Source: a candidate division FCPU426 bacterium
Lineage (GTDB): Bacteria > Oederibacteriota > JAAXVQ01 > JAUVAV01
Length of the DNA: 64,000 nt
Direction: 5' to 3'
NCBI GenBank assembly: GCA_040756875.1
Contig: JBFLYH010000001.1
Span: 416,001-480,000, forward strand
A model generated the notes under the pieces. That model made no database searches, was not told the origin of the DNA, and saw nothing but the letters and a program-made list of their open reading frames with translations. This document shows, piece after piece, positions 1 to 64,000 of this stretch; the first letter of the stretch is position 1, and every line of letters begins with the position of its first letter. The position numbers were made by a program, and so were the translations under genes.

Positions 1-1681
1 GTACAAGCGGGTGGACACCTGCGCGGCCGAGTTCGAGTCCTACACGCCGTACTGCTATTCAACGTACGAAGAAGAGAACGAAATGGGGCAGCCGTCGGCC
101 AAGCCCAAGATCGTGATCCTGGGCAGCGGGCCGAACCGCATCGGCCAGGGCATCGAATTCGACTACTGCTGCTGCCACGCCTCGTTTTCGCTCCGCGACC
201 TCGGGTTCGAGACCATCATGGTCAATTCCAACCCTGAGACCGTGTCCACGGACTACGATACCTCGGACAAGCTCTACTTCGAGCCGCTTACACTCGAGGA
301 CATCCTGAACATCCTGGACCTGGAGCAGCCGCTGGGCGTGATCGTCCAGTTCGGCGGGCAGACGCCGCTGAACCTCGCGCGCCGGCTCGCGGACGCGGGC
401 GCGCCCATTCTCGGCACGCCGGTGGCCGCCATCGAACGCGCCGAGGACCGCGACCTGTTCGCCCAGCTGCTGCGGGAACTGCGCCTCAACCAGCCCGACA
501 ACGCCATCGCCCGCTCGGCGGGCGAGGTGCGCGACAAGGCCGCGGCCATCGGCTACCCGGTGCTGGTGCGCCCCTCGTTCGTGCTGGGCGGCCGGGCCAT
601 GCGCATCGTCTACGACGCCGAATCCCTGATGGAGTTCGTGCAGGAGGCGTTCGACGCCGCGCAGGGCCAGCCGGTCCTGATCGACAAATTCCTCGAGGAC
701 GCCATCGAGGTGGACGTGGACGCGGTCTGCGACGGCCGCCGGACCGTGGTCGCGGGCATTATGGAGCACATCGAGGAAGCGGGCATCCATTCCGGCGATT
801 CGGCCTGCGTGCTGCCGCCGCACACCCTGTCCGAAAACCAGATCGCCCGCATCAAGGCGGACACGGACCGCATCGCCCTGGCCTTGGGCGTGCGCGGGCT
901 CCTGAACATCCAGTTCGCCATCCGCCACGGCCAGCTGTTCGTGCTGGAAGTCAATCCCCGCGCCTCGCGCACCGTGCCCTTCGTCTCCAAGGCCACGGGC
1001 AAACCCTGGGCCAAGATCGCCTCGGCGATCATGGCCGGAAAGACCCTCGACGACCTGGGCGTGCAGGAGCCGGCCCTGGGCGCCTACTTTGCGGTCAAGG
1101 AATCCGTGCTGCCTTTCTCGCGCTTTTCGGGCGTGGACATCCACTTGGGCCCGGAAATGAAATCCACGGGCGAGGTCATGGGCCTGGACGCCTCCTTCGG
1201 CATGGCGTTCGCCAAGTCCCAGGCCGCAGCCGGCCAGACCCTGCCCACCTCGGGCCGGGTGTTCCTGACCGTGCGCGACGACGACAAGCGCAGCGTGGTC
1301 TTTCTCGCCAAGAAGCTGGTGGACCTGGGGTTCTCCCTGGTCTCCACGCCCGGGACGTACAAGGCGCTGCGCAGCAACAACATCGCCGCCGAGCGCATGG
1401 ACAAGATCGGGCAGGGAGCGCGCAGCGTGCTGGACGAGATCCGCGAAGGGAAGATCCAATTGATCATCAACACGCCTTTCGGGCCCGTGGGCCGCGACCA
1501 CGTGAAACCCATCGGCACCGCGGCCGTGGCCAGGGGCATTCCCTGCATCACCACCCTGCAGGGCGCCGAAGCGGCGGTCAACGGCATCGAAACGCTGAAA
1601 GCCATGACGCTCACGGTCACGCCGCTGCAAGAGTGGCATGCAGAGGCGCGCGCCGCCTCTGCGGAGCAGCAGAGCAGGTGA
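1..1681 (+). CDS. carB: Carbamoyl-phosphate synthase large subunit, C-terminal half (5' end outside window)
   Basis: YKRVDTCAAEF, GSGPNRIGQGIEFDYCC, VRPSFVLGGRAM, EVNPRASRTVPFVSKA, LGPEMKSTGEVMG, C-terminal MGS-like domain; frame open at the window edge. Confidence 0.98.
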   Translation, partial: YKRVDTCAAEFESYTPYCYSTYEEENEMGQPSAKPKIVILGSGPNRIGQGIEFDYCCCHASFSLRDLGFETIMVNSNPETVSTDYDTSDKLYFEPLTLEDILNILDLEQPLGVIVQFGGQTPLNLARRLADAGAPILGTPVAAIERAEDRDLFAQLLRELRLNQPDNAIARSAGEVRDKAAAIGYPVLVRPSFVLGGRAMRIVYDAESLMEFVQEAFDAAQGQPVLIDKFLEDAIEVDVDAVCDGRRTVVAGIMEHIEEAGIHSGDSACVLPPHTLSENQIARIKADTDRIALALGVRGLLNIQFAIRHGQLFVLEVNPRASRTVPFVSKATGKPWAKIASAIMAGKTLDDLGVQEPALGAYFAVKESVLPFSRFSGVDIHLGPEMKSTGEVMGLDASFGMAFAKSQAAAGQTLPTSGRVFLTVRDDDKRSVVFLAKKLVDLGFSLVSTPGTYKALRSNNIAAERMDKIGQGARSVLDEIREGKIQLIINTPFGPVGRDHVKPIGTAAVARGIPCITTLQGAEAAVNGIETLKAMTLTVTPLQEWHAEARAASAEQQSR

Positions 1682-1782
1682 GCAGGCAGACCTTAAAATA
1701 ACCGGAAATTTTGCGCAGGACAGGGACGCATGGGGGGGCCAGGCAACCCTGGTCTTATGGGAAAGCAGAGGCATTTATAATA

Positions 1783-4700
1783 ATGAAGAAAAAGCTCTCG
1801 GATTTTACGGATTTCAAGGGTTTAAATGCCGCGGGGTTCGCGCCGAAACAGGGGCTGTATGACCCTCAATACGAACGCGACAGCTGCGGCATCGGCCTGA
1901 TTGCGCACCTGGACAACCAGCCGCGCCACGAACTGGTCGAGAACGCGGTCAAAATCCTCGTGAACCTCGAACACCGCGGGGCCGTGGGCGGAGACAAAGC
2001 CACGGGAGACGGCGCGGGACTGCTGCTGCAGATGCCGGACGCCTTTTTCCGCCAGGAGTCGGCGAAACTCAAAATCAATCTGCCGCCGGCCGGCCGGTAC
2101 GGAGTGGCCATGTGCTTTCTGCCCACGGAGCCGGCCTTGAACCGCCGCTGCCGCGAAGCCCTGGAGCGGACCGCACAGGACGAGGGCCTGGCCGTGCTGG
2201 GCTGGCGTTCGGTGCCCGTGGCCGCGGACCATCTGGGCGAATTTTCCCGCGCCACCCGGCCGGACATCGCCCAACTCTTTGTGGCCTGGAACGGCGGCGC
2301 CAAAGACGCCCAGCCCGACGCCCTGGAACGCAAGCTCTACATCGTCCGCCGGCTGGCGGAGAAGGAAGTGGCCGGCTGGTCGGACGCCGATTTTTCGCAG
2401 TTCTACCTGCCCAGCTTTTCCTGCCGCACCATCGTCTACAAGGGCATGCTGACCGGCACGCAACTCCTTACCTTCTATCTGGATCTGCATGAACCCGTCT
2501 TCCAGGCTGCCTTTGCGCTGGTGCACCAGCGCTACAGCACTAACACCCTGCCGACCTGGAGCCTGGCCCAGCCGTTCCGCTACCTGGCGCACAACGGCGA
2601 GATCAACACCCTGCGCGGCAACGTCAACCGCATGCGCGCCCGCGAAGCGCAGATGGTTTCGGAGCTGTTCGGCGCGGACCTTGACAAGCTCAAGCCCGTG
2701 ATCGTGGAAGGCGGCTCGGACTCGGCCATGCTGGACAACGCCCTGGAACTGGTGGTGGCCGGGGGCCGCTCGCTGCCGCACGCGCTCATGATGATGATCC
2801 CCGAGGCCTGGGGCGCCAAGTACCACATGAGCGAGGACAAGCGCGCCTTTTACGAGTTCCACTCCGCGTTCATGGAGCCCTGGGACGGCCCGGCCGCGGT
2901 GGTGGTCACCGACGGACGCTACATCGGCGGCGTACTCGACCGCAACGGCCTGCGCCCCTGCCGCTACTCCGTGACCAAGGACGGCCTGATCGTAATGGCC
3001 TCGGAGACCGGGGTGCTCGAGTTCCCGCCGGACCAGATCCGCCAGAAAGGGCGCCTGCAGCCCGGAAAAATGTTCCTGGTGGACCTGGCCGAGCACCGCA
3101 TCGTGCCGGACCCTGAAATCAAGGCCCGGATTGCGCGCCAGCAGCCGTACCGCAAATGGGTGAAAGAGAACCGCCTCCAGCTGCGCGGGCTCTTCGAGCC
3201 GGCCGAAAATCCGGCGCTCGATCCGGACCGGCTGTTGCGCTACCAGCACGCCTTCGGTTACAACGAAGAGGAACTGAAGATGGTCCTCGCGCCCATGGCC
3301 GGCAACAGCCAGGAAGCCGTGGGCTCCATGGGCAACGACGCGGCCCTGGCCGTGCTCTCCAGCCGGCCGCAGCTCCTGTTCCATTATTTCAAACAGCTCT
3401 TCGCCCAGGTGACCAATCCGCCGATCGACCCCCTGCGCGAGGAACTGGTCATGTCGCTCATGAGTTTCGTGGGCCGGCAGCAGAACCTCCTGGCCGAAAC
3501 GCCCCAGCACTGCCGCCAGTTGAAACTGCACCAGCCCGTGCTCACGCCCGAGGACTTGGAACGGATCCGCCGCAATCCGCGCTCCGAACTCAAGACCGTG
3601 GATTTGGACATCCTGTTTTCGCCCGGCGGGGGCGGGAAGGGGTTGGAACGGGCGCTGGACGAGTTGTTTGCGCGGGCCGAAGCCGCGATCGCGGACGGCG
3701 CCTCGCTGCTGGTCCTGACCGACCGCAACCTGGACGCCCAGCGCGCGCCGATCCCGTCGCTGCTCGCGGTTTCGGGCCTGCACCATCACCTCATCCGGCG
3801 CGGCCTGCGCACCCTGGCCGGCATCCTGGTGGAGACCGGCGAGGCCCGCGAAGTGATCCATTTCGCGCTGCTTTCGGCCTTCGGCGCCAACGCGGTCTGC
3901 CCGTACGCGGCGTTCGCCACGGTGCACGACCTGGCGGAGCGCAGGCTGCTGGACCGCAGCCTCACGCCCGAGGAGGCGATGGACGCCTACGTTACCGCGG
4001 TGAAGAAGGGCCTGCTCAAGACCTTCAGCCGCATGGGCATTTCCACCATCCGCAGCTTTTTCGGCTCGCAGATTTTCGAGGCGGTCGGGCTCTCTTCGCA
4101 GCTGGTCGAACGCTATTTCACCAACACCGCCTCGCGCGTGGAGGGCATCGGCCTGGAGGAAATCGCGGCCGAGACCGCGGCGCGCCACGCGGCCGCTTTC
4201 CCGCCGGCCGGAGCCCCGTCGTCCGTGCTGGACGTGGGCGGCCAGTACCACCTGCGCGAGGGCGGGGAAAAGCACCTGTGGACGCCCGAGTCCATCTGCC
4301 AGTTCCAGACGGCCGTGCGCAACGACGATTACCAGGCGTTCAAAGCCTACAGCCGGCTGATCGACGACCAGTCGCGCGAGCGGGCCACCCTGCGCAGCCT
4401 GATCGGCTTGAAGCCCGGGCAACCGGTGCCGCTGGCCGAGGTCGAACCCGTGGAGGCCATCACCCGGCGCTTCGTGACCGCGGCCATGTCGTTCGGCTCC
4501 ATTTCCAAGGAAGCGCACGAGGACATCGCCGTGGCCTTGAACCGCGTGGGCGGCCGCAGCAATTCCGGCGAGGGCGGGGAGGACCCGGCGCGCTTCAAAC
4601 CCCTGCCCAACGGCGATTCCAAGCGTTCGGCCACCAAACAGGTGGCCTCGGGCCGGTTCGGCGTCACCACGCAGTACCTGGTCAACGCCGACGAACTGCA

Positions 4701-6390
4701 GATCAAGATGGCCCAGGGCGCCAAGCCGGGCGAAGGCGGGCAGCTGCCCGGCCACAAAGTGTCCGAGGAGATCGCCCGCGTGCGCCATACGACGCCGGGC
4801 GTCACCCTGATTTCGCCGCCGCCGCACCACGACATTTATTCCATCGAGGACCTGGCCCAGCTGATCTACGACCTCAAGATCGTGAATCCCGAAGCCCGGG
4901 TTTCGGTCAAACTGGTGTCCGAAGTCGGCGTGGGCACGATCGCAGCCGGCGTGGCCAAGGCCAAGGCCGACATGGTCCTGATTTCGGGCTACGACGGCGG
5001 CACCGGCGCCTCGCCCCTCACGGCCATCAAGCACACCGGATTGCCGTGGGAGCTGGGCCTGTCGGAAACCCAGCAGGCCCTGGTGGGGAACCAGTTGCGC
5101 GACCGCATCCGCGTGCAGGTGGACGGCCAGCTCAAGACCGGCCGCGACCTGGCCATCGCCGCGCTCATGGGCGCCGAGGAGTTTGGTTTCGGCACGACGG
5201 CTTTAGTGGCCGTCGGCTGCATCATGATGCGCAAATGCCACCTGAACAACTGCCCGGTGGGCGTGGCCACCCAGGATCCGGTGCTGCGCGCGCGCTACGC
5301 CGGCAAGCCGGAATACGTGGTCCGCTTCCTGCGTTTTATCGCCCAGGAGCTGCGCGAATACATGGCCCAGCTGGGTTTCCGCACGCTGGAGGAAATGATC
5401 GGGCGTTCGGACTTGCTGGAATTCAAGCCCGCGGTCGACCACTACAAGGCCAAAGGCCTGGATTATACGTCCCTGCTCGCCCCGGCCAAGGGTGAAAACC
5501 GCCGCTGCACCCGGACCCAGGACCATGCCCTGGACCGCGCCTTTGACCGCGAACTGATCAAACATGCCCAGCCGGCTTTGGAACGGCGCGAAAAGGTCGA
5601 GGTCTCCCTGCCCATCCGCAACGTACACCGCACGGCCGGCGCCATGCTTTCCGGCGAAATCGTGAAGCGCCACGGCGTCCAGGGCCTGCCGGAAGGCACG
5701 CTCCGCTTCCGTTTCACGGGTTCGGCCGGGCAAAGCTTCGGGGCCTTTCTGGCTCCGGGCGTGGAATTCCTGGTCGAAGGCGACGCCAACGATTACCTGG
5801 GCAAGGGCATGTCCGGCGGACGGATCGTGATCAAACCCCGGGCGGGCTCGGCCTTCGTGCCCGAGGAAAACATCATCGCAGGCAACGTGATCCTCTACGG
5901 CGCCACGGGCGGGGAAGTCTTTCTCCGCGGCCTGGCCGGCGAACGGTTCTGCGTGCGCAATTCCGGGGCCGTGGCCGTGGTCGAGGGCGTGGGCGATCAT
6001 GGCTGCGAATACATGACCGGCGGCTGCGTGGTGGTCATCGGCCCCACGGGCGTGAATTTCGCGGCCGGCATGAGCGGCGGCGTGGCCTACGTGTACGACG
6101 AATCCGAACTGTTCGACACGCGCTGCAACCTGGACATGGTGGACCTGGAGAGCGTGAAAAGCGCCAAGGACCAGCAGCGCCTGCGCGCCCTGCTGGAAGC
6201 GCATGTGCGCCACACGGACAGCGCCCGGGCCAAGGCGATCCTGGACAACTGGGAAACCCGCCTGCCGCTGTTCGTCAAGGTCATGCCCATTGATTACAAG
6301 CGCGTGCTGGAGCGCATGGGGCAGCGGGAGTTCGCGGACACGGAGACCGTTTCCGCCACGGAGGAAGTGTACGCGGAAGTGAAAAAATAA
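1783..6390 (+). CDS. gltB: Glutamate synthase large subunit
   Basis: ERDSCGIG N-terminal nucleophile Cys, HQRYSTNT, HNGEINT, QGAKPGEGGQLPG, CIMMRKCHLNNCPVG 3Fe-4S motif; ATG at 1783 preferred over the ORF-track start 1711. Confidence 0.98.
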   Translation: MKKKLSDFTDFKGLNAAGFAPKQGLYDPQYERDSCGIGLIAHLDNQPRHELVENAVKILVNLEHRGAVGGDKATGDGAGLLLQMPDAFFRQESAKLKINLPPAGRYGVAMCFLPTEPALNRRCREALERTAQDEGLAVLGWRSVPVAADHLGEFSRATRPDIAQLFVAWNGGAKDAQPDALERKLYIVRRLAEKEVAGWSDADFSQFYLPSFSCRTIVYKGMLTGTQLLTFYLDLHEPVFQAAFALVHQRYSTNTLPTWSLAQPFRYLAHNGEINTLRGNVNRMRAREAQMVSELFGADLDKLKPVIVEGGSDSAMLDNALELVVAGGRSLPHALMMMIPEAWGAKYHMSEDKRAFYEFHSAFMEPWDGPAAVVVTDGRYIGGVLDRNGLRPCRYSVTKDGLIVMASETGVLEFPPDQIRQKGRLQPGKMFLVDLAEHRIVPDPEIKARIARQQPYRKWVKENRLQLRGLFEPAENPALDPDRLLRYQHAFGYNEEELKMVLAPMAGNSQEAVGSMGNDAALAVLSSRPQLLFHYFKQLFAQVTNPPIDPLREELVMSLMSFVGRQQNLLAETPQHCRQLKLHQPVLTPEDLERIRRNPRSELKTVDLDILFSPGGGGKGLERALDELFARAEAAIADGASLLVLTDRNLDAQRAPIPSLLAVSGLHHHLIRRGLRTLAGILVETGEAREVIHFALLSAFGANAVCPYAAFATVHDLAERRLLDRSLTPEEAMDAYVTAVKKGLLKTFSRMGISTIRSFFGSQIFEAVGLSSQLVERYFTNTASRVEGIGLEEIAAETAARHAAAFPPAGAPSSVLDVGGQYHLREGGEKHLWTPESICQFQTAVRNDDYQAFKAYSRLIDDQSRERATLRSLIGLKPGQPVPLAEVEPVEAITRRFVTAAMSFGSISKEAHEDIAVALNRVGGRSNSGEGGEDPARFKPLPNGDSKRSATKQVASGRFGVTTQYLVNADELQIKMAQGAKPGEGGQLPGHKVSEEIARVRHTTPGVTLISPPPHHDIYSIEDLAQLIYDLKIVNPEARVSVKLVSEVGVGTIAAGVAKAKADMVLISGYDGGTGASPLTAIKHTGLPWELGLSETQQALVGNQLRDRIRVQVDGQLKTGRDLAIAALMGAEEFGFGTTALVAVGCIMMRKCHLNNCPVGVATQDPVLRARYAGKPEYVVRFLRFIAQELREYMAQLGFRTLEEMIGRSDLLEFKPAVDHYKAKGLDYTSLLAPAKGENRRCTRTQDHALDRAFDRELIKHAQPALERREKVEVSLPIRNVHRTAGAMLSGEIVKRHGVQGLPEGTLRFRFTGSAGQSFGAFLAPGVEFLVEGDANDYLGKGMSGGRIVIKPRAGSAFVPEENIIAGNVILYGATGGEVFLRGLAGERFCVRNSGAVAVVEGVGDHGCEYMTGGCVVVIGPTGVNFAAGMSGGVAYVYDESELFDTRCNLDMVDLESVKSAKDQQRLRALLEAHVRHTDSARAKAILDNWETRLPLFVKVMPIDYKRVLERMGQREFADTETVSATEEVYAEVKK

Positions 6391-6441
6391 TGCTGGCTTT
6401 TCGGACCCGTCCGACACGGCTGAACCATCAAACCGAATGAT

Positions 6442-6469
6442 GTAGGGGCGTTCAATTGAACGCCCCTAC
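6442..6469. repeat. 28-bp perfect palindrome, GTAG-type REP-like element
   Basis: GTAGGGGCGTTCAATTGAACGCCCCTAC equals its own reverse complement; lies in the gltB-gltD spacer. Confidence 0.75.
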
Positions 6470-6483
6470 CGGAAGGAATCAAA

Positions 6484-7902
6484 ATGGCCAAACCAACCGG
6501 ATTTTTGGAATACGCCCGCCAGGACCCGCCCAAGCGGCCGGTGGACGAGCGCGTTCATGACTACCGCGAAGTCGAACAGACGCTCAGCCCCGCGGACCTG
6601 GAACGGCAGGCCGCGCGCTGCATGGACTGCGGCGTGCCCAGCTGCCACGCCTTCGGATGCCCGGTGAAGAACCTGATCCCGGACTGGAACGACATGATCT
6701 ACCGCGGGCATTGGCGGCGCGCGCTCGAGCTTTTGCACCACACCAACAATTTGCCTGAAGTCACGGGACGCATCTGTCCCGCGCCCTGCGAGGCGGCCTG
6801 CACCCTGTCCATCAACCAGAAGCCGGTCACCATCCGCCACATCGAGCTCCAGATCGTGGAACGCGGCTGGCGCGAGGGCTGGATCAAGCCCCTGCATCCT
6901 GCCCGCAAAACCGGCAAGAAAGTGGCGGTCATCGGTTCGGGCCCGGCCGGCCTGGCCGCGGCCCAGCAGCTGGCCCGGGCCGGGCACGACGTCACCCTCT
7001 TCGAAAAAACCGACCGCATCGGCGGCCTGCTCCGGTACGGAATTCCGGATTTCAAGCTGGAAAAGGGCATTTTGGACCGCCGCGTGGACCAGATGCGCTC
7101 CGAAGGCGTGTGGTTCGAAACCAAGGTCAACGCGGGCGTGGACATCACCGCAGCCGAACTCCGGGAACGGTTTCACGCAATCCTGATCGCCGCGGGCGCA
7201 GGCGTGCCCCGCGACCTGAAGGTGCCGGGCCGCGAATTGTCCGGCGTGCACTTTGCCCTGGAACTGCTCGGCCAGCAGAACCGCCTGGTGGCCGGCGACC
7301 AGATCTCTCCGGAGCAGCTGATTTCGGCCAAAGGCAAGCACGTGGTCGTGATCGGCGGCGGCGACACGGGCGCGGATTGCATCGGCACCAGCCGCCGGCA
7401 CGGCGCGGCTTCGATCACCCAGATCGAGCTGCTGTGCGCGCCGCCCTCGGAACGCGCGGCGACCAATCCCTGGCCCACCTGGCCGCAGATCATGCGCACC
7501 AGCACGTCGCATGAAGAGGGCTGCGAGCGCCTGTGGAGCGTCGGCACCAAGGAAATGGCGGGGCGCAACGGCAAGGTCACCGGCTTGAAATGCGTCAAAC
7601 TCGACTGGACGGACGCCAAGGCGTGCAAAGAAATCGACGGCTCCGAGTTCGAGCTCAAGGCCGATTTGGTGCTCCTGGCCATGGGCTTCGTGCACGTGGA
7701 GCACGGCCCGCTGGTGCAGGACCTGAAGCTGGAAACAGACCCGCGCGGCAACCTCAAGGTGAACATGGACTTCATGACCAGCACGCCCGGCGTCTTTGCG
7801 GCAGGCGACGCGGAAATGGGAGCCTCCCTGGTCGTGCGCGCGATATACCGGGGAAGGCAAGCGGCCGAAAAAATAAATCAATACTTGGCAAAACGCAGCT
7901 AG
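6484..7902 (+). CDS. gltD: Glutamate synthase small subunit
   Basis: MAKPTGFLEY, RCMDCGVPSC..GCP, GRICPAPCE..C, GSGPAGL, IGGGDTG.DC, AGD...GASLVV.AI..GR.AA. Confidence 0.97.
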   Translation: MAKPTGFLEYARQDPPKRPVDERVHDYREVEQTLSPADLERQAARCMDCGVPSCHAFGCPVKNLIPDWNDMIYRGHWRRALELLHHTNNLPEVTGRICPAPCEAACTLSINQKPVTIRHIELQIVERGWREGWIKPLHPARKTGKKVAVIGSGPAGLAAAQQLARAGHDVTLFEKTDRIGGLLRYGIPDFKLEKGILDRRVDQMRSEGVWFETKVNAGVDITAAELRERFHAILIAAGAGVPRDLKVPGRELSGVHFALELLGQQNRLVAGDQISPEQLISAKGKHVVVIGGGDTGADCIGTSRRHGAASITQIELLCAPPSERAATNPWPTWPQIMRTSTSHEEGCERLWSVGTKEMAGRNGKVTGLKCVKLDWTDAKACKEIDGSEFELKADLVLLAMGFVHVEHGPLVQDLKLETDPRGNLKVNMDFMTSTPGVFAAGDAEMGASLVVRAIYRGRQAAEKINQYLAKRS

Positions 7903-7942
7903 TCCCTCGGCGCCGGAGGCGCAAATATATCAAACCGGTCGG

Positions 7943-8038
7943 GGCGACGCGGAAATGGGCGCTTCGCTGGTGGTGCGAGCGATATATAGGGGAAGGCAAG
8001 CGGCTGAAAGGGTCAACCGTTACCTGGCTGCCCGGTAG
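7943..8038 (+). pseudogene. Duplicated 3' fragment of gltD (31 codons plus stop)
   Basis: Translates GDAEMGASLVVRAIYRGRQAAERVNRYLAAR*, versus gltD 7804-7902 GDAEMGASLVVRAIYRGRQAAEKINQYLAKRS*. Confidence 0.85.
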
Positions 8039-8087
8039 TCTTCTCTCGTTCAGAATCGCTTGGGAATGCATGGGAGGGCGCAGTCCG

Positions 8088-8570
8088 GTGCCGATTTCCA
8101 GCCGGCAAGATGAAAATTTCATGCGCCTGGCCATTGCCAAGGCCCGCCAAGGCGTGGCCAAAGGCCAGACGCCCTTTGGAGCGGTCATCGTATACCGGGG
8201 AAAACCCGTGGCCGCGGCGCACAACCAGGTCTGGCGGCGCACGGACATCACCGCCCACGCGGAAATGACGGCCCTGCGCCAGGCTTGCCGCCGGTTAAAG
8301 ACCCTCCATCTGTCCGGGGCAACCGTTTATTCCACCTGCGAACCCTGCCCCATGTGCCTCAGCGCCTGCCATTGGGCCCGCATCGGCCGGATCGTTTACG
8401 GCGCATCCATCTCCGATGCGGCGGGATTCGGCTTCAACGAACTGCGGATTTCCAACCAAACCATGCTGCGCCTGGGAAAGTCGCGCATCCGCCTGGCGCC
8501 GGGAGTGCTGCGCGGCGACTGCTTGCAGGTGTTCGGCGAATGGAAGCGAAAACACCCGAAAGCATATTGA
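8088..8570 (+). CDS. Zinc-dependent nucleoside/guanine deaminase (CDA superfamily)
   Basis: PFGAVIV, HAE, CEPCPMC, WARI.RIVYG...DA..GF as in GuaD-type enzymes; GTG 8088 follows GGAGG (ATG 8070 is an alternative start). Confidence 0.88.
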   Translation: MPISSRQDENFMRLAIAKARQGVAKGQTPFGAVIVYRGKPVAAAHNQVWRRTDITAHAEMTALRQACRRLKTLHLSGATVYSTCEPCPMCLSACHWARIGRIVYGASISDAAGFGFNELRISNQTMLRLGKSRIRLAPGVLRGDCLQVFGEWKRKHPKAY

Positions 8571-8684
8571 TTCCGCCGGTCGGGAACGGGAAGCGTACCT
8601 CCTCGAATTGACTGGAAAAACCGAGGGCAGTTGCGCTATAAAGGTGGCACTGCCCATACGCCGGAACGGCCCTGGAGACAACTC

Positions 8685-9409
<725 letters not shown>

Positions 9410-9413
<4 letters not shown>

Positions 9414-10939
9414 GGCTGATCCTGAAAATCGCCTGGCGCAACCTGCTGCGCCACAAGGGCAAAAGCCTGGTGATCGGCGGCATTCTGTTCCTGGGCGCGC
9501 TGCTGATGACCGTGGGCAACGGCGTGATTTCAGGCATGGACCGCGGCATCGAACAAAACGTCGTCAACGGTTTTGTGGGCGATATTCTGGTCATATCGGA
9601 CAAACAGAAGTCCGACAATGTGCTCATCGACATGATGGGCTCGCTCATCGAACCCATCGCCAATTACCCCCAGATCAAACCGGTGCTGGCCGGCCTGCCC
9701 AACGTGGAATCGTTTCTGCCCGTGGGCAAAAACATGGGCATGGCGCTTTCCGACGACCCCAACGCCCAGCCCGGTTACATTTTTCTGCTCGGCGTGGATT
9801 TTGGCGTGTACCGGCGGATGTTTCCCGACAACATGTCCGCGCAGGAAGGGCGCCTGCTCGAACCCGGAGAGCCCGGGATCCTGGTTCCCAAGCACGCCCG
9901 GGAGCAGTTTTACAATTTTACCAACCGCTGGATCGTTCCCGAGGGCTGCAGCCTGGTGGAGGACAACCTGTCCAAGGACGCCAAGGAGAACCGGGCCGAC
10001 CTCCTGACCATGGACAGCGTGGTCATGATGGGGATGAATGTTGAAAACAGCTCCACCGACGTCCGTTTCCCGGTCAAAGGCATCATCAAGTACCGTGCCC
10101 TGGACACCATTCTCGGCCATTTCTGCATCACGGACATCGAATCCTACCGCGAATGCATGGGCTACTTTTCGGCTTCGGCGCAGAAGATACCGGTCGCCAA
10201 GGACAATCAGAACATCCTGGCCATGCAGGATTCCAACCTGGACGCGCTTTTCGCCTCCGACAACCTGATGGTCGACAACAACCGGCCAATGGTTCCGACT
10301 CCGGGCGCCGCGGCGGCGGCTTCCGCTCCCTTGACCGGCCAGGACATCGAGAGCGGCGTTTACAATCTCGTGTTCGTGAAGCTGAAAAACCACGGCCTCC
10401 AGGCGCAGACGCTGCAGGACCTCAACCGGGCCCTGGCCGAAGCGAAGACCGGCGCGCGCGCCATTTCCTGGAAAAAGGCCTTCGGGGTGATCGGCAGCAT
10501 GACCACGCTGATCAAAGGCGCGCTGACCCTCTTCGTCGGCTTTCTGTTCGTGGTGGCGATCATCATTATCATCAATACCCTGACCATGGCCGCCATGGAA
10601 CGGGTGCCTGAAATCGGAATGATGCGCGCCGTCGGCGCGCAAAAGCGGTTTATCCGCGCCATGTTTTTCGGCGAGACCGGCATGCTGGCCGCGGTTTTTG
10701 GCGGCGCCGGACTGCTCCTGGGCGCACTGACGGTCAATGTCATCACCCTGATGCACATCACCACCACCAATGATTTTGTGCAATTGCTCTATGGCGGGGA
10801 CACGTTCCGCCCCTTGCTCCGGTGGGGGGATCTCCTGGTCATCGTTGTGGAGATCGGGCTGGTGACGCTGATCGCGGCCCTGTATCCCGTGCGGGTGGCG
10901 AGCCAGATCAAACCCTTGGACGCGATTGCCCGTGACTGA
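9410..10939 (+). CDS. ABC transporter permease, LolC/E-FtsX family
   Basis: IAWRNLLRHK N-terminus, large periplasmic region, ERVPEIGMMRAVG, C-terminal TM helices, P.R.AS.IKPLDA; ATGA overlap with the ATPase gene. Confidence 0.92.
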
Positions 10940-11014
10940 CGGGCGTGCACCCGCTTTAACGAAAACGGTTTCTCCCCTCACGGGGGAGGGGCTTCATGAA
11001 AGGATTTTATCGTT

Positions 11015-12793
11015 ATGTTTCTTCTCCTTCGCCTGAGCCTGCGCAACCTTTTCCGGCAAAAGCGGCGCAACCTGCTGCTGGGGTCGGCCATGGCCATCGG
11101 CGTGGCCCTGCTGGTGCTGGCCAACGCGTTTTCCAACGGCTTGACCGACATCATGATGAACAAGGTGTTGCGCTGGGTCACCGGCCACGTGACCATCGGC
11201 GTTTATGAACGCGGGCGCATGATGTCGCAGGTTTTTCGCGATAAGACGGTGTTCGATTTCGTCCGCAAGGACTTCAAGGATGTGCTCCTGGAGAGCGAAG
11301 AGGCCATCGGGGTCATGGTGCGGGGCATCGGCAATGGCAAGGCCGATAACCTGATCCTCGTAGGCGTTGACATTGATCCGAATGAGGTTTTAGACGAGAA
11401 AGCGCTCAAGGAGATGGAGGAATCCTTCCACCTGGTCCAGGGACGGTGGGAGGACCTCAACGACGCCCGGTATGAAAACCCTGTCATTCTTTCCGAAGAC
11501 CGCTGCCGCTACCTCAACCTCAAACTGCACGACGTGGTGCGTTTGCGGCTGCGGAACATCTTCGGCCAGGACCAGGCCGCGCGCGCGACCGTGGTCGGCA
11601 TCATGACCACCGGCAATATTTTCATGGGCCCGGTGGTGTTCGGCAACGTGGAACAGGTCAAAACCCTGCTGGGCTACGACGAGCATTCCTGCGGCTCCAT
11701 CAACCTGACCCTGAAGGAGCCGCAGAAAAACGCCCGCTGGGTGGCGGACGCCATTCACGACCGGCTCCAGGCGCCGGGGCTGGCGGCCATTGCCGGCACC
11801 GCCGAAGCGGAGGACGGGCGCCGCGCCCGCGCACTGGTCATGGGATTCAACGGCAATTCGACCGAGGCCCAGGCCCTGGCGGCGCACCTGGAGATCCTGG
11901 CCGGGAGCATGGAAAAAACGCGGCTGGACAAAGCCGCCTGGGTGGCGCAGCCTTTGGCGCGGGAACTGGGCGTGGGCGTGGGAAGCGCCCTTTCGGTGCG
12001 CTACACGGACAAGTGGGGCGCCCCCACGGGCAATTTTACCCTGCGTGTGGGGGGGATTTTTCGGCCGGGCAAGCAGTGGGATCCGCGCGCGATTCTGCTT
12101 ACGGATCATCGCTTTTACGAGGCGTTTTACGCCCACTGGCCGAGGCCCATCACGACGGCCGACGGGTTCGTGCTGCCGGGCAAGGACCATCCGGACTACG
12201 ACTTTCTCTCGCCAGAATGGATCATGCTGCCGCGTACGTACACCACCGAAGATATGATGAAAAAAGCGCGGGAACTCGGAAAAGGCAAATGGCATGCGAC
12301 GGTCATTGACATCGGCACCATGTATGAAACAGCCGAAGAAATCCTGAAAATGCAGGGCGTCCTGAATCTGATCACCATTGCGGCCGTGCTGGTCTTATTC
12401 GCCATCATTTTGATCGGCGTGGTCAATACGCTGCGCATGACCATCCGCGAAAGGACGCGGGAAATCGGCACGATCAGGGCCATCGGCATGCAGCGCTCGG
12501 ACGTGCGCAACGCGTTCATCTACGAGACCATGCTGCTGGCGTTCTTTTCGTCGATCATGGGCGTGCTGCTGGCGCTCCTGGCCATGTGGGGCCTGTCTTC
12601 CATCACGCTGAATATGTCGGACAACCCCATGGGTATGTTCCTGGTCAAAGGCCATTTGTATTTCCTGCCGACACTGGGCAGCGTGGCCGGCTACACGCTG
12701 CTGATCATGGTTCTGGCCGGCGCGACAGCCTGGTTTCCGGCCCGCCGGGCCGCGCGGCTTGCTCCCGGCGCGGCATTAAGGCATTCGGAATGA
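11015..12793 (+). CDS. ABC transporter permease, LolC/E-FtsX family
   Basis: LSLRNLFRQKRR, ERTREIGTIRAIG, PARRAARL.P..AL. Confidence 0.92.
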   Translation: MFLLLRLSLRNLFRQKRRNLLLGSAMAIGVALLVLANAFSNGLTDIMMNKVLRWVTGHVTIGVYERGRMMSQVFRDKTVFDFVRKDFKDVLLESEEAIGVMVRGIGNGKADNLILVGVDIDPNEVLDEKALKEMEESFHLVQGRWEDLNDARYENPVILSEDRCRYLNLKLHDVVRLRLRNIFGQDQAARATVVGIMTTGNIFMGPVVFGNVEQVKTLLGYDEHSCGSINLTLKEPQKNARWVADAIHDRLQAPGLAAIAGTAEAEDGRRARALVMGFNGNSTEAQALAAHLEILAGSMEKTRLDKAAWVAQPLARELGVGVGSALSVRYTDKWGAPTGNFTLRVGGIFRPGKQWDPRAILLTDHRFYEAFYAHWPRPITTADGFVLPGKDHPDYDFLSPEWIMLPRTYTTEDMMKKARELGKGKWHATVIDIGTMYETAEEILKMQGVLNLITIAAVLVLFAIILIGVVNTLRMTIRERTREIGTIRAIGMQRSDVRNAFIYETMLLAFFSSIMGVLLALLAMWGLSSITLNMSDNPMGMFLVKGHLYFLPTLGSVAGYTLLIMVLAGATAWFPARRAARLAPGAALRHSE

Positions 12794-12854
12794 AACATCC
12801 GACCTGTCAGGCGGGTCCGACAGGTCAGACCCGTCGAAAAGAAGGAGAAAAACG

Positions 12855-13622
12855 GTGAGAACAATCGGAATTGCGCTGCTCTTTGCATTGCTCGCGCCGC
12901 TTCCGGCCTTGGCGGCCGAGGGGCCGGTAACCGGCATCCTGCGCGCGATCGACCACAACTATGAAATGCGGACCGACGGCCGGGCCGACGTAACGGTGAC
13001 CCAGCAGAAGGTGGACCAAGGCACGAAGGTGTTCGGCATGCAGTACTTTCGCCGGGACGCGGACGATTCCTTCCTGATCGTCATGACCGCCCCGGAAAAC
13101 GAGAAGGGCAACGGTTACCTGCGCGTGGGCGACAATTTCTGGATGTATCGCCGCAACACCCGCACCTTCCAGCACATCAACCGCGACGAGAGCATCGGCG
13201 GCACGGACGCCCGCGGCGATGACTTCGAGGAACGGAAAATGATGGAAATGTACGCGCCTGTCCTCGACCCGCAGGGGGGGGAAGCCATCGCCGAGGACCG
13301 GCTGGGCCAGGTGCCGGTCTATCGCTTCGAAGTGCGCGCCAAAATCGAGGATGTGGATTATCCGAAGAAAATTTACTGGGTTAGGCGGGATAACAGCCTG
13401 ATTTTAAAGGAAGAAGCCTATTCGCTCTCCGGTACGCTTATGCAAACGGCCTATTACCTGAAATACACCCAGGTTCAGGGCGCCTTCGTGGCGGTCAAAT
13501 TCCTGGTGATCGATGAATTCGAAAAAGGGAACAAGACCGTGGTGGACATAGCGAATATTTCCACCCGAAAACTGGATGACGCCATTTTTACCAAGCCTTA
13601 TCTGGAGAACTTGAGCAAATGA
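12855..13622 (+). CDS. Outer-membrane lipoprotein-sorting (LolA-like) periplasmic protein
   Basis: Signal peptide; AP..EKG.GYL..GDNFWMY, GTD...DD, GTLM.T..Y and F....LE motifs; operon context. Confidence 0.8.
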   Translation: MRTIGIALLFALLAPLPALAAEGPVTGILRAIDHNYEMRTDGRADVTVTQQKVDQGTKVFGMQYFRRDADDSFLIVMTAPENEKGNGYLRVGDNFWMYRRNTRTFQHINRDESIGGTDARGDDFEERKMMEMYAPVLDPQGGEAIAEDRLGQVPVYRFEVRAKIEDVDYPKKIYWVRRDNSLILKEEAYSLSGTLMQTAYYLKYTQVQGAFVAVKFLVIDEFEKGNKTVVDIANISTRKLDDAIFTKPYLENLSK

Positions 13623-14959
13623 AACGGGGCCTGATCCGTTTTTTTGCCGCCGTCCTGTTCATAGCCCTGGCGCTGCCGGTTGGAACCCGGGCTGATGACC
13701 GGCAGGCGCTGGAAGATTCGCTCTTCGACAACCCGGATGCCATGGTGCAGGCCCAGCCTGAACCCGACTCTTCGGCCATGCCCATGCCGGAGGAAAAAAC
13801 CGGGGTGGGATTCTCGGGCGAGATCACCAGCGTCATCGCGGATGCGCTCGGCCGCACCCAGGCTGCTGACACGCTGTATACCTATACGGTCGGCGACGTC
13901 TTTCTGGATGCCCGTCTGGCCCAGGGCGCCAAGGTTTTCGCCGACCTGGAAGCGATGTACTACGCCCAAACCCAGCTCACGCAGGTGTCGCTGCAGGAAT
14001 TCTTTTGCGACTTCAATTTCGACCGGGCCGTTTATTTTCGCGCCGGCAAGCAGGTGCTGCAGTGGGGGCGATGCACGCTCTGGAACCCCACGGACCTGGT
14101 CAACATCGACCGGCCGGTGTTCATCCGGCGGATCGGGACCCGCGAGGGCGCCTATGGCCTGAAGTTTCACGTGCCTTACGGGACCGTGTTCAATTTGTAC
14201 GGGTTTGTGGATACGGCGGCAGCCGTGTCCGCGGAAAAAACCGCCGTGGCCCTGAAAGCCGAATATCTGCTGGGCAATTTCGAAATGGCCTTTTCAGGCT
14301 GGGCGAAAAAAGGCTCGGTTCCCGTTTGGGGGGCTGATTTTTCCACGCGCGTTTTCGGCTTGGATCTCGTCGGTGAAGCCAGTGTTTCCCGGGGCGATTT
14401 GAAACCCAGGCTCGAAGTGAACGGCGGCGAGTTGCTGCTGCGCGAGGACCCGGAGGCTTGGCGTCCCCGCGTCAGCGCGAACCTTTCCCGGGGGTTCCGG
14501 GTGGGTGATTTCGACGACCGGCTGCTGGTGGCAGTCGAGGCTTATTACAACGGCGCCGGGCTGCCGGCTGACGTTCTATCCGATCAAACCGCCTACCCAT
14601 TGGCTGCCCCCTGGGTTGCAAGCGATGAAAGCGGGCAATTGCTGCCGGTCACTTCCGCCACCAGGAAAATGGCGCTCGAGTATTACCGGCTCCGCGAGCC
14701 CAACAATCTCTCGCCCTGGTATACCGCGGTGTTTGTGACGTTCAGCCGTTTTCTTTTGACGGATATGACGGCCACAGGAAATTACTTGCGCAATCTGCTC
14801 GATCAGTCCAGCGTGGCCAGCGTGGGCCTCACCTACAGCCGCCTGAACGGATTCAGCATCGGTGCCCTGGTCAACGCCTACTTCGGCGAACCGGAGCGGG
14901 AATACACTGTGGACGGCGGGAAACTGGAAGGCCAGCTGACTTTTTCCCTGGTGTTTTAA
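13619..14959 (+). CDS. Putative outer-membrane beta-barrel protein
   Basis: Signal peptide; RAGKQVLQWG....NPTD motif; amphipathic strands; terminal Phe (TFSLVF); ATGA overlap. Confidence 0.7.
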   Translation: MKRGLIRFFAAVLFIALALPVGTRADDRQALEDSLFDNPDAMVQAQPEPDSSAMPMPEEKTGVGFSGEITSVIADALGRTQAADTLYTYTVGDVFLDARLAQGAKVFADLEAMYYAQTQLTQVSLQEFFCDFNFDRAVYFRAGKQVLQWGRCTLWNPTDLVNIDRPVFIRRIGTREGAYGLKFHVPYGTVFNLYGFVDTAAAVSAEKTAVALKAEYLLGNFEMAFSGWAKKGSVPVWGADFSTRVFGLDLVGEASVSRGDLKPRLEVNGGELLLREDPEAWRPRVSANLSRGFRVGDFDDRLLVAVEAYYNGAGLPADVLSDQTAYPLAAPWVASDESGQLLPVTSATRKMALEYYRLREPNNLSPWYTAVFVTFSRFLLTDMTATGNYLRNLLDQSSVASVGLTYSRLNGFSIGALVNAYFGEPEREYTVDGGKLEGQLTFSLVF

Positions 14960-14998
14960 GCCTCGCAGAGAAATCATACGAGAAACAGGAGAAGCTGG

Positions 14999-15904
14999 AT
15001 GTCCAAACTGAAGGCTTATTTATTGGAATTAAGGGCGCCCTTTCTGACTGTGAGCATATTGCCGGTGGCCGTGGGTACGGCCGCGGCTTTTTACCGGAAT
15101 CGCAACGTGGAATGGCTGGATTTCATCCTGGTGCTGGCGACGTTTGTTTTTCTTCACCTGGGGGCTAATGTCTGGAACGATTATTGGGATGACCGCAACG
15201 GGACTGACCGCGTGAACGGGGAGTTTGTTTTTCCCTTTACCGGAGGCAGCCGTTTGCTCCAGCAAGGTCTGTTGCGACCGGGCGAAGTCTGGGGCTTGGG
15301 CGCAGTCATGTATGCGGCCGCCCTGATTACGGGCGGTATGCTGGCAGCCAGGCACGGTTACGGATTGTGGGCCGTATGGCTGGCGGGGATGCTTTCCGGC
15401 GCGTTTTACACGGCGCCGCCGTTCAAGTGGGTGCATAAGGGCTGGGGGGAATTCCTGGTGGGTTTCAGTTTCGGCCCCTTGCCGGTCGCCACGGCTTATT
15501 TCATCCAAACCGGCCGCCTGGACCCATGGCTGCTTTTGCTTTCGCTGCCCCTGGGGTTCCTGGCTGCCGCCATTTTGTTCATCAACCAGTTTCCTGATTA
15601 CCGTGCGGACAAGGCCAGCGGGAAGCACCATTGGGTGGTTCGCCTCGGACGGGCGAACGCCCGTTGGCTGTTTTTTGGATTGCTCGCCGCCGCCTACGCA
15701 GCCCTGGCCTTCCTGCCGGCAACGGGCGCGGGCTTGCGCCTGCTCTGGATGGCGTTCATCGGCCTTCCGCTCGCCGTTCTGGCCTTGAAGGTTTTATGGG
15801 CAAACCACTCCGACTCCTCCAAACTCGCGCCAGCCTGCATTTCCACCATCGCCCTGCATCTGGTCACCACTCTGGCATTGTGCGGAGTTCTGATTTTCAG
15901 CTGA
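14999..15904 (+). CDS. menA: UbiA-family prenyltransferase, DHNA octaprenyltransferase-like
   Basis: LRAPFL, NDYWDD..GTD, TGGSR, YTAPPFK, NQFPDY.AD..SGK..W.VRLG; multiple TM helices. Confidence 0.78.
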   Translation: MSKLKAYLLELRAPFLTVSILPVAVGTAAAFYRNRNVEWLDFILVLATFVFLHLGANVWNDYWDDRNGTDRVNGEFVFPFTGGSRLLQQGLLRPGEVWGLGAVMYAAALITGGMLAARHGYGLWAVWLAGMLSGAFYTAPPFKWVHKGWGEFLVGFSFGPLPVATAYFIQTGRLDPWLLLLSLPLGFLAAAILFINQFPDYRADKASGKHHWVVRLGRANARWLFFGLLAAAYAALAFLPATGAGLRLLWMAFIGLPLAVLALKVLWANHSDSSKLAPACISTIALHLVTTLALCGVLIFS

Positions 15905-15918
15905 ACCGTCCGGAACCA

Positions 15919-16329
15919 TTATTCCAGGGAATGAACCTGGAATAAAGACGCGTACTGCTTGTCCTGTCCCTGAATATGTCCGAACCACCACTTTTTCAGG
16001 AAATCCAGCACATCCAAAGACAGCGATTTGGCTCCGTTTTGCGCCAGGGCCGCCCGGATGGCGGAGGTTTTAAAGGACATCCAACGGTGGAGAGCGCGGT
16101 GACTTTGCAGGTGCGGGTAGGCAAGGCTTTCCAGCAGGGATTCTTCGGCCTCGAAATGGGTTTGCGTATATTCGGCAAGCTGGTCGAGCAGCTTGGGTAG
16201 CAGATGGGTCGGCTGGTCGCCGTGCAGGATATCGTAGAGGCTGTTGATCAATGAAATGATCGTTTGGTGCTGCTGATCGAGCACCGGATGGTTGACACTG
16301 AAGGTTTGATTCCAAATGAGCAATTTCAT
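15919..16329 (-). CDS. Bacteriohemerythrin (single domain)
   Basis: W...SV....LD.QH, HF..EE, H...H, W..HI...D; all di-iron ligands present. Confidence 0.93.
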   Translation of the reverse strand: MKLLIWNQTFSVNHPVLDQQHQTIISLINSLYDILHGDQPTHLLPKLLDQLAEYTQTHFEAEESLLESLAYPHLQSHRALHRWMSFKTSAIRAALAQNGAKSLSLDVLDFLKKWWFGHIQGQDKQYASLFQVHSLE

Positions 16330-16490
16330 GGGGCCGCACCCGTCAATACGAAGGTCAGTATAAGTATCGTGACATTCCCAGGGCGGATAAGCGGATTATT
16401 TGTTGCAATTCGTGCCGGAAGCGCTAATTGGAGGCCGGGAAGTGACGTTAATGACAAAGAGAAGGAACCCGGAGCTTGGCAAACCAAAGG

Positions 16491-17252
16491 ATGTCAAACG
16501 TGAACAACCTGCGGGAGTTTGCGTCGCCGGAAAGCCTGTATTTGATGTTTGTCGACGGCAGCCAGCTTTATCTGACGCGCGAACATATTGACAAGGCGGC
16601 TGCCCGCTTTTGGGAGGATCCGGCCGCCCTGTCCGATTCTGTTAAAGCGGCGGCGGAATTCAAGCGTTGCGAGGGCTGCACCCTGGAAGCGGGGGAGGGG
16701 ATTTGCGACGCCCTGCGGCCGGTGCTGCCGTTGCTGGAGCATATCGACAAGTTCACCTCCGTTGACCCGGTGCAAGTGGTGTATACAGGGCACGATCCCG
16801 ACATCCTGCATTTTTCCCATACCGATGCCCAGACGGCGTTGGCCTATGTCTCCCTGCTCAGCCTGATTCATTATTGCCGGGCCGGTCGCAAGTTCAGAAA
16901 ATACTTTTACGACATCACTCCGCTGATATCGGCCTCGGACCTGGCCCGCCGTCTCTATCTCAATATTTACTGGCTCTACCAGGGCAATGCCGGGGAGATC
17001 AAAGCGGTCATTACACACTTCAGCGAAAGCATTCGGCAGCTCAGCCAAAACCAAGTCAGGCGGTTGAGTTTGATTTCGAAAAATGATGTTTTCAACAATG
17101 CCTTGGTTAAAACGCATACAGCCACGGCCCTGCTCATGCTGGGAATTGAAAAACAAACGGCGCAGGCGTTCGCACGGTATGAGGAAACCGGTTTTTCTGC
17201 CTCTCCGCCGCGCAAGGATAACCCGCCCAGTCCGGACATGCTCGCCTCCTGA
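16491..17252 (+). CDS. Hypothetical Cys-containing protein (DUF6901-like)
   Basis: CEGC..C cluster, F.S..PV.V, T.AQ..L and a further Cys; start uncertain (16476/16491/16500). Confidence 0.6.
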   Translation: MSNVNNLREFASPESLYLMFVDGSQLYLTREHIDKAAARFWEDPAALSDSVKAAAEFKRCEGCTLEAGEGICDALRPVLPLLEHIDKFTSVDPVQVVYTGHDPDILHFSHTDAQTALAYVSLLSLIHYCRAGRKFRKYFYDITPLISASDLARRLYLNIYWLYQGNAGEIKAVITHFSESIRQLSQNQVRRLSLISKNDVFNNALVKTHTATALLMLGIEKQTAQAFARYEETGFSASPPRKDNPPSPDMLAS

Positions 17253-17346
17253 ATGAACAAGCAGGGCCATCGGCCTGCTTGCATCCTCGCTTAAAAGCGG
17301 CGATAATAGCCTCCAGCCTGTACTCCCTGGATTTGGAGGATAAAAA

Positions 17347-17910
17347 ATGAATCCTGTGCTGGATGCCATTCATCAACGCCGGTCAGTCCGCTGGTACGAA
17401 AACAAGCCTATCCCATTGCCGATTTTGGAAACCATTGTCCAGGCCGGCAATGCCGCGCCTTCCGGAAACAACGGGCAACCCTGGCGGTTCGTCGTGGTCA
17501 CGGACCAGGCTTTCAGGCAGAAGCTCGCCCACCTGGCTTTGCCGAGATACAAACACTGGATCTCGCGGGCTTCGGAAGACCTGCAGGCGCGGCGCCGGGA
17601 GATCGACGCCAAAGTGATGGATCCGGTGTATTATGAAGCGCCGGCGATCATCTTTGTCCTGGGCGGGGGTATGTCCAGCGATCTGGATTGTCCCATGGCT
17701 TGCCTCAATATGATGCTGGCGGCCCGTTCGCTGGGTATTGGCAGCTGTTGGGTGTATTTCGGCCAGCTTGTGACCGATGACCCGGAGATTCGCCAGGCGC
17801 TCGAAGTGAAGGAAGGGGAGAAGGTTTTCGGCCCGATTGTGCTGGGCTATCCCCGGGGTGAATTTCCGGAAGCTCCCGCCAAGAAGGCCCCGGCGATAAA
17901 ATGGATATAA
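17347..17910 (+). CDS. Nitroreductase family protein
   Basis: RRSVR.Y, APSG.N.QPWRF, N.MLAA.SLGIGSCW, LGYP; GGAGG RBS. Confidence 0.95.
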   Translation: MNPVLDAIHQRRSVRWYENKPIPLPILETIVQAGNAAPSGNNGQPWRFVVVTDQAFRQKLAHLALPRYKHWISRASEDLQARRREIDAKVMDPVYYEAPAIIFVLGGGMSSDLDCPMACLNMMLAARSLGIGSCWVYFGQLVTDDPEIRQALEVKEGEKVFGPIVLGYPRGEFPEAPAKKAPAIKWI

Positions 17911-18008
17911 CTCCTACGCAGAAAATACACGGTTGAAATCCGGAGGTTTTTCCGGAATCTGTTTTTAACTGCGGGAACCCCCGGCCGAAGTCTTCCTCGC
18001 GGAGAGTT

Positions 18009-18224
18009 TCACGCGCCTGTCAAAGGTCCCACTCTTTCCAGTTCGCCTGGCAGCAAATCCGTCGGGACTTGGTTGAAACCGATTTTGGATCCGACCTGAT
18101 AACGGGCGCAACTCTGAAAATCGTGCATGCAATAGCGAATCTTGTAAAGGGAAGCAAAACGCGGCGGATTAATGGTTTGATCGGAAAAAAATGGGCAGGT
18201 TTTAAACCGCGGGCACTCCTCCAT
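18009..18224 (-). CDS. Small 4-Cys protein, paralog A
   Basis: MEECPRFKTCPFF...YCMHDFQSCARY...VPTDLLP; GAGGTG RBS; paralogous to 18440-18658. Confidence 0.75.
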   Translation of the reverse strand: MEECPRFKTCPFFSDQTINPPRFASLYKIRYCMHDFQSCARYQVGSKIGFNQVPTDLLPGELERVGPLTGA

Positions 18225-18290
18225 GGCGCTCACCTCGGTTTCCCGGTAATCACCGAGCAGCCGCTTTTTCTACAACCGTTTCATACCTTC

Positions 18291-18318
18291 ATTATATCCT
18301 ACCTGAAATATGAAACAA
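18291..18318 (-). promoter_or_regulatory. Putative sigma70 promoter for small Cys protein A
   Basis: Minus strand TTGTTT-N16-TATAAT. Confidence 0.45.
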
Positions 18319-18439
18319 GGTCCTTTTACACGCGGATCTGCGTAATGTCGAAACCACCAGTCGAAACCCGCTGCGGCAACCACAGGAAGTCCCTGAAGGA
18401 CAAGCCGCGAGGTTTTGGCGAGAGGCGACGAAAACAGGG

Positions 18440-18658
18440 TCAGTTGTTAGCGATGAATTCGTGAGCTTTCTGCATTTGGTTGGGCAAGAGGTCCTCGGGA
18501 ACCGCTTTGACGCCCAATACTTGAGCTACCAGATACCGGGCACAGGTATCAAATTGGTTCATGCAGAAACTGATTTTATATAGTAGGGTTAACGAAGGCA
18601 TGTTTTTCATCTTCTCATTGTAGAAAGGGCATTCTCTGGCGCGGGGGCAGTCACTCAT
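18440..18658 (-). CDS. Small 4-Cys protein, paralog B
   Basis: MSDCPRARECPFY...FCMNQFDTCARY...VPEDLLPN; GGTGGAG RBS. Confidence 0.75.
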   Translation of the reverse strand: MSDCPRARECPFYNEKMKNMPSLTLLYKISFCMNQFDTCARYLVAQVLGVKAVPEDLLPNQMQKAHEFIANN

Positions 18659-18893
18659 ATATTCTCCACCACTTGTCAATATTGTTAACTATACAATAAA
18701 AAGGGCGGTCACACAATCCAAAAAATGAATAATGACATTATATTAAAAAGATAAAAATAAATTTATTAAAAATGACCAATTAATTACGATGCTGCCATGT
18801 ATAAAAAAATGGTTATATCTACGGCAATATGCACGTGTATATGTCATGCTCAATAAACCAGGCGATGTTCAAGGGAGTATTTTCTGACAGGTC

Positions 18894-20270
18894 CTATTTA
18901 TGCAGTTTTACGATGACTGCTTTCTTGGAAGGGAAAGAACGGATTTCTCCATTGGCCAATTCCAGACGTAATTGGTAGATATAAACGCCTGGTGCCGCAT
19001 TCCTGAGGGACCATAGGCTGCGGCCCAATCCCGCCTGAGCGTGTTCCTGCCTTATGGTTTTTACCTTTTCGCCGGCTACGTTGAAAATGTCGATGATCGA
19101 AGTTCCGGCCGAAGGCAAAAGATAATGAAAATACAAGGTGTCGCCCGTGGCAGGCTGGGGGAAAGCGATCACGTCTTTCTCGCTTGATACCAGGGCCTGG
19201 GAGGTGGAAGAAGGCGTGGCCGATACAAACAGGGTCGGAGTGGGTGTGGCGGTCGTTGAAGGGCTTATCGTGCTGGTGGGTGAAATGCTGGCTGTGGGAG
19301 AGTGAGTGAGCGTCGGCGGTTGGGTGAAGGTCGCGGAAGGCACGGGGGTGAGGGTGACCGTGGCCGTGGGCGTTGCCGTAAACGTGCCGGGTGGAGTCGC
19401 GGAAGCTGTCGGCGTGGGACTGCTGGTGCGCGTGGGCGTGACCGTACGCGTGGGCGTGGCGGTGGCGGTTGGCGTATGCGTATCCGTGACGGTCACGGTG
19501 GGCGTGGGCGGGTCAGCGCCGGCCAGGAAATTTTGCATGATTTCGGAGGCGGACAACGCCCGGTTGTATACCGCAGCCAGGTAAATGTCGCCCAGCCAGG
19601 AGCGGTCGTCCCAGGAAAGCTCGTTGGCCAGGGCGAACTGGTAGCTGGAGTCCCAAGTGGAGAGATCGCCGGTTTTGCTCATGTGCGTATTCGAAATGCC
19701 GTCGACGTAAATGTCCAATTGCCCCGCGTTGTCGAAGGTCGCGGCCACATGGTGCAGGTCGACGGAAAGCGCGTTGCTGGTGCTGTACAAATAGGGGCTG
19801 CCATTCAGCGTGGAGGTCGAGGTCCGAAGCCGCCACACGAGGGTGTCCTGGCTTTGGCCGAGCGTGAAATTCCGGTAACTGCCGTCCAAGGACAGAGTGA
19901 GAATGCGCGCCGGCCCGCCCTGAGTGATGTTCGCCGGGATAACCCAGGCTTCGACCGTGATCTGGTTGGTGCTCATGCAGGCATTGATGATTTTGGTTCC
20001 GGCCCCGACCGAGGCGAAGACCGTGGTGGTGTTCACGCGCACGCCGCCCGTGATCCAGGTCGTGGCGGTCGGAGTGTTGTTGTAGATTTCCAGCGGCGGC
20101 GCCACGCCGGATACGTCGTGGACGGTCGTGCCGCTGCCTTCCTCCAGCGTATACAAGGCGACCAAGCCGCTGGTCACCCGGTCCGCATTCGCCGGCAGCC
20201 CGAAGCTGAAAACTCCGCCGCCTGCCAGGATCAGGACGGCGGCTATATGTCCGAAGCGGTTGTGCCTCAT
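18894..20270 (-). CDS. Secreted LamG-like jellyroll protein with Thr/Pro linker and T9SS-type C-terminal domain
   Basis: Signal peptide; GLVALY..EEGSG, ITVEAWV.P, HHVAATF, YVDG, YNRALSA.EI; Thr/Pro tract; FPQPA...IDIFNVAGEKV...APGVYIY tail; ATG 20273 is an alternative start. Confidence 0.85.
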   Translation of the reverse strand: MRHNRFGHIAAVLILAGGGVFSFGLPANADRVTSGLVALYTLEEGSGTTVHDVSGVAPPLEIYNNTPTATTWITGGVRVNTTTVFASVGAGTKIINACMSTNQITVEAWVIPANITQGGPARILTLSLDGSYRNFTLGQSQDTLVWRLRTSTSTLNGSPYLYSTSNALSVDLHHVAATFDNAGQLDIYVDGISNTHMSKTGDLSTWDSSYQFALANELSWDDRSWLGDIYLAAVYNRALSASEIMQNFLAGADPPTPTVTVTDTHTPTATATPTRTVTPTRTSSPTPTASATPPGTFTATPTATVTLTPVPSATFTQPPTLTHSPTASISPTSTISPSTTATPTPTLFVSATPSSTSQALVSSEKDVIAFPQPATGDTLYFHYLLPSAGTSIIDIFNVAGEKVKTIRQEHAQAGLGRSLWSLRNAAPGVYIYQLRLELANGEIRSFPSKKAVIVKLHK

Positions 20271-20405
20271 CATTCGAGTATAGCAGAAAATGATTTCTTG
20301 GCTACCCCTTAAATAATAATGCCCCCGGGGGCGGCGAACCCAGTTGCCTGGACCATGTCTTTAAGCTAAAATACCGCAATTGCTCTAAAGGACAGGGAGG
20401 CTGAC

Positions 20406-21215
20406 ATGGGATCATGGCTGAAATGGGCGGGGGCGGGATTGCTGATCCTGTCAGGAGGGTGCGCGCACCTGGGCGGCTTGTTGGAGCCGCCGCGCGTCTC
20501 CGTGCAATCCTTGCGGCCCGTGTCCATCACCGCCTCGCACCTGGAATTCGTGGCCAAACTGGCGGTCGCAAACCAACTTCCCTTGTCCCTGCCACTCGAG
20601 CAACTGGCGTTTGCAGTGCAAATCAACGGCCATGCTTTTGCCAACGGCGTGCTGGCCAATCTTCCGGCTCTGGGCGCCGGCGAGGAAAAGACGCTGGACG
20701 TGCCTTTTGCAGTGGGCATGAAGGAATTGCTGGCCGTTGTGGGTGAAATTACCTCGCGTTCCCCAATGCGCGTGGATTTCCAGGGACGCCTGAACCTGGG
20801 CGGCCAGGTGCCCCTGCCTGCAGTTCCGTTCGCGCTGGGCGTGGATTTGCCCGTGCCGCGCCTGCCGCGTGTCTCGTTTGCGGGATTCTCGCTGCTCAAG
20901 GGCAATAAAGCCGTGGGTGTGTCTTTCAAATTCGAAAACCTTAATTCCTTTCCCCTGACGTTGAATGCCCTGCAAGCCCAGGTTAAACTCGATCAATCCG
21001 CGTATTCGCTGGTTTCCTTGGCCGAACCCGTGCCCATGAAAGCCGGCCAGACCTCGCTGGTGCAGCTGCAATTGGGTGACAGTTGGCAAAAAGTCGCCGG
21101 CCTGGCCGCTCAACTGATGATGGGTAAAAAACTCACGCCCCGTTTCGCCGGCGAGGCCGCGGCTGACAGCGAATACGGGCAACTCAAGATTCCGCTGGAT
21201 CTCTTGGGCAAGTAG
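20406..21215 (+). CDS. LEA_2/WHy-domain lipoprotein (two domains)
   Basis: Lipobox LSGGC; P.VSV, L.V.N....L and FENLNSFPL repeats; GGAGG RBS. Confidence 0.8.
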   Translation: MGSWLKWAGAGLLILSGGCAHLGGLLEPPRVSVQSLRPVSITASHLEFVAKLAVANQLPLSLPLEQLAFAVQINGHAFANGVLANLPALGAGEEKTLDVPFAVGMKELLAVVGEITSRSPMRVDFQGRLNLGGQVPLPAVPFALGVDLPVPRLPRVSFAGFSLLKGNKAVGVSFKFENLNSFPLTLNALQAQVKLDQSAYSLVSLAEPVPMKAGQTSLVQLQLGDSWQKVAGLAAQLMMGKKLTPRFAGEAAADSEYGQLKIPLDLLGK

Positions 21216-21235
21216 GAACAACCGGTGGAACCCAG

Positions 21236-21871
21236 GTGACGCAAATGTGGAAAATCGCGACAGGTATAATTGCTCTTCTGGCGGTTGGCGCTGGCATCGC
21301 TTTCTGGCTCGCCGGCTGGTTCGAACAGCCGAATGTTATGGAAAAACCCGCGGGGCCCTACCTGATGGTGTATGAGAAGTTCGAGGGCGAATACCAGCAG
21401 GCCGGTGAAAAGCTGCTGGATATGACCCACGTTCTCAAAGCACAGGGTTTGCACCCGGTAAAACAATTCTACATGTATTTCGACAATCCCCTGGAGAGCG
21501 AGCGCGGCCGTCTGCGCTACATCGCTGGAATCATCCTGGATGAGGCGGATGCCAGCCGGTTCCCGGAGATCGCCCAAACTTACGTAGTCAGGACTTTCCC
21601 GCTCCAAGACTGCCTCAAAGCCGTCACCTCCTACCGGACGCGCCTGTCGACTCTCTTCGGGATCATGAAAGTGTATCCGGCGCTGGAAAAACTCCGCGAA
21701 CAACGCGGATATGCTAAAAATCCGTTCGTGGAAATATATGACGAGACCAACCAGCTGATTGTCTACTTGCTGCCCGTGGAGTCCAGGACCAAGTGGACGG
21801 AGGATTATTATCTCCGTGCTGAAGTGGCCGGGCAGGCGGCGCCCGTGACCCCGTCTGCTAAAACACCATAA
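21236..21871 (+). CDS. Membrane-anchored GyrI-like small-molecule-binding domain protein
   Basis: N-terminal TM; F.G.Y, Y.DNP...R.IAG, KVYP.L, EIY motifs. Confidence 0.7.
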   Translation: MTQMWKIATGIIALLAVGAGIAFWLAGWFEQPNVMEKPAGPYLMVYEKFEGEYQQAGEKLLDMTHVLKAQGLHPVKQFYMYFDNPLESERGRLRYIAGIILDEADASRFPEIAQTYVVRTFPLQDCLKAVTSYRTRLSTLFGIMKVYPALEKLREQRGYAKNPFVEIYDETNQLIVYLLPVESRTKWTEDYYLRAEVAGQAAPVTPSAKTP

Positions 21872-21897
21872 TCCATTCCCTTTGAACGGAGCGTGCC

Positions 21898-22527
21898 ATG
21901 AGACTGAACAATTTCCCCAAAGCAATGCCTGGATGGGCGGCGGTCGCGCTTCTCCTGATCCTGGGGCCGGCGATGGTTCTGGCCGCCGGCAATCCTCCGC
22001 AAAACCAGGAGGCGGAAGTCCTGGCTGTAGAGGACGCGAACCTACTGCGCGTGCGGATAGGCCAAGCCGCCAGCCTGGTGCAGTTGGCTGGTTTGCAGCG
22101 GACCGGGTACGAGCTTGCGCCCGAACGATGCCAACGGGAGTCCAAAGAGCATCCCAAGGTTTGCCAGTTGGGCGATACTGTCTGCGCCGCGGGACTTGCG
22201 GAGGACGATCCATGTCATCCGCGGGTGCAGTCCTATCGGAACTTGAGGGCCCAGGCGTTTTTACAGGGATTGATTGAGGGGCAGAAAGTTCGGCTTCAAT
22301 ATCTTGCTTTTCAGACGGATTCCGGCCCGCGGCCGGCGCTGGTTTATCGGAGCCTGGATGGTATTTTCGTCAACCTGGCCATGGTGAGGAAGGGCTACGC
22401 CTTAGTGGCGGAAAAACCCGACTTCGAGCAGTTGGAAAGCCTGCGCCAGGCCCAAACCCAGGCCCGCGGAGAAAAGGCGGGGTTGTGGGGCGCGCCGCTG
22501 CCGGTGGAACAACCTCCCGCGCCTTAA
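21898..22527 (+). CDS. Thermonuclease (SNase) fold protein with degenerate active site
   Basis: Signal peptide; VNL.MV..GYA, Q..AR..K.GLW tail; start may be ATG 21925. Confidence 0.75.
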   Translation: MRLNNFPKAMPGWAAVALLLILGPAMVLAAGNPPQNQEAEVLAVEDANLLRVRIGQAASLVQLAGLQRTGYELAPERCQRESKEHPKVCQLGDTVCAAGLAEDDPCHPRVQSYRNLRAQAFLQGLIEGQKVRLQYLAFQTDSGPRPALVYRSLDGIFVNLAMVRKGYALVAEKPDFEQLESLRQAQTQARGEKAGLWGAPLPVEQPPAP

Positions 22528-22576
22528 ACGAACGGCCGCTTCGCGCCAAGCCCGGCGCAAGCGGTTGGGAGTCCTC

Positions 22577-23356
22577 TCACAAGGTGGGCAATTCCGGTTC
22601 GGGTTTTTCCCATTCATAGGAGTCAATCACCCGATAAACCGCCATTTTCTTGTCGGTCGTCTGGCCCTGATGCTGCAGCAGGCGCTGACGTTTGGCGTCG
22701 TACCAGAAATAGTATTTATACGGCCAAAAAGACGCCAAACGGCCTTCGGCAATAGCCAGTTCGAAGCATAATGCGGACACTTCGGAGGATTGCCAGGCGA
22801 GATTCTCGGTCTTCACGTGCTTGAGATACATCGGCACCGGCCCGACCAACTGTGCGATAAGAAAGCGCAGGAACGGATCGGGAATGCGGCTGAGATTGCT
22901 TTGCACCAGTTTGAAGTTCAGCCGGCCGTTCACAGGCGGTTGAAACACTGAAAAAAGGTAAAACAGGGAACCGCTGTTGTCGAAAATATCCCCCTCCAGT
23001 GGATAACGGACGTTCAGGTCGCCTTTCATTTCCAAATATTTTTCCCGGTAATGATAAACGGTCTGGGAGGTCAACCGCCGCTCCGGATTGTAGTACATTG
23101 CCCGCATGAGGCGGTGCGGCGGTTCGAAAAAGGCGACCTCTTTGTCGCCGAATTCATTGTAATAGGTGACTACGGTCAGGCCGGGCTGGAATTCCACGAC
23201 CATGGTGTTTTGCTGGTGCGTGTCCTCGATCTGCAGATCCAGGATGAATGTTTCCATGCGGACCGCGGCCGCCGGGACCGGCTGCCAGGCCGCTGCCGAG
23301 GCGGCAATGACAAGCGGCAGCATCTTTACTAGAGGAAGTAGCTTCCTTCGGGTCAT
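22577..23356 (-). CDS. Hypothetical exported protein
   Basis: Signal-like N-terminus, beta-rich body; ATGA overlap with the upstream GH gene. Confidence 0.65.
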   Translation of the reverse strand: MTRRKLLPLVKMLPLVIAASAAAWQPVPAAAVRMETFILDLQIEDTHQQNTMVVEFQPGLTVVTYYNEFGDKEVAFFEPPHRLMRAMYYNPERRLTSQTVYHYREKYLEMKGDLNVRYPLEGDIFDNSGSLFYLFSVFQPPVNGRLNFKLVQSNLSRIPDPFLRFLIAQLVGPVPMYLKHVKTENLAWQSSEVSALCFELAIAEGRLASFWPYKYYFWYDAKRQRLLQHQGQTTDKKMAVYRVIDSYEWEKPEPELPTL

Positions 23357-25092
23357 GCGTTCCTGCCTTCTTCCAGCCTGTAGAGGCGCAGTTCGAGGCT
23401 CGCCGCCTGCAGGTGTTCCGGGCCCCCTTCTTCAGAAGCCTGCACACGGATCTCCAAGAACGGGTTCTTTGTATCATCCCAAAAGAGCGGATGAATGTCC
23501 AGTTCCACGGTGCGCCAGGTTTGCGTGCCGGTTTTGCGGAAACGGGCCAATTCCACTCCCGCCGGCTCCCCGGGGTTGACTTGCACAATGCGCAGGAACA
23601 ACCGGTTGTCGTCAAGGAAGGTGATCTGCAGCCGGCCGGTCAACCCGCGCACCTGTTGCCAGGGCAGCGCAGCCGGCTTGAGGTTGAGCACCACCGCAGG
23701 GGGCGTTTCGGATTGCTCACGGGAGGCAACTTCCAGGCCGGCGGGCGTTTCTTCGGCCGCCCACGCCAGGCGCACATCCCGTTGGGAGAGAAGGGAACGC
23801 GCGCGGATTGTTTCGCCCTCGAGCGAAGTCAGCAGGGATTCGGCGTGTTGGTCGGGTGCATGGCTTAACGCCAAAGCCGTCTGCTCCGCGAGTTTGGACA
23901 GCCGGGAACGGATGTCAGCGGGTCCGCCCATTCGCTCCAGGAACCGTAGGAACCGGCGGCATTCGTACAGACGCAGTGGCCAGCGCAGGCTCTCGGCGGA
24001 CAGGCGGAGCTTTTTCCACTCACTGATCCGGCGCTGCGTGGCTTCGAGCTCCGCATAGCCCAGCTCCCGGCTGGGTTCGATGATCGTCGATTCCACCCAG
24101 TCATTCCAGGTTTCCTGCAAAATTGTCGAGGCGCCGGAGCGGACAGCCAGGTCCCAAGTTCGTTGCAGCATGCGGCCATCTTCCCGCGGAACGTAACGCG
24201 CCAAGTCCTCGCCCCAGGCCCGGCCGCGGTGGTCGTCAAACCCGGGCCAGACGCCGGCCAGAAACAGAGCCAGGCGGCGTTCCCGCACGGCAGCCTGGGC
24301 GTGCGCATAAAAATGACCGAGATGATTGGTCTGGGCGGCCAGGTCGCCGATGCGGTCATAGGGGCTGTTGGCCGGAACCGGTGAACCGTACGGCAAGACC
24401 CAGGGATAGAACCCGTCCAGCTGATCCAGAAGCTCGGTCTGATAATGGGGGGACAGCAGCAGGGGTTCGAAATCCCGGACCGCTGCCCGCAGGGCCTGGA
24501 TTTCATTGGCGGAGAAATGCGTGTCCCGTACCACGGTCGGAAGATAATCGCCGGCGCGCACGCCGAAGATCAAAATCAGCGGCCGTCCGTTGACCCGGAC
24601 GCCGGCCCGGCTGTATACCTCTCCCAGAACCTGCCGCAGCGTTGCTTTGGCTGCTTCCAGCATTTCCACGCGGTTTTCAGCGCCTACCTGGTTGGTGAAA
24701 TTAACCGGGATCCAGTGGATGCCAACCTTGAAGCTGTATTTCTCCGCCAGACGCGCCATGCGGATGGGCACTTGCCCGTCATGGCCCTGGCTGGTGGAAA
24801 ATTCGCACAAGAACCCGTCCAGACCGGCCAGTTTGGCCAGCAGAATATGGTACTCAAGCACGTCCGGATCCAGGGTATCGTACGGGCCAATCAGGGGATA
24901 AAACGGGGTGGAGGTTTCCTTGCGGTCTGCGCCGGGCGAAAGATACAAATCGCCGCTCCATTGGACTTTTTCGCCGTGATAATAGCGCCACTGATCCGAT
25001 TGGCCGGACACGTCGCGGGTTTGGAAGCTCGTGAAATAATCGGCGAAAATTTGCCGGGGTGTGGAACCGGGAACAGGGGAAGGGGCTGACAT
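23353..25092 (-). CDS. Glycoside hydrolase family 99/71-like protein
   Basis: YPLIGPYD..DP, AGLDGF, GRPLI.IF, V.PGFDD, ETWNDW.E...IEP; ATG 25092 follows the upstream stop at 25101. Confidence 0.8.
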   Translation of the reverse strand: MSAPSPVPGSTPRQIFADYFTSFQTRDVSGQSDQWRYYHGEKVQWSGDLYLSPGADRKETSTPFYPLIGPYDTLDPDVLEYHILLAKLAGLDGFLCEFSTSQGHDGQVPIRMARLAEKYSFKVGIHWIPVNFTNQVGAENRVEMLEAAKATLRQVLGEVYSRAGVRVNGRPLILIFGVRAGDYLPTVVRDTHFSANEIQALRAAVRDFEPLLLSPHYQTELLDQLDGFYPWVLPYGSPVPANSPYDRIGDLAAQTNHLGHFYAHAQAAVRERRLALFLAGVWPGFDDHRGRAWGEDLARYVPREDGRMLQRTWDLAVRSGASTILQETWNDWVESTIIEPSRELGYAELEATQRRISEWKKLRLSAESLRWPLRLYECRRFLRFLERMGGPADIRSRLSKLAEQTALALSHAPDQHAESLLTSLEGETIRARSLLSQRDVRLAWAAEETPAGLEVASREQSETPPAVVLNLKPAALPWQQVRGLTGRLQITFLDDNRLFLRIVQVNPGEPAGVELARFRKTGTQTWRTVELDIHPLFWDDTKNPFLEIRVQASEEGGPEHLQAASLELRLYRLEEGRNA

Positions 25093-25100
25093 GCGCTGAG

Positions 25101-25859
25101 TTAAAAATAGAAATTGAATTGATAACGCACGAACGGCCCGCTGTAGTCGATGGACAAATCGCTTCCACCGGGCGTTTGCGGGGTAATTTCCGCGCCTTGG
25201 AGGTCTTTGGCCAGGATCGATTCGATCTTCGCCCACCGGTAACCGGCTTCCAATCCCAGAGAAAACCACTCCCACACCCAGAATTCCACGCCTGCCATGG
25301 CTTTCATCCCCCAACCCTGTCCACGGAAGGGAATGCCTTGGGAGGAGTATACGGTGCCGGTGAGCGTGCCCCGCGATTCCATCGCTTCGGAAGCGTTGGT
25401 CAGGGAGATGAAGGACCAGCCTGCCCCGGCCGAGAGGACCAGCAGATGATTAACCGGCCAGGCGGCCCGCACCACTCCGCTCAATTCCAGGGCCGGAACG
25501 CGCAGAATATAATATTGATCCTGCGGCGGGAAAGGCGCGCCGGCGCCCAGTTTGACCGAGGTGTCGGTGGTCAGGTAGGAAAGATCCAGGCCGGCCAGCA
25601 GATAATCGCAGATGCCGTATTGCAGGCCTGTGCCCAGGTCCAATCCCCAGGACATGGACGGAACCGAGGGGGTCGTGGGCAGGGGCAGGAGCACGGAATG
25701 CCGGACAGCCAACGCGCGGTTGAGGTCGTCCATGGAAAAGAAGCCCAGCCCCGGATGCAGCGACAGCATGAACCGCCCGCCCAGCGGCGCCGCGGGCAGG
25801 AAGGCCGGAAGCAAACCGGATAAAAGCAATACGATGAAAGACCACAGTGGCTTTTTCAT
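25101..25859 (-). CDS. Outer-membrane beta-barrel protein (small, OmpW/OmpA-TM-like)
   Basis: Signal peptide MKKPLW..., amphipathic strands (AGVEFW, GLEAGYR), terminal YQFNFYF. Confidence 0.8.
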   Translation of the reverse strand: MKKPLWSFIVLLLSGLLPAFLPAAPLGGRFMLSLHPGLGFFSMDDLNRALAVRHSVLLPLPTTPSVPSMSWGLDLGTGLQYGICDYLLAGLDLSYLTTDTSVKLGAGAPFPPQDQYYILRVPALELSGVVRAAWPVNHLLVLSAGAGWSFISLTNASEAMESRGTLTGTVYSSQGIPFRGQGWGMKAMAGVEFWVWEWFSLGLEAGYRWAKIESILAKDLQGAEITPQTPGGSDLSIDYSGPFVRYQFNFYF

Positions 25860-26126
25860 TGGTGCAAATCGCCTCGGACGGGCTTTGGATAGGCCTAGTA
25901 TAGGAAACAGGCAATTAAATTTAAAGAGATATTTTAAATTTGGCGTTAAGATGCCGTTAACTATCATTTGAAACGCACTTCGGCCAGAAGTCGGTAAAGG
26001 ATTCAGGGGAATGGGGCCAATCAATGTTATTCCGACTTATTTGCAGGCCCCATTTTCCTTGTTATTTAGAAGGGTTTATACTATTATTACACACACGGTT
26101 TTCATTTTCCGGTTGAGGTGATTCCC

Positions 26127-27845
26127 TTGAGAAAGCTACTTCTGTTTTTCGCGGCTTGTTCATTGTCGATCTCAACCGCACATGCGGCTTCGGTCGAAGC
26201 GTTCACGTTTGATCCCAGCACGACCATAACGGCGGTTGCGGGTTTTTCTTTCCTGACGAACTTGGTGAAAACTACGGATGGCGGCCAGGATGGCACGTAC
26301 AACGGAACTGCCAACGTGGTTGCGGTCCATCAAACCCGCGGCCCAGTGACCATCACGCCTTCCCAGGTCACTTTCACGGGCGGCCGGATCAACGGTACGA
26401 GTTTTCAAATTGATATCGCCGGCCCTATCGATGTGACGTTGACGGATACTGTCACTCCCGCGCTCACCAGCTGGGCCGGCCATGTGGATGTCGGCCCCGG
26501 GGCGGTGCATCACTTTACCACGCTGTATCAGCAAGGGCCTGTAATGCGCATAACCCAACCTGGCACCTCCACACCCGGATACACCCCCTACTGGGTTACC
26601 ATTACTGCTGGCGCGCCCTGCGCGGTTTCGATCGTGGCGTTGGATATGCTGAATAACACCATTCCCATTGGCGCCACGATCACGGTGTCTGATAACTATT
26701 CAGTGCCGATCTGGTCAGATGTACAAAGCCAAATTCTTGGCATTGCCAGTTACAATTGGACGCCCAATCCGCCAACCACGGCGCCTAATTTCACTTTCTT
26801 AATCAATCCAGCCTCGCCGTATGAAAATCCTTCATTGTATCCGATTCTCGGCAACGGCGTTTCACTGGTCATTCCCACCACCTATTACATCTGGATTTCC
26901 GCACCAGCGACGGTTTATGCCGGCGTTCCTTTCTCGGTCCAATTTTCCGCCTCGGACAGCAATCTCTATAACAGCCCTCAATCCAGCGCCAGCAGTTACG
27001 TATTGCAAGTCAACGCCCTGTTGTTGGATGCGAGCCCGGGGAACGGCACGCTGACGCCGCAGACCGTGCAGATCGGCACGGATGGCACCAAGACGCAGAA
27101 TTTTACCTACACCCGGGCCGAAACGATTTACCTGGACGTGTCGAAGATCTCGCCCACGGGCAGCGGCACGCGCACCATCGAGCGCGCCTTCTCGCCGCAG
27201 ATCCAGGTGATGGCCAGTTCGCCGACGCAGATTTCGGCTTCGGCCGCGCCGACGGCCATCCAGGCCGGCAAAACCTCGGTCATTTCCGCGACCGTGCTGG
27301 ACGCCTACCAGAACCCCGTGCCCAATGTCCCGGTCAGCTTCACCAAGACCCAGGGCTCGGCTGAATCGGTCATTTCGCCGGCCACGGCCCAGACCAATGA
27401 CAGCGGCGTGGCGCAGGCAACGCTGACCGGCGGCATCACGAACGAGACCGTGGCCATTGAATGCCGCGCCAACACCCTGGTGGCAAGCACGAGCGTCCGG
27501 GTGTCCGTGGCCTCGCCGGACGGCGATGCCATGATCAATTATCCGAATCCCTTCGACCCCAACGAGACGAAAACTTCCATCAATTATTTCCTCAATTACG
27601 AATCGGAAATGGAAATCCGAATCTATGACGCCTTTGGCCGCGTGGTGCTGGCCAAGGATCTGAAACCCGGCCAGGGCAGTGGCGATTTCGCCAATGCCAC
27701 ACTGTCCGGAGGCGCCAATTTCCTCTGGGACGGCCGGAACGGGGAAGGCCGTGTGGTCGCCAACGGCATTTACCTGGTCAAAGTCAAAGCCAAGAGCCGA
27801 AACGGCACACAAGAATTTAAACGACGCGTGGGGGTGATTAAATGA
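26127..27845 (+). CDS. Secreted Ig-like (Big_1) protein with FlgD/T9SS-type C-terminal domain
   Basis: TTG start after GAGGTG gives signal peptide MRKLLLFF..AHA (GTG 26118 is an alternative); ATVLDAYQNPVPNVPVSF..TNDSGVA Big_1 motif; NYPNPFDP..IRIYD..G..WDGRN..G..VANGIY. Confidence 0.85.
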   Translation: MRKLLLFFAACSLSISTAHAASVEAFTFDPSTTITAVAGFSFLTNLVKTTDGGQDGTYNGTANVVAVHQTRGPVTITPSQVTFTGGRINGTSFQIDIAGPIDVTLTDTVTPALTSWAGHVDVGPGAVHHFTTLYQQGPVMRITQPGTSTPGYTPYWVTITAGAPCAVSIVALDMLNNTIPIGATITVSDNYSVPIWSDVQSQILGIASYNWTPNPPTTAPNFTFLINPASPYENPSLYPILGNGVSLVIPTTYYIWISAPATVYAGVPFSVQFSASDSNLYNSPQSSASSYVLQVNALLLDASPGNGTLTPQTVQIGTDGTKTQNFTYTRAETIYLDVSKISPTGSGTRTIERAFSPQIQVMASSPTQISASAAPTAIQAGKTSVISATVLDAYQNPVPNVPVSFTKTQGSAESVISPATAQTNDSGVAQATLTGGITNETVAIECRANTLVASTSVRVSVASPDGDAMINYPNPFDPNETKTSINYFLNYESEMEIRIYDAFGRVVLAKDLKPGQGSGDFANATLSGGANFLWDGRNGEGRVVANGIYLVKVKAKSRNGTQEFKRRVGVIK

Positions 27846-29110
27846 AGCGCCTGATCCGCACCCTGGGAACGATGCTGCTGTCCGCGGCCCTGGCTTTTTC
27901 GGCTGAGGGTGTGTGCCTGGCCGGCTCGAACGGAGACGCCGGCCAAGCCGGAGCGTTTCTCACTTATGGAGCCGGCGCGCGCGCCATCGGCATGGGCCGT
28001 GCCTTTGTCGGCTTGGCCGACGACGCCACGGCTGTTTATTGGAATCCGGGCGGCCTTTCCGGCTTGCGGCAAAATCAAGTGTTGCTGCAGCACGCTTTAT
28101 TGGTGGATGGCAGCACGTACCAGTATCTCGGATACGGGCATATCCTGCCTTATATCGGATCAGTTGGATTCGGATTGCTCATGTTGAACCAGGGCGATGC
28201 CGAAGGCCGCACGATCGACAACCAGGTGACCTCGAGTTTCAACAACCGTCAATTGGGTGTGTTGCTCGGGTTTGGCTCGGATCTTACCCCCCAGCTGGCC
28301 GTGGGCGGCAGCCTTAAATTAATCAACCAGACTTTCTACAATCTGAGCGGAACGGGTTTTGGCCTGGACCTGGGGCTGATGTACCGGGTTTTACCTATGC
28401 TTAATCTCGGCCTGGCGTTCCAGAATTTGCTGGCGCCGTCGATCACCCTGAAATCCGCGGCTGAAACCTATCCAATGAACATGGCTTTCGGCGTGGGCGC
28501 CCTGTTGTTTGAGGAACGCCTGAAGCTTGATTTGGATCTTGCTAAAAATATGGAACAGGATTCTCTCAAACCCCGGTTCGGCTTCGAGCTGGCGCCGGTG
28601 CCCGACCTGCGCGATTTATGCGTGCGCGCCGGCATTGATGACACTGAAATAGGCGTGGGCGCGGGATATGCATATCAGGGTTTTCAATTGGATTATGCCC
28701 TGGGCTTCCAGACAGTCGAAATGATGCATAAAGTGACCCTGTCTTACGGTTTCGGCGGTTTCGTGCTGGAAGTGAATCCGGAACCGGCCTCCTTTTCGCC
28801 CGTGGGCATCAATAAAGTCTCCGTCCTTAGAATCAAGTCCCATACCAAATTCCAAATTCGCGTCTGGACCATGGAAATCACCAACGAAGCCGGCGCCTTG
28901 GTGCGGAAGTACACCGGCGAAGGCATGCCGCCTTCCCATATCGTTTGGGATGGGCTGCAGGATAACCTCACTCCCATGCCAGATGGGAGATACCAGGTGG
29001 TTCTGACCGTGGAAGACGCCTCCGGTGCAACCAGAAAATCCTCGGAAGCCTGGGTAAGCATCCAGAGTGTCTTGCCTTTGGGTGTATCGCCGGTAGAAGT
29101 GGTCGAGTAA
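27842..29110 (+). CDS. PorV/PorQ-family (UPF0164) beta-barrel with C-terminal FlgD-like Ig domain
   Basis: FL..G.GARA.GMG.AF..LADDATA.YWNP.GL; DLG..Y; DYA...H.V.L; tail FSPVG..W....WDG..PDG.Y; ATGA-coupled to the preceding gene. Confidence 0.88.
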   Translation: MKRLIRTLGTMLLSAALAFSAEGVCLAGSNGDAGQAGAFLTYGAGARAIGMGRAFVGLADDATAVYWNPGGLSGLRQNQVLLQHALLVDGSTYQYLGYGHILPYIGSVGFGLLMLNQGDAEGRTIDNQVTSSFNNRQLGVLLGFGSDLTPQLAVGGSLKLINQTFYNLSGTGFGLDLGLMYRVLPMLNLGLAFQNLLAPSITLKSAAETYPMNMAFGVGALLFEERLKLDLDLAKNMEQDSLKPRFGFELAPVPDLRDLCVRAGIDDTEIGVGAGYAYQGFQLDYALGFQTVEMMHKVTLSYGFGGFVLEVNPEPASFSPVGINKVSVLRIKSHTKFQIRVWTMEITNEAGALVRKYTGEGMPPSHIVWDGLQDNLTPMPDGRYQVVLTVEDASGATRKSSEAWVSIQSVLPLGVSPVEVVE

Positions 29111-29248
29111 ACCCTGGCAACGGTAGCTCGCTAGCGCGTGGGTCCGGAAAGGTCTCTGGACAACCGAATCCTATAAACGCCTTTTTGACATTTCTTAAAA
29201 CCTAGATTCCTGCCAGGGGATTGAAAAACAATAATTTTTCAGTACTCC

Positions 29249-29277
29249 TTGACTTCCGGAAGATAAATTGTTAATAT
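29249..29277 (+). promoter_or_regulatory. Putative sigma70 promoter
   Basis: TTGACT-N17-TAATAT with extended -10 TG, in an AT-rich spacer upstream of 29372. Confidence 0.5.
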
Positions 29278-29371
29278 TTGTCTAGTTTTTGGGGTACCTG
29301 TATTTTATTGTGTTTTTCCACCAGGCTCGCATTACAGAGCCAACCATTCCATCACAAAGGGGAGACCCACA

Positions 29372-29935
29372 GTGGCCCAGCAGGCACAGCCTCAGCAGCC
29401 GACATTTAAACGCAAGCAGATTTACATCAATATGGATCTGCAGTTTAAATACTCCCTGATTCTTATTTTCACCATGTTCGTAGAGATGGTGATCGTTGGA
29501 TTGGCCCTGCTGTATGTTTTTTCCCAGCCTAAGCCCGACATTCCGGGGGCCAATATCTATTTCATCTATAAAGTGGTTTTGGCCATCATTATTTTCCTGA
29601 CCTTGTGCAACATTACCGTGGGTGTTTGCCTTTCCCATAAAGTGGCCGGCCCCTTGTTCCGTTTTGTCATGGTTTCGCGTGAATTAGCCAACGGGAATTT
29701 AAAAATCCAGGCCAATCTGCGCAAAGGCGACGAGCTTCGCGAACTGGAGGCCGCATTCAATGATATGACCGAGCGGCTGCGCTCTGTCATTCGGGATGAC
29801 CGCAAACGGCTTGAGGATATCAAGGACGCAGTCAAGGTAATCGAGGAGAATGCCCCGAAATCTGGAAAAATTCAGGAAGAAATACAATTTATCCGGGAGG
29901 CCGTTGACAAGGTAACCAGATATTTTACGATTTAG
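29372..29935 (+). CDS. Two-TM HAMP-domain protein without output domain
   Basis: RKQIYI...Q.KY, two hydrophobic helices, SHKVAGPLFR, LRKGDEL..L..AFN.M, short coiled coil. Confidence 0.8.
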   Translation: MAQQAQPQQPTFKRKQIYINMDLQFKYSLILIFTMFVEMVIVGLALLYVFSQPKPDIPGANIYFIYKVVLAIIIFLTLCNITVGVCLSHKVAGPLFRFVMVSRELANGNLKIQANLRKGDELRELEAAFNDMTERLRSVIRDDRKRLEDIKDAVKVIEENAPKSGKIQEEIQFIREAVDKVTRYFTI

Positions 29936-29980
29936 TATCACCGGTTGCAGTCGCGGTTGTGTATGCTGATGAGGGGTCAT

Positions 29981-32900
29981 GTGAAAAAAATAGCCTCGGC
30001 AGGCTGGCTATTCAGCCTGCCGTTTCTCTTTTGCGGATCTCCCGCCCAAAGTGCAACCTTTTCCGAGGATTTCGACACCACGGTATACGAGGATTCGGCC
30101 AACACCACGGCTGACTGGAACACCGGCGCCAGCCGGGTGCAATTACTACCCACCTATTCCTTCACACAGCCAACCGGCATCGCCAACTGGGGCGGGCAGA
30201 TCAATACCGTTGCTACGAACGGCGCCAATTTCCTCATCGGCGGCGACGGCGCCAAACTCAACCTGTACGACGGCTCCTCCAGCACCGCGCTTTCCAACAC
30301 CCTGGTGGGATACGCCGGCAACAATATCCGCGCCATTGCCTGGGGTGTCAATTCACAATGGTTTATCGCGGGTAACAACGCCAAGCTCAACGCCTATAAC
30401 GGGAATTTTGCGGTGGACCTGTCCAACAGCCTGACCGGCTGGGGCACCAACAACATCTTAACAATAGGTTACGGCGGCGGTAGCACGGAAAATTTCTGGC
30501 TTTTTGGCGGCGGCAGCTCCAATGTCGGCAAGCTGACTAAATATAACGGCACGAGTTTTTCCAATTTGGAAAGCACTTCCGGCTTTTTTGGCAATACCTA
30601 TACGGTGTACAGTTTGGCTTTCAATGGCAGCGGCTGGCTGATCGGCGGTAACAGCGGGCGGTTGTCCTATTACAGCGGAGGCGCGTTTACCGACCTGTCA
30701 TTCCGCCTTTCGGGCTCCGGAGCGGGCGAAGGCAATTTTGGGAATAACATTGTCTACAGCATCGGTTGGGACAGTGTCAACAGCCGCTGGCTGATCGGCG
30801 GCTCGGGCGGCAAGCTGGCTGCCTACAACGGCACCTCCTTCTCTGATCTATCAAGTTCGGTCTCCACCTTTAATAATATCTATTCCCTCAGTCACAATGG
30901 AAGTTACTGGCTGCTGGTGGGCAATGACACCAGCGGCGCCACGGAATGCTATTCGTACGACAATTCCACATTTCGCGATCTGTCGGCGAACTTGATCGGT
31001 ATGGGCAGCAGCCTTCCTTTGTATACCGTGGCCGGCCATTCCACGCTGTGGTTGCTGGGCGGGGCCCAAGCCAAGCTCAACGATCATACCGGCGGCGCAA
31101 CATCCACGGTTTTCAACGATCGTTCCAACCGGCTCGCGGATTTCGGCACCAAGCATATCCTGGCTTGTGCCTACAACAGCACATTCGGCTACTGGCTGGT
31201 GGGCGGTGCGGACAAACGCCTGAACCGCTACAACGGCGTGTTCTTTACCGATATCTCCAGCGACCTGGCTGGCTACAGTTCGACTGACGACGTGTTGTCC
31301 ATCGATTGCAACGGCACTTATTGGCTGATTGGTGGAACCGGAGGCCGGCTCACCCGTTATAACGGTACGGGTACGGATTTGTCATCTTCGCTTGGATTCG
31401 GAAGCAATGCGGTCTATGCCATCAAATGGGATGCCGCGGACAGCTTGTGGATGATCGGCGGGGAAGGGCCGAGTTTGAAAACATACAATGGCGCCAGTTT
31501 TTCCGCCAGTCTAACGGGTTCCATGGTGAATTTTACGGGCACGGTCCGGGGCATCAGCTATTCGGGCGGCTGGTGGATCATCGGCGGCACGAATGCCTCG
31601 ATCAACCGCTACAATGGGTCGAGTTTCAGCGATCTCTCTTCGGGCTGGGGAACCGGCGACATTTACACTATCGGAACAAATGACAGCTACTTCCTGATCG
31701 GCGGCGCTTCGGCCAAGGTGAGGCAGTTGTATCCCGTCGTATGGAGTTTCGTCGGTGTTTCGCTCACGAGTTTCACCGGGGCCGACGTGCGCAGCCTGGC
31801 CTACAGTCCGGCCTTTGGATATTGGATGATCGGCGGGACTTCGGCCCGGTTGAACCGTTATAACGGCACTTCCACTTCCGATGAATCCGGCAATCTGATT
31901 GAATTCGGCAATTCGAACATCAACACCCTGGGCTGGGGCAGCGATCATTGGCTGTTCGGCGGGGACGACGCGCGCATCAACAAATACGGTCCTACCTATA
32001 CCACTCCCGGCCAGGCGCAGTCCCTGACCACGGTTACGACCGGCAGCTGGTTCATGCGCGCCACACTGACCGCGGTCCAAACACTCAACGGGCAAGCCAT
32101 TGTTTATTATCTCTCGGCCAACGGCGGAACGAATTGGGAAGGCCCGGTGACTTTGGGTTCGGCTTGGACGTTTGCGAATACCGGGGTTGACCTGCGCTGG
32201 CGCGCGGTTTTGTCCACCTCGGACAGCGCGCTTTCCCCTTTCTTGGATTCCCTGGCCATTGATTATGTAGTGCCCACGCCCACGTCCACCGCTACGCCGA
32301 CATTCACAGCCACGCCAACTTATACGGCAACGCCGACCATGACCCGGACTGTCACGCCCACGCCCACGTTTACCGCCACGCCGACTTCCACCGGCACGCC
32401 GACCATGACCCGGACCATCACGCCCACAGCCACCCATACTCCCACGGATACCGCCAGCCCGACCATGACCTCGACTTCCACGCCGGAGCAGAGCCCGACC
32501 TTCACGGTCACCCGGACTTTTACTTCCACCTCCACCCCGACGTTTACGGCCACGCCAACCTTCACAGCGACCCCGACGTTTACCACCACGCCGACTTTCA
32601 CGGCGACCCCGACGTTTACGGCCACCCCGACGTTTACCGCCACGCCGACGGCGACGGCAACGCGGACCTCGACTTCGACTGCCACGGCGACGCGGACGCA
32701 CTCGCCGACGTTCACGGCCACTCCGACGTTTACGGATACCCCAACGTTTACCGCCACGCCGACGGCGACGGCAACGCGGACTTCAACTTCGACCGCCACG
32801 CCCACGCGGACGCATTCGCCGACGTTCACGGCCACGCCCACCTATACGGATACTCCGACGTTTACGGCCACGCCAACGTTCACGGATACATGGACAGCCA

Positions 32901-34213
32901 CACCGACCTTCACCGCTACGCCAACTTTCACGGCGACTTCGACTGCCACGTTTACCCGGACGCATTCGCCGACGTTCACCGCCACCCCGACTTTCACGGC
33001 GACGCCGACGTTTACCGCCACGCGGACAGCAACTTCGACGCGGACATCGACCCCGACCGCCACGGCCACGCGGACGCATTCGCCGACGTTTACGGCCACG
33101 CCGACCTTCACGGCCACCGCGACCGCTACGGCCACGCGGACGCACTCGCCGACGTTTACAGCCACGCCGACCTTCACGGCCACTGCGACCGCTACGGCGA
33201 CGCAGACGCATTCGCCGACGTTTACGGCCACGCCGACGTTCACCGCCACCCCGACTTTCACAGTGACGCGGACCTTCACGTCGACTTTCACGGATACGCC
33301 GACGTTTACGGCCACGCCGACGTTCACCCCGACCTTCACCGCGACCCCGACGTTAACGGCTACGCCGACATTTACTGCATCCGCCACTTTCACCCTGACA
33401 TTTACAGCCACGCCGACCTTCACGGCCACGCCGACTTATACTGTGACCCGTACTTCCACGGCCACTGCCACGCATACGCCAACCTTTACAGTGACGCCGA
33501 CTTTCACCGCCTCAATAACAGTCACGCCCACTGGGACACATACGCCGACCTTTACGGCCACGCCGACCTTCACCGCCTCAATCACCGTTACGCCCACGGG
33601 GACAAACACCCCGACCTTCACGATCACTCCTACCCGCACTGCCAGTGCGACCTTTACCGCAACTGCCACTGCCACCCTGACGGCAACAGCCTCAGCTTCT
33701 CCGTCGGCGACTCCCAGCCGGACTGCAAGTCTGACACCTTCCCTTACGACCACGCAGACTCCTACCGCGACTTCCACTATCACCCTGACTTCCAGTCCGA
33801 CGCGGACCGTCACAGCCACGCAAACTCCGCTGGCTTCAGCGACAATAACCCCAACCCTTACCGCCACGCCGACCAATCCGCCGGTTTTGCCTTCCGCCAC
33901 TCCGACCGCGACCTCTACGCCGACCGCGACCTCCACCCCCATGATCGAAATACGGGTTTATCCCAACCCGTTCAAGCCCGACACGGCGGTAGGCGGTACG
34001 CTGAAATTTATCGGATTACAGGCAACGGATGTATTACGGATATATACCGTAACAGCGGAAAAAGTTTATGAGACCAGAGGGCATGCCGGCCGCTTTGAAT
34101 GGAATGGTAAAAACCGGGAAGGTTCGGCGGTTGCCAGCGGTGTTTATATATGGGTTCTGGAAAGGTCAAACGGCGAAAAATATATGGGAAAAATAATCAT
34201 TATTTCCAACTGA
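29981..34213 (+). CDS. Large secreted protein: 14-repeat beta-propeller region, ~555-aa Thr/Pro stalk, T9SS-type C-terminal domain (paralog 1)
   Basis: GTG after GAGGGG; signal peptide; 14 W-L-I-G-G..L..YNG repeats; TATPTF tract; [29 protein letters not shown]. Confidence 0.88.
32273..33940 (+). repeat. Coding low-complexity tandem repeat (TATPTF and TRTHSPTF units)
   Basis: Imperfect 18-bp periodicity (acggccacgccgacgttt-like) with synonymous variation. Confidence 0.9.
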
Positions 34214-34450
34214 TTAAATCTTATTGCAATTTTTTTGGAACCTATTTGTCAATCATTCGCTCCAAAGTATCATGAATATCTTGTAAAGCTCGAGATCAAT
34301 AATGACGATGCTTTTTTCAGATTATGGATTGACTGTTAATTTTTTTTGGCATAAAATTTTACATGAATAGGTGCTCTAAAACTTAACAAATATATTTTAC
34401 ATATTTTTACAAATGCTATTTTAAAAAAAATTTTAAGAGGGACAGGAACC

Positions 34451-36058
34451 ATGAAAAAAACAATTGTCCTGCTCGGGATTTTTTGTCTTTTTTCATTATC
34501 CGCTGAAGCCGCTGGCCCGGGAACGACCAATGCCAACTTTTTAAAGGCAGGCCAAGGTGCACGGCCGATCAGCATGGGTGAAACCTACATCGCTTTAGGC
34601 GACGGCTTGGACACCTTATATTGGAACCCTGCCGGCTTGGCGCAACTTGCTTCGCCCACCGCCTCCTTCATGCACAGTTTTTGGATTCAAGACATCGGAA
34701 CTGAGTACCTGGCCTATGGGTTGCCGCTCGGTCCGTTGGGTGCGGTGGGTGGTGGTTTGAGTTTCTTGCATGCCGGCTCGGTTACGGAGACTTTTGAAGA
34801 CCAGTATGGGAACTATGCAGGTGAAGGCGGACAAGTGTCGGCCATGAGTTTTGCGTTGATTGGCACATATGCCCAGAAGCTTTCCCGGCTCATGCCTGTG
34901 CAAGACCCGTTTTTCAGCAACATGCTGGTGGGAGCCAGCTTGCGGATCGTTACCGAAAGCATCGAGGAAGCCAGCATCTTCGGCGGAGCGCTTGACATCG
35001 GAGTGATCTGGCGACAGACCGAGGAGATCAAGCCCATGGAGATCACCTCGGCGGCCGGATTGACGCCGCGGGAAACAGGGAAGCCCCTGGTGCGCGACCG
35101 TGGCTGGCGGCTGGGTTTGGTCGGCCAGAACCTGGGCATGACCAGCGACCAGTTGATGCCGATCAATCTGAGGGCTGGCGCCGGCTATGTGTTGCCGGAC
35201 CTGTTTTCCCCCAATGGCCGCGGCACCATGGCCGTGGATGTCCTGGTGCCGATCGACAATGATGTGAAAATATCCGTGGGCGCGGAATACGCCCACTTGA
35301 GCCCCAACACGGAATTTGCCGCGCGGGTCGGTTACAAGATTGGTAATGAAATCAAGGATTTGGATTCCCTGGCGGGCCTTACCGCGGGCGTGGGCGTGGC
35401 GATCCAGGCCGGGTTCATCAAATATCAGGTGGACTACGCTTTCGTTCCATACGGCGAGTTGGGCTCGACCCACCGTGCCTCCCTGACCCTTGGATTTTTA
35501 CCCTCGGCCAATGTGGTGAAAACCCAACCGGTCAGCGTGGTTCCTTCCGGCGTGGATGAAATCGCGCCACCCTTGGCCGCTTCCGCAAAACCGGCGGAAC
35601 CGAAGCCGGTTGTCAAAGCCCAGACCCAACCCAAACCCCAACCCGCTGCGGAAACGGTACCGGTCGTCAAACCCGAAGTGGCGCAACCCGTGGAACCCAC
35701 GGCGCCAGCGCCGGCAGCCGAACCCGGCAAGTTGGCGCAAGCTTTACGAATGTTCCAGAAACGCATGGAAGCCAAACTGATCATCCCCGTGCAATTCGAT
35801 ACCAATAAATCCATTATTCCCGATGGCAGCAAAAAAAGCCTGGATATGCTGGGTAAAATATTGGAGCAAAATCCCCAGGGGCAGGTGGTCATCACTGGTT
35901 ACGCGGGAACGGACGCCAAACTTGCCGAAGCCAGGGCGCAAGCCGTGGCACGTTATCTGAAAATGACTTATTCCGTGGCTTCCGACCGCTTGGAAGTGCG
36001 CAAAGGCGATGCAGCCGCAAAGCCGAAGAATGTTGATATCAGCGTGGAAGCGAAGTAA
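34451..36058 (+). CDS. PorV/PorQ-family beta-barrel fused through a Pro-rich linker to an OmpA-like C-terminal domain
   Basis: FLK.G.GARP.SMGE.Y.A......YWNPAGL; DYAFVPYGELG.THR.SL; PAEPKP linker; F....S....L..LG.IL...V.I.GY....LA..RA.AV..YL. Confidence 0.88.
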   Translation: MKKTIVLLGIFCLFSLSAEAAGPGTTNANFLKAGQGARPISMGETYIALGDGLDTLYWNPAGLAQLASPTASFMHSFWIQDIGTEYLAYGLPLGPLGAVGGGLSFLHAGSVTETFEDQYGNYAGEGGQVSAMSFALIGTYAQKLSRLMPVQDPFFSNMLVGASLRIVTESIEEASIFGGALDIGVIWRQTEEIKPMEITSAAGLTPRETGKPLVRDRGWRLGLVGQNLGMTSDQLMPINLRAGAGYVLPDLFSPNGRGTMAVDVLVPIDNDVKISVGAEYAHLSPNTEFAARVGYKIGNEIKDLDSLAGLTAGVGVAIQAGFIKYQVDYAFVPYGELGSTHRASLTLGFLPSANVVKTQPVSVVPSGVDEIAPPLAASAKPAEPKPVVKAQTQPKPQPAAETVPVVKPEVAQPVEPTAPAPAAEPGKLAQALRMFQKRMEAKLIIPVQFDTNKSIIPDGSKKSLDMLGKILEQNPQGQVVITGYAGTDAKLAEARAQAVARYLKMTYSVASDRLEVRKGDAAAKPKNVDISVEAK

Positions 36059-36128
36059 AGCTGCTGGGCAAGGAACGGAATACCTGAACCCATTGTAATA
36101 GGCGAGTCGTGCGGTAGGGAGAGATCTC

Positions 36129-39100
36129 ATGCTGATATCCAAACGCACGTTTATCAGGATTTGCTGTTGCGCGGCCGCCGCATTGGCAATCGTCCAACCT
36201 GTCCTTGGCGATACATTCACCGAGAATTTCACCTCCACCACCTATCAGGATGTCCTGCAGACCTCCGCCGTATGGGATACATCGGCCGAGGAAGTCCGGC
36301 TACCTTCCACCTATACGTTTGCCCAGCCTTCCGGCGTGGTGGTTTGGGGCGGACAAGTCAATGCCATCCAACAGAACGGCAGTTATTGGCTGATCGGCGG
36401 CAACGGCGCCAAACTGAACCGGTTCAATGGATCTTCTTTCTCCAGCCTCAGCGATGGAATCCAAGGCTTTTCGGGAAACAACATCTATGCGGTGAATTAT
36501 GGCAGCGGCTATTGGCTGGTTGGCGGCGGAAGCCAGAAACTGAACAAGTACGACGGATCGGTGTTCACAGATTATTCCTCCAGCCTGGTCAATTGGTCCG
36601 GCGCGGATGTGCGGGCCGTGGCTTACGGCGCGGGGACGGAAAATTTCTGGTTGGTCGTAGGCAGCAACGGCAAGCTGAACCGCTACAACGGCACCTCCTT
36701 TGCCGACCTGTCGGGCAGCACAGGCTTCTGGGGCAGCACGACCACGGGTTATGCGGCGGGATTCAACGGCACCTACTGGCTCCTGGGCGGCAGCAACGGC
36801 TACCTGGTGAGGTACCAGAGCGGGACGTTCACGCCCCTCTCGGCCTGGGGCAGCGGCATTGTGTATTCAATCGCGTGGGACAGCGGGAGCTCGCAGTGGC
36901 TAATCGGCGGCTCGGGCGGCCGGCTGCTTTCCTACAACGGGACCAGCTTCACGAACCAATCATCCAAAGTCAGCACGTTCAACAACATCTACAGTATTGC
37001 GCACAACGGCAGCTACTGGCTGCTGGCGGGGAACGACACGACGGGCGCGAGCGAAGTTTATTCGATGTCCAGTGATTTCGCCACCTACTACGACCGATCG
37101 GCGAACCTGGTGAACATGGGCGCGGGTGTGCCGCTGTATGCGGTGGCCGGAGACAGCACGGAATGGCTGCTGGGTGGGGCTGAAGCCAAGCTGAACAACC
37201 ACACGGGAACGATCAGCTCCACGACGTTCGAGGACCGTGCCAGCCAGTTGGTGGAGTTTGGCATCGATGCCATCTACGCTGCGGGCTACAATAGCACGGA
37301 TGGTTATTGGCTTATGGCCGGTGCCAATAAAAATTTGAACCGTTACAGCGGTGGAGTTTTCACAGACGAAAGCAGCGTGCTCTCGGGCTGGGCGTCAAAT
37401 CAGGCGGTGACAGCGGTTGGGTATAATGCCACGGATAATTATTGGCTGATCGGCGGCGCTGACGGCAGGTTGAACCGCTACAACGGAACTTCCTGTACGG
37501 ATCTGACCAGCAGCCTGGGCTTTGGCACCGGCGTGGCGGTGAACGCCATCCGCTGGAACGGCAGCCTATGGCTGATCGGCGGTGACAACGCCCGGCTCAG
37601 CAGCTACAACGGATCGAGCTTTAATTCTTTGACCCTGAATAATTTCAATCCCTTGGGTTCGAATGAATCCGTGCGCGCCATTGAATACACCAACGGCTAT
37701 TGGCTGATCGGCGGCGCCAATGGCTGCATCAACCGTTACAACGGCACGAGCTTTACCGATTTGCGGGCGAATTTGCAGGCGACCTGGGGTGGATATTACA
37801 ACGTCAATTCCATTTCCCAGGACGGGACCTTGTTCTGGCTGGGGGGAGACAGCGGGCATGTGGCCAGCTATTATGCGGTCATCAATTTGTTTACGAATTA
37901 TTCCAGCACGGATCTGGGGACGATTTTCGGCAGCAACAACGTTCTGTCTGTTTACTGGAGCACGGGCTTCAATTGCCTGATGGTGGGAGGCCAGAATGCC
38001 AAACTGGCGTTCCTGTACTTACCCAGCACTGTGGACGATCATTCGGCGGATTTGATCAACTACGGAACCAACAGTATCAACAGCATCAAGTTCGGCGTGG
38101 ATACGTACTTTCTCGTTGGTACAGCCGCGGCAGTGAACACCTATGGCCCGATTTACGAACAGCCCAAGTGGGCCCAGTCGTTGACCGTGGCCGAGTCCAC
38201 GGAAAATTTCTATTCAGTCACGCTGACAGCCACTGACAGCATTCCGGCAGGCACGTCCATCCGCTACTGGCTGACAGTCAACGGCCAGCTGTCGGATCCC
38301 CATGAATACTGGATCCAAGCCACACCCGGCGTGGCCACCATTTTCACGGGGTTGTACGAGGGCATCCGGCTGAAATGGAAAGCGGAGCTGGTAACGAACA
38401 ACCTGACCATATCACCGCGCATTTACCAGATCAATTTGCAATACCAGATCCCGCCCACGCCCACGCCCACCGATACTTCCACGCCCACGCCCACGGTCAC
38501 ACCGACGCCATCGGTCACACCCAGCGCGACCGCCACGCAAACGCCGAGCTTCACGGTCACGCCGACTGCCACGCCCACGTTTACCAGGACGCCGACCGAC
38601 ACTTCGACGCCGACATTTACGATCTCCCCGACTTCCACGGCCACTCCGACGATAACGCCTACGCCGACTGATGTGATCTTCAGCCCTACGATAACGCCCA
38701 CGCCGACCCAAACCCTGACCTCGACATTTACGCCGACTTTCACCCAAACCTATACGATTTCGCCCACGTTTTCCGAAACGCCCACCATGACTTCCACGTT
38801 TTCAGTGACCGCGACGCTGACCATCTCTCCGACCATGACCGAAACGCCGGTGGTGAGTCCGACCTCCACTCCGACGCCGTCAGTGACCCAAACGTGGACC
38901 GCCAGCCCCACGGCCACGCCCAACCCGGAATTTACTTTCTACTACGGTTCGCTTATCATCCCCATGGACACAGCCTCCGGCCGCACCAACCAGGACCGCG
39001 GCATGTGGCGGGCATACGGCTTGGTGTACCGCCTGCTGCAAAACGGCATCCCGGTGCACTGGGCGATCAAGTCCTATAAAGATTATGAAGAAATCGACTT

Positions 39101-41558
39101 TACCTGCACCCAGACCCAGGATATCAGAACCCTGGCGAGTTACACCAATCCCAGTTACAACGGCGGGCCGTTCGTGATCGATGCCAGCAACTCGCCGCAG
39201 GCGGTGGCCATCATCACGTCTTGGAACTCGGGCCAGACCAACATCGTGAATGTGCACCAGTACACGGACAACACCCAGTCGTTCAACGCGCCCATTTTCC
39301 GCAAACTCAAGGCCGCGCCCAAGCTTGCCATTTATCACAACTCGGATCCGCGCGATACCTGGACCTCGGCGCGCAGTTATCTTTATGCGGCCGGAATCCG
39401 GGATTCGAACGGCAACAACTGGCCGTCCACCTCTCCGGACGTGCTGGACGAGAACGAAATCGCCGGACCGACGAGTTCCAGCCATACGGACGGCGCCCTG
39501 TTCCTGTCCGGCAGCGGGCTGCCGGCGTACGCCATGCTGATCAACATGCACTGGCAGGCTTATCCCATCGGCGTGCCGAATTCCGGAGATTTGGACGACA
39601 TCACCTACGGTGCGGACTATAGTATCAGCGGATATGAAGGCCAAGGCCCGTCCACGGGTCCCGGGCATACGGGCGCTGGCACTTACGGTGGAGGGTGGGA
39701 TTCCGGCGGGGAAGTGTATCAAAACGTGACCGCGCGCGCGAACGTGATCGAAGCCTCGGCGGAGATGGATTACTACTTGCGCAGCGGAACCGCGCATATT
39801 TATGCCCAGTGCATCGGCGTGGCGGCGCTGGAAAACAACATCGTCGCCACCACGCCCTATTGGAATGATTTCGTTTACGGCGGATATGGCCATTGGCTGA
39901 CGACCAACGGCGTGATCGACACCAGCACTCTGCCCGGCAGCACGGCCGCGGATTACCTGAACAACCTGCCGGACGCGCCGGCCGGCCAGGCGACCGGGAA
40001 CTGGACCTATTTGCCAAGTTCGTCGCAAGCGGCTTTCGGTCTGGCGCCGGGGAGCGCATTCTACGGCGGCGAATCCTCGCTGATCGTTATCGACAGCGTG
40101 AGTCCGGGCAACTATCCCTATCTGTTCATGAACGGCCACTACAAGGGCATCACCAGCGCGGGGAAAGCGTCGTACCTGATCGGGCACGAGTCGAGCTACT
40201 CGCTGCCCTATTCGACGAACTCGCGGGCGCCGATGATGAGGTATTTCTACAATACAATCTATGAATCGCCGGCCGCATCGGAAGCGGTTCCGGAGATGTA
40301 CTTGGAGAAGAGCGGCCCGTCCGAGGCTGAAATCGGGTCGAACATCACGTACACGATTACGTATCACAACGTATCGGGTGTGGCGTACAATGTGTCCTTG
40401 TCAGATCCCTATCCCGCCAATTCGACTTATGTGTCGAACACCGGTGGCGGCGTGCCGGGCGCCGGCCGGGTGACGTGGACATTGGGGACCTTGGCAGCCG
40501 GGGCGTCGGGAAGCGTGACCGTGACCTACAGTCTGCAAAATCCCGCTCCGGCGAGCGGGTGGGCGGACCAGGCGAATGTGATCTACTATTCGGGGCCGAC
40601 GCAGTTCACGCGTTATTCGAACGTGGTTTCGACCCTGGCCGTGATCTTTACCCCCACGCCGACAGTGACCTCGACCCAAACCATCACGCCCACGTCCACC
40701 ATCAGTCCCACGGCCACGAACTCGGCTTCGGCCACGCCCAGCCTTACACCGACGGATTCAGCCACAGACACGCCTACCATCACCGAAACCTGCACCGCAA
40801 CGCCGACCGAGACGCCCACGGCGACCATTTCGCCAACCGCGACCATTTCGCCGACCATCACGGCCACGCCGACCATCACGCCCACGGCGACGATTTCTCC
40901 CACTTCCACGCATACGCCGGTGCTGACCGCCACGCCTACGGATACGGTGACAGTCACCGGCACCATCACGCCGACTTATACGATTTCGCCTACAATGACC
41001 CATACGCCGACTGTCACCAGGACAGCCACTGTGACAGCCACCGGCACCGCCACCTTGACCATGACTTCTACGGCCACAATGACCTTGACCTCTACGGCAT
41101 CGCGGACTGCCACGGCTACGCTGACCGCGACCATTTCGCCGACCATGACCGAAACGCCGACCGTTGTGTTGACGCAGACGTTCACGGTTTCTCCGACGAT
41201 TCCGGTGCCCACAGTCACGCCGACCCAGCCGCCTTCCGCGGCCACCGCCACACCGACCCCGACCGCCACCTCCACTCTGGTGCCGCCGGGAGCGGAGATC
41301 AGGGTGTACCCGAATCCTTTCAATCCCGGCAAGGCCTTTGGCGGCACGTTGAAAATGGAGAATGTGCCGCGGGGCACGGTTGTCAGGATTTTCACGGTTA
41401 GCGGCGAATTGGTGCGGACATTCAACGGCACAGGCCAGAGGATATACTGGGATGGTAGGAATGAATCCGGCGAAGAAACCGTAGCCGGCGTTTATCTCTA
41501 TCTGGCGACCTATTCGGATGGAACCAAGGTCGCGGGTAAAATATTCCTGGTGCGATAG
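36129..41558 (+). CDS. Large secreted protein: 14-repeat propeller region, Thr stalk, alpha/beta domain, DUF11 Ig domain, Thr stalk, T9SS-type C-terminal domain (paralog 2)
   Basis: Signal peptide; 14 WLIGG-type repeats; KSGP..A..G..ITYTITY.N..A.NV.L.D..P DUF11 motif; [15 protein letters not shown]. Confidence 0.88.
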
Positions 41559-41668
41559 CAGAATGCCCTCGAGTTTCGGATAGTATAGACGAAACTTAAA
41601 ATATGGGGTATTCTGTATAAATGTGAATCTGTTTGGAAACACGCCCCTGCGGGGCAAAGGCTGGCCGT

Positions 41669-44600
41669 ATGAAACGATTTAACCGTATCATAGGGGTCGT
41701 CGGGTGGCTGGTCGCGGGTATCAGCCTGGCGTCAAGCCTGCAGGCCGATACTTTTACTGAAAATTTTACCTCCACCACGTTTAAAGACGAATCCCAGACC
41801 AGCGCATTGTGGGATACCACGGGCAGCGGCGAGTTGCGGTTGTATTCCACGGATACTTTCAGCCGTCCCTCGGGCGTCATCAACTGGGGCGGCCAGATCA
41901 ACACCATCAGGGAAAACAGCGGTTATTGGCTCCTGGGCGGAAACGGCGGCCGCCTGAATAGTTATAACGGCACTTCTTTTACCAACCTCAGCGATTCCCT
42001 GGAAGGATTTTCCGGAAACAACATTCTGACCATCGGCTATGGCAACGGCTATTGGCTGATCGGCGGCAGCGGCCAGAAACTCAACCAGTTTAATGGAACG
42101 GTTTTTACGGATTATTCCTCCAGCCTGGTCAATTGGTCCGGCGCGGATGTGCGGGCCGCGGCTTATGGCGCGGGAACGGACAATTTCTGGCTGGTCCTGG
42201 GCAGCAACGGCAAGCTGAACCGCTACAACGGCACCTCCTTCGCCGACCTGTCGGGCAGCGCCGGCTTCTGGGGCAGCACCACCACGGGCTATGCCGTGGC
42301 GTTCAACGGCACCTACTGGCTCCTGGGCGGCAGCAACGGTTACCTGGTGAGGTACCAGAGCGGGACGTTCACGCCCCTCTCGGCCTGGGGCAGCGGCATT
42401 GTGTATTCGATCGCGTGGGACAGCAGCAGCAGCCAGTGGCTGATCGGCGGTTCGGGCGGCCGGCTGCTGTCCTACAACGGGACCAGCTTCACCAATCAAT
42501 CCGGCAAGGTCAGCACGTTCAATAATATCTATAAAATTGCCCATAATGGGAGCTACTGGCTGCTGGTGGGGAATGACACGACAGGCGCGAGCGAAGTGTA
42601 TTCGATGTCGAATGATTTCGCCACCTACTACGACCGGTCGGCGAACCTGGTCAACATGGGCGCGAGTTTGCCGTTGTATGCAGTGGCCGGAAACAGCACG
42701 GAATGGCTGCTGGGCGGCGCCGAAGCCAAGCTGAACAACCATACCGGCAGCCTGAGCTCTACAACCTTTGAGGACCGCAGCGGAAACTTAGTGGGCTTTG
42801 GCATTGATGATATCTACGGCGCGGATTACAACTCCACGGACCGGTACTGGATCTTTGTCGGCGCCAACAAGGACATCAACCGTTACAACGGCGTGTCGTT
42901 CGAGGATATGAGCAATACCCTGGTCGGTTTTTCCACTTCGGATGCGGTCCGTTGCGTGGCCTACAATTCCACGGGCAATTACTGGCTGATCGGCGGCGCT
43001 AACGGCCGGCTGAACCGTTTCAACGGCACTTCCTGCACGGATTTGACCAGCAGCCTGGGTTTCGGGGCCGGCGTGGCGGTGAACGCCATCCGCTGGAACG
43101 GCAGCCTGTGGCTGATCGGCGGGGACAGCGCCCGGCTCAGCAGCTACAACGGAACGAGTTTCACCTCGCTGACCCTGAATAATTTCAGTCCCTCGGGCTC
43201 CGGAGAAGCCGTGCGGGCTATCGACAGCATGAGCGGCTACTGGCTGATTGGCGGCGCCAACGGCTGCATCAACCGCTACAATGGAACGAGTTTTTCCGAC
43301 CTGAGGGCCAATTTGCAGGCGACCTGGGGCGGGTATTACAACGTCAACTCCATCAGCAACGACGGAACTTATTTTTGGGTGGGTGGAAACAGCTCCCAGG
43401 TGGCGAATTACCTGGCTTTGGTGAACATTTTCCAGAGTTATTCGTCGCTGGCGGGCCAGGTTTTCGGCACCAAGCACATCCTGTCGGTCTATTGGAGTTC
43501 GACCCGGAACGCGCTTTTTTTGGGCGGCCAGGGAGCTACCTTTGCCCAGCTGACCTTGCCAGATACGATACAAGATTATTCCGGCGAACTGATCAGTTTC
43601 GGAGCTTCGGACATCAACAGTGTAGCCTTAGGGGCGGATGCATTCATGCTCAGCGGTGTGAACGCGCGCTTGAACCGCTACGGGCCTGAATATGAACAGC
43701 CCAAGTGGGGGCAATCCACGATTGTGGCCACCTCGCCGGAATTTTTCTATTCCGTCACCTTGACTGCTACGGACGACACGCCGCCGGGCACCAGCATCAA
43801 TTATTGGATGACAGCCAACGGCCAGCTGCCTGACCCGCATGCGTACTGGATCCAGGTCACGCCCGGTGTGGCGACGATTTTCTCCGGACTATACGAGGGC
43901 ACGCGATTGAAGTGGAAAGCCGAATTGACCACCACGAATATCAGCGATACGCCCCGGGTGTTCCAGTTGAATATCGAATATTACCTGCCGCCGACGCCCA
44001 CGCCGACCCATACGGTCACACCCACGGCCACCCAGACGCCGACGGATACGGCCACCTATACGGCCACGCCTACCACCACGCCGACCTTCACACCCACGCC
44101 GACTGACACTTTTACCAGCACGGACACCCCGACGATCACACCGACCCCGACCGTGACGCCTACGGACACGGATACGCCGACCTGGACGCCCACGCGCACC
44201 TATACGCCCACGGTTACTCCGACCGATACACCGACATTTACGGCTACACCGACAGATACGTATACGTCCACGGCTACGCCCACCGATACGCCGACCGATA
44301 CGGCCACATGGACCTACACGCCGACCGACACGCCGACCTTCACCGCCACTCCGACTGCCACGCCTACTGCGACCGCGACGTTTACCGCCACCCCGACCTC
44401 CACCATCAGCCCCACTTCGACCATGACCCCGACGGACACGGACACGCCCACCATCACGCCCACGCCCACGGAGATCATTTTCTCTGCGACCATCACGCCA
44501 ACGTCCACCATTTCGCCGACGATGACCGATACGCCCACCATGACCAGCACTTTCACCGCAACGCCCACGGACACGGACACCTATACCGCCACGCCGACGT

Positions 44601-47600
44601 TCACGACCACGCCCACGGATACGGATACGCCGACCCGGACTTCTACCGTCACGCCCACGGACACGGTCACCAGCACCATGACCCGCACGCCCACGCCTAC
44701 GATCACATTGACCGACACGCCCACGTTGACGATCACTCCGACGTATACTTCCACTTATACCGATACGCCGACCTTTACGGCTACGCCAACCGTTACTCCG
44801 ACCTTTACCATGACCGCGACGGATTCCGCGACTCCCACAATCACGCCGACCGCCACGGATACCTACACCATTACGTTCACTTCGACATCGACTTTCACGC
44901 CCAGTATTACGCCGACCATGACCATGACCCCGGTCTTGAGCCCGACTTCCACGCCCACGGTGACCGTGACCCATACGTGGACTGCCAGTCCTACGGCCAC
45001 CCCCAATCCGGCTTTCACTTTCTACTATGGCTCGCTGATCATTCCCATGGACACGGCCTCCGGCCGCACCAACCAGGACCGCGGCATGTGGCGGGCATAC
45101 GGTCTGGTCTACCGTCTGCTGTCGAACGGAATCCCAGTGCACTGGGCGATTAAATCCTATAAAACGTATGAGGAGACGGACTTTACCTGCACCCAAACAC
45201 GCGACATCCGGACCCTGGCCAATTACACCAACCCCAGCTATAACGGCGGGCCATTCGTGATCGAAGCCGGCAACTCCACGGAGGCCGTGGCCCTCATCAC
45301 GGCCTGGAACCTGGGGCAGACGAACATCGTGCAGGTGCACCAGTACACGGACAACACCCAGCCGTTCACCGCGCCCATTTTCCGCAAACTCAAGGCCGCC
45401 CCCAAGCTCGCGATCTATCACAATTCCGACCCGCGCGACACCTGGACTTCGGCGCGCAATTACTTGAATGCCGCTGGAATCCGCGATACCAACGGCAATA
45501 ATTGGCCGGATACGTCGCCAGATGTGCTGGATGAAGCGGAAATGGCCGGACCCACGACCAGCAATCATCATGACGGCGCCCTGTTCCTGTCCGCGGACGG
45601 ATTGCCCAAGTACAGTCTGCTCATCAACATGCACTGGAGCGCCTACCCAGTCGGCCGCTATGGCGGAGGCGGGGGGATCGATTACTATGAAGGGCTGAAT
45701 AACGCCCAAGCCACGGCCAATGCGGCTGACAGCGTGGCGGAGCTGGCAACCTACCTGACTTATGGAAGCGCGCACGTTTACGCCCAGTGCATTTCCGTGG
45801 CAGCCTTCGAGAACGATATCATTTCGACCACGCCGACGGCGCAATCCGATTGGATTTACGGGGGCTACGGGCGCTGGCTGACCACGAACGGCGTCAATGA
45901 CACCAGCACGATCCCGACGGATTTCCACAATAACCTGCCGGACGCGCCGGCCGGGCAGGCAACCGGGGCCTGGACTTATCTGCCTTCCTCGTCGCAGGCG
46001 GCGTTCGGCCTGGCAGCCGGGAGCACCTTCTACGGCGGCGAATCATCTTTGCTCGTCATTGACCGCAACAGCACCACCTATCCATACCTGTTCATGAACG
46101 GCCATTATCAGGGGATCACGAGCGCGGGCAAGGCATCGTACCTGATCGGGCACGAATCCAGCTATTCACTGCCGTATTCGACGAATAACCGCGCGCCGAT
46201 GATGCGGTATTTCTACAACACCATCTATGAATCCCCGGCGGCTTCAGAAGCGGTACCGGAAATGTATTTGGAAAAAACCGGCCCGTCCGAGGCGGAAATT
46301 GGATCGAGCATTACGTATACAATCACCTATCACAACGTATCCGGCGTGGCTTACAACGTCTCACTGATGGATCCCTACCCGGCCTCGGCGACTTATGTGT
46401 CGAACACAGGCGGTGGCGTGCCGGGCGGCGGCCGTGTAACGTGGACACTGGGGAACCTGGCAGCCGGAACGACTGGCAGCGTAACCGTGACCTACAGCCT
46501 GCAGGATCCGGCGCCGCAGACCGGCTGGACCGATCAGGCCAATGTTGTGTATTTCTCCGGGCCGACGCAGTTCACGCGCTACTCCAACGTCGTGACCACC
46601 CTGGCTGTGGTCTTTACGCCCACACCGACCGTCACGTCCACAGCCACCCACACCGCGACCAGCACAGCCACACCGACCATGACGGACACGCCCACGGCCA
46701 CGGTGACCAGCACGGACACCGAGACCCCCACGGATACACCGACCATCACTCCCACGGACACGGATACACCGACGATAACCGAAACGCCGACTGAGACGGC
46801 CACACCGACTGAAACCTCGACCGACACCGCCACGCCGACTGAAACAGCCACGCTTACCGTCACGCCGACATTTACGACCACTTCAACCGAAACGCCGACG
46901 GATACACCGACCGACACGGCCACAGCCACGGAAACGCCCACGATCACTCCCACGGCGACTTCGACGTTCACCTATACCGCCACCGCCACTCCGACGCCGA
47001 CCGATACCTTCACTGCCACGGCCACGGAAACGCCGACGTACACGTCCACTGCGACTTCCACGCCCACGTTCACGGCAACCGATACGCCTACCGCCACCGC
47101 GACGGTTACTTCGACCTACACCGTGACGCTGACATCGACCATATCGCCCACACCCACGGATACGCCGGAATTGACCGCCACGCCGACGGATACTGAGACC
47201 CAGACCAGCACCGTCACGCCGACGGCCACGGTGACGCCGACAGCGACGGACACGCCCACCGAAACCGCCACGCTGACTTCCACGCCCACTGATACGGAAA
47301 CCGCCACGGCTACAGTGACAGTCACATCCAGTTCGACCTCGACCTGGACGCCGACTGACACGCCGACTGACACGCCTACCCAGACCAGCACCGCGACGCC
47401 CACGGATACAGCCACCGAGACGGAGACGCCGACCTTGACTGTCACTCCCACGGAAACGGTTACGCCCACGCCTTCGGAAACCTTGACGCCGACCGCCACC
47501 CTGACCATCACCTTGACCGCGACTCCGACTGTTACGGCCACCGAGACTTGGACGGTGACCGAAACCTGGACTTCGACTCAGACCTACACACCGGCGGAAA

Positions 47601-48091
47601 CGTTTACCCCCACGCTGACGCCGACCCAGGTTGATTCGCCAACCTCAACATCCACACCCACCATTACGGAAACCAGCACGGCCTCTGCCACCTGGACCGT
47701 CAGTCCGACCATCACCTTGACCGCTACCTGGCAGGCATCAGCCACGCCTACGTCCGTGATTGGTCCCTGGACCCCGACCAGCACGCCCACGCCTACACTT
47801 ACACCCACTGCTTTCGCCGGGCCGGAAGAACCTCTGATTTATCCCAATCCGTTCAATCCAGGGGCAGCCTTTGGCAATGCCCTGAAATTTGATCACTGCC
47901 CGCAGGGAACCAAGATCCGTATATTCACTGTTACCGGCGAATTGGTCAGGAAATTCGAAAGCACAGGCAACAGGGTTCTCTGGGACGGCAAAAATACTCA
48001 ATCCGAGGATGTAGTTAAAGGCATATATATTTACATTATTGATCTGCCGCAGGGAGACAGAAGAGTAGGAAAAATATTCCTGGTTCGCTAA
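41669..48091 (+). CDS. Large secreted protein with the same architecture as paralog 2 and longer stalks (paralog 3)
   Basis: ATG 41669 gives signal peptide MKRFNR..LQA; colinear with 36129-41558; [15 protein letters not shown]. Confidence 0.88.
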
Positions 48092-48239
48092 TAATTTCCA
48101 CGAAAATTTCAACCCGGAATAATCGTCTGACAGCCTATTTTTATGGATAAAACGGCTTGTAAATGCTGATATTTTAATGATTGCCGGTTAAGTGCAATGA
48201 ATACACACCGAAAATAAATGAATGAATCCTAGTTTGCGA

Positions 48240-48267
48240 TTGACATATAAGGCTAATCCTTTATAAT
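48240..48267 (+). promoter_or_regulatory. Consensus sigma70 promoter
   Basis: TTGACA-N16-TATAAT, both hexamers exact, ~60 bp upstream of ATG 48328. Confidence 0.75.
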
Positions 48268-48327
48268 GATAGATTGTTAATTCCACATTGAAGCAGAATG
48301 TCAAATAATTTGAAAGGAATGAGACCT

Positions 48328-51300
48328 ATGCCGCTGAAAAACGGTCTTCAACGCCTTCATTTCATATTTACCCCGCTTTTATTAATACCACTGCTGCTGG
48401 CTTCTTCAGCTCAGGCGACCACACAATTCTTGGTCGTGGCGCCTGGCCAAACCTATAACGGCAGCACCCCGCGTTCAGGTTCGCCCAATACCCAGGTGGC
48501 AGGGGAGACATTCTCGATCTCCGTGTATTGCTACGACAATGTCGACAACCTGCCCCGTAACAGCGGCTTGAACCCCACGGATTTATCCTCGAATGCTGTG
48601 CTTGAAACCTTCAACCCGGATCCAGCCACCTTGAACCAGTCTTATGGCGGCGTGTCGAACGCATTGTATACGCCGATTACCGTCAATATCACACCTGCTG
48701 CCACGGGAAATGTGAATGTGACAGCCAATGCCAGCGGCGGCATTTTAGCTGACACGATTTCGATTCCCGTCCAGCGCGTGACCAATTTCGTCTTTACGGC
48801 TCTGGGTCCTTATACCGCCGGCTCAAACGGCACGCTCACCATCGAAGCCCGGGATGCCAGCAACAATCTGTGCACGGCCTATAACGGCACTGTGCACCTG
48901 TATGCCTATGACGCAGGTGTGAATGGAACCACCCGGGATTTGGGCACAGTCAGCTTTTCCAGCGGTGTTTATACCACCAGCACCCTGCTGCTGTACCACG
49001 CCTCGCCGGGCTATGCGCGTATCCGGATCGAAAAAACCAATTCACCGACCGCCCAGTATTCGCCCTCGTTCACCATCAATCCCAATTCCTTTACCCGTTT
49101 GCTGATCATCGGACCGGGCCAGACCATCCGCTGCGGGGAAAACGGCGGCAACGGACGGGCCAGCACTTCCACCACCACCACCGGCCAGACTGCAGGCACG
49201 GGTTTTTCAGTCAATGTGTATGCTTGCGATGATTATTGGAACACCCGCACCGCCGCTTCGACGGTATCGCTGTCCTGCGCCGAGGATCCCATCTTTTCCT
49301 ACGGCGGATCGCAGTCCTTTGGCGGCGGCAGCACGCTGACCTTCGGCGGCGTGACCATGTACACCGTGGGCGACGGTACGCTGACCATGACAGCCAGCGA
49401 CGGCAGTGCCACCAACAGCACGGACAATGTACCCTTGAGTTCTGCTGACTTGGACCACTTCGGCGTGAACAACCTGTCTGGCACCAAAACCGCGGGCACG
49501 GCTTTCACCCTCCAAATAACGGGTTACGACGACTGGGGCAATACAGTCACCACGGTCAGCGGCAACACAACTTTTGAATTGCTGCAGGTGGCCACGCCCA
49601 TTTCCAACACTGCCGGCGCCTGGGTGACCGCGCCGACCGTAGCCAGTGGCAGCTTCACGAGCGGCCGCTACAACGGCACCATGACCATATACCGGGCAGG
49701 CATCAACTACGATGTCCGCATCAGCAATGATTCAGCCGGATTCAGCGGGCCTTTGACCACAACCTATGATTTCACGGTCAACCCGGCTGCTACCTTGCGT
49801 TATTTGTTCATTATGCCCGGCGAAACCTATTGCCCGGGCGAAGACTACGGTCTGGGCTACGGGCACGACGGTACGCCAACGGATGTGACTGCCGGAGTAT
49901 TCCGGTCTGTCAGCGTGTATGTTACTGACTTGTTCGGCAACCGGGCGACGACCTATAACGGCAGTTTCAGCGTATCGCTGCTGCGCACGGACGCCGGCGC
50001 TTCTTTAACTCCGGTTGCGATTTCCGGTGGCTTGGGCTGGGTGAACATGACCCTGACCCGCGCTTATTCAGGCGCCACTCAGCAGCAGTTGATCCCCTCG
50101 GGCGGCACGCCTCTGGCTTTATCGTCTTCCTTATTCAACGTAATATCAAACACCCTGGACCATTTTACTGTCGGCAACATCGGCTCCTCGGTTACGGCCG
50201 GGAACCCCTTCAATGTCAATATTTCAGCCCGGGATGCGTATGAAAACGTGGTGACTTCGTTCTCGGGTCCGGTCTATGTATCCTGCCCGAACCTGGACTA
50301 CCGCAGCCCGGATGACAGTGTGATCGACATTTCCGCATATGGCACGGTGTCAGGCGTGACCTGGACAGTAAGCAGCGGATTCGCCAGCGGCGTGTGGTCG
50401 CATAACATCCAGATTTTCCGCGCCGGGAGTTCGGCAGCCCTGTATGTGGCTGACCAACCCAATGGCACTGGCCATAAAGGCTGGAGCAGCACTTTTCAAG
50501 TTGTGGCGAACGTACATTCCAAGGTGTTCATGATTGTTCCTGGTTTGGAATATAGACCCGGAACCGGCGGCGGGGATGGCATCATGACCGGCGGCTATGC
50601 CGGCACGCCGGATGCCCAGCAGGCTGGCACCGCGTTTTCCGTGACTGTTTACGCCACGGACGATTGGTGGAACCAAGTCAGCTCGTTCGGGCCGTTTACC
50701 ATGTACAGCAGCCCCAACACCTCGAATATCTACGGGACCAACTGGAATTTTAATAATGGGAACACGCGGGTGGCGGTCGTGCTGAATGACGCGGACACAT
50801 ATACACTGACTGCTGATTATGGCATTGACGGCATTGACGATTATACGACGCCCTATACCATCACTTCCATTACCATCAACCGCTTTGTCATCACTTATCC
50901 TTGGACCGGAGGCCCCAGTTTGCCGAATGTCCGGGCCGGCGTACCGATATTCATCTCAATCACAGCTTATGCTGATGCCGGGTCCACCATTGCCACCACG
51001 TTTAACGGCCAGGCCAATCTGGTCACGACCGCAGACTGGGAAGAACCTTTCCGCGTCATTAGCCCCCAGCGCATCACATTTGCGAGCGGTGTCTGGTGGG
51101 GTTATATCACCTTGTATCGCGCTTTCGACAATATCACCATCTCCTGTAAGTTGGGTAGCGTCCCCTCGAATATTCCCAATAACCCGTCAATCTGCCATGC
51201 GGCTGCCAACCGTATGCTGATCCTGGCCACGGGCATGAACGCCAAAGCTGGCATTGCACCAGACACCTATCCCACAGGCGGATTCCCCGGATATACTGGA

Positions 51301-54117
51301 AATCCGGCGACTCAGGAAGCAGGCGTGGGATTCGACTTTAAAATCTTTTTATGCGATGACTATTACAATGTCATTACACGTACCGCGGATGGCGGCGGTG
51401 ATCAGATCCAGGTGACATCCTCGGATCCGTATCCTGCTTCCATGGGGATCATCGGCAATGATTACTCCTCATTGCCAAGAAACGTTAATCTTGGGCCAGT
51501 GGGAGTCAATTCACCGCAGGATCCCGGTTATCCGTACGGCGGATACCGAACGACTAATTTCCGACTCTATACAGTCGGCACCAATGCCTATCAGACCGTC
51601 ACGGTAACGGATCTTACAAATGGCAGCGTGACGCCGTTTACACTGGGCGGCGGCGGCATCCCACCGGTCAATGTCCGGCATAACTCGTGGCTGAGCAGGT
51701 TCCAAGTGGATATCACTTCGGCGGATAAAACCGCGGGCGTGGCGTTCCCCTCCACGGTGACTGCGCAGGACATGTACGGCAACACCATGGACAACCGGAA
51801 CAGCGCTACGGCTTTCCCGTCGACGAACAATGTTACCTTGTCCACCGGTTCTGGCACGAATACGCTGTATCCGGTCACGGTTCAACTGCCATACAACGGA
51901 GTAGGGTATCCCTCCCTGACCTTATATAAAGAGTATGTATTGAATAACGTCACTGCCACCTACACCTACCTGACCATCACGGCGTCAGGCACATCGACAA
52001 ATATGGATGTGGATGCGAATACTTTTGCCCGCCTGATTCCGCAGGTGCCCAGTATGGATGTGCAGACCGGCGGCGGCCGCTATACCGCACCGAATCCCAG
52101 CGCCGGGTTTATCGGCTATCAAGGATCACCCAACGTTCAGACCGCCGGCACCCTGATCAACAACTTCCGGGTTTATGCCTGTGACGCCTACGGCAATATC
52201 GCGGAAGGCCCGACGGATTTGGTGTACATCAAATCCACCGACCGTTTCGGCCCCAGCCCGCGGCCAGTGGCCATCAATGGCATCAGCGGGTATGCTGATT
52301 TTTCAGCAGCCAATGGATTCGCTTTCCACACGGCTGCCGAATCCAGCCAGGGTGATACGCCGTTCACCATAACAGCGTATGATATCTTGGAAACCATCCG
52401 GGGCGTAACGCGCACAGCCGGAGCTTCGGACACGTTGTCAACCTCCAATGTGGTGGATTTGCTGGGCGTGACCTTTAACGCGGTCAAGAATTTCGATTTC
52501 CGCCAAAGCGGGGATGCCATCGAATGGCTGACCAGCAGGCAGCCTGCTGCCGGCCAGCTCTATCAGCTGCGTTGGGTGTACCGCAATCCCTCGGGCATCA
52601 CGGATGGCACTACGCCTGGAATTTATGTCAACCCGAGTTCAGCCTATGGTCTGGTGACCGTTGTGCCTGGACAGGCATTGGTTGAAGGCAGCGGCAACTC
52701 GAATATGTCGAGTGGAATCGGCGGCGTAACAACCGGCGGTTGGTACAGCGGCGTCACGCCGACCGAACCGCCCTATGGCACGGTATCCAACGCTTTCTCG
52801 GCTGATCCGGAAATTTCCGGCGCGGCTTTCGGGGTGACAGTGGCTGCTACCGACCAGTTCGGCAACATGGTCAGCAATTCAGATCCCATCGAAGTCCGGA
52901 CCACGAATGAAACCGATCCCTTGGGTGTGCCTGATGTTTCCGATCCTATCGTGGCCGCCCTTACTTTGGGGAAGGTCTGGGTGGAATCTACGCTTTATAC
53001 CCTGGGCCAGTTGACAATCTTCCCGTGGGATACCAATGCCGGAAGCAGTTACATGAACCATCTCCAGGAATCCCGATCGGATATCCAGGTCGTTTCCTTC
53101 GGGGAAACGCACTTTAAAGTCTGGGTCAATGGTGTGGAGCAACCCGGCCCGGTCAGCGTACAGGCCGCGCCTTCGACCTTTACAGTTAAAGTGGAAGTTC
53201 GCGACGACACGTCGCAGAAAGTCGTCCGCACGGCCAATGTGAACTTTATCCTGGAGGTGTTCACCAATCCGGCCACCAGCACGCCCGGCTCCGGCACGTT
53301 GAACGTGACGTTCGGCCAGACCATCGGCGGGGAAATGGTGATTTCCAACCAGACGTACACCGCGGCGGAGACGATCTACATCCGGGCGAGGAACTCAGTG
53401 CTGACTTCGGACCGTCCTACCATGGGGTATTCTCCGGAAGTTCGCGTGGGCGCTTCGGGCGTGAGCCAGATTATAATGAGTTCGGACGCCCGTTATGTGC
53501 GCACGGCCAACAATGTGCCTGAATACCAAATCCTGGCCAATCAAACCGCGCAAATCACCGGCCGGGCGGTGGATATCAACGGGAATCCGGTGGCTGGCAT
53601 CGGGCTGTTCTTCTCGCTGGTTACGGGTTCTGAGGCGGCCACCTTGGACGGCGGCCTGCCCCAGCCGATTTACAAGACCACCAATGGTAACGGCGAAGCC
53701 CTGGTTTCGTTTGAGGCCGGCGCGAGGAACCAGAGTGTGACCGTGGAAGCGGCTGAAAACACTGCGGCCGCGGGCGTCACTGGGGATCTGATCATGGGGA
53801 TCACCGTGACCCAAGAAGGCGGCGTATATCCCAACCCCTTCAACCCGCTGGATCCCTCGCAATGGGCCAATATCGACTACTTGCTGCAGCAGAACGCTCG
53901 GGTCAAGATCAATATCTACACCTTGATGGGCGATTTGGTCTGGAGCCGAGAATATCCGGCCGGTTCTTCGGAAGGTTCGGCCGGAGTCCGCACTATCCGC
54001 TGGAACGGCCGCAATGACCAGGGCGTCACCGTAGCCAACGGCGGCTACATCTGCGTGATCAAAGTCAATGATCAGGAGAAATACCGCTTCAAGATTGGTG
54101 TATTCAAACGCAAGTAA
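48328..54117 (+). CDS. Giant secreted tandem Ig-like repeat protein with Big_1 and FlgD/T9SS-type C-terminal domain
   Basis: AAAGGA RBS, signal peptide ..AQA; recurring AG..F.V.V...D..(W/G)N units; [46 protein letters not shown]. Confidence 0.88.
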   Translation: MPLKNGLQRLHFIFTPLLLIPLLLASSAQATTQFLVVAPGQTYNGSTPRSGSPNTQVAGETFSISVYCYDNVDNLPRNSGLNPTDLSSNAVLETFNPDPATLNQSYGGVSNALYTPITVNITPAATGNVNVTANASGGILADTISIPVQRVTNFVFTALGPYTAGSNGTLTIEARDASNNLCTAYNGTVHLYAYDAGVNGTTRDLGTVSFSSGVYTTSTLLLYHASPGYARIRIEKTNSPTAQYSPSFTINPNSFTRLLIIGPGQTIRCGENGGNGRASTSTTTTGQTAGTGFSVNVYACDDYWNTRTAASTVSLSCAEDPIFSYGGSQSFGGGSTLTFGGVTMYTVGDGTLTMTASDGSATNSTDNVPLSSADLDHFGVNNLSGTKTAGTAFTLQITGYDDWGNTVTTVSGNTTFELLQVATPISNTAGAWVTAPTVASGSFTSGRYNGTMTIYRAGINYDVRISNDSAGFSGPLTTTYDFTVNPAATLRYLFIMPGETYCPGEDYGLGYGHDGTPTDVTAGVFRSVSVYVTDLFGNRATTYNGSFSVSLLRTDAGASLTPVAISGGLGWVNMTLTRAYSGATQQQLIPSGGTPLALSSSLFNVISNTLDHFTVGNIGSSVTAGNPFNVNISARDAYENVVTSFSGPVYVSCPNLDYRSPDDSVIDISAYGTVSGVTWTVSSGFASGVWSHNIQIFRAGSSAALYVADQPNGTGHKGWSSTFQVVANVHSKVFMIVPGLEYRPGTGGGDGIMTGGYAGTPDAQQAGTAFSVTVYATDDWWNQVSSFGPFTMYSSPNTSNIYGTNWNFNNGNTRVAVVLNDADTYTLTADYGIDGIDDYTTPYTITSITINRFVITYPWTGGPSLPNVRAGVPIFISITAYADAGSTIATTFNGQANLVTTADWEEPFRVISPQRITFASGVWWGYITLYRAFDNITISCKLGSVPSNIPNNPSICHAAANRMLILATGMNAKAGIAPDTYPTGGFPGYTGNPATQEAGVGFDFKIFLCDDYYNVITRTADGGGDQIQVTSSDPYPASMGIIGNDYSSLPRNVNLGPVGVNSPQDPGYPYGGYRTTNFRLYTVGTNAYQTVTVTDLTNGSVTPFTLGGGGIPPVNVRHNSWLSRFQVDITSADKTAGVAFPSTVTAQDMYGNTMDNRNSATAFPSTNNVTLSTGSGTNTLYPVTVQLPYNGVGYPSLTLYKEYVLNNVTATYTYLTITASGTSTNMDVDANTFARLIPQVPSMDVQTGGGRYTAPNPSAGFIGYQGSPNVQTAGTLINNFRVYACDAYGNIAEGPTDLVYIKSTDRFGPSPRPVAINGISGYADFSAANGFAFHTAAESSQGDTPFTITAYDILETIRGVTRTAGASDTLSTSNVVDLLGVTFNAVKNFDFRQSGDAIEWLTSRQPAAGQLYQLRWVYRNPSGITDGTTPGIYVNPSSAYGLVTVVPGQALVEGSGNSNMSSGIGGVTTGGWYSGVTPTEPPYGTVSNAFSADPEISGAAFGVTVAATDQFGNMVSNSDPIEVRTTNETDPLGVPDVSDPIVAALTLGKVWVESTLYTLGQLTIFPWDTNAGSSYMNHLQESRSDIQVVSFGETHFKVWVNGVEQPGPVSVQAAPSTFTVKVEVRDDTSQKVVRTANVNFILEVFTNPATSTPGSGTLNVTFGQTIGGEMVISNQTYTAAETIYIRARNSVLTSDRPTMGYSPEVRVGASGVSQIIMSSDARYVRTANNVPEYQILANQTAQITGRAVDINGNPVAGIGLFFSLVTGSEAATLDGGLPQPIYKTTNGNGEALVSFEAGARNQSVTVEAAENTAAAGVTGDLIMGITVTQEGGVYPNPFNPLDPSQWANIDYLLQQNARVKINIYTLMGDLVWSREYPAGSSEGSAGVRTIRWNGRNDQGVTVANGGYICVIKVNDQEKYRFKIGVFKRK

Positions 54118-54153
54118 GCGAAACCCTATATCGAGAAAGCAGGTGACTCGAGC

Positions 54154-55404
54154 ATGACTAAATTGATCAGCCGGATAATGATGGGCTTGGCGCTGTGCGG
54201 ATTTTTGGCCGGGTGGGTTCAAGCCGGCACCGGAGACCACGGATTGCCGGGAGAATATCTCACCTACGATATTGGCGCCAGGGCGGCAGGCATGGGCGGT
54301 GCCATGACCGGGCTGGCCGACGACGTCAGCGCCATTTTTTACAACCCAGCCGGGCTGGCTACTCAGAATCCCATCCAGTTCGGACTTCAACACGTCATTC
54401 TCTTCGAGGATACGATGTTTGATTTCCTCGGGTTCTCGATGCCCATCGTGGAGATCGGGACCGTCGGCCTCGGCGTGGTCATGCTGAATTCCGGCGGGTT
54501 TGACACCCGTGACGACCGTTATCGCCCCAATCCCACGGGTTTTACGAATTCCATGAGTCAAATGGGCGTCTGCCTGAGCTATGCCCGGGATTTAATGCCT
54601 AGTCTGACTGTGGGCGGCAACATTAAAATTGCCTATGAAGATATGTTTGGCCATACTGGCACAGGTGTGGGTTTGGATTTGGGCGGGCTTTACAGCGTTA
54701 TACCTGAATTGCAAGTAGGTTTGTACCTCAACAACATCCTGACTCCGACAGTTTTGGGCGATACTTATCCCGGCAGCGTCACTTTGGGTTTGGGCAGTCA
54801 TTTATTCAATGACGATCTCCTTCTGGATGCGGATATCAGCAAAACCTTAGCCAATCAGGGAATAAAATGGGAAGTGGGCGGCCAGCTGGACGTCTATGAG
54901 GATATGGTGTTCGTCCGGAGCGGATTGGACGATGAAATGAAGGTTCACCTGGGAGCAGGCGGAAAATATATGAATATCACCCTGGATTATGCGATGAGCC
55001 TCGAAGCACTGGGGCTGGCGCACAAGATTTCACTGGGTTATTCCATGGGTGGTTTCGAAATGACACTCAAGGCTTCGCCGAAGATATTCTCACCGGTTGG
55101 CATCAAGAAGGTCACGACCTTCGCCATCCGGGCGGTGTCCAAGTATCCGATCCGTGAATGGGAAATGAACATCAAGGATCAAAACGGCGACATCGTCCGG
55201 TCGTATTCCGGCGAAGACAATCCGCCGAACCAAATCGTTTGGAACGGCAAAGATGACCGCGGCCTGCCCGCGCCGGACGGCAATTTCAGCGCGCAATTGG
55301 TGATTACCGATTCGAATGGAAAGGTGATCAAGTCGAATTTTGAATCGGTGAGAATTCAGAGCGCGGTGCCGCTGGGCGGTGAAGGCGGTTTGGAACTAGA
55401 GTAG
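54154..55404 (+). CDS. PorV/PorQ-family beta-barrel with C-terminal FlgD-like Ig domain (paralog of 27842-29110)
   Basis: YL...GARA.GMGGA.TGLADD.SA.FYNPAGL; DYA...H.ISL; FSPVGIKKV..W...WNG.D..G.P.PDG. Confidence 0.88.
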   Translation: MTKLISRIMMGLALCGFLAGWVQAGTGDHGLPGEYLTYDIGARAAGMGGAMTGLADDVSAIFYNPAGLATQNPIQFGLQHVILFEDTMFDFLGFSMPIVEIGTVGLGVVMLNSGGFDTRDDRYRPNPTGFTNSMSQMGVCLSYARDLMPSLTVGGNIKIAYEDMFGHTGTGVGLDLGGLYSVIPELQVGLYLNNILTPTVLGDTYPGSVTLGLGSHLFNDDLLLDADISKTLANQGIKWEVGGQLDVYEDMVFVRSGLDDEMKVHLGAGGKYMNITLDYAMSLEALGLAHKISLGYSMGGFEMTLKASPKIFSPVGIKKVTTFAIRAVSKYPIREWEMNIKDQNGDIVRSYSGEDNPPNQIVWNGKDDRGLPAPDGNFSAQLVITDSNGKVIKSNFESVRIQSAVPLGGEGGLELE

Positions 55405-55603
55405 GCCGCCGGCTCCTTCGGATATTTGCCCTGCAGCAGCGAAACGTATGGAATTTGACCGCAGGCTGCTGGTTTGGCCGGCCGGGGTTGAAGTCCGTAT
55501 GGGGTCTCTCCCACCGACTTGGCCGAAAAATCAAGCTGAATGATAGAATCGGCAGTTGGCTGGCCGGGGGCTTCATCATTCTACTTTAAAAGGGGAACGC
55601 CTT

Positions 55604-58600
55604 ATGCACAGTCGGATGCGTGTGGGCATCATGGCCGCAGGACTTGTCTGCTTCGTTCTGATTCTGACCGCGGGAGTAAGAGCGGAGGATCCTGAAAAAG
55701 TAAAACTGGCCAAGGAAGCCTGGGATCAAGCCTTTGATTCGACCGCGCTGGATATCGAAGACACCAATCTTTCCCAGACGTGGGCGAATTACGCCAAGCA
55801 GTTTGCCGACCAGCCCAGCGCGCCCCGTGCGGCTTATATGGTGGCTGAAGTTCAATTTCAGCAGCGCTTTTACGACAAGGCAGCTTCGGCGTACCAGGAA
55901 TTTCTTAAGAAATACCCACGGGAAACCTTTTCTGATTCGGCCGCGTATCGCTATGCGGAATGCGCATACAATCTGAAGGATTACAAGGAAGCGCTGGTGC
56001 GATGGGATCAGTTGTTGGATAAATATCCCGCTACTTTTCTGCGCGCCGAAGCTTTGTACGGTCAAATCCTCTGCCACATCGTACGCCGTAAATGGCGCGA
56101 TGCGTCGGAAACCATCGAACGCCTGACCAGTCGCTATCCTTATTACCGAAAAGTGCAGAAAATCAAACTGCCGTTGGGATTGGTTTATTTCCAGAACCAT
56201 CAATATGCCCAGGCTATGCAGTATTTCATGAGCCTGGAAGGCGATATGGCGACTTACTACATCGGGCGTTGCCAGGAAAACCTCGGACAGTTTCTGCCGG
56301 CGGCAGCCAATTATAAAAAGATCATCGAGCAATTTCCAAATTCGATTTATCTTCTGGATGCCGCCTACAGCAAGGCGGACGCCTATTACAAAGGACAGAA
56401 TTACACGGTGGCGGTCAGGGAGTTTCAGGATTTTTTAAAAAAATATCCTGATTCGAAGTTCCGCCCCTATGCGCTCTATAAAATGGCGGTCAGTCAGATG
56501 CGCCAGGAAAATTACGCTGATGCGCTTAAGAATTTGGAAAGCTTGCTGGCCCAGGCCGAACGGTCGCAGCTGGCGGCTAATGCGCTCTATCTGAAAGGGG
56601 AGTGCCTGTCGAAACTCTCCAAGCCCGAACAGGCGGTTGCCACCTATAATCAGGTTTTCACAGAATATCCCAACACCTATGTTTCGGGAAGCGCCAAGTT
56701 TAAGGCCGGTTGGGTGATGCTGCGGAGCGGGGAATCCGCGCAAGCCATGCGGACGTTCAAGGAATTTTTAACCACCTACCCAATCCACGAGAACGTGCAA
56801 TTAGCCACCTATTTGCTCGGGAACAGTTATTTCAAGCAGGAACTGTATGCGCAGGCCATCCCGATCTATCAAGATATTTTAATGAAATACAAGTATTCGG
56901 ACGTCTCTGACGCGGCCTTGGCGGCGCTGCAGATGGCTTATTATATTCCGAAGCAATATGAGCAGTTGATCTCCACCACGCATTACATCCTCAAAGTCCT
57001 GTCCGCCAATTTCCCGCCGTCCAAGAGCACGTGGCGCTCGCTGTCGTATTTTTATTTGGGCGAAGCTTATTACCATATGGATATGTTTCCCCAGGCTGCG
57101 GGACAATATAAAAAGATCGTCGAAAATTTTTCCGATTCCCCGATTTTAAATTGGGCCAAGCTTGGACTGGCCTACAGCTTGTTTGAAACCGGCGAATTCA
57201 AGGATTCCCGGCGGGCCGCCCAGGATCTGGCGTCGGCTTCCGATGTCCCGGAAAAACTGCGGAACTATGCTTCGCTGATGGTGGCGCACAACCTCTTCAA
57301 TGAAAAGAAATATGAGGATGCGATCGTAAAGTATGAAACCTTTGCCAAGACCAATCCGACGATGCCTGAAGCCGGGGATGCGTATTTCTATGCGGGGCAG
57401 GCGTATTACCAATTGGAATATTATGCCAATGCCATCGAAGCTTGGCAGCGGGTCGTGAAAAATTTTCCGAAAAGTGAAAAAGCGCCGGAAGCAGCCTACC
57501 GCATGGCGGATACCTTTTTCAAAGCGCAGCGCTATGACGAAGCCGTCAGGGGCTTCGAATTGCTTTCCCAGTGGCCGGAAGAAAGCAACCCGTACCGCAA
57601 GGAAATGCAGTTGCGCATCGCCCAGTGCTACTACAACGCGAAGATGGACGATAAAGCCGTGCAAGCGTATACCAAATTCATCAATGAATATCCGGATGAT
57701 CCCAAAGTCAAGGACGCCATGGAGGGAATTCAGCTCAGTTATTACCGCAAAGGCGCCACGGCGGACGCGGTCCCGCAACTTATGGAATTCGTATCCAAGT
57801 TCCCGAACAGCCGCTTGGCGGTGGACGCGTTGTATCGCGTAGGGGAGATTTATTACCAGGAAAAGAAGATGGATCAGACCATTGCGGCCTTCCAACAGCT
57901 GATTGCTGATTATCCGGAAAGCTCTTTATTGCCCAATGCCCAATATTATATCGCCATATGCAATGAAGAACTCGGCAACCGCGATCAGGCCATCCGGAGT
58001 TACGTGGCTTTTATCCGCAATTTCCCCTCGCACGAATTGGTGGTGGATGTCCGCTTCCGTCTGGGTTCGGCATATTTCGCCAAAGAGGATTTTGAGACGG
58101 CTATACAGATTTTCCAGACCATTTTGGATTTGCATCCCAAATCCGATTATGCAGCCAATGCCTTGTATAATATTGCCTTATGCTACAAACGCCTGAAGAA
58201 ATGGCAGTCTGCGATTGAACGGTATACCGAATTTTATCAACGGTTTCCTCAGGACCCCAAAGCCAAAGATTGTTTGATGCAGATTGCTACGACCTACCGC
58301 GAAGAGAAACGCTATCCCTCCGCCATTAAAATATATGAAGAGATGATAGCGAAGCCCGAATTTGCGCAAGAAAAGCCGGAAATTATGTACACGATCGCGG
58401 ATGCTTATATGGAAATGGAAAATAAAGAAGAAGCCGCCAAGGCTTTTGACCGCATGCGCGCCTTGAAACCCAAAGACGATGTTTACCGCTTGACGGCATT
58501 GGCAAAACTGGGTAGTCTGTATGAAGAATTAAACCAATGGGGTAAAGCATACGTCGTTTACGAAGATCTTTCCACTTCCGGCGGCAAGCCCGAATGGACA

Positions 58601-58735
58601 CAAGCCGCAAAAAGCCGCATGTCGATCATCAAATTGGAACATCAAGCGGAAGTGGATGCTGAATTAGGAAGCGCCAAGAGTCCGGCGGCGCAGGGCTCGG
58701 AGAAAAAACCGGAGCCCAAGAAAAAGGCGAAGTAA
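55604..58735 (+). CDS. Large periplasmic tetratricopeptide-repeat protein (CpoB/BamD-like repeats)
   Basis: Signal peptide; many A.Y.LG..Y......A...Y..I...YP.S repeats; AGGGG RBS. Confidence 0.9.
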   Translation: MHSRMRVGIMAAGLVCFVLILTAGVRAEDPEKVKLAKEAWDQAFDSTALDIEDTNLSQTWANYAKQFADQPSAPRAAYMVAEVQFQQRFYDKAASAYQEFLKKYPRETFSDSAAYRYAECAYNLKDYKEALVRWDQLLDKYPATFLRAEALYGQILCHIVRRKWRDASETIERLTSRYPYYRKVQKIKLPLGLVYFQNHQYAQAMQYFMSLEGDMATYYIGRCQENLGQFLPAAANYKKIIEQFPNSIYLLDAAYSKADAYYKGQNYTVAVREFQDFLKKYPDSKFRPYALYKMAVSQMRQENYADALKNLESLLAQAERSQLAANALYLKGECLSKLSKPEQAVATYNQVFTEYPNTYVSGSAKFKAGWVMLRSGESAQAMRTFKEFLTTYPIHENVQLATYLLGNSYFKQELYAQAIPIYQDILMKYKYSDVSDAALAALQMAYYIPKQYEQLISTTHYILKVLSANFPPSKSTWRSLSYFYLGEAYYHMDMFPQAAGQYKKIVENFSDSPILNWAKLGLAYSLFETGEFKDSRRAAQDLASASDVPEKLRNYASLMVAHNLFNEKKYEDAIVKYETFAKTNPTMPEAGDAYFYAGQAYYQLEYYANAIEAWQRVVKNFPKSEKAPEAAYRMADTFFKAQRYDEAVRGFELLSQWPEESNPYRKEMQLRIAQCYYNAKMDDKAVQAYTKFINEYPDDPKVKDAMEGIQLSYYRKGATADAVPQLMEFVSKFPNSRLAVDALYRVGEIYYQEKKMDQTIAAFQQLIADYPESSLLPNAQYYIAICNEELGNRDQAIRSYVAFIRNFPSHELVVDVRFRLGSAYFAKEDFETAIQIFQTILDLHPKSDYAANALYNIALCYKRLKKWQSAIERYTEFYQRFPQDPKAKDCLMQIATTYREEKRYPSAIKIYEEMIAKPEFAQEKPEIMYTIADAYMEMENKEEAAKAFDRMRALKPKDDVYRLTALAKLGSLYEELNQWGKAYVVYEDLSTSGGKPEWTQAAKSRMSIIKLEHQAEVDAELGSAKSPAAQGSEKKPEPKKKAK

Positions 58736-58777
58736 TATCCCGCCTATCCAAGGCCGGGAGGAAAAAGGGAGGGAAAT

Positions 58778-59428
58778 ATGGAGCTCGGAAATCTGGATTT
58801 TGTTGAAATCTTTCGCAGCAGCTTTACTTTAATGATCTTATTGGTGTGCTCGATTTTGGCTGTGGCCTTTATGATCGAACGCTTCCTTTTTTACCGCCGG
58901 GCCAAAGTGGATTCGACGCGCTTTTTGTCGCGGATAAAGATGTCGATGGAGAACGAAAACTATCAGGAGGCCATAGCGGCCTGTGAACGCGACCGCAGCC
59001 CTGTGGCCGCAGTCTTGCGCGTAGGCCTCTTGAATCGCGAGCTTCCCTATGAACAGCTGGACGAATTGATGGCCGCCACTCGCGAAGAAGAACGCGTGAA
59101 GTTGGAACGCTATTTGGGCGTTTTAGGAACATTGGGCAATTCGTCGCCCTTCATCGGACTGTTTGGAACGGTCGTGGGGATCATCAAAGCGTTTCATGAC
59201 TTGGCAGCGTCCGGTTCGGGCGGTCCCACGGTGGTGGCCGCCGGTATTGCCGAAGCACTGGTTGCCACTGCGGCCGGATTGGCAGTCGCCATTCCCTGCG
59301 TCATGGTGTTCAATTATTTCATGCGTAAAGTCAAGAACATGTCCGTGGAGATGGAAGCGGTCTCCAAACGTTTTCTCGTTATATTAACCGGAAAAGAAGC
59401 CGAGAGCACGTCCTCGCGCAGGCGATAG
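58778..59428 (+). CDS. exbB: MotA/TolQ/ExbB proton-channel protein
   Basis: SPFIGLFGTV.GI..AF, GIAEAL.ATA.GL.VAIP; GGAGG RBS. Confidence 0.93.
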   Translation: MELGNLDFVEIFRSSFTLMILLVCSILAVAFMIERFLFYRRAKVDSTRFLSRIKMSMENENYQEAIAACERDRSPVAAVLRVGLLNRELPYEQLDELMAATREEERVKLERYLGVLGTLGNSSPFIGLFGTVVGIIKAFHDLAASGSGGPTVVAAGIAEALVATAAGLAVAIPCVMVFNYFMRKVKNMSVEMEAVSKRFLVILTGKEAESTSSRRR

Positions 59429-59468
59429 CCGGAGCAGCGGAACCATTACGGCAACGGGGGTTTGAACC

Positions 59469-59915
59469 ATGGGAATGGCAGCAGGCGCAGAAGATGCCAT
59501 CACCGACATCAATGTAACACCATTGGTTGACGTATGTCTGGTTTTGGTGATTATTTTCATGGTTACCGCCCCCTTGGCCATGCAGGCGGGCATCATCGTG
59601 GCAAGCAGCAAAGTGGATGCGGCTGAAGGCCAGGTATCGCAAAACGAATCCGTGGCCGTACGCTTGACGGCGGATAAAATGTATTTAAACGACCGCCTGG
59701 TCACTTTGGAAACCCTGCCGCCGCTGATAACCGCCAAGCTGAAAGTTAATAAGAAGAAAGTGGTGACAATTACCGCCGACGAAGATGTCAAACACGGCAT
59801 TATTGTGGCGGTGTTGGACATTTCCAAGCAAAGCGGTGCGGAAGGATTGTCCATCATGCGCAAGCCGGTGATGGGGCAGTTAGATAGTAAAAAGAAAAAA
59901 AGTAGGAAACGTTAG
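59469..59915 (+). CDS. exbD: ExbD/TolR family protein 1
   Basis: INVTPLVDV.LVL.IIFMVTAP with the conserved TM Asp; I.AD..V.HG....LD. Confidence 0.92.
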   Translation: MGMAAGAEDAITDINVTPLVDVCLVLVIIFMVTAPLAMQAGIIVASSKVDAAEGQVSQNESVAVRLTADKMYLNDRLVTLETLPPLITAKLKVNKKKVVTITADEDVKHGIIVAVLDISKQSGAEGLSIMRKPVMGQLDSKKKKSRKR

Positions 59916-59927
59916 GAGGGATTGGCA

Positions 59928-60335
59928 ATGGGTGGCGGCGCTGGTGCATCTGACGAACCCATCACAGCGATCAATGTCACGCCGTTGGTGGATGTTTGTC
60001 TTGTCTTGGTGATTATTTTTATGGTTACGGCTCCTCTGTTTAGCCAGCCGGTCATGAAAGTGGAATTGCCTAAAGCGGTTACGGATGAAGGCGAATCCAC
60101 CGAAAACATCACCATTACCATAGATCCGGACGAACGGATAGCCGTGAATTCGAAGGAAGTCACCTTCGACGAACTGAAGCCGGAATTGAAGATGAAACTT
60201 CAGGAAAGTGCCGAAAAATACGTCATTATTCGCGCGGACAATCTGACCAATCACGGCATTGTATTGAAAGCCCTGGATTTGGCGAAGGAACTGGGCGCGA
60301 AAAAAATGGTATTCGCGACCGAACATAAAAAATAA
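59928..60335 (+). CDS. exbD: ExbD/TolR family protein 2
   Basis: INVTPLVDV.LVL.IIFMVTAP, V.LPKA, IRAD...HG....LD; AGGAGG upstream (TTG 59922 is an alternative start). Confidence 0.92.
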   Translation: MGGGAGASDEPITAINVTPLVDVCLVLVIIFMVTAPLFSQPVMKVELPKAVTDEGESTENITITIDPDERIAVNSKEVTFDELKPELKMKLQESAEKYVIIRADNLTNHGIVLKALDLAKELGAKKMVFATEHKK

Positions 60336-60359
60336 CGTTTGCCGACAGAGGCACCGGGT

Positions 60360-61397
60360 ATGAGCAGAATCAGAGTCATTATAGATGAAGAGGAACGGTT
60401 TGCCGCGGATTATGACATTCCCGGTTTGACCAAGGGCAGTTTTGCATCGCTGCTTATGCATGCTTCAATATTTTTCCTGGTTTTTATGGTGTCACATCAA
60501 CAGAAAAAAGCTGAAGTTTTGCTTACCGAAATCACGCTTGTGGATCAAATTATACCGATTCCCGAGGAAGAGGCGCCTCCGCCCATGCCGGTGGCCCCGC
60601 CGGAACAAAAAAATGTCTGGGATTTTCTGAAGCAAGCTATTCCGTTGAAAGCCAAACCCGAGGAACTGGCTTCCCAGCTGCCAATCGACCTGCCCAAGAA
60701 AGAGGCTGCGCCGGCCATGGCACAAATGCCGGATGCGCTGAAATTGGGCAGTAAAAAAGATCTCGATAAGCCTGCGATCGGCGATAAACCGCTGGATTTG
60801 GTGGGGCGTAAAGCCGTCGAAGCTCCTGCGGGCATGAATGTCAATCCTCTGCAAATGAACCAGCGCCGCGATTCGCTTGCCAGCGCGGCGAATTTACCAA
60901 CAGGCGTCAGTTTGGGAAAAAAGAGCAGCTTTTTGCCCGGGCAGCAGATGCCCGTTGTGGATACGCAGCAATTCGCGCGCCGTGCCAATTTGCAGGCCCG
61001 GGGCGGGTCGCTGGCGGACATGCCCGCTTTGCAAAAGCCGGCGGAAAAGAAGAAAATGGAGTTTGACACTTCGCAGTTGAATATTTCCAGGGATCAGAAC
61101 ACCTTCAAGATTTTCGGCCCTTTGAAGGACCGGCAGATTCTGGAAAAATATCTGCCTCGTTATCCCCGCTGGGCCGAGGAGCAGGGCCTGGAAGGGTCGG
61201 TTAGCCTGCACTTTTTCGTATTTCCCAACGGCATGGTTAAAAATAACATTTTTGTCGAACAGAGTTCTGGTTATTCCGAAATGGACGGTTTGGCCATGAA
61301 AGCCCTGCAGGCGTTCAAATTCGCTCCACTGCCCGCTAGCGAGCGGCAGGAAGAACAAGAAGGTGTTATCGTATTCTATTTCAGGTTGTCGAGGTGA
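60360..61397 (+). CDS. tonB: TonB family energy transducer
   Basis: TM helix with S..MH, Pro-rich spacer, P.YP..A...G.EG.V..F.V..NG, SSG...D..A..A...KF.P TonB_C domain. Confidence 0.88.
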   Translation: MSRIRVIIDEEERFAADYDIPGLTKGSFASLLMHASIFFLVFMVSHQQKKAEVLLTEITLVDQIIPIPEEEAPPPMPVAPPEQKNVWDFLKQAIPLKAKPEELASQLPIDLPKKEAAPAMAQMPDALKLGSKKDLDKPAIGDKPLDLVGRKAVEAPAGMNVNPLQMNQRRDSLASAANLPTGVSLGKKSSFLPGQQMPVVDTQQFARRANLQARGGSLADMPALQKPAEKKKMEFDTSQLNISRDQNTFKIFGPLKDRQILEKYLPRYPRWAEEQGLEGSVSLHFFVFPNGMVKNNIFVEQSSGYSEMDGLAMKALQAFKFAPLPASERQEEQEGVIVFYFRLSR

Positions 61398-61404
61398 ACT
61401 GATT

Positions 61405-62343
61405 ATGATCAGGCGCGTCACCCTCAGTATCATCGCTTTTTTTTGCCTGGCCGTGTATCCCGCTTTTCAGCTTTTAGCCGCGGAGGATCAGAAATCGGAT
61501 CAATTGGCCGGCGCCCCGGAAAAGAAAACTGAAGAGAAAACCGACAGCAGCCAGGAAGTGGTCATTAAAGGCGTTCAGCGCCTGAAAGTAAAAGTCGTAA
61601 AGCCCGAACCGGATATTTCCTTTGACGTGGACGAGATTGCGGTACCCTATGTAGTGACTGAAGACAGCGTGCTGGATATTTCACCCACCTCCATGACGGA
61701 CCCGCAAATTTCGGTGCCGTCAACCTTGAACAGCGCACAGGCGGCTTCGCCTTTTATACAGCTGTTCAAACGGCCGCCGATTTTAACACTCAACCCCCGA
61801 TACAACAGTCAAGTCAACATCAGCAAATGGTCGCTGCGGATAACCGACGGATTCGGCAATGTGTTCAAGAATTTTACGGGCGAAGGCTCCCTCCCCAAAC
61901 AGATCATTTGGGACGGGACGGACAAAAATAAGCAAATGCTTGATATTGGCACTTCGTATTCCTATATTTTTTCCATTGTCGACGTCGCCTCCAACCCCAC
62001 GAGCCAGATGGGCAAACCGGTGATTTTGGAATCCCTTTTGTACGAGGAAAACGGCGAATTGATCGCGCAGGTTACAAGCGAGGTTATGTTTGAAAAAGGC
62101 GAGCGCAAGACCACGATCAGCCAGAAAGGCCAGCTGTATTTGCGGGAAGTGGCGGATCTGATTACTTCGCGGCAAAATTTCCCAGTGCAATTGGAAGCGT
62201 ACGCCAAGGATCTTGACGATGCCAGTGCCAAGGGGGAAATCATCCAGGATTACCTGGTTGAGCGTTTGACGATACCCAAGGAAAATATTAAACTGACTCC
62301 GCGCAAATCGCGGATCGCGAAAATACTTTTTAAGATTAAGTAA
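61405..62343 (+). CDS. Exported protein with FlgD-like Ig domain and degenerate OmpA-like domain
   Basis: Signal peptide; KWSL.I.D..G..FK.F.G.G.LP..I.WDG.D domain like the PorV tails; F.KG...I....YL.EVA..I...V..EAY; GAGGTG RBS. Confidence 0.75.
   Translation: MIRRVTLSIIAFFCLAVYPAFQLLAAEDQKSDQLAGAPEKKTEEKTDSSQEVVIKGVQRLKVKVVKPEPDISFDVDEIAVPYVVTEDSVLDISPTSMTDPQISVPSTLNSAQAASPFIQLFKRPPILTLNPRYNSQVNISKWSLRITDGFGNVFKNFTGEGSLPKQIIWDGTDKNKQMLDIGTSYSYIFSIVDVASNPTSQMGKPVILESLLYEENGELIAQVTSEVMFEKGERKTTISQKGQLYLREVADLITSRQNFPVQLEAYAKDLDDASAKGEIIQDYLVERLTIPKENIKLTPRKSRIAKILFKIK
62266..62294 (+). promoter_or_regulatory. Putative sigma70 promoter for the rib operon, inside the upstream CDS
   Basis: TTGACG-N17-TAAACT about 55 bp before the riboswitch. 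Confidence 0.45.
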
Positions 62344-62350
62344 AAATCTG

Positions 62351-62475
62351 AATAGGCCTTCGGGGCGGGGTGAAAATCCCCACCGGCGGTGACAGCCCGC
62401 GAGTCCCGGGCAATGCCCGGGATTGATCCGGTGTAATTCCGGAGCCGACCGTTATAGTCGGGAAGGGAGAAGGCA
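62351..62475 (+). ncRNA. FMN riboswitch (RFN element)
   Basis: CTTCGGGGCGGGGTGAAAATCCCCACCGGCGGT..AGCCCGCGA..GATCCGGTGTAATTCCGGAGCCGAC.GT.A.AGTC.GGA.GGGAGAAG; directly upstream of ribD. Confidence 0.97.
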
Positions 62476-62502
62476 TGGGATGTCGTTATTGGACATCGTT
62501 TT

Positions 62503-62535
62503 AAACCCCGAAGCCTATGGTTTCGGGGTTTTTTT
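62503..62535 (+). terminator. Intrinsic terminator, expression platform of the FMN riboswitch
   Basis: AAACCCCGAAGCC-TAT-GGTTTCGGGG hairpin followed by a T7 run that abuts the ribD ATG. Confidence 0.88.
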
Positions 62536-63681
62536 ATGGCCTTAAACCAAGACGAAAAGTTTATATACATGGCCATTGATTTAGCCCGCCGGGGATGGGG
62601 CCGGACATGGCCAAATCCCATGGTTGGAGCGGTAGTGGTTAAGGACGGCTATATCCTCGGCCAGGGGTGGCATCGCCGGTGGGGAGGCCCCCACGCTGAA
62701 GTGTATGCCTTGCGGCAGGCTGGCAGACGTGCAAAAGATGCAACATTGTATTTGAATCTGGAACCTTGCTCGCATTTCGGCAAAACACCTCCGTGCGCGT
62801 TGGCCGTGATTCAAGCGCGGATCAAGCGGGTCGTTTGCTCCATGCAGGATCCCAACCCGAAGGTTTCGGGGAAAGGATTTCGGCTTCTCCGGCAGGCAGG
62901 GATTAGAGTGGATGTGGGTCTGATGAAAAGGGAAGCCGCCCGCTTGAATGAAGTCTTTTGCAAACGCATAACCACAGGTTACCCTTTTGTAGTGAATAAA
63001 GCGGCGATTTCAGCCGACGGAAAAATTGCCTGCGCCAATGGCGAATCACGCTGGATAACAGGTTTGACATCCAGGAGATACGCCCATACCTTGCGGGCGC
63101 TGGCCGATGCGATCGTTGTAGGCATGGGGACGGTATGGGAGGATGATCCGCGGCTGACTCGGAGGTTGTCTCCGGCCATTCCCGGGCGCAAGCTGATGCG
63201 GATTATACTGGCGGGAAGGCGGCCAGTTCCTGCGGATGCCGCCGTGCTTAAGAAAAAAAGCAGCTGCCGCACGGTGGTTATATCAGCAAAGCGCATTCAT
63301 TCCGACAAATTGCCGAAGCATGTCGAGGTTTGGCACCTGCCAGGCCGGAACGGCCAGGCGGATTTGAAAGGTATGTTGCGGCGTCTGGGAGAAGAAGGCG
63401 CTAGTTATGTGCTGGTGGAGGGAGGAGCCGAAGTCCATGCCGGATTTTTGGGCTGCCAGCACCCGGGCGACGAGGTTTTATCGGATCAGGTGCAGTTTAT
63501 TTATTCGCCAAAAATCATCGGGGGAAGAACTAGCTTGGGTCCTGTGGGCGGCGCAGGCGTGGAAAATCCCGCTCAGGCGATTGCCTTGGAAAAAGGTGAG
63601 TGGCGACCCCTTGGGCAGGATCGACTCTTTCTTGCCTATCCGCGCAAACGGCAGGCGCAAAAGCCAGGTGGAGGGGACTGA
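62536..63681 (+). CDS. ribD: Bifunctional riboflavin biosynthesis deaminase/reductase
   Basis: PNP.VGAV, HAE, LEPCSHFGKTPPC, DPNP.V.G.G, S.DGKIA..GES.WIT, VEGG. Confidence 0.97.
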   Translation: MALNQDEKFIYMAIDLARRGWGRTWPNPMVGAVVVKDGYILGQGWHRRWGGPHAEVYALRQAGRRAKDATLYLNLEPCSHFGKTPPCALAVIQARIKRVVCSMQDPNPKVSGKGFRLLRQAGIRVDVGLMKREAARLNEVFCKRITTGYPFVVNKAAISADGKIACANGESRWITGLTSRRYAHTLRALADAIVVGMGTVWEDDPRLTRRLSPAIPGRKLMRIILAGRRPVPADAAVLKKKSSCRTVVISAKRIHSDKLPKHVEVWHLPGRNGQADLKGMLRRLGEEGASYVLVEGGAEVHAGFLGCQHPGDEVLSDQVQFIYSPKIIGGRTSLGPVGGAGVENPAQAIALEKGEWRPLGQDRLFLAYPRKRQAQKPGGGD

Positions 63682-64000
63682 TGTTTACCGGATTGATTCA
63701 TTGCCTGGGAAGGGTGACTTCTGTTGTGCCGGGGGCCGAGGTGCTCCGTGTGGCTATCGCCACCCGAAATTTAAAACCCGAAACGATAGGCGTCGGGGAT
63801 TCCGTGGCCGTCAACGGGATCTGCTTAACATTAGTGGGGCGCAGCAGCCATGCCTTTGTGGCCGAGGCCAGCCAGGAAACCAGGCGCAGAACCACTTTGG
63901 GAATGTGGAAGGCGGGAGATGAGGTCAATTTGGAGCCGGCCTTGTCTGTGAACGGAAAGCTGGACGGGCATTGGGTCGCGGGCCATATCGATGAGATAGC
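63681..64000 (+). CDS. ribE: Riboflavin synthase (alpha chain), 3' end outside window
   Basis: MFTGLI start, GDSVAVNGICLT, ET...TTL, VNLE.AL...LDGH.V.GHID; TGATG overlap with ribD; absent from the ORF track because it is truncated. Confidence 0.95.
   Translation, partial: MFTGLIHCLGRVTSVVPGAEVLRVAIATRNLKPETIGVGDSVAVNGICLTLVGRSSHAFVAEASQETRRRTTLGMWKAGDEVNLEPALSVNGKLDGHWVAGHIDEI

What the first reader, a model, noticed from the sequence alone, without database searches (positions are those of the whole stretch)
26127..62343. Candidate non-canonical T9SS-like surface-display system coupled to an ExbB-ExbD-ExbD-TonB motor
Seen: 15 co-oriented genes. Five are Sec-signal proteins ending in a YPNPF.P...W.G.N..G..V..G.Y tail, three are PorV/PorQ-like barrels interleaved with them, one is a HAMP protein, and the cluster ends with TPR-exbB-exbD-exbD-tonB-FlgD/OmpA. 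No TonB-dependent receptor, tolB or pal is in the window. Established: in Bacteroidota such tails are T9SS sorting signals bound by PorV, and export through SprA is driven by the PorL/M (GldL/M) motor with PorK/N rings. Inference: here cargo and PorV-like shuttles sit with a TolQR/ExbBD-type motor that may replace PorLM. That would be a minimal or ancestral T9SS-like pathway in a probably non-Bacteroidota diderm. The translocon is not in this window.
Basis: partly seen in the sequence, partly recalled or inferred. Interest (0 to 1): 0.88.

Follow-up and report, generated by a model that had tools for sequence, protein, structure and literature searches.

The report
Surface protein, barrel and TonB-motor operon
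An uncultured groundwater bacterium related to Firestonebacteria keeps one giant surface protein and its own outer-membrane barrel in a single operon with a proton-driven TonB-type motor, in a genome that has the type 9 secretion pore but not its usual motor, so this may be an undescribed way of powering events at the outer membrane.

Summary
In detail: 15 co-oriented genes, five with YPNPF...W.G.N..G tails, three barrels that pass NCBI's PorV/PorQ model, one HAMP protein, then TPR-ExbB-ExbD-ExbD-TonB and a FlgD-Ig/OmpA-like protein.

They are not one system. Only the last eight genes (48298-62343) are conserved together. This block lies intact in 17 of 17 loci with the Firestonebacteria-type layout. 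A consensus promoter precedes it and a strong terminator follows it.

The genome has a SprA translocon homologue, a C25 peptidase with a tail, 42 PorV-like barrels and 65 tailed ORFs. GldK, L, M and N were not found, though L, M and N had no positive control. A canonical TolB N-domain and Pal were not found either.

Two further ExbB systems exist, so this one is a specialised paralogue.

Of 61 genomes of the phylum, 32 have SprA-like and PorV-like genes but no such block. It is therefore not the universal replacement for PorLM.

Best reading (0.42): a dedicated TonB-type force transducer acting on one cargo-barrel pair. No binding or expression was shown.

Unchecked notes of this scan report the same operon layout on other DNA (e1-984843, e1-1456054).

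The parts
48240..48267 (+). sigma-70-like promoter (TTGACA-16-TATAAT, 12 of 12) 31 bases before H
   Evidence: a consensus match only
48298..54117 (+). H: 1939-aa secreted protein with repeated Ig-like modules and a T9SS-like C-terminal tail; first gene of the conserved block
   Evidence: The body has homologues directly upstream of the PorV-like gene in 15 loci
54154..55404 (+). I: PorV/PorQ-family outer-membrane barrel with a C-terminal FlgD-type Ig domain
   Evidence: NF033709 101 vs 90, FlgD_ig 35.6 vs 27. Best PDB profile hit is PorV 6h3i_F at 4.5e-7. Best Foldseek hit is PorV 8gl6_F
55556..58735 (+). J: 1059-aa TPR protein with a signal peptide and YbgF/CpoB-type repeats
   Evidence: TIGR02795 377.4 bits in 11 stretches; PorW/SprE 137.3 vs 250
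58778..59428 (+). K: ExbB/TolQ-type proton channel subunit
   Evidence: PF01618 113.5; tolQ 140.7 vs 221; exbB 93.7 vs 206.2
59469..59915 (+). L: ExbD/TolR-type subunit 1
   Evidence: PF02472 78.8; the membrane segment holds an Asp
59922..60335 (+). M: ExbD/TolR-type subunit 2
   Evidence: PF02472 104.7; the membrane segment holds an Asp
60339..61397 (+). N: TonB-type transducer with a membrane helix carrying an invariant His41, a Pro-rich spacer and a TonB_C domain
   Evidence: PF03544 46 vs 24.6; alignment of 22 sequences
61363..62343 (+). O: signal peptide, a conserved EVV(I/V)KG strand in a disordered N-terminal part, a FlgD-like Ig domain and an OmpA/MotB-like C-terminal domain
   Evidence: alignment of 25 sequences; model pLDDT 76.4; Foldseek 3khn_A 2.1e-5 and FlgD 7eh9_A 2.1e-3
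62503..62531 (+). intrinsic-terminator-like hairpin (13-pair stem, then a T run) 160 bases after O
26118..29110 (+). A and B: Big_1 protein with tail plus PorV-like barrel with FlgD_ig, overlapping by 4 bases; a separate cargo-barrel pair outside the conserved block
   Evidence: not found upstream of H in 7 loci of other families
29372..29935 (+). C: small membrane HAMP protein. Homologues lie inside the motor cluster in Elusimicrobia-type loci and in L044, but not next to the block in the other Firestonebacteria-type loci
29945..48091 (+). D, E, F, G: three paralogous tailed proteins with repeat N-terminal parts and Pro/Thr-rich linkers, plus one PorV-like barrel carrying an OmpA domain (E); specific to this lineage
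   Evidence: the D and G bodies have 0 homologues in the 100 related loci (L037-L136) searched

Best explanation
Genes H to O (48298-62343) form one operon for a specialised proton-driven TonB-type machine tied to a single cargo-barrel pair.

Shown by calls:
- K, L and M have the make-up of an ExbB/ExbD-type stator with two different ExbD subunits.
- N has the make-up of a TonB/TolA-type transducer.
- H carries a T9SS-like tail.
- I is a PorV-family barrel with an Ig domain added at its C-terminus.
- O has the same kind of Ig domain plus an OmpA/MotB-like domain.
- The eight genes travel together across seven families of the phylum.
- The genome also holds a SprA homologue and about 40 further cargo-barrel pairs, with no detectable PorKLMN.

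Inferred:
- H is exported through the SprA-like pore and held by its cognate barrel I.
- The motor pulls through N on a periplasmic handle. That handle is the EVV(I/V)KG strand of O, or the Ig domains shared by O and I.
- The pull either extracts the I-H complex from the pore or moves or tensions H on the cell surface.
- J acts as a scaffold.
For: Operon signals. A promoter-like site lies before H and a terminator-like hairpin lies after O. Gaps inside the block run from -35 to 152 bases.

Conserved order. PorV-like, TPR, ExbB, ExbD, ExbD, TonB and O lie in this order in 7 of 7 close loci and in 10 of 10 loci from families f7, f10, f12, f17 and f18, where TonB identity falls to 34-41%. Homologues of the H body lie upstream in 15 of these 17; the other 2 run off their contig.

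Split clusters. In families f4 and f14 the cluster is split, yet a tail-PorV pair stays beside motor genes in L127, L130 and L044.

The cargo-barrel rule. 27 of 42 PorV-like ORFs in the genome touch a tailed ORF on the same strand, and many overlap by 4 bases.

A paralogue, not the only motor. Two other ExbB systems exist, one next to a Plug-domain receptor.

Protein features. I resembles PorV by profile and by fold. The FlgD-Ig domains of I and O hit each other. His41 of N is invariant in 22 of 22 sequences.

Mechanistic precedent. In Flavobacterium the energy-requiring step of T9SS transport is the release of the carrier-substrate complex from the translocon (PMC10994853; abstract and discussion passages read).
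Against: No interaction, expression or phenotype is known.

In 30 Elusimicrobia-type loci the same core (TPR, ExbB, ExbD, ExbD, TonB, O) has no PorV-like gene within the fetched flanks. In 15 of the 30 a FlgD-Ig-repeat/OmpA protein sits there instead. The core therefore works without a PorV partner nearby.

L128 and L131 (family f4) also lack the pair.

Tailed and PorV-like genes fill 7.3% of the genome, so some adjacency is expected by chance.

The 17 loci are related to one another and are not independent.

The tails of D, F and H are below the curated cut-offs.

The I model is of moderate confidence (pLDDT 70).
Confidence: 0.42

Rival explanations
1. The block is the general energy source of a PorKLMN-less T9SS, and it powers export of all roughly 65 tailed proteins through the SprA-like pore in place of PorLM.
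For: A SprA homologue passes TIGR04189 (224.2 vs 200). GldL, M, K and N gave 0 matches in the genome, and GldM gave 0 of 61 in the phylum. The only motor cluster in the genome linked to a PorV-like gene is this one. J gives a sub-threshold match to PorW/SprE (137.3 vs 250). T9SS needs energy to release the carrier (PMC10994853).
Against: 32 of 61 phylum genomes have SprA-like and PorV-family genes but no full-length O. These include all 10 genomes of family f9. In many of them N matched only through its TonB_C domain. The block never lies next to the SprA gene in the genomes where both were placed. The GldL, GldM and GldN models had no positive control, so divergent homologues may have been missed. 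The TPR match to PorW may reflect repeats alone.
Confidence: 0.2
2. The core J-O is the Tol-Pal-like envelope-maintenance system of this lineage. It would tether the outer membrane to peptidoglycan and help at cell division. The H-I pair would be a stable neighbour with no functional tie.
For: K, L and M score higher on the TolQ and TolR models than on ExbB and ExbD. J is built of YbgF/CpoB-type repeats. O has an OmpA-like fold. The genome has no TolB N-domain (0 matches, with controls ringing) and no Pal above cut-off (82.9 vs 125.35), so some other system must do this job. The core exists without PorV in Elusimicrobia-type loci, where it has two OmpA-domain proteins. Pro-rich TolA proteins that look like TonB are reported for Elusimicrobia (PMC12204202, passages read).
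Against: A second TPR-ExbB-ExbD-TonB system (C1:649493-656287) has the layout found in families that lack O (L133-L136). It is therefore the better candidate for a universal housekeeping role. O is absent from 33 of 61 genomes, which is odd for an essential envelope system. H and I sit inside the same promoter-to-terminator span, and they stay with the motor even where the cluster is split. The TolQ and TolR scores are below cut-off.
Confidence: 0.25
3. An ordinary TonB-ExbB-ExbD system that energises the seven TonB-dependent receptors of the genome.
For: N passes TonB_C and tonB_Cterm. The genome has 7 Plug-domain receptors.
Against: No receptor lies in the window or in any of the 17 conserved loci. 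Another ExbB-ExbD-ExbD set lies directly beside a Plug receptor (C1:225134-229488), and a compact ExbB-ExbD-TonB set also exists.
Confidence: 0.06

Closest known systems
Bacteroidota type 9 secretion system (SprA/Sov, PorV, PorLM, PorKN, PorU)
   Same: It shares a SprA homologue above the curated cut-off, many PorV/PorQ-family barrels, C-terminal Ig-like tails starting YPNP, and a C25 peptidase that itself carries a tail.
   Different: The organism is outside Bacteroidota. GldK, L, M and N matched nothing. The PorP/SprF family gave weak hits only. The PorU model scored 84.3 vs 420. There are 42 barrels instead of a few, and many carry periplasmic FlgD-Ig or OmpA domains.
T9SS cargo with a cognate barrel encoded next to it (type B CTD proteins with PorP/SprF-like proteins, PMC9143113; abstract seen in the listing)
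   Same: The barrel gene directly follows its cargo gene, and the rule recurs across the genome (27 of 42).
   Different: The barrels here are of the PorV/PorQ family, not PorP/SprF. The tails resemble type A/FlgD_ig rather than type B. One pair lies in an operon with a motor.
TonB-ExbB-ExbD energy transduction system
   Same: The domain set matches, the transducer helix has its invariant His, both ExbD membrane segments hold an Asp, and there is a Pro-rich spacer.
   Different: There is no TonB-dependent receptor in the operon. It has two different ExbD genes, a 1059-aa TPR protein, an Ig/OmpA-like protein and a PorV-like barrel.
Tol-Pal with CpoB/YbgF
   Same: It has TolQ/TolR-like stator proteins, CpoB-type TPR repeats and an OmpA-like periplasmic domain.
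   Different: The TolB N-domain and Pal were not found in the genome. O lacks a lipoprotein signal by eye (not tested by a call). A surface protein and a barrel lie in the operon.
TPR, tolQ-like, two tolR-like genes and an inner-membrane-tethered vWA transducer in PVC bacteria and Bacteroidetes (PMC12204202, passages read)
   Same: The front half has the same layout: a TPR gene, one TolQ-like gene, a pair of unlike TolR-like genes, then a transducer with the conserved His.
   Different: The transducer here ends in TonB_C, not in a vWA fold, and it is followed by O and preceded by H and I.
Myxococcus Agl-Glt gliding machinery (recalled, not checked in a paper here)
   Same: One TolQ-like and two TolR-like subunits, TonB-like proteins, TPR proteins, outer-membrane barrels and a surface adhesin work together.
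   Different: No orthology was shown: the GltC model scored 22.7 vs 450. The Myxococcota loci found with K show only ExbB-ExbD.

Membership tests
T9SS (Bacteroidota type) | SprA/Sov translocon | tested here: met
   A 2111-aa ORF at G000:C1:863629-869964 scores 224.2 on TIGR04189 against a cut-off of 200. It lies outside the window.
T9SS (Bacteroidota type) | PorV/PorQ-family carrier or anchor barrel | tested here: met
   B, E and I score 101.9, 131.9 and 101 vs 90 on NF033709. None reaches the PorV, PorQ or PorV2 equivalog cut-offs. The best PDB hit by profile and by fold is PorV.
T9SS (Bacteroidota type) | type A or type B C-terminal sorting domain on cargo | tested here: inconclusive
   1 of 5 tails passes TIGR04183 (A) and 1 of 5 passes CHU_C (G). 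The other three match only the CTD part of the PorZ or PorU models.
T9SS (Bacteroidota type) | PorL/GldL-PorM/GldM motor | tested here: not met
   TIGR03513 and TIGR03517 gave 0 matches in a genome rated 100% complete. GldM gave 0 of 61 in the phylum. Nothing rang in the control genomes, so there is no positive control.
T9SS (Bacteroidota type) | PorK/GldK-PorN/GldN ring | tested here: not met
   TIGR03525 and TIGR03523 gave 0 matches. The GldK model did ring in 3 control genomes through related domains.
T9SS (Bacteroidota type) | PorU sortase | tested here: inconclusive
   A 1188-aa C25 peptidase with a tail scores 167.1 on PF01364 but only 84.3 vs 420 on NF033707.
TonB-ExbB-ExbD | ExbB, ExbD and TonB_C domains, with the His in the transducer helix | tested here: met
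   His41 is invariant in 22 of 22 sequences. The equivalog cut-offs for exbB and ExbD were not reached.
TonB-ExbB-ExbD | works on TonB-dependent receptors | not testable with these tools
   No receptor lies in the operon or in the 17 conserved loci. The genome has 7 elsewhere.
Tol-Pal | TolB with its N-terminal domain | tested here: not met
   PF04052 gave 0 matches, while the controls rang in E. coli and Caulobacter. Only propeller parts matched TIGR02800, with a best score of 136.4 in the genome search and 219.2 for one whole protein, against a cut-off of 343.
Tol-Pal | Pal lipoprotein | tested here: not met
   The best TIGR02802 score is 82.9 vs 125.35, at C1:809358, far from any motor.
Tol-Pal | TolQ and TolR equivalogs | tested here: not met
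   tolQ scored 140.7 vs 221; tolR scored 69.5 and 88.4 vs 127.3.

The most novel reading that the evidence does not exclude
Firestonebacteria and their relatives run a type 9-like secretion pathway with no PorKLMN. In it a TonB-type transducer, driven by an ExbB stator with two unlike ExbD subunits, pulls on Ig-domain handles that hang from PorV-like carrier barrels. The pull drags each carrier-cargo complex out of the SprA pore. If so, TonB-style linear pulling and PorLM-style rotation would be two interchangeable answers to the same energy-requiring step.
Probability: 0.2. Interest if true: 0.9.

Novelty: new variant of a known kind. Interest (0 to 1): 0.7.

Why it matters
T9SS is described in print as a Bacteroidota or FCB-group system with an obligatory PorLM/PorKN energy chain. 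That is what the reviews and abstracts listed say.

Here a SprA homologue, dozens of PorV-family barrels and tailed cargo occur in a different lineage, and no trace of that energy chain was detected. One cargo-barrel pair is locked into an operon with a TonB-type motor.

If the link is functional, it gives a second and simpler model for how proton-motive force reaches the T9SS carrier step. It would also widen the known uses of TonB/TolA-type transducers beyond nutrient import and envelope tethering.

If the link is not functional, the genome still shows that SprA/PorV-type export exists without PorKLMN. That leaves its energy source an open and testable question.

Tried and rejected
Complex prediction. 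TonB_C (residues 250-352 of N) was folded with I (residues 25-416), both as alignments. The job gave no answer: score 0.00, controls not run. It counts neither way.

Expression. No RNA holder was listed for 53000-62600, and read laying was not used.

HAMP gene C as part of the machine. It lies in the cluster in Elusimicrobia-type loci and in L044. It was not found within 10 kb of the block, nor in the further 18 kb upstream in 7 loci of other families. Dropped as a core part.

A-G as part of the system. The D and G bodies have 0 homologues in the related loci, and the A body matches only a few unrelated positions.

PDB sequence search with H. One weak hit to an uncharacterised protein.

Positive control for the GldL, GldM and GldN models.

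TonB-box comparison. The N-terminal strands of the 7 receptors resemble the O strand only loosely. Kept as an inference.

Earlier notes of the scan looked up by sequence with I: nothing.

Literature. 'T9SS' with 'Firestonebacteria' gave 0 papers. 'type IX secretion' with 'Elusimicrobia' gave 4 papers, none describing such a system, judging by their titles, their abstracts and the passages read in PMC12204202. The searches listed no title or abstract describing a T9SS with an ExbBD motor. Supplements of PMC12204202, which may list the Elusimicrobia tol-pal genes, could not be seen.

Full report
WHAT IS THERE

The region holds 15 genes on the + strand.

A (26118-27845), D (29945-34213), F (36129-41558), G (41633-48091) and H (48298-54117) start with signal-like segments. 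They end in a roughly 90-residue tail that begins YPNPF and contains (W)(D/N)G(K/R)N..G..V..G.Y. Curated models recognise the tails only in part:
- A passes TIGR04183 (25.7 vs 23) and FlgD_ig (34.9 vs 27).
- G passes CHU_C (30 vs 27).
- D, F and H stay below all Pfam cut-offs. They do match the C-terminal domain inside the PorZ or PorU models, at E 5.7e-15, 1.2e-13 and 3.5e-8.

B (27842-29110), E (34451-36058) and I (54154-55404) pass NCBI's PorV/PorQ family model (101.9, 131.9 and 101 vs 90). The FadL model reaches only 18.5 vs 29.7, and for B alone. B and I end in a FlgD-type Ig domain. E ends in an OmpA domain.

The remaining genes are:
- C: a small HAMP protein.
- J: a 1059-aa TPR protein.
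- K: ExbB-type.
- L and M: ExbD-type.
- N: a TonB_C protein.
- O: no family hit, but its model (pLDDT 76.4; above 85 from residue 140 on) shows an Ig domain followed by an OmpA/MotB-like domain (Foldseek 3khn_A 2.1e-5; FlgD 7eh9_A 2.1e-3).

THE GENOME AROUND IT

The window lies in a 3.22-Mb assembly of 7 contigs rated 100% complete. With K as query, the nearest labelled records are MAGs called Candidatus Firestonebacteria and Candidatus Goldiibacteriota (82-95% identity), then Elusimicrobia (50-60%). The organism is not a Bacteroidota.

T9SS parts in the genome:
- SprA: a 2111-aa ORF 390 kb from the window passes the SprA/Sov model (224.2 vs 200).
- PorU-like: a 1188-aa C25 peptidase with its own tail exists (PF01364 167.1), but it reaches only 84.3 vs 420 on the PorU model.
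- GldL, GldM, GldK and GldN gave no match.
- The PorP/SprF family gave only hits under 24 bits.

The GldK model rang in three control genomes through related domains. The GldL, GldM and GldN models rang nowhere, so their silence has no positive control.

CARGO-BARREL PAIRS ARE A RULE OF THE WHOLE GENOME

HMMs built from the three barrels and the five tails find 42 PorV-like ORFs and 65 ORFs with the tail at the very C-terminus.
- 27 of the 42 barrels touch a tailed ORF on the same strand.
- In 24 of those the barrel follows the cargo, often with a 4-base overlap.
- Together these genes fill 7.3% of the genome.
- Many barrels carry periplasmic OmpA or Ig domains.

Two earlier notes of this scan on the same genome (e1-1381444, e1-1381445) describe such pairs elsewhere. 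My count agrees with them.

WHAT IS CONSERVED TOGETHER

I annotated 80 loci found with K, 20 loci fetched around matches to N in the phylum sample, and 8 further upstream stretches.

The order PorV-like, TPR, ExbB, ExbD, ExbD, TonB, O is intact in 7 of 7 close loci (L037-L043). It is also intact in 10 of 10 loci from families f7, f10, f12, f17 and f18 (L117-L126), where N is only 34-41% identical. A homologue of the body of H, not just its tail, lies directly upstream in 15 of these 17. The other two run off their contig.

Nothing resembling A-G lies upstream of H in 7 loci of other families. Only the same-genus genome has another tailed gene there. The D and G bodies have no homologue in any of these loci.

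In families f4 and f14 the cluster is rearranged:
- L127 reads tail, PorV, ExbD, ExbD, TonB, O.
- L130 reads ExbD, tail, PorV, ExbD, TonB, O.
- L044, from the same genome as L130, reads HAMP, a small tail protein, PorV, TPR, ExbB.
- L128 and L131 have no pair.

In 30 Elusimicrobia-type loci (L045-L074) the core TPR, ExbB, ExbD, ExbD, TonB, O recurs, often with a HAMP gene. None has a PorV-like gene within the fetched flanks. In 15 of them a protein of about 1000 aa, made of FlgD_ig/Big repeats and ending in OmpA, sits between TPR and ExbB.

The remaining 42 loci, from other phyla, show only ExbB-ExbD.

TRANSCRIPTION SIGNALS

A 12-of-12 sigma-70-like site ends 31 bases before H. The strongest terminator-like hairpin of the scanned 15.5 kb lies 160 bases after O. 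Gaps inside H-O run from an overlap of 35 bases to 152 bases. These are consensus matches, but they frame exactly the conserved block.

THIS MOTOR IS A PARALOGUE

The genome has three ExbB systems:
1. The one in the window.
2. ExbB-ExbD-ExbD directly before a receptor with a CarboxypepD_reg and a Plug domain (C1:225134-229488).
3. A 1020-aa TPR protein, a 584-aa unknown, ExbB, ExbD and a 232-aa TonB (C1:649493-656287).

The third has the layout seen in families that lack O (L133-L136). Seven Plug receptors exist, none in the window.

No TolB N-domain was found, with controls ringing. The best Pal score is 82.9 vs 125.35, far from any motor. A lipoprotein with a TolB-type propeller and an OmpA domain lies at C1:1391384-1393027.

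PHYLETIC PATTERN

The sample is 61 genomes of the phylum.
- SprA-like matches: 58 of 61.
- PorV-family matches above cut-off: 61 of 61.
- GldM: 0 of 61.
- Full-length O (288 bits or more): 28 of 61, plus one copy cut by contig ends.

So 32 genomes, among them all 10 of family f9, have SprA-like and PorV-like genes but no such block. The three genomes without a SprA match do have N and O, but they are 89-99% complete.

Elusimicrobia-labelled genomes reached through loci have PorV-family genes in 10 of 10. SprA-like ORFs appear in the 4 searched, as they do in the one Firestonebacteria-labelled genome searched with them; one of the four matches is weak.

PROTEIN FEATURES THAT BEAR ON MECHANISM

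- N has an invariant His in its membrane helix (22 of 22 sequences), a Pro-rich spacer, a conserved K-N-x-W/F-D-F-L-K motif and a TonB_C domain.
- L and M both hold an Asp in the membrane segment. Its role as the proton-binding residue is recalled knowledge.
- The profile of I and its orthologues finds PorV of Flavobacterium as its best solved relative (6h3i_F, 4.5e-7). No FadL appears among the 12 hits.
- The model of I (pLDDT 70) matches PorV best (8gl6_F, TM 0.59 on the target), with FadL close behind.
- The Ig domains of I and O find each other in sequence searches.
- O carries a conserved strand, EVV(I/V)KG, with a nearly invariant Gly, in an otherwise disordered N-terminal part. It loosely recalls the TonB boxes of the genome's own receptors. 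That it is a TonB box is my inference.

READING

The eight genes most likely form one machine. Cargo H would be exported through the SprA-like pore and held by barrel I. K, L and M would form a proton-driven stator. N would be the transducer. O and the Ig domain of I would be its periplasmic handles. J would be a scaffold.

The pull could release the I-H complex from the pore. Work on Flavobacterium identifies exactly that as the energy-requiring step of T9SS (PMC10994853; abstract and discussion passages read). Alternatively the pull could move or tension the adhesin on the surface.

I put this at 0.42. The wider claim that the block replaces PorLM for all cargo gets 0.20, because half of the sampled genomes have the pore and the barrels without the block. 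A Tol-Pal-like envelope role, with H-I as a bystander, gets 0.25. That reading fits the Elusimicrobia-type core and the lack of TolB and Pal. It fits poorly with the patchy distribution, the second TPR-motor system and the shared promoter-to-terminator span. An ordinary receptor-feeding TonB system gets 0.06.

LITERATURE

- No paper holds both 'T9SS' and 'Firestonebacteria'.
- Four hold 'type IX secretion' and 'Elusimicrobia'. None describes such a system, judging by titles, abstracts and the passages I read.
[quoted passage not shown] It reports Pro-rich TolA in Elusimicrobia, and it views PorE as a CpoB-TolB-Pal fusion.
- The reviews listed call T9SS specific to Bacteroidota or the FCB group (abstracts seen in the listings).

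EARLIER NOTES OF THIS SCAN

A look-up by words returned three unchecked notes on other genomes:
- the same eight-gene layout in Krumholzibacteriota (e1-984843);
- a nine-gene version in an Elusimicrobia genome (e1-1456054);
- a case judged to be two juxtaposed modules (e1-1234728).

I could not test them. They are leads, not support.

CAVEATS

- All counts across relatives involve related genomes and are not independent.
- My ORF calls take the first start codon after a stop.
- The labels 'tail', 'PorV' and 'O' in related loci come from HMMs and single-sequence searches built on this window.
- Absence within a fetched flank is not absence from a genome.
- No binding, transcript or phenotype was observed.

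Noticed in passing
window 36129-48091 (F, G): F and G share a conserved central domain of about 650 aa (starting [13 protein letters not shown]) set between two long Pro/Thr-rich linkers. No family hit was reported for it. D, F and G also share an N-terminal part of about 750 aa built of repeats around YNG(T/S)xF.
   Followed up: partly
window 31500-34000, 38900-41700, 43900-47500: The Pro/Thr-rich linkers give strong negative GC skew (down to -0.30) and long spurious ORFs in other frames and on the - strand (for example 43889-45928, 679 aa).
   Followed up: no
window 25101-26024 (-): A divergently oriented 307-aa ORF has a signal-like segment and a C-terminus ending in aromatic residues, which looks like an outer-membrane barrel. 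It was not scanned against any library.
   Followed up: no
G000:C1:649493-656287: A paralogous system: a 1020-aa TPR protein, a 584-aa protein with no family, ExbB, ExbD and a 232-aa TonB. Families of the phylum that lack O show the same layout.
   Followed up: partly
G000:C1:225134-229488: ExbB-ExbD-ExbD lies directly before a receptor with a CarboxypepD_reg domain and a weak Plug domain. No TonB gene was seen beside it.
   Followed up: partly
G000:C1:1007254-1030323 (-): A 7689-aa ORF holds at least 11 internal copies of the tail-like Ig domain.
   Followed up: no
G000:C1:1391384-1393027: A lipoprotein-like 547-aa ORF combines a TolB-type propeller with an OmpA domain, which recalls part of PorE. 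It lies next to a PorV-like gene and a tailed gene.
   Followed up: no
phylum genomes G012, G019, G025, G031, G049, G053: Close relatives carry second and third TonB-O-like modules (O-like matches of 100-180 bits). The window's genome has only one.
   Followed up: no
Elusimicrobia-labelled genomes G062-G071: These genomes hold 13-39 PorV-family genes each, and SprA-like ORFs of about 1900 aa appear in two of the four that were searched for SprA. So the pore-plus-barrel set extends beyond the window's own lineage.
   Followed up: partly
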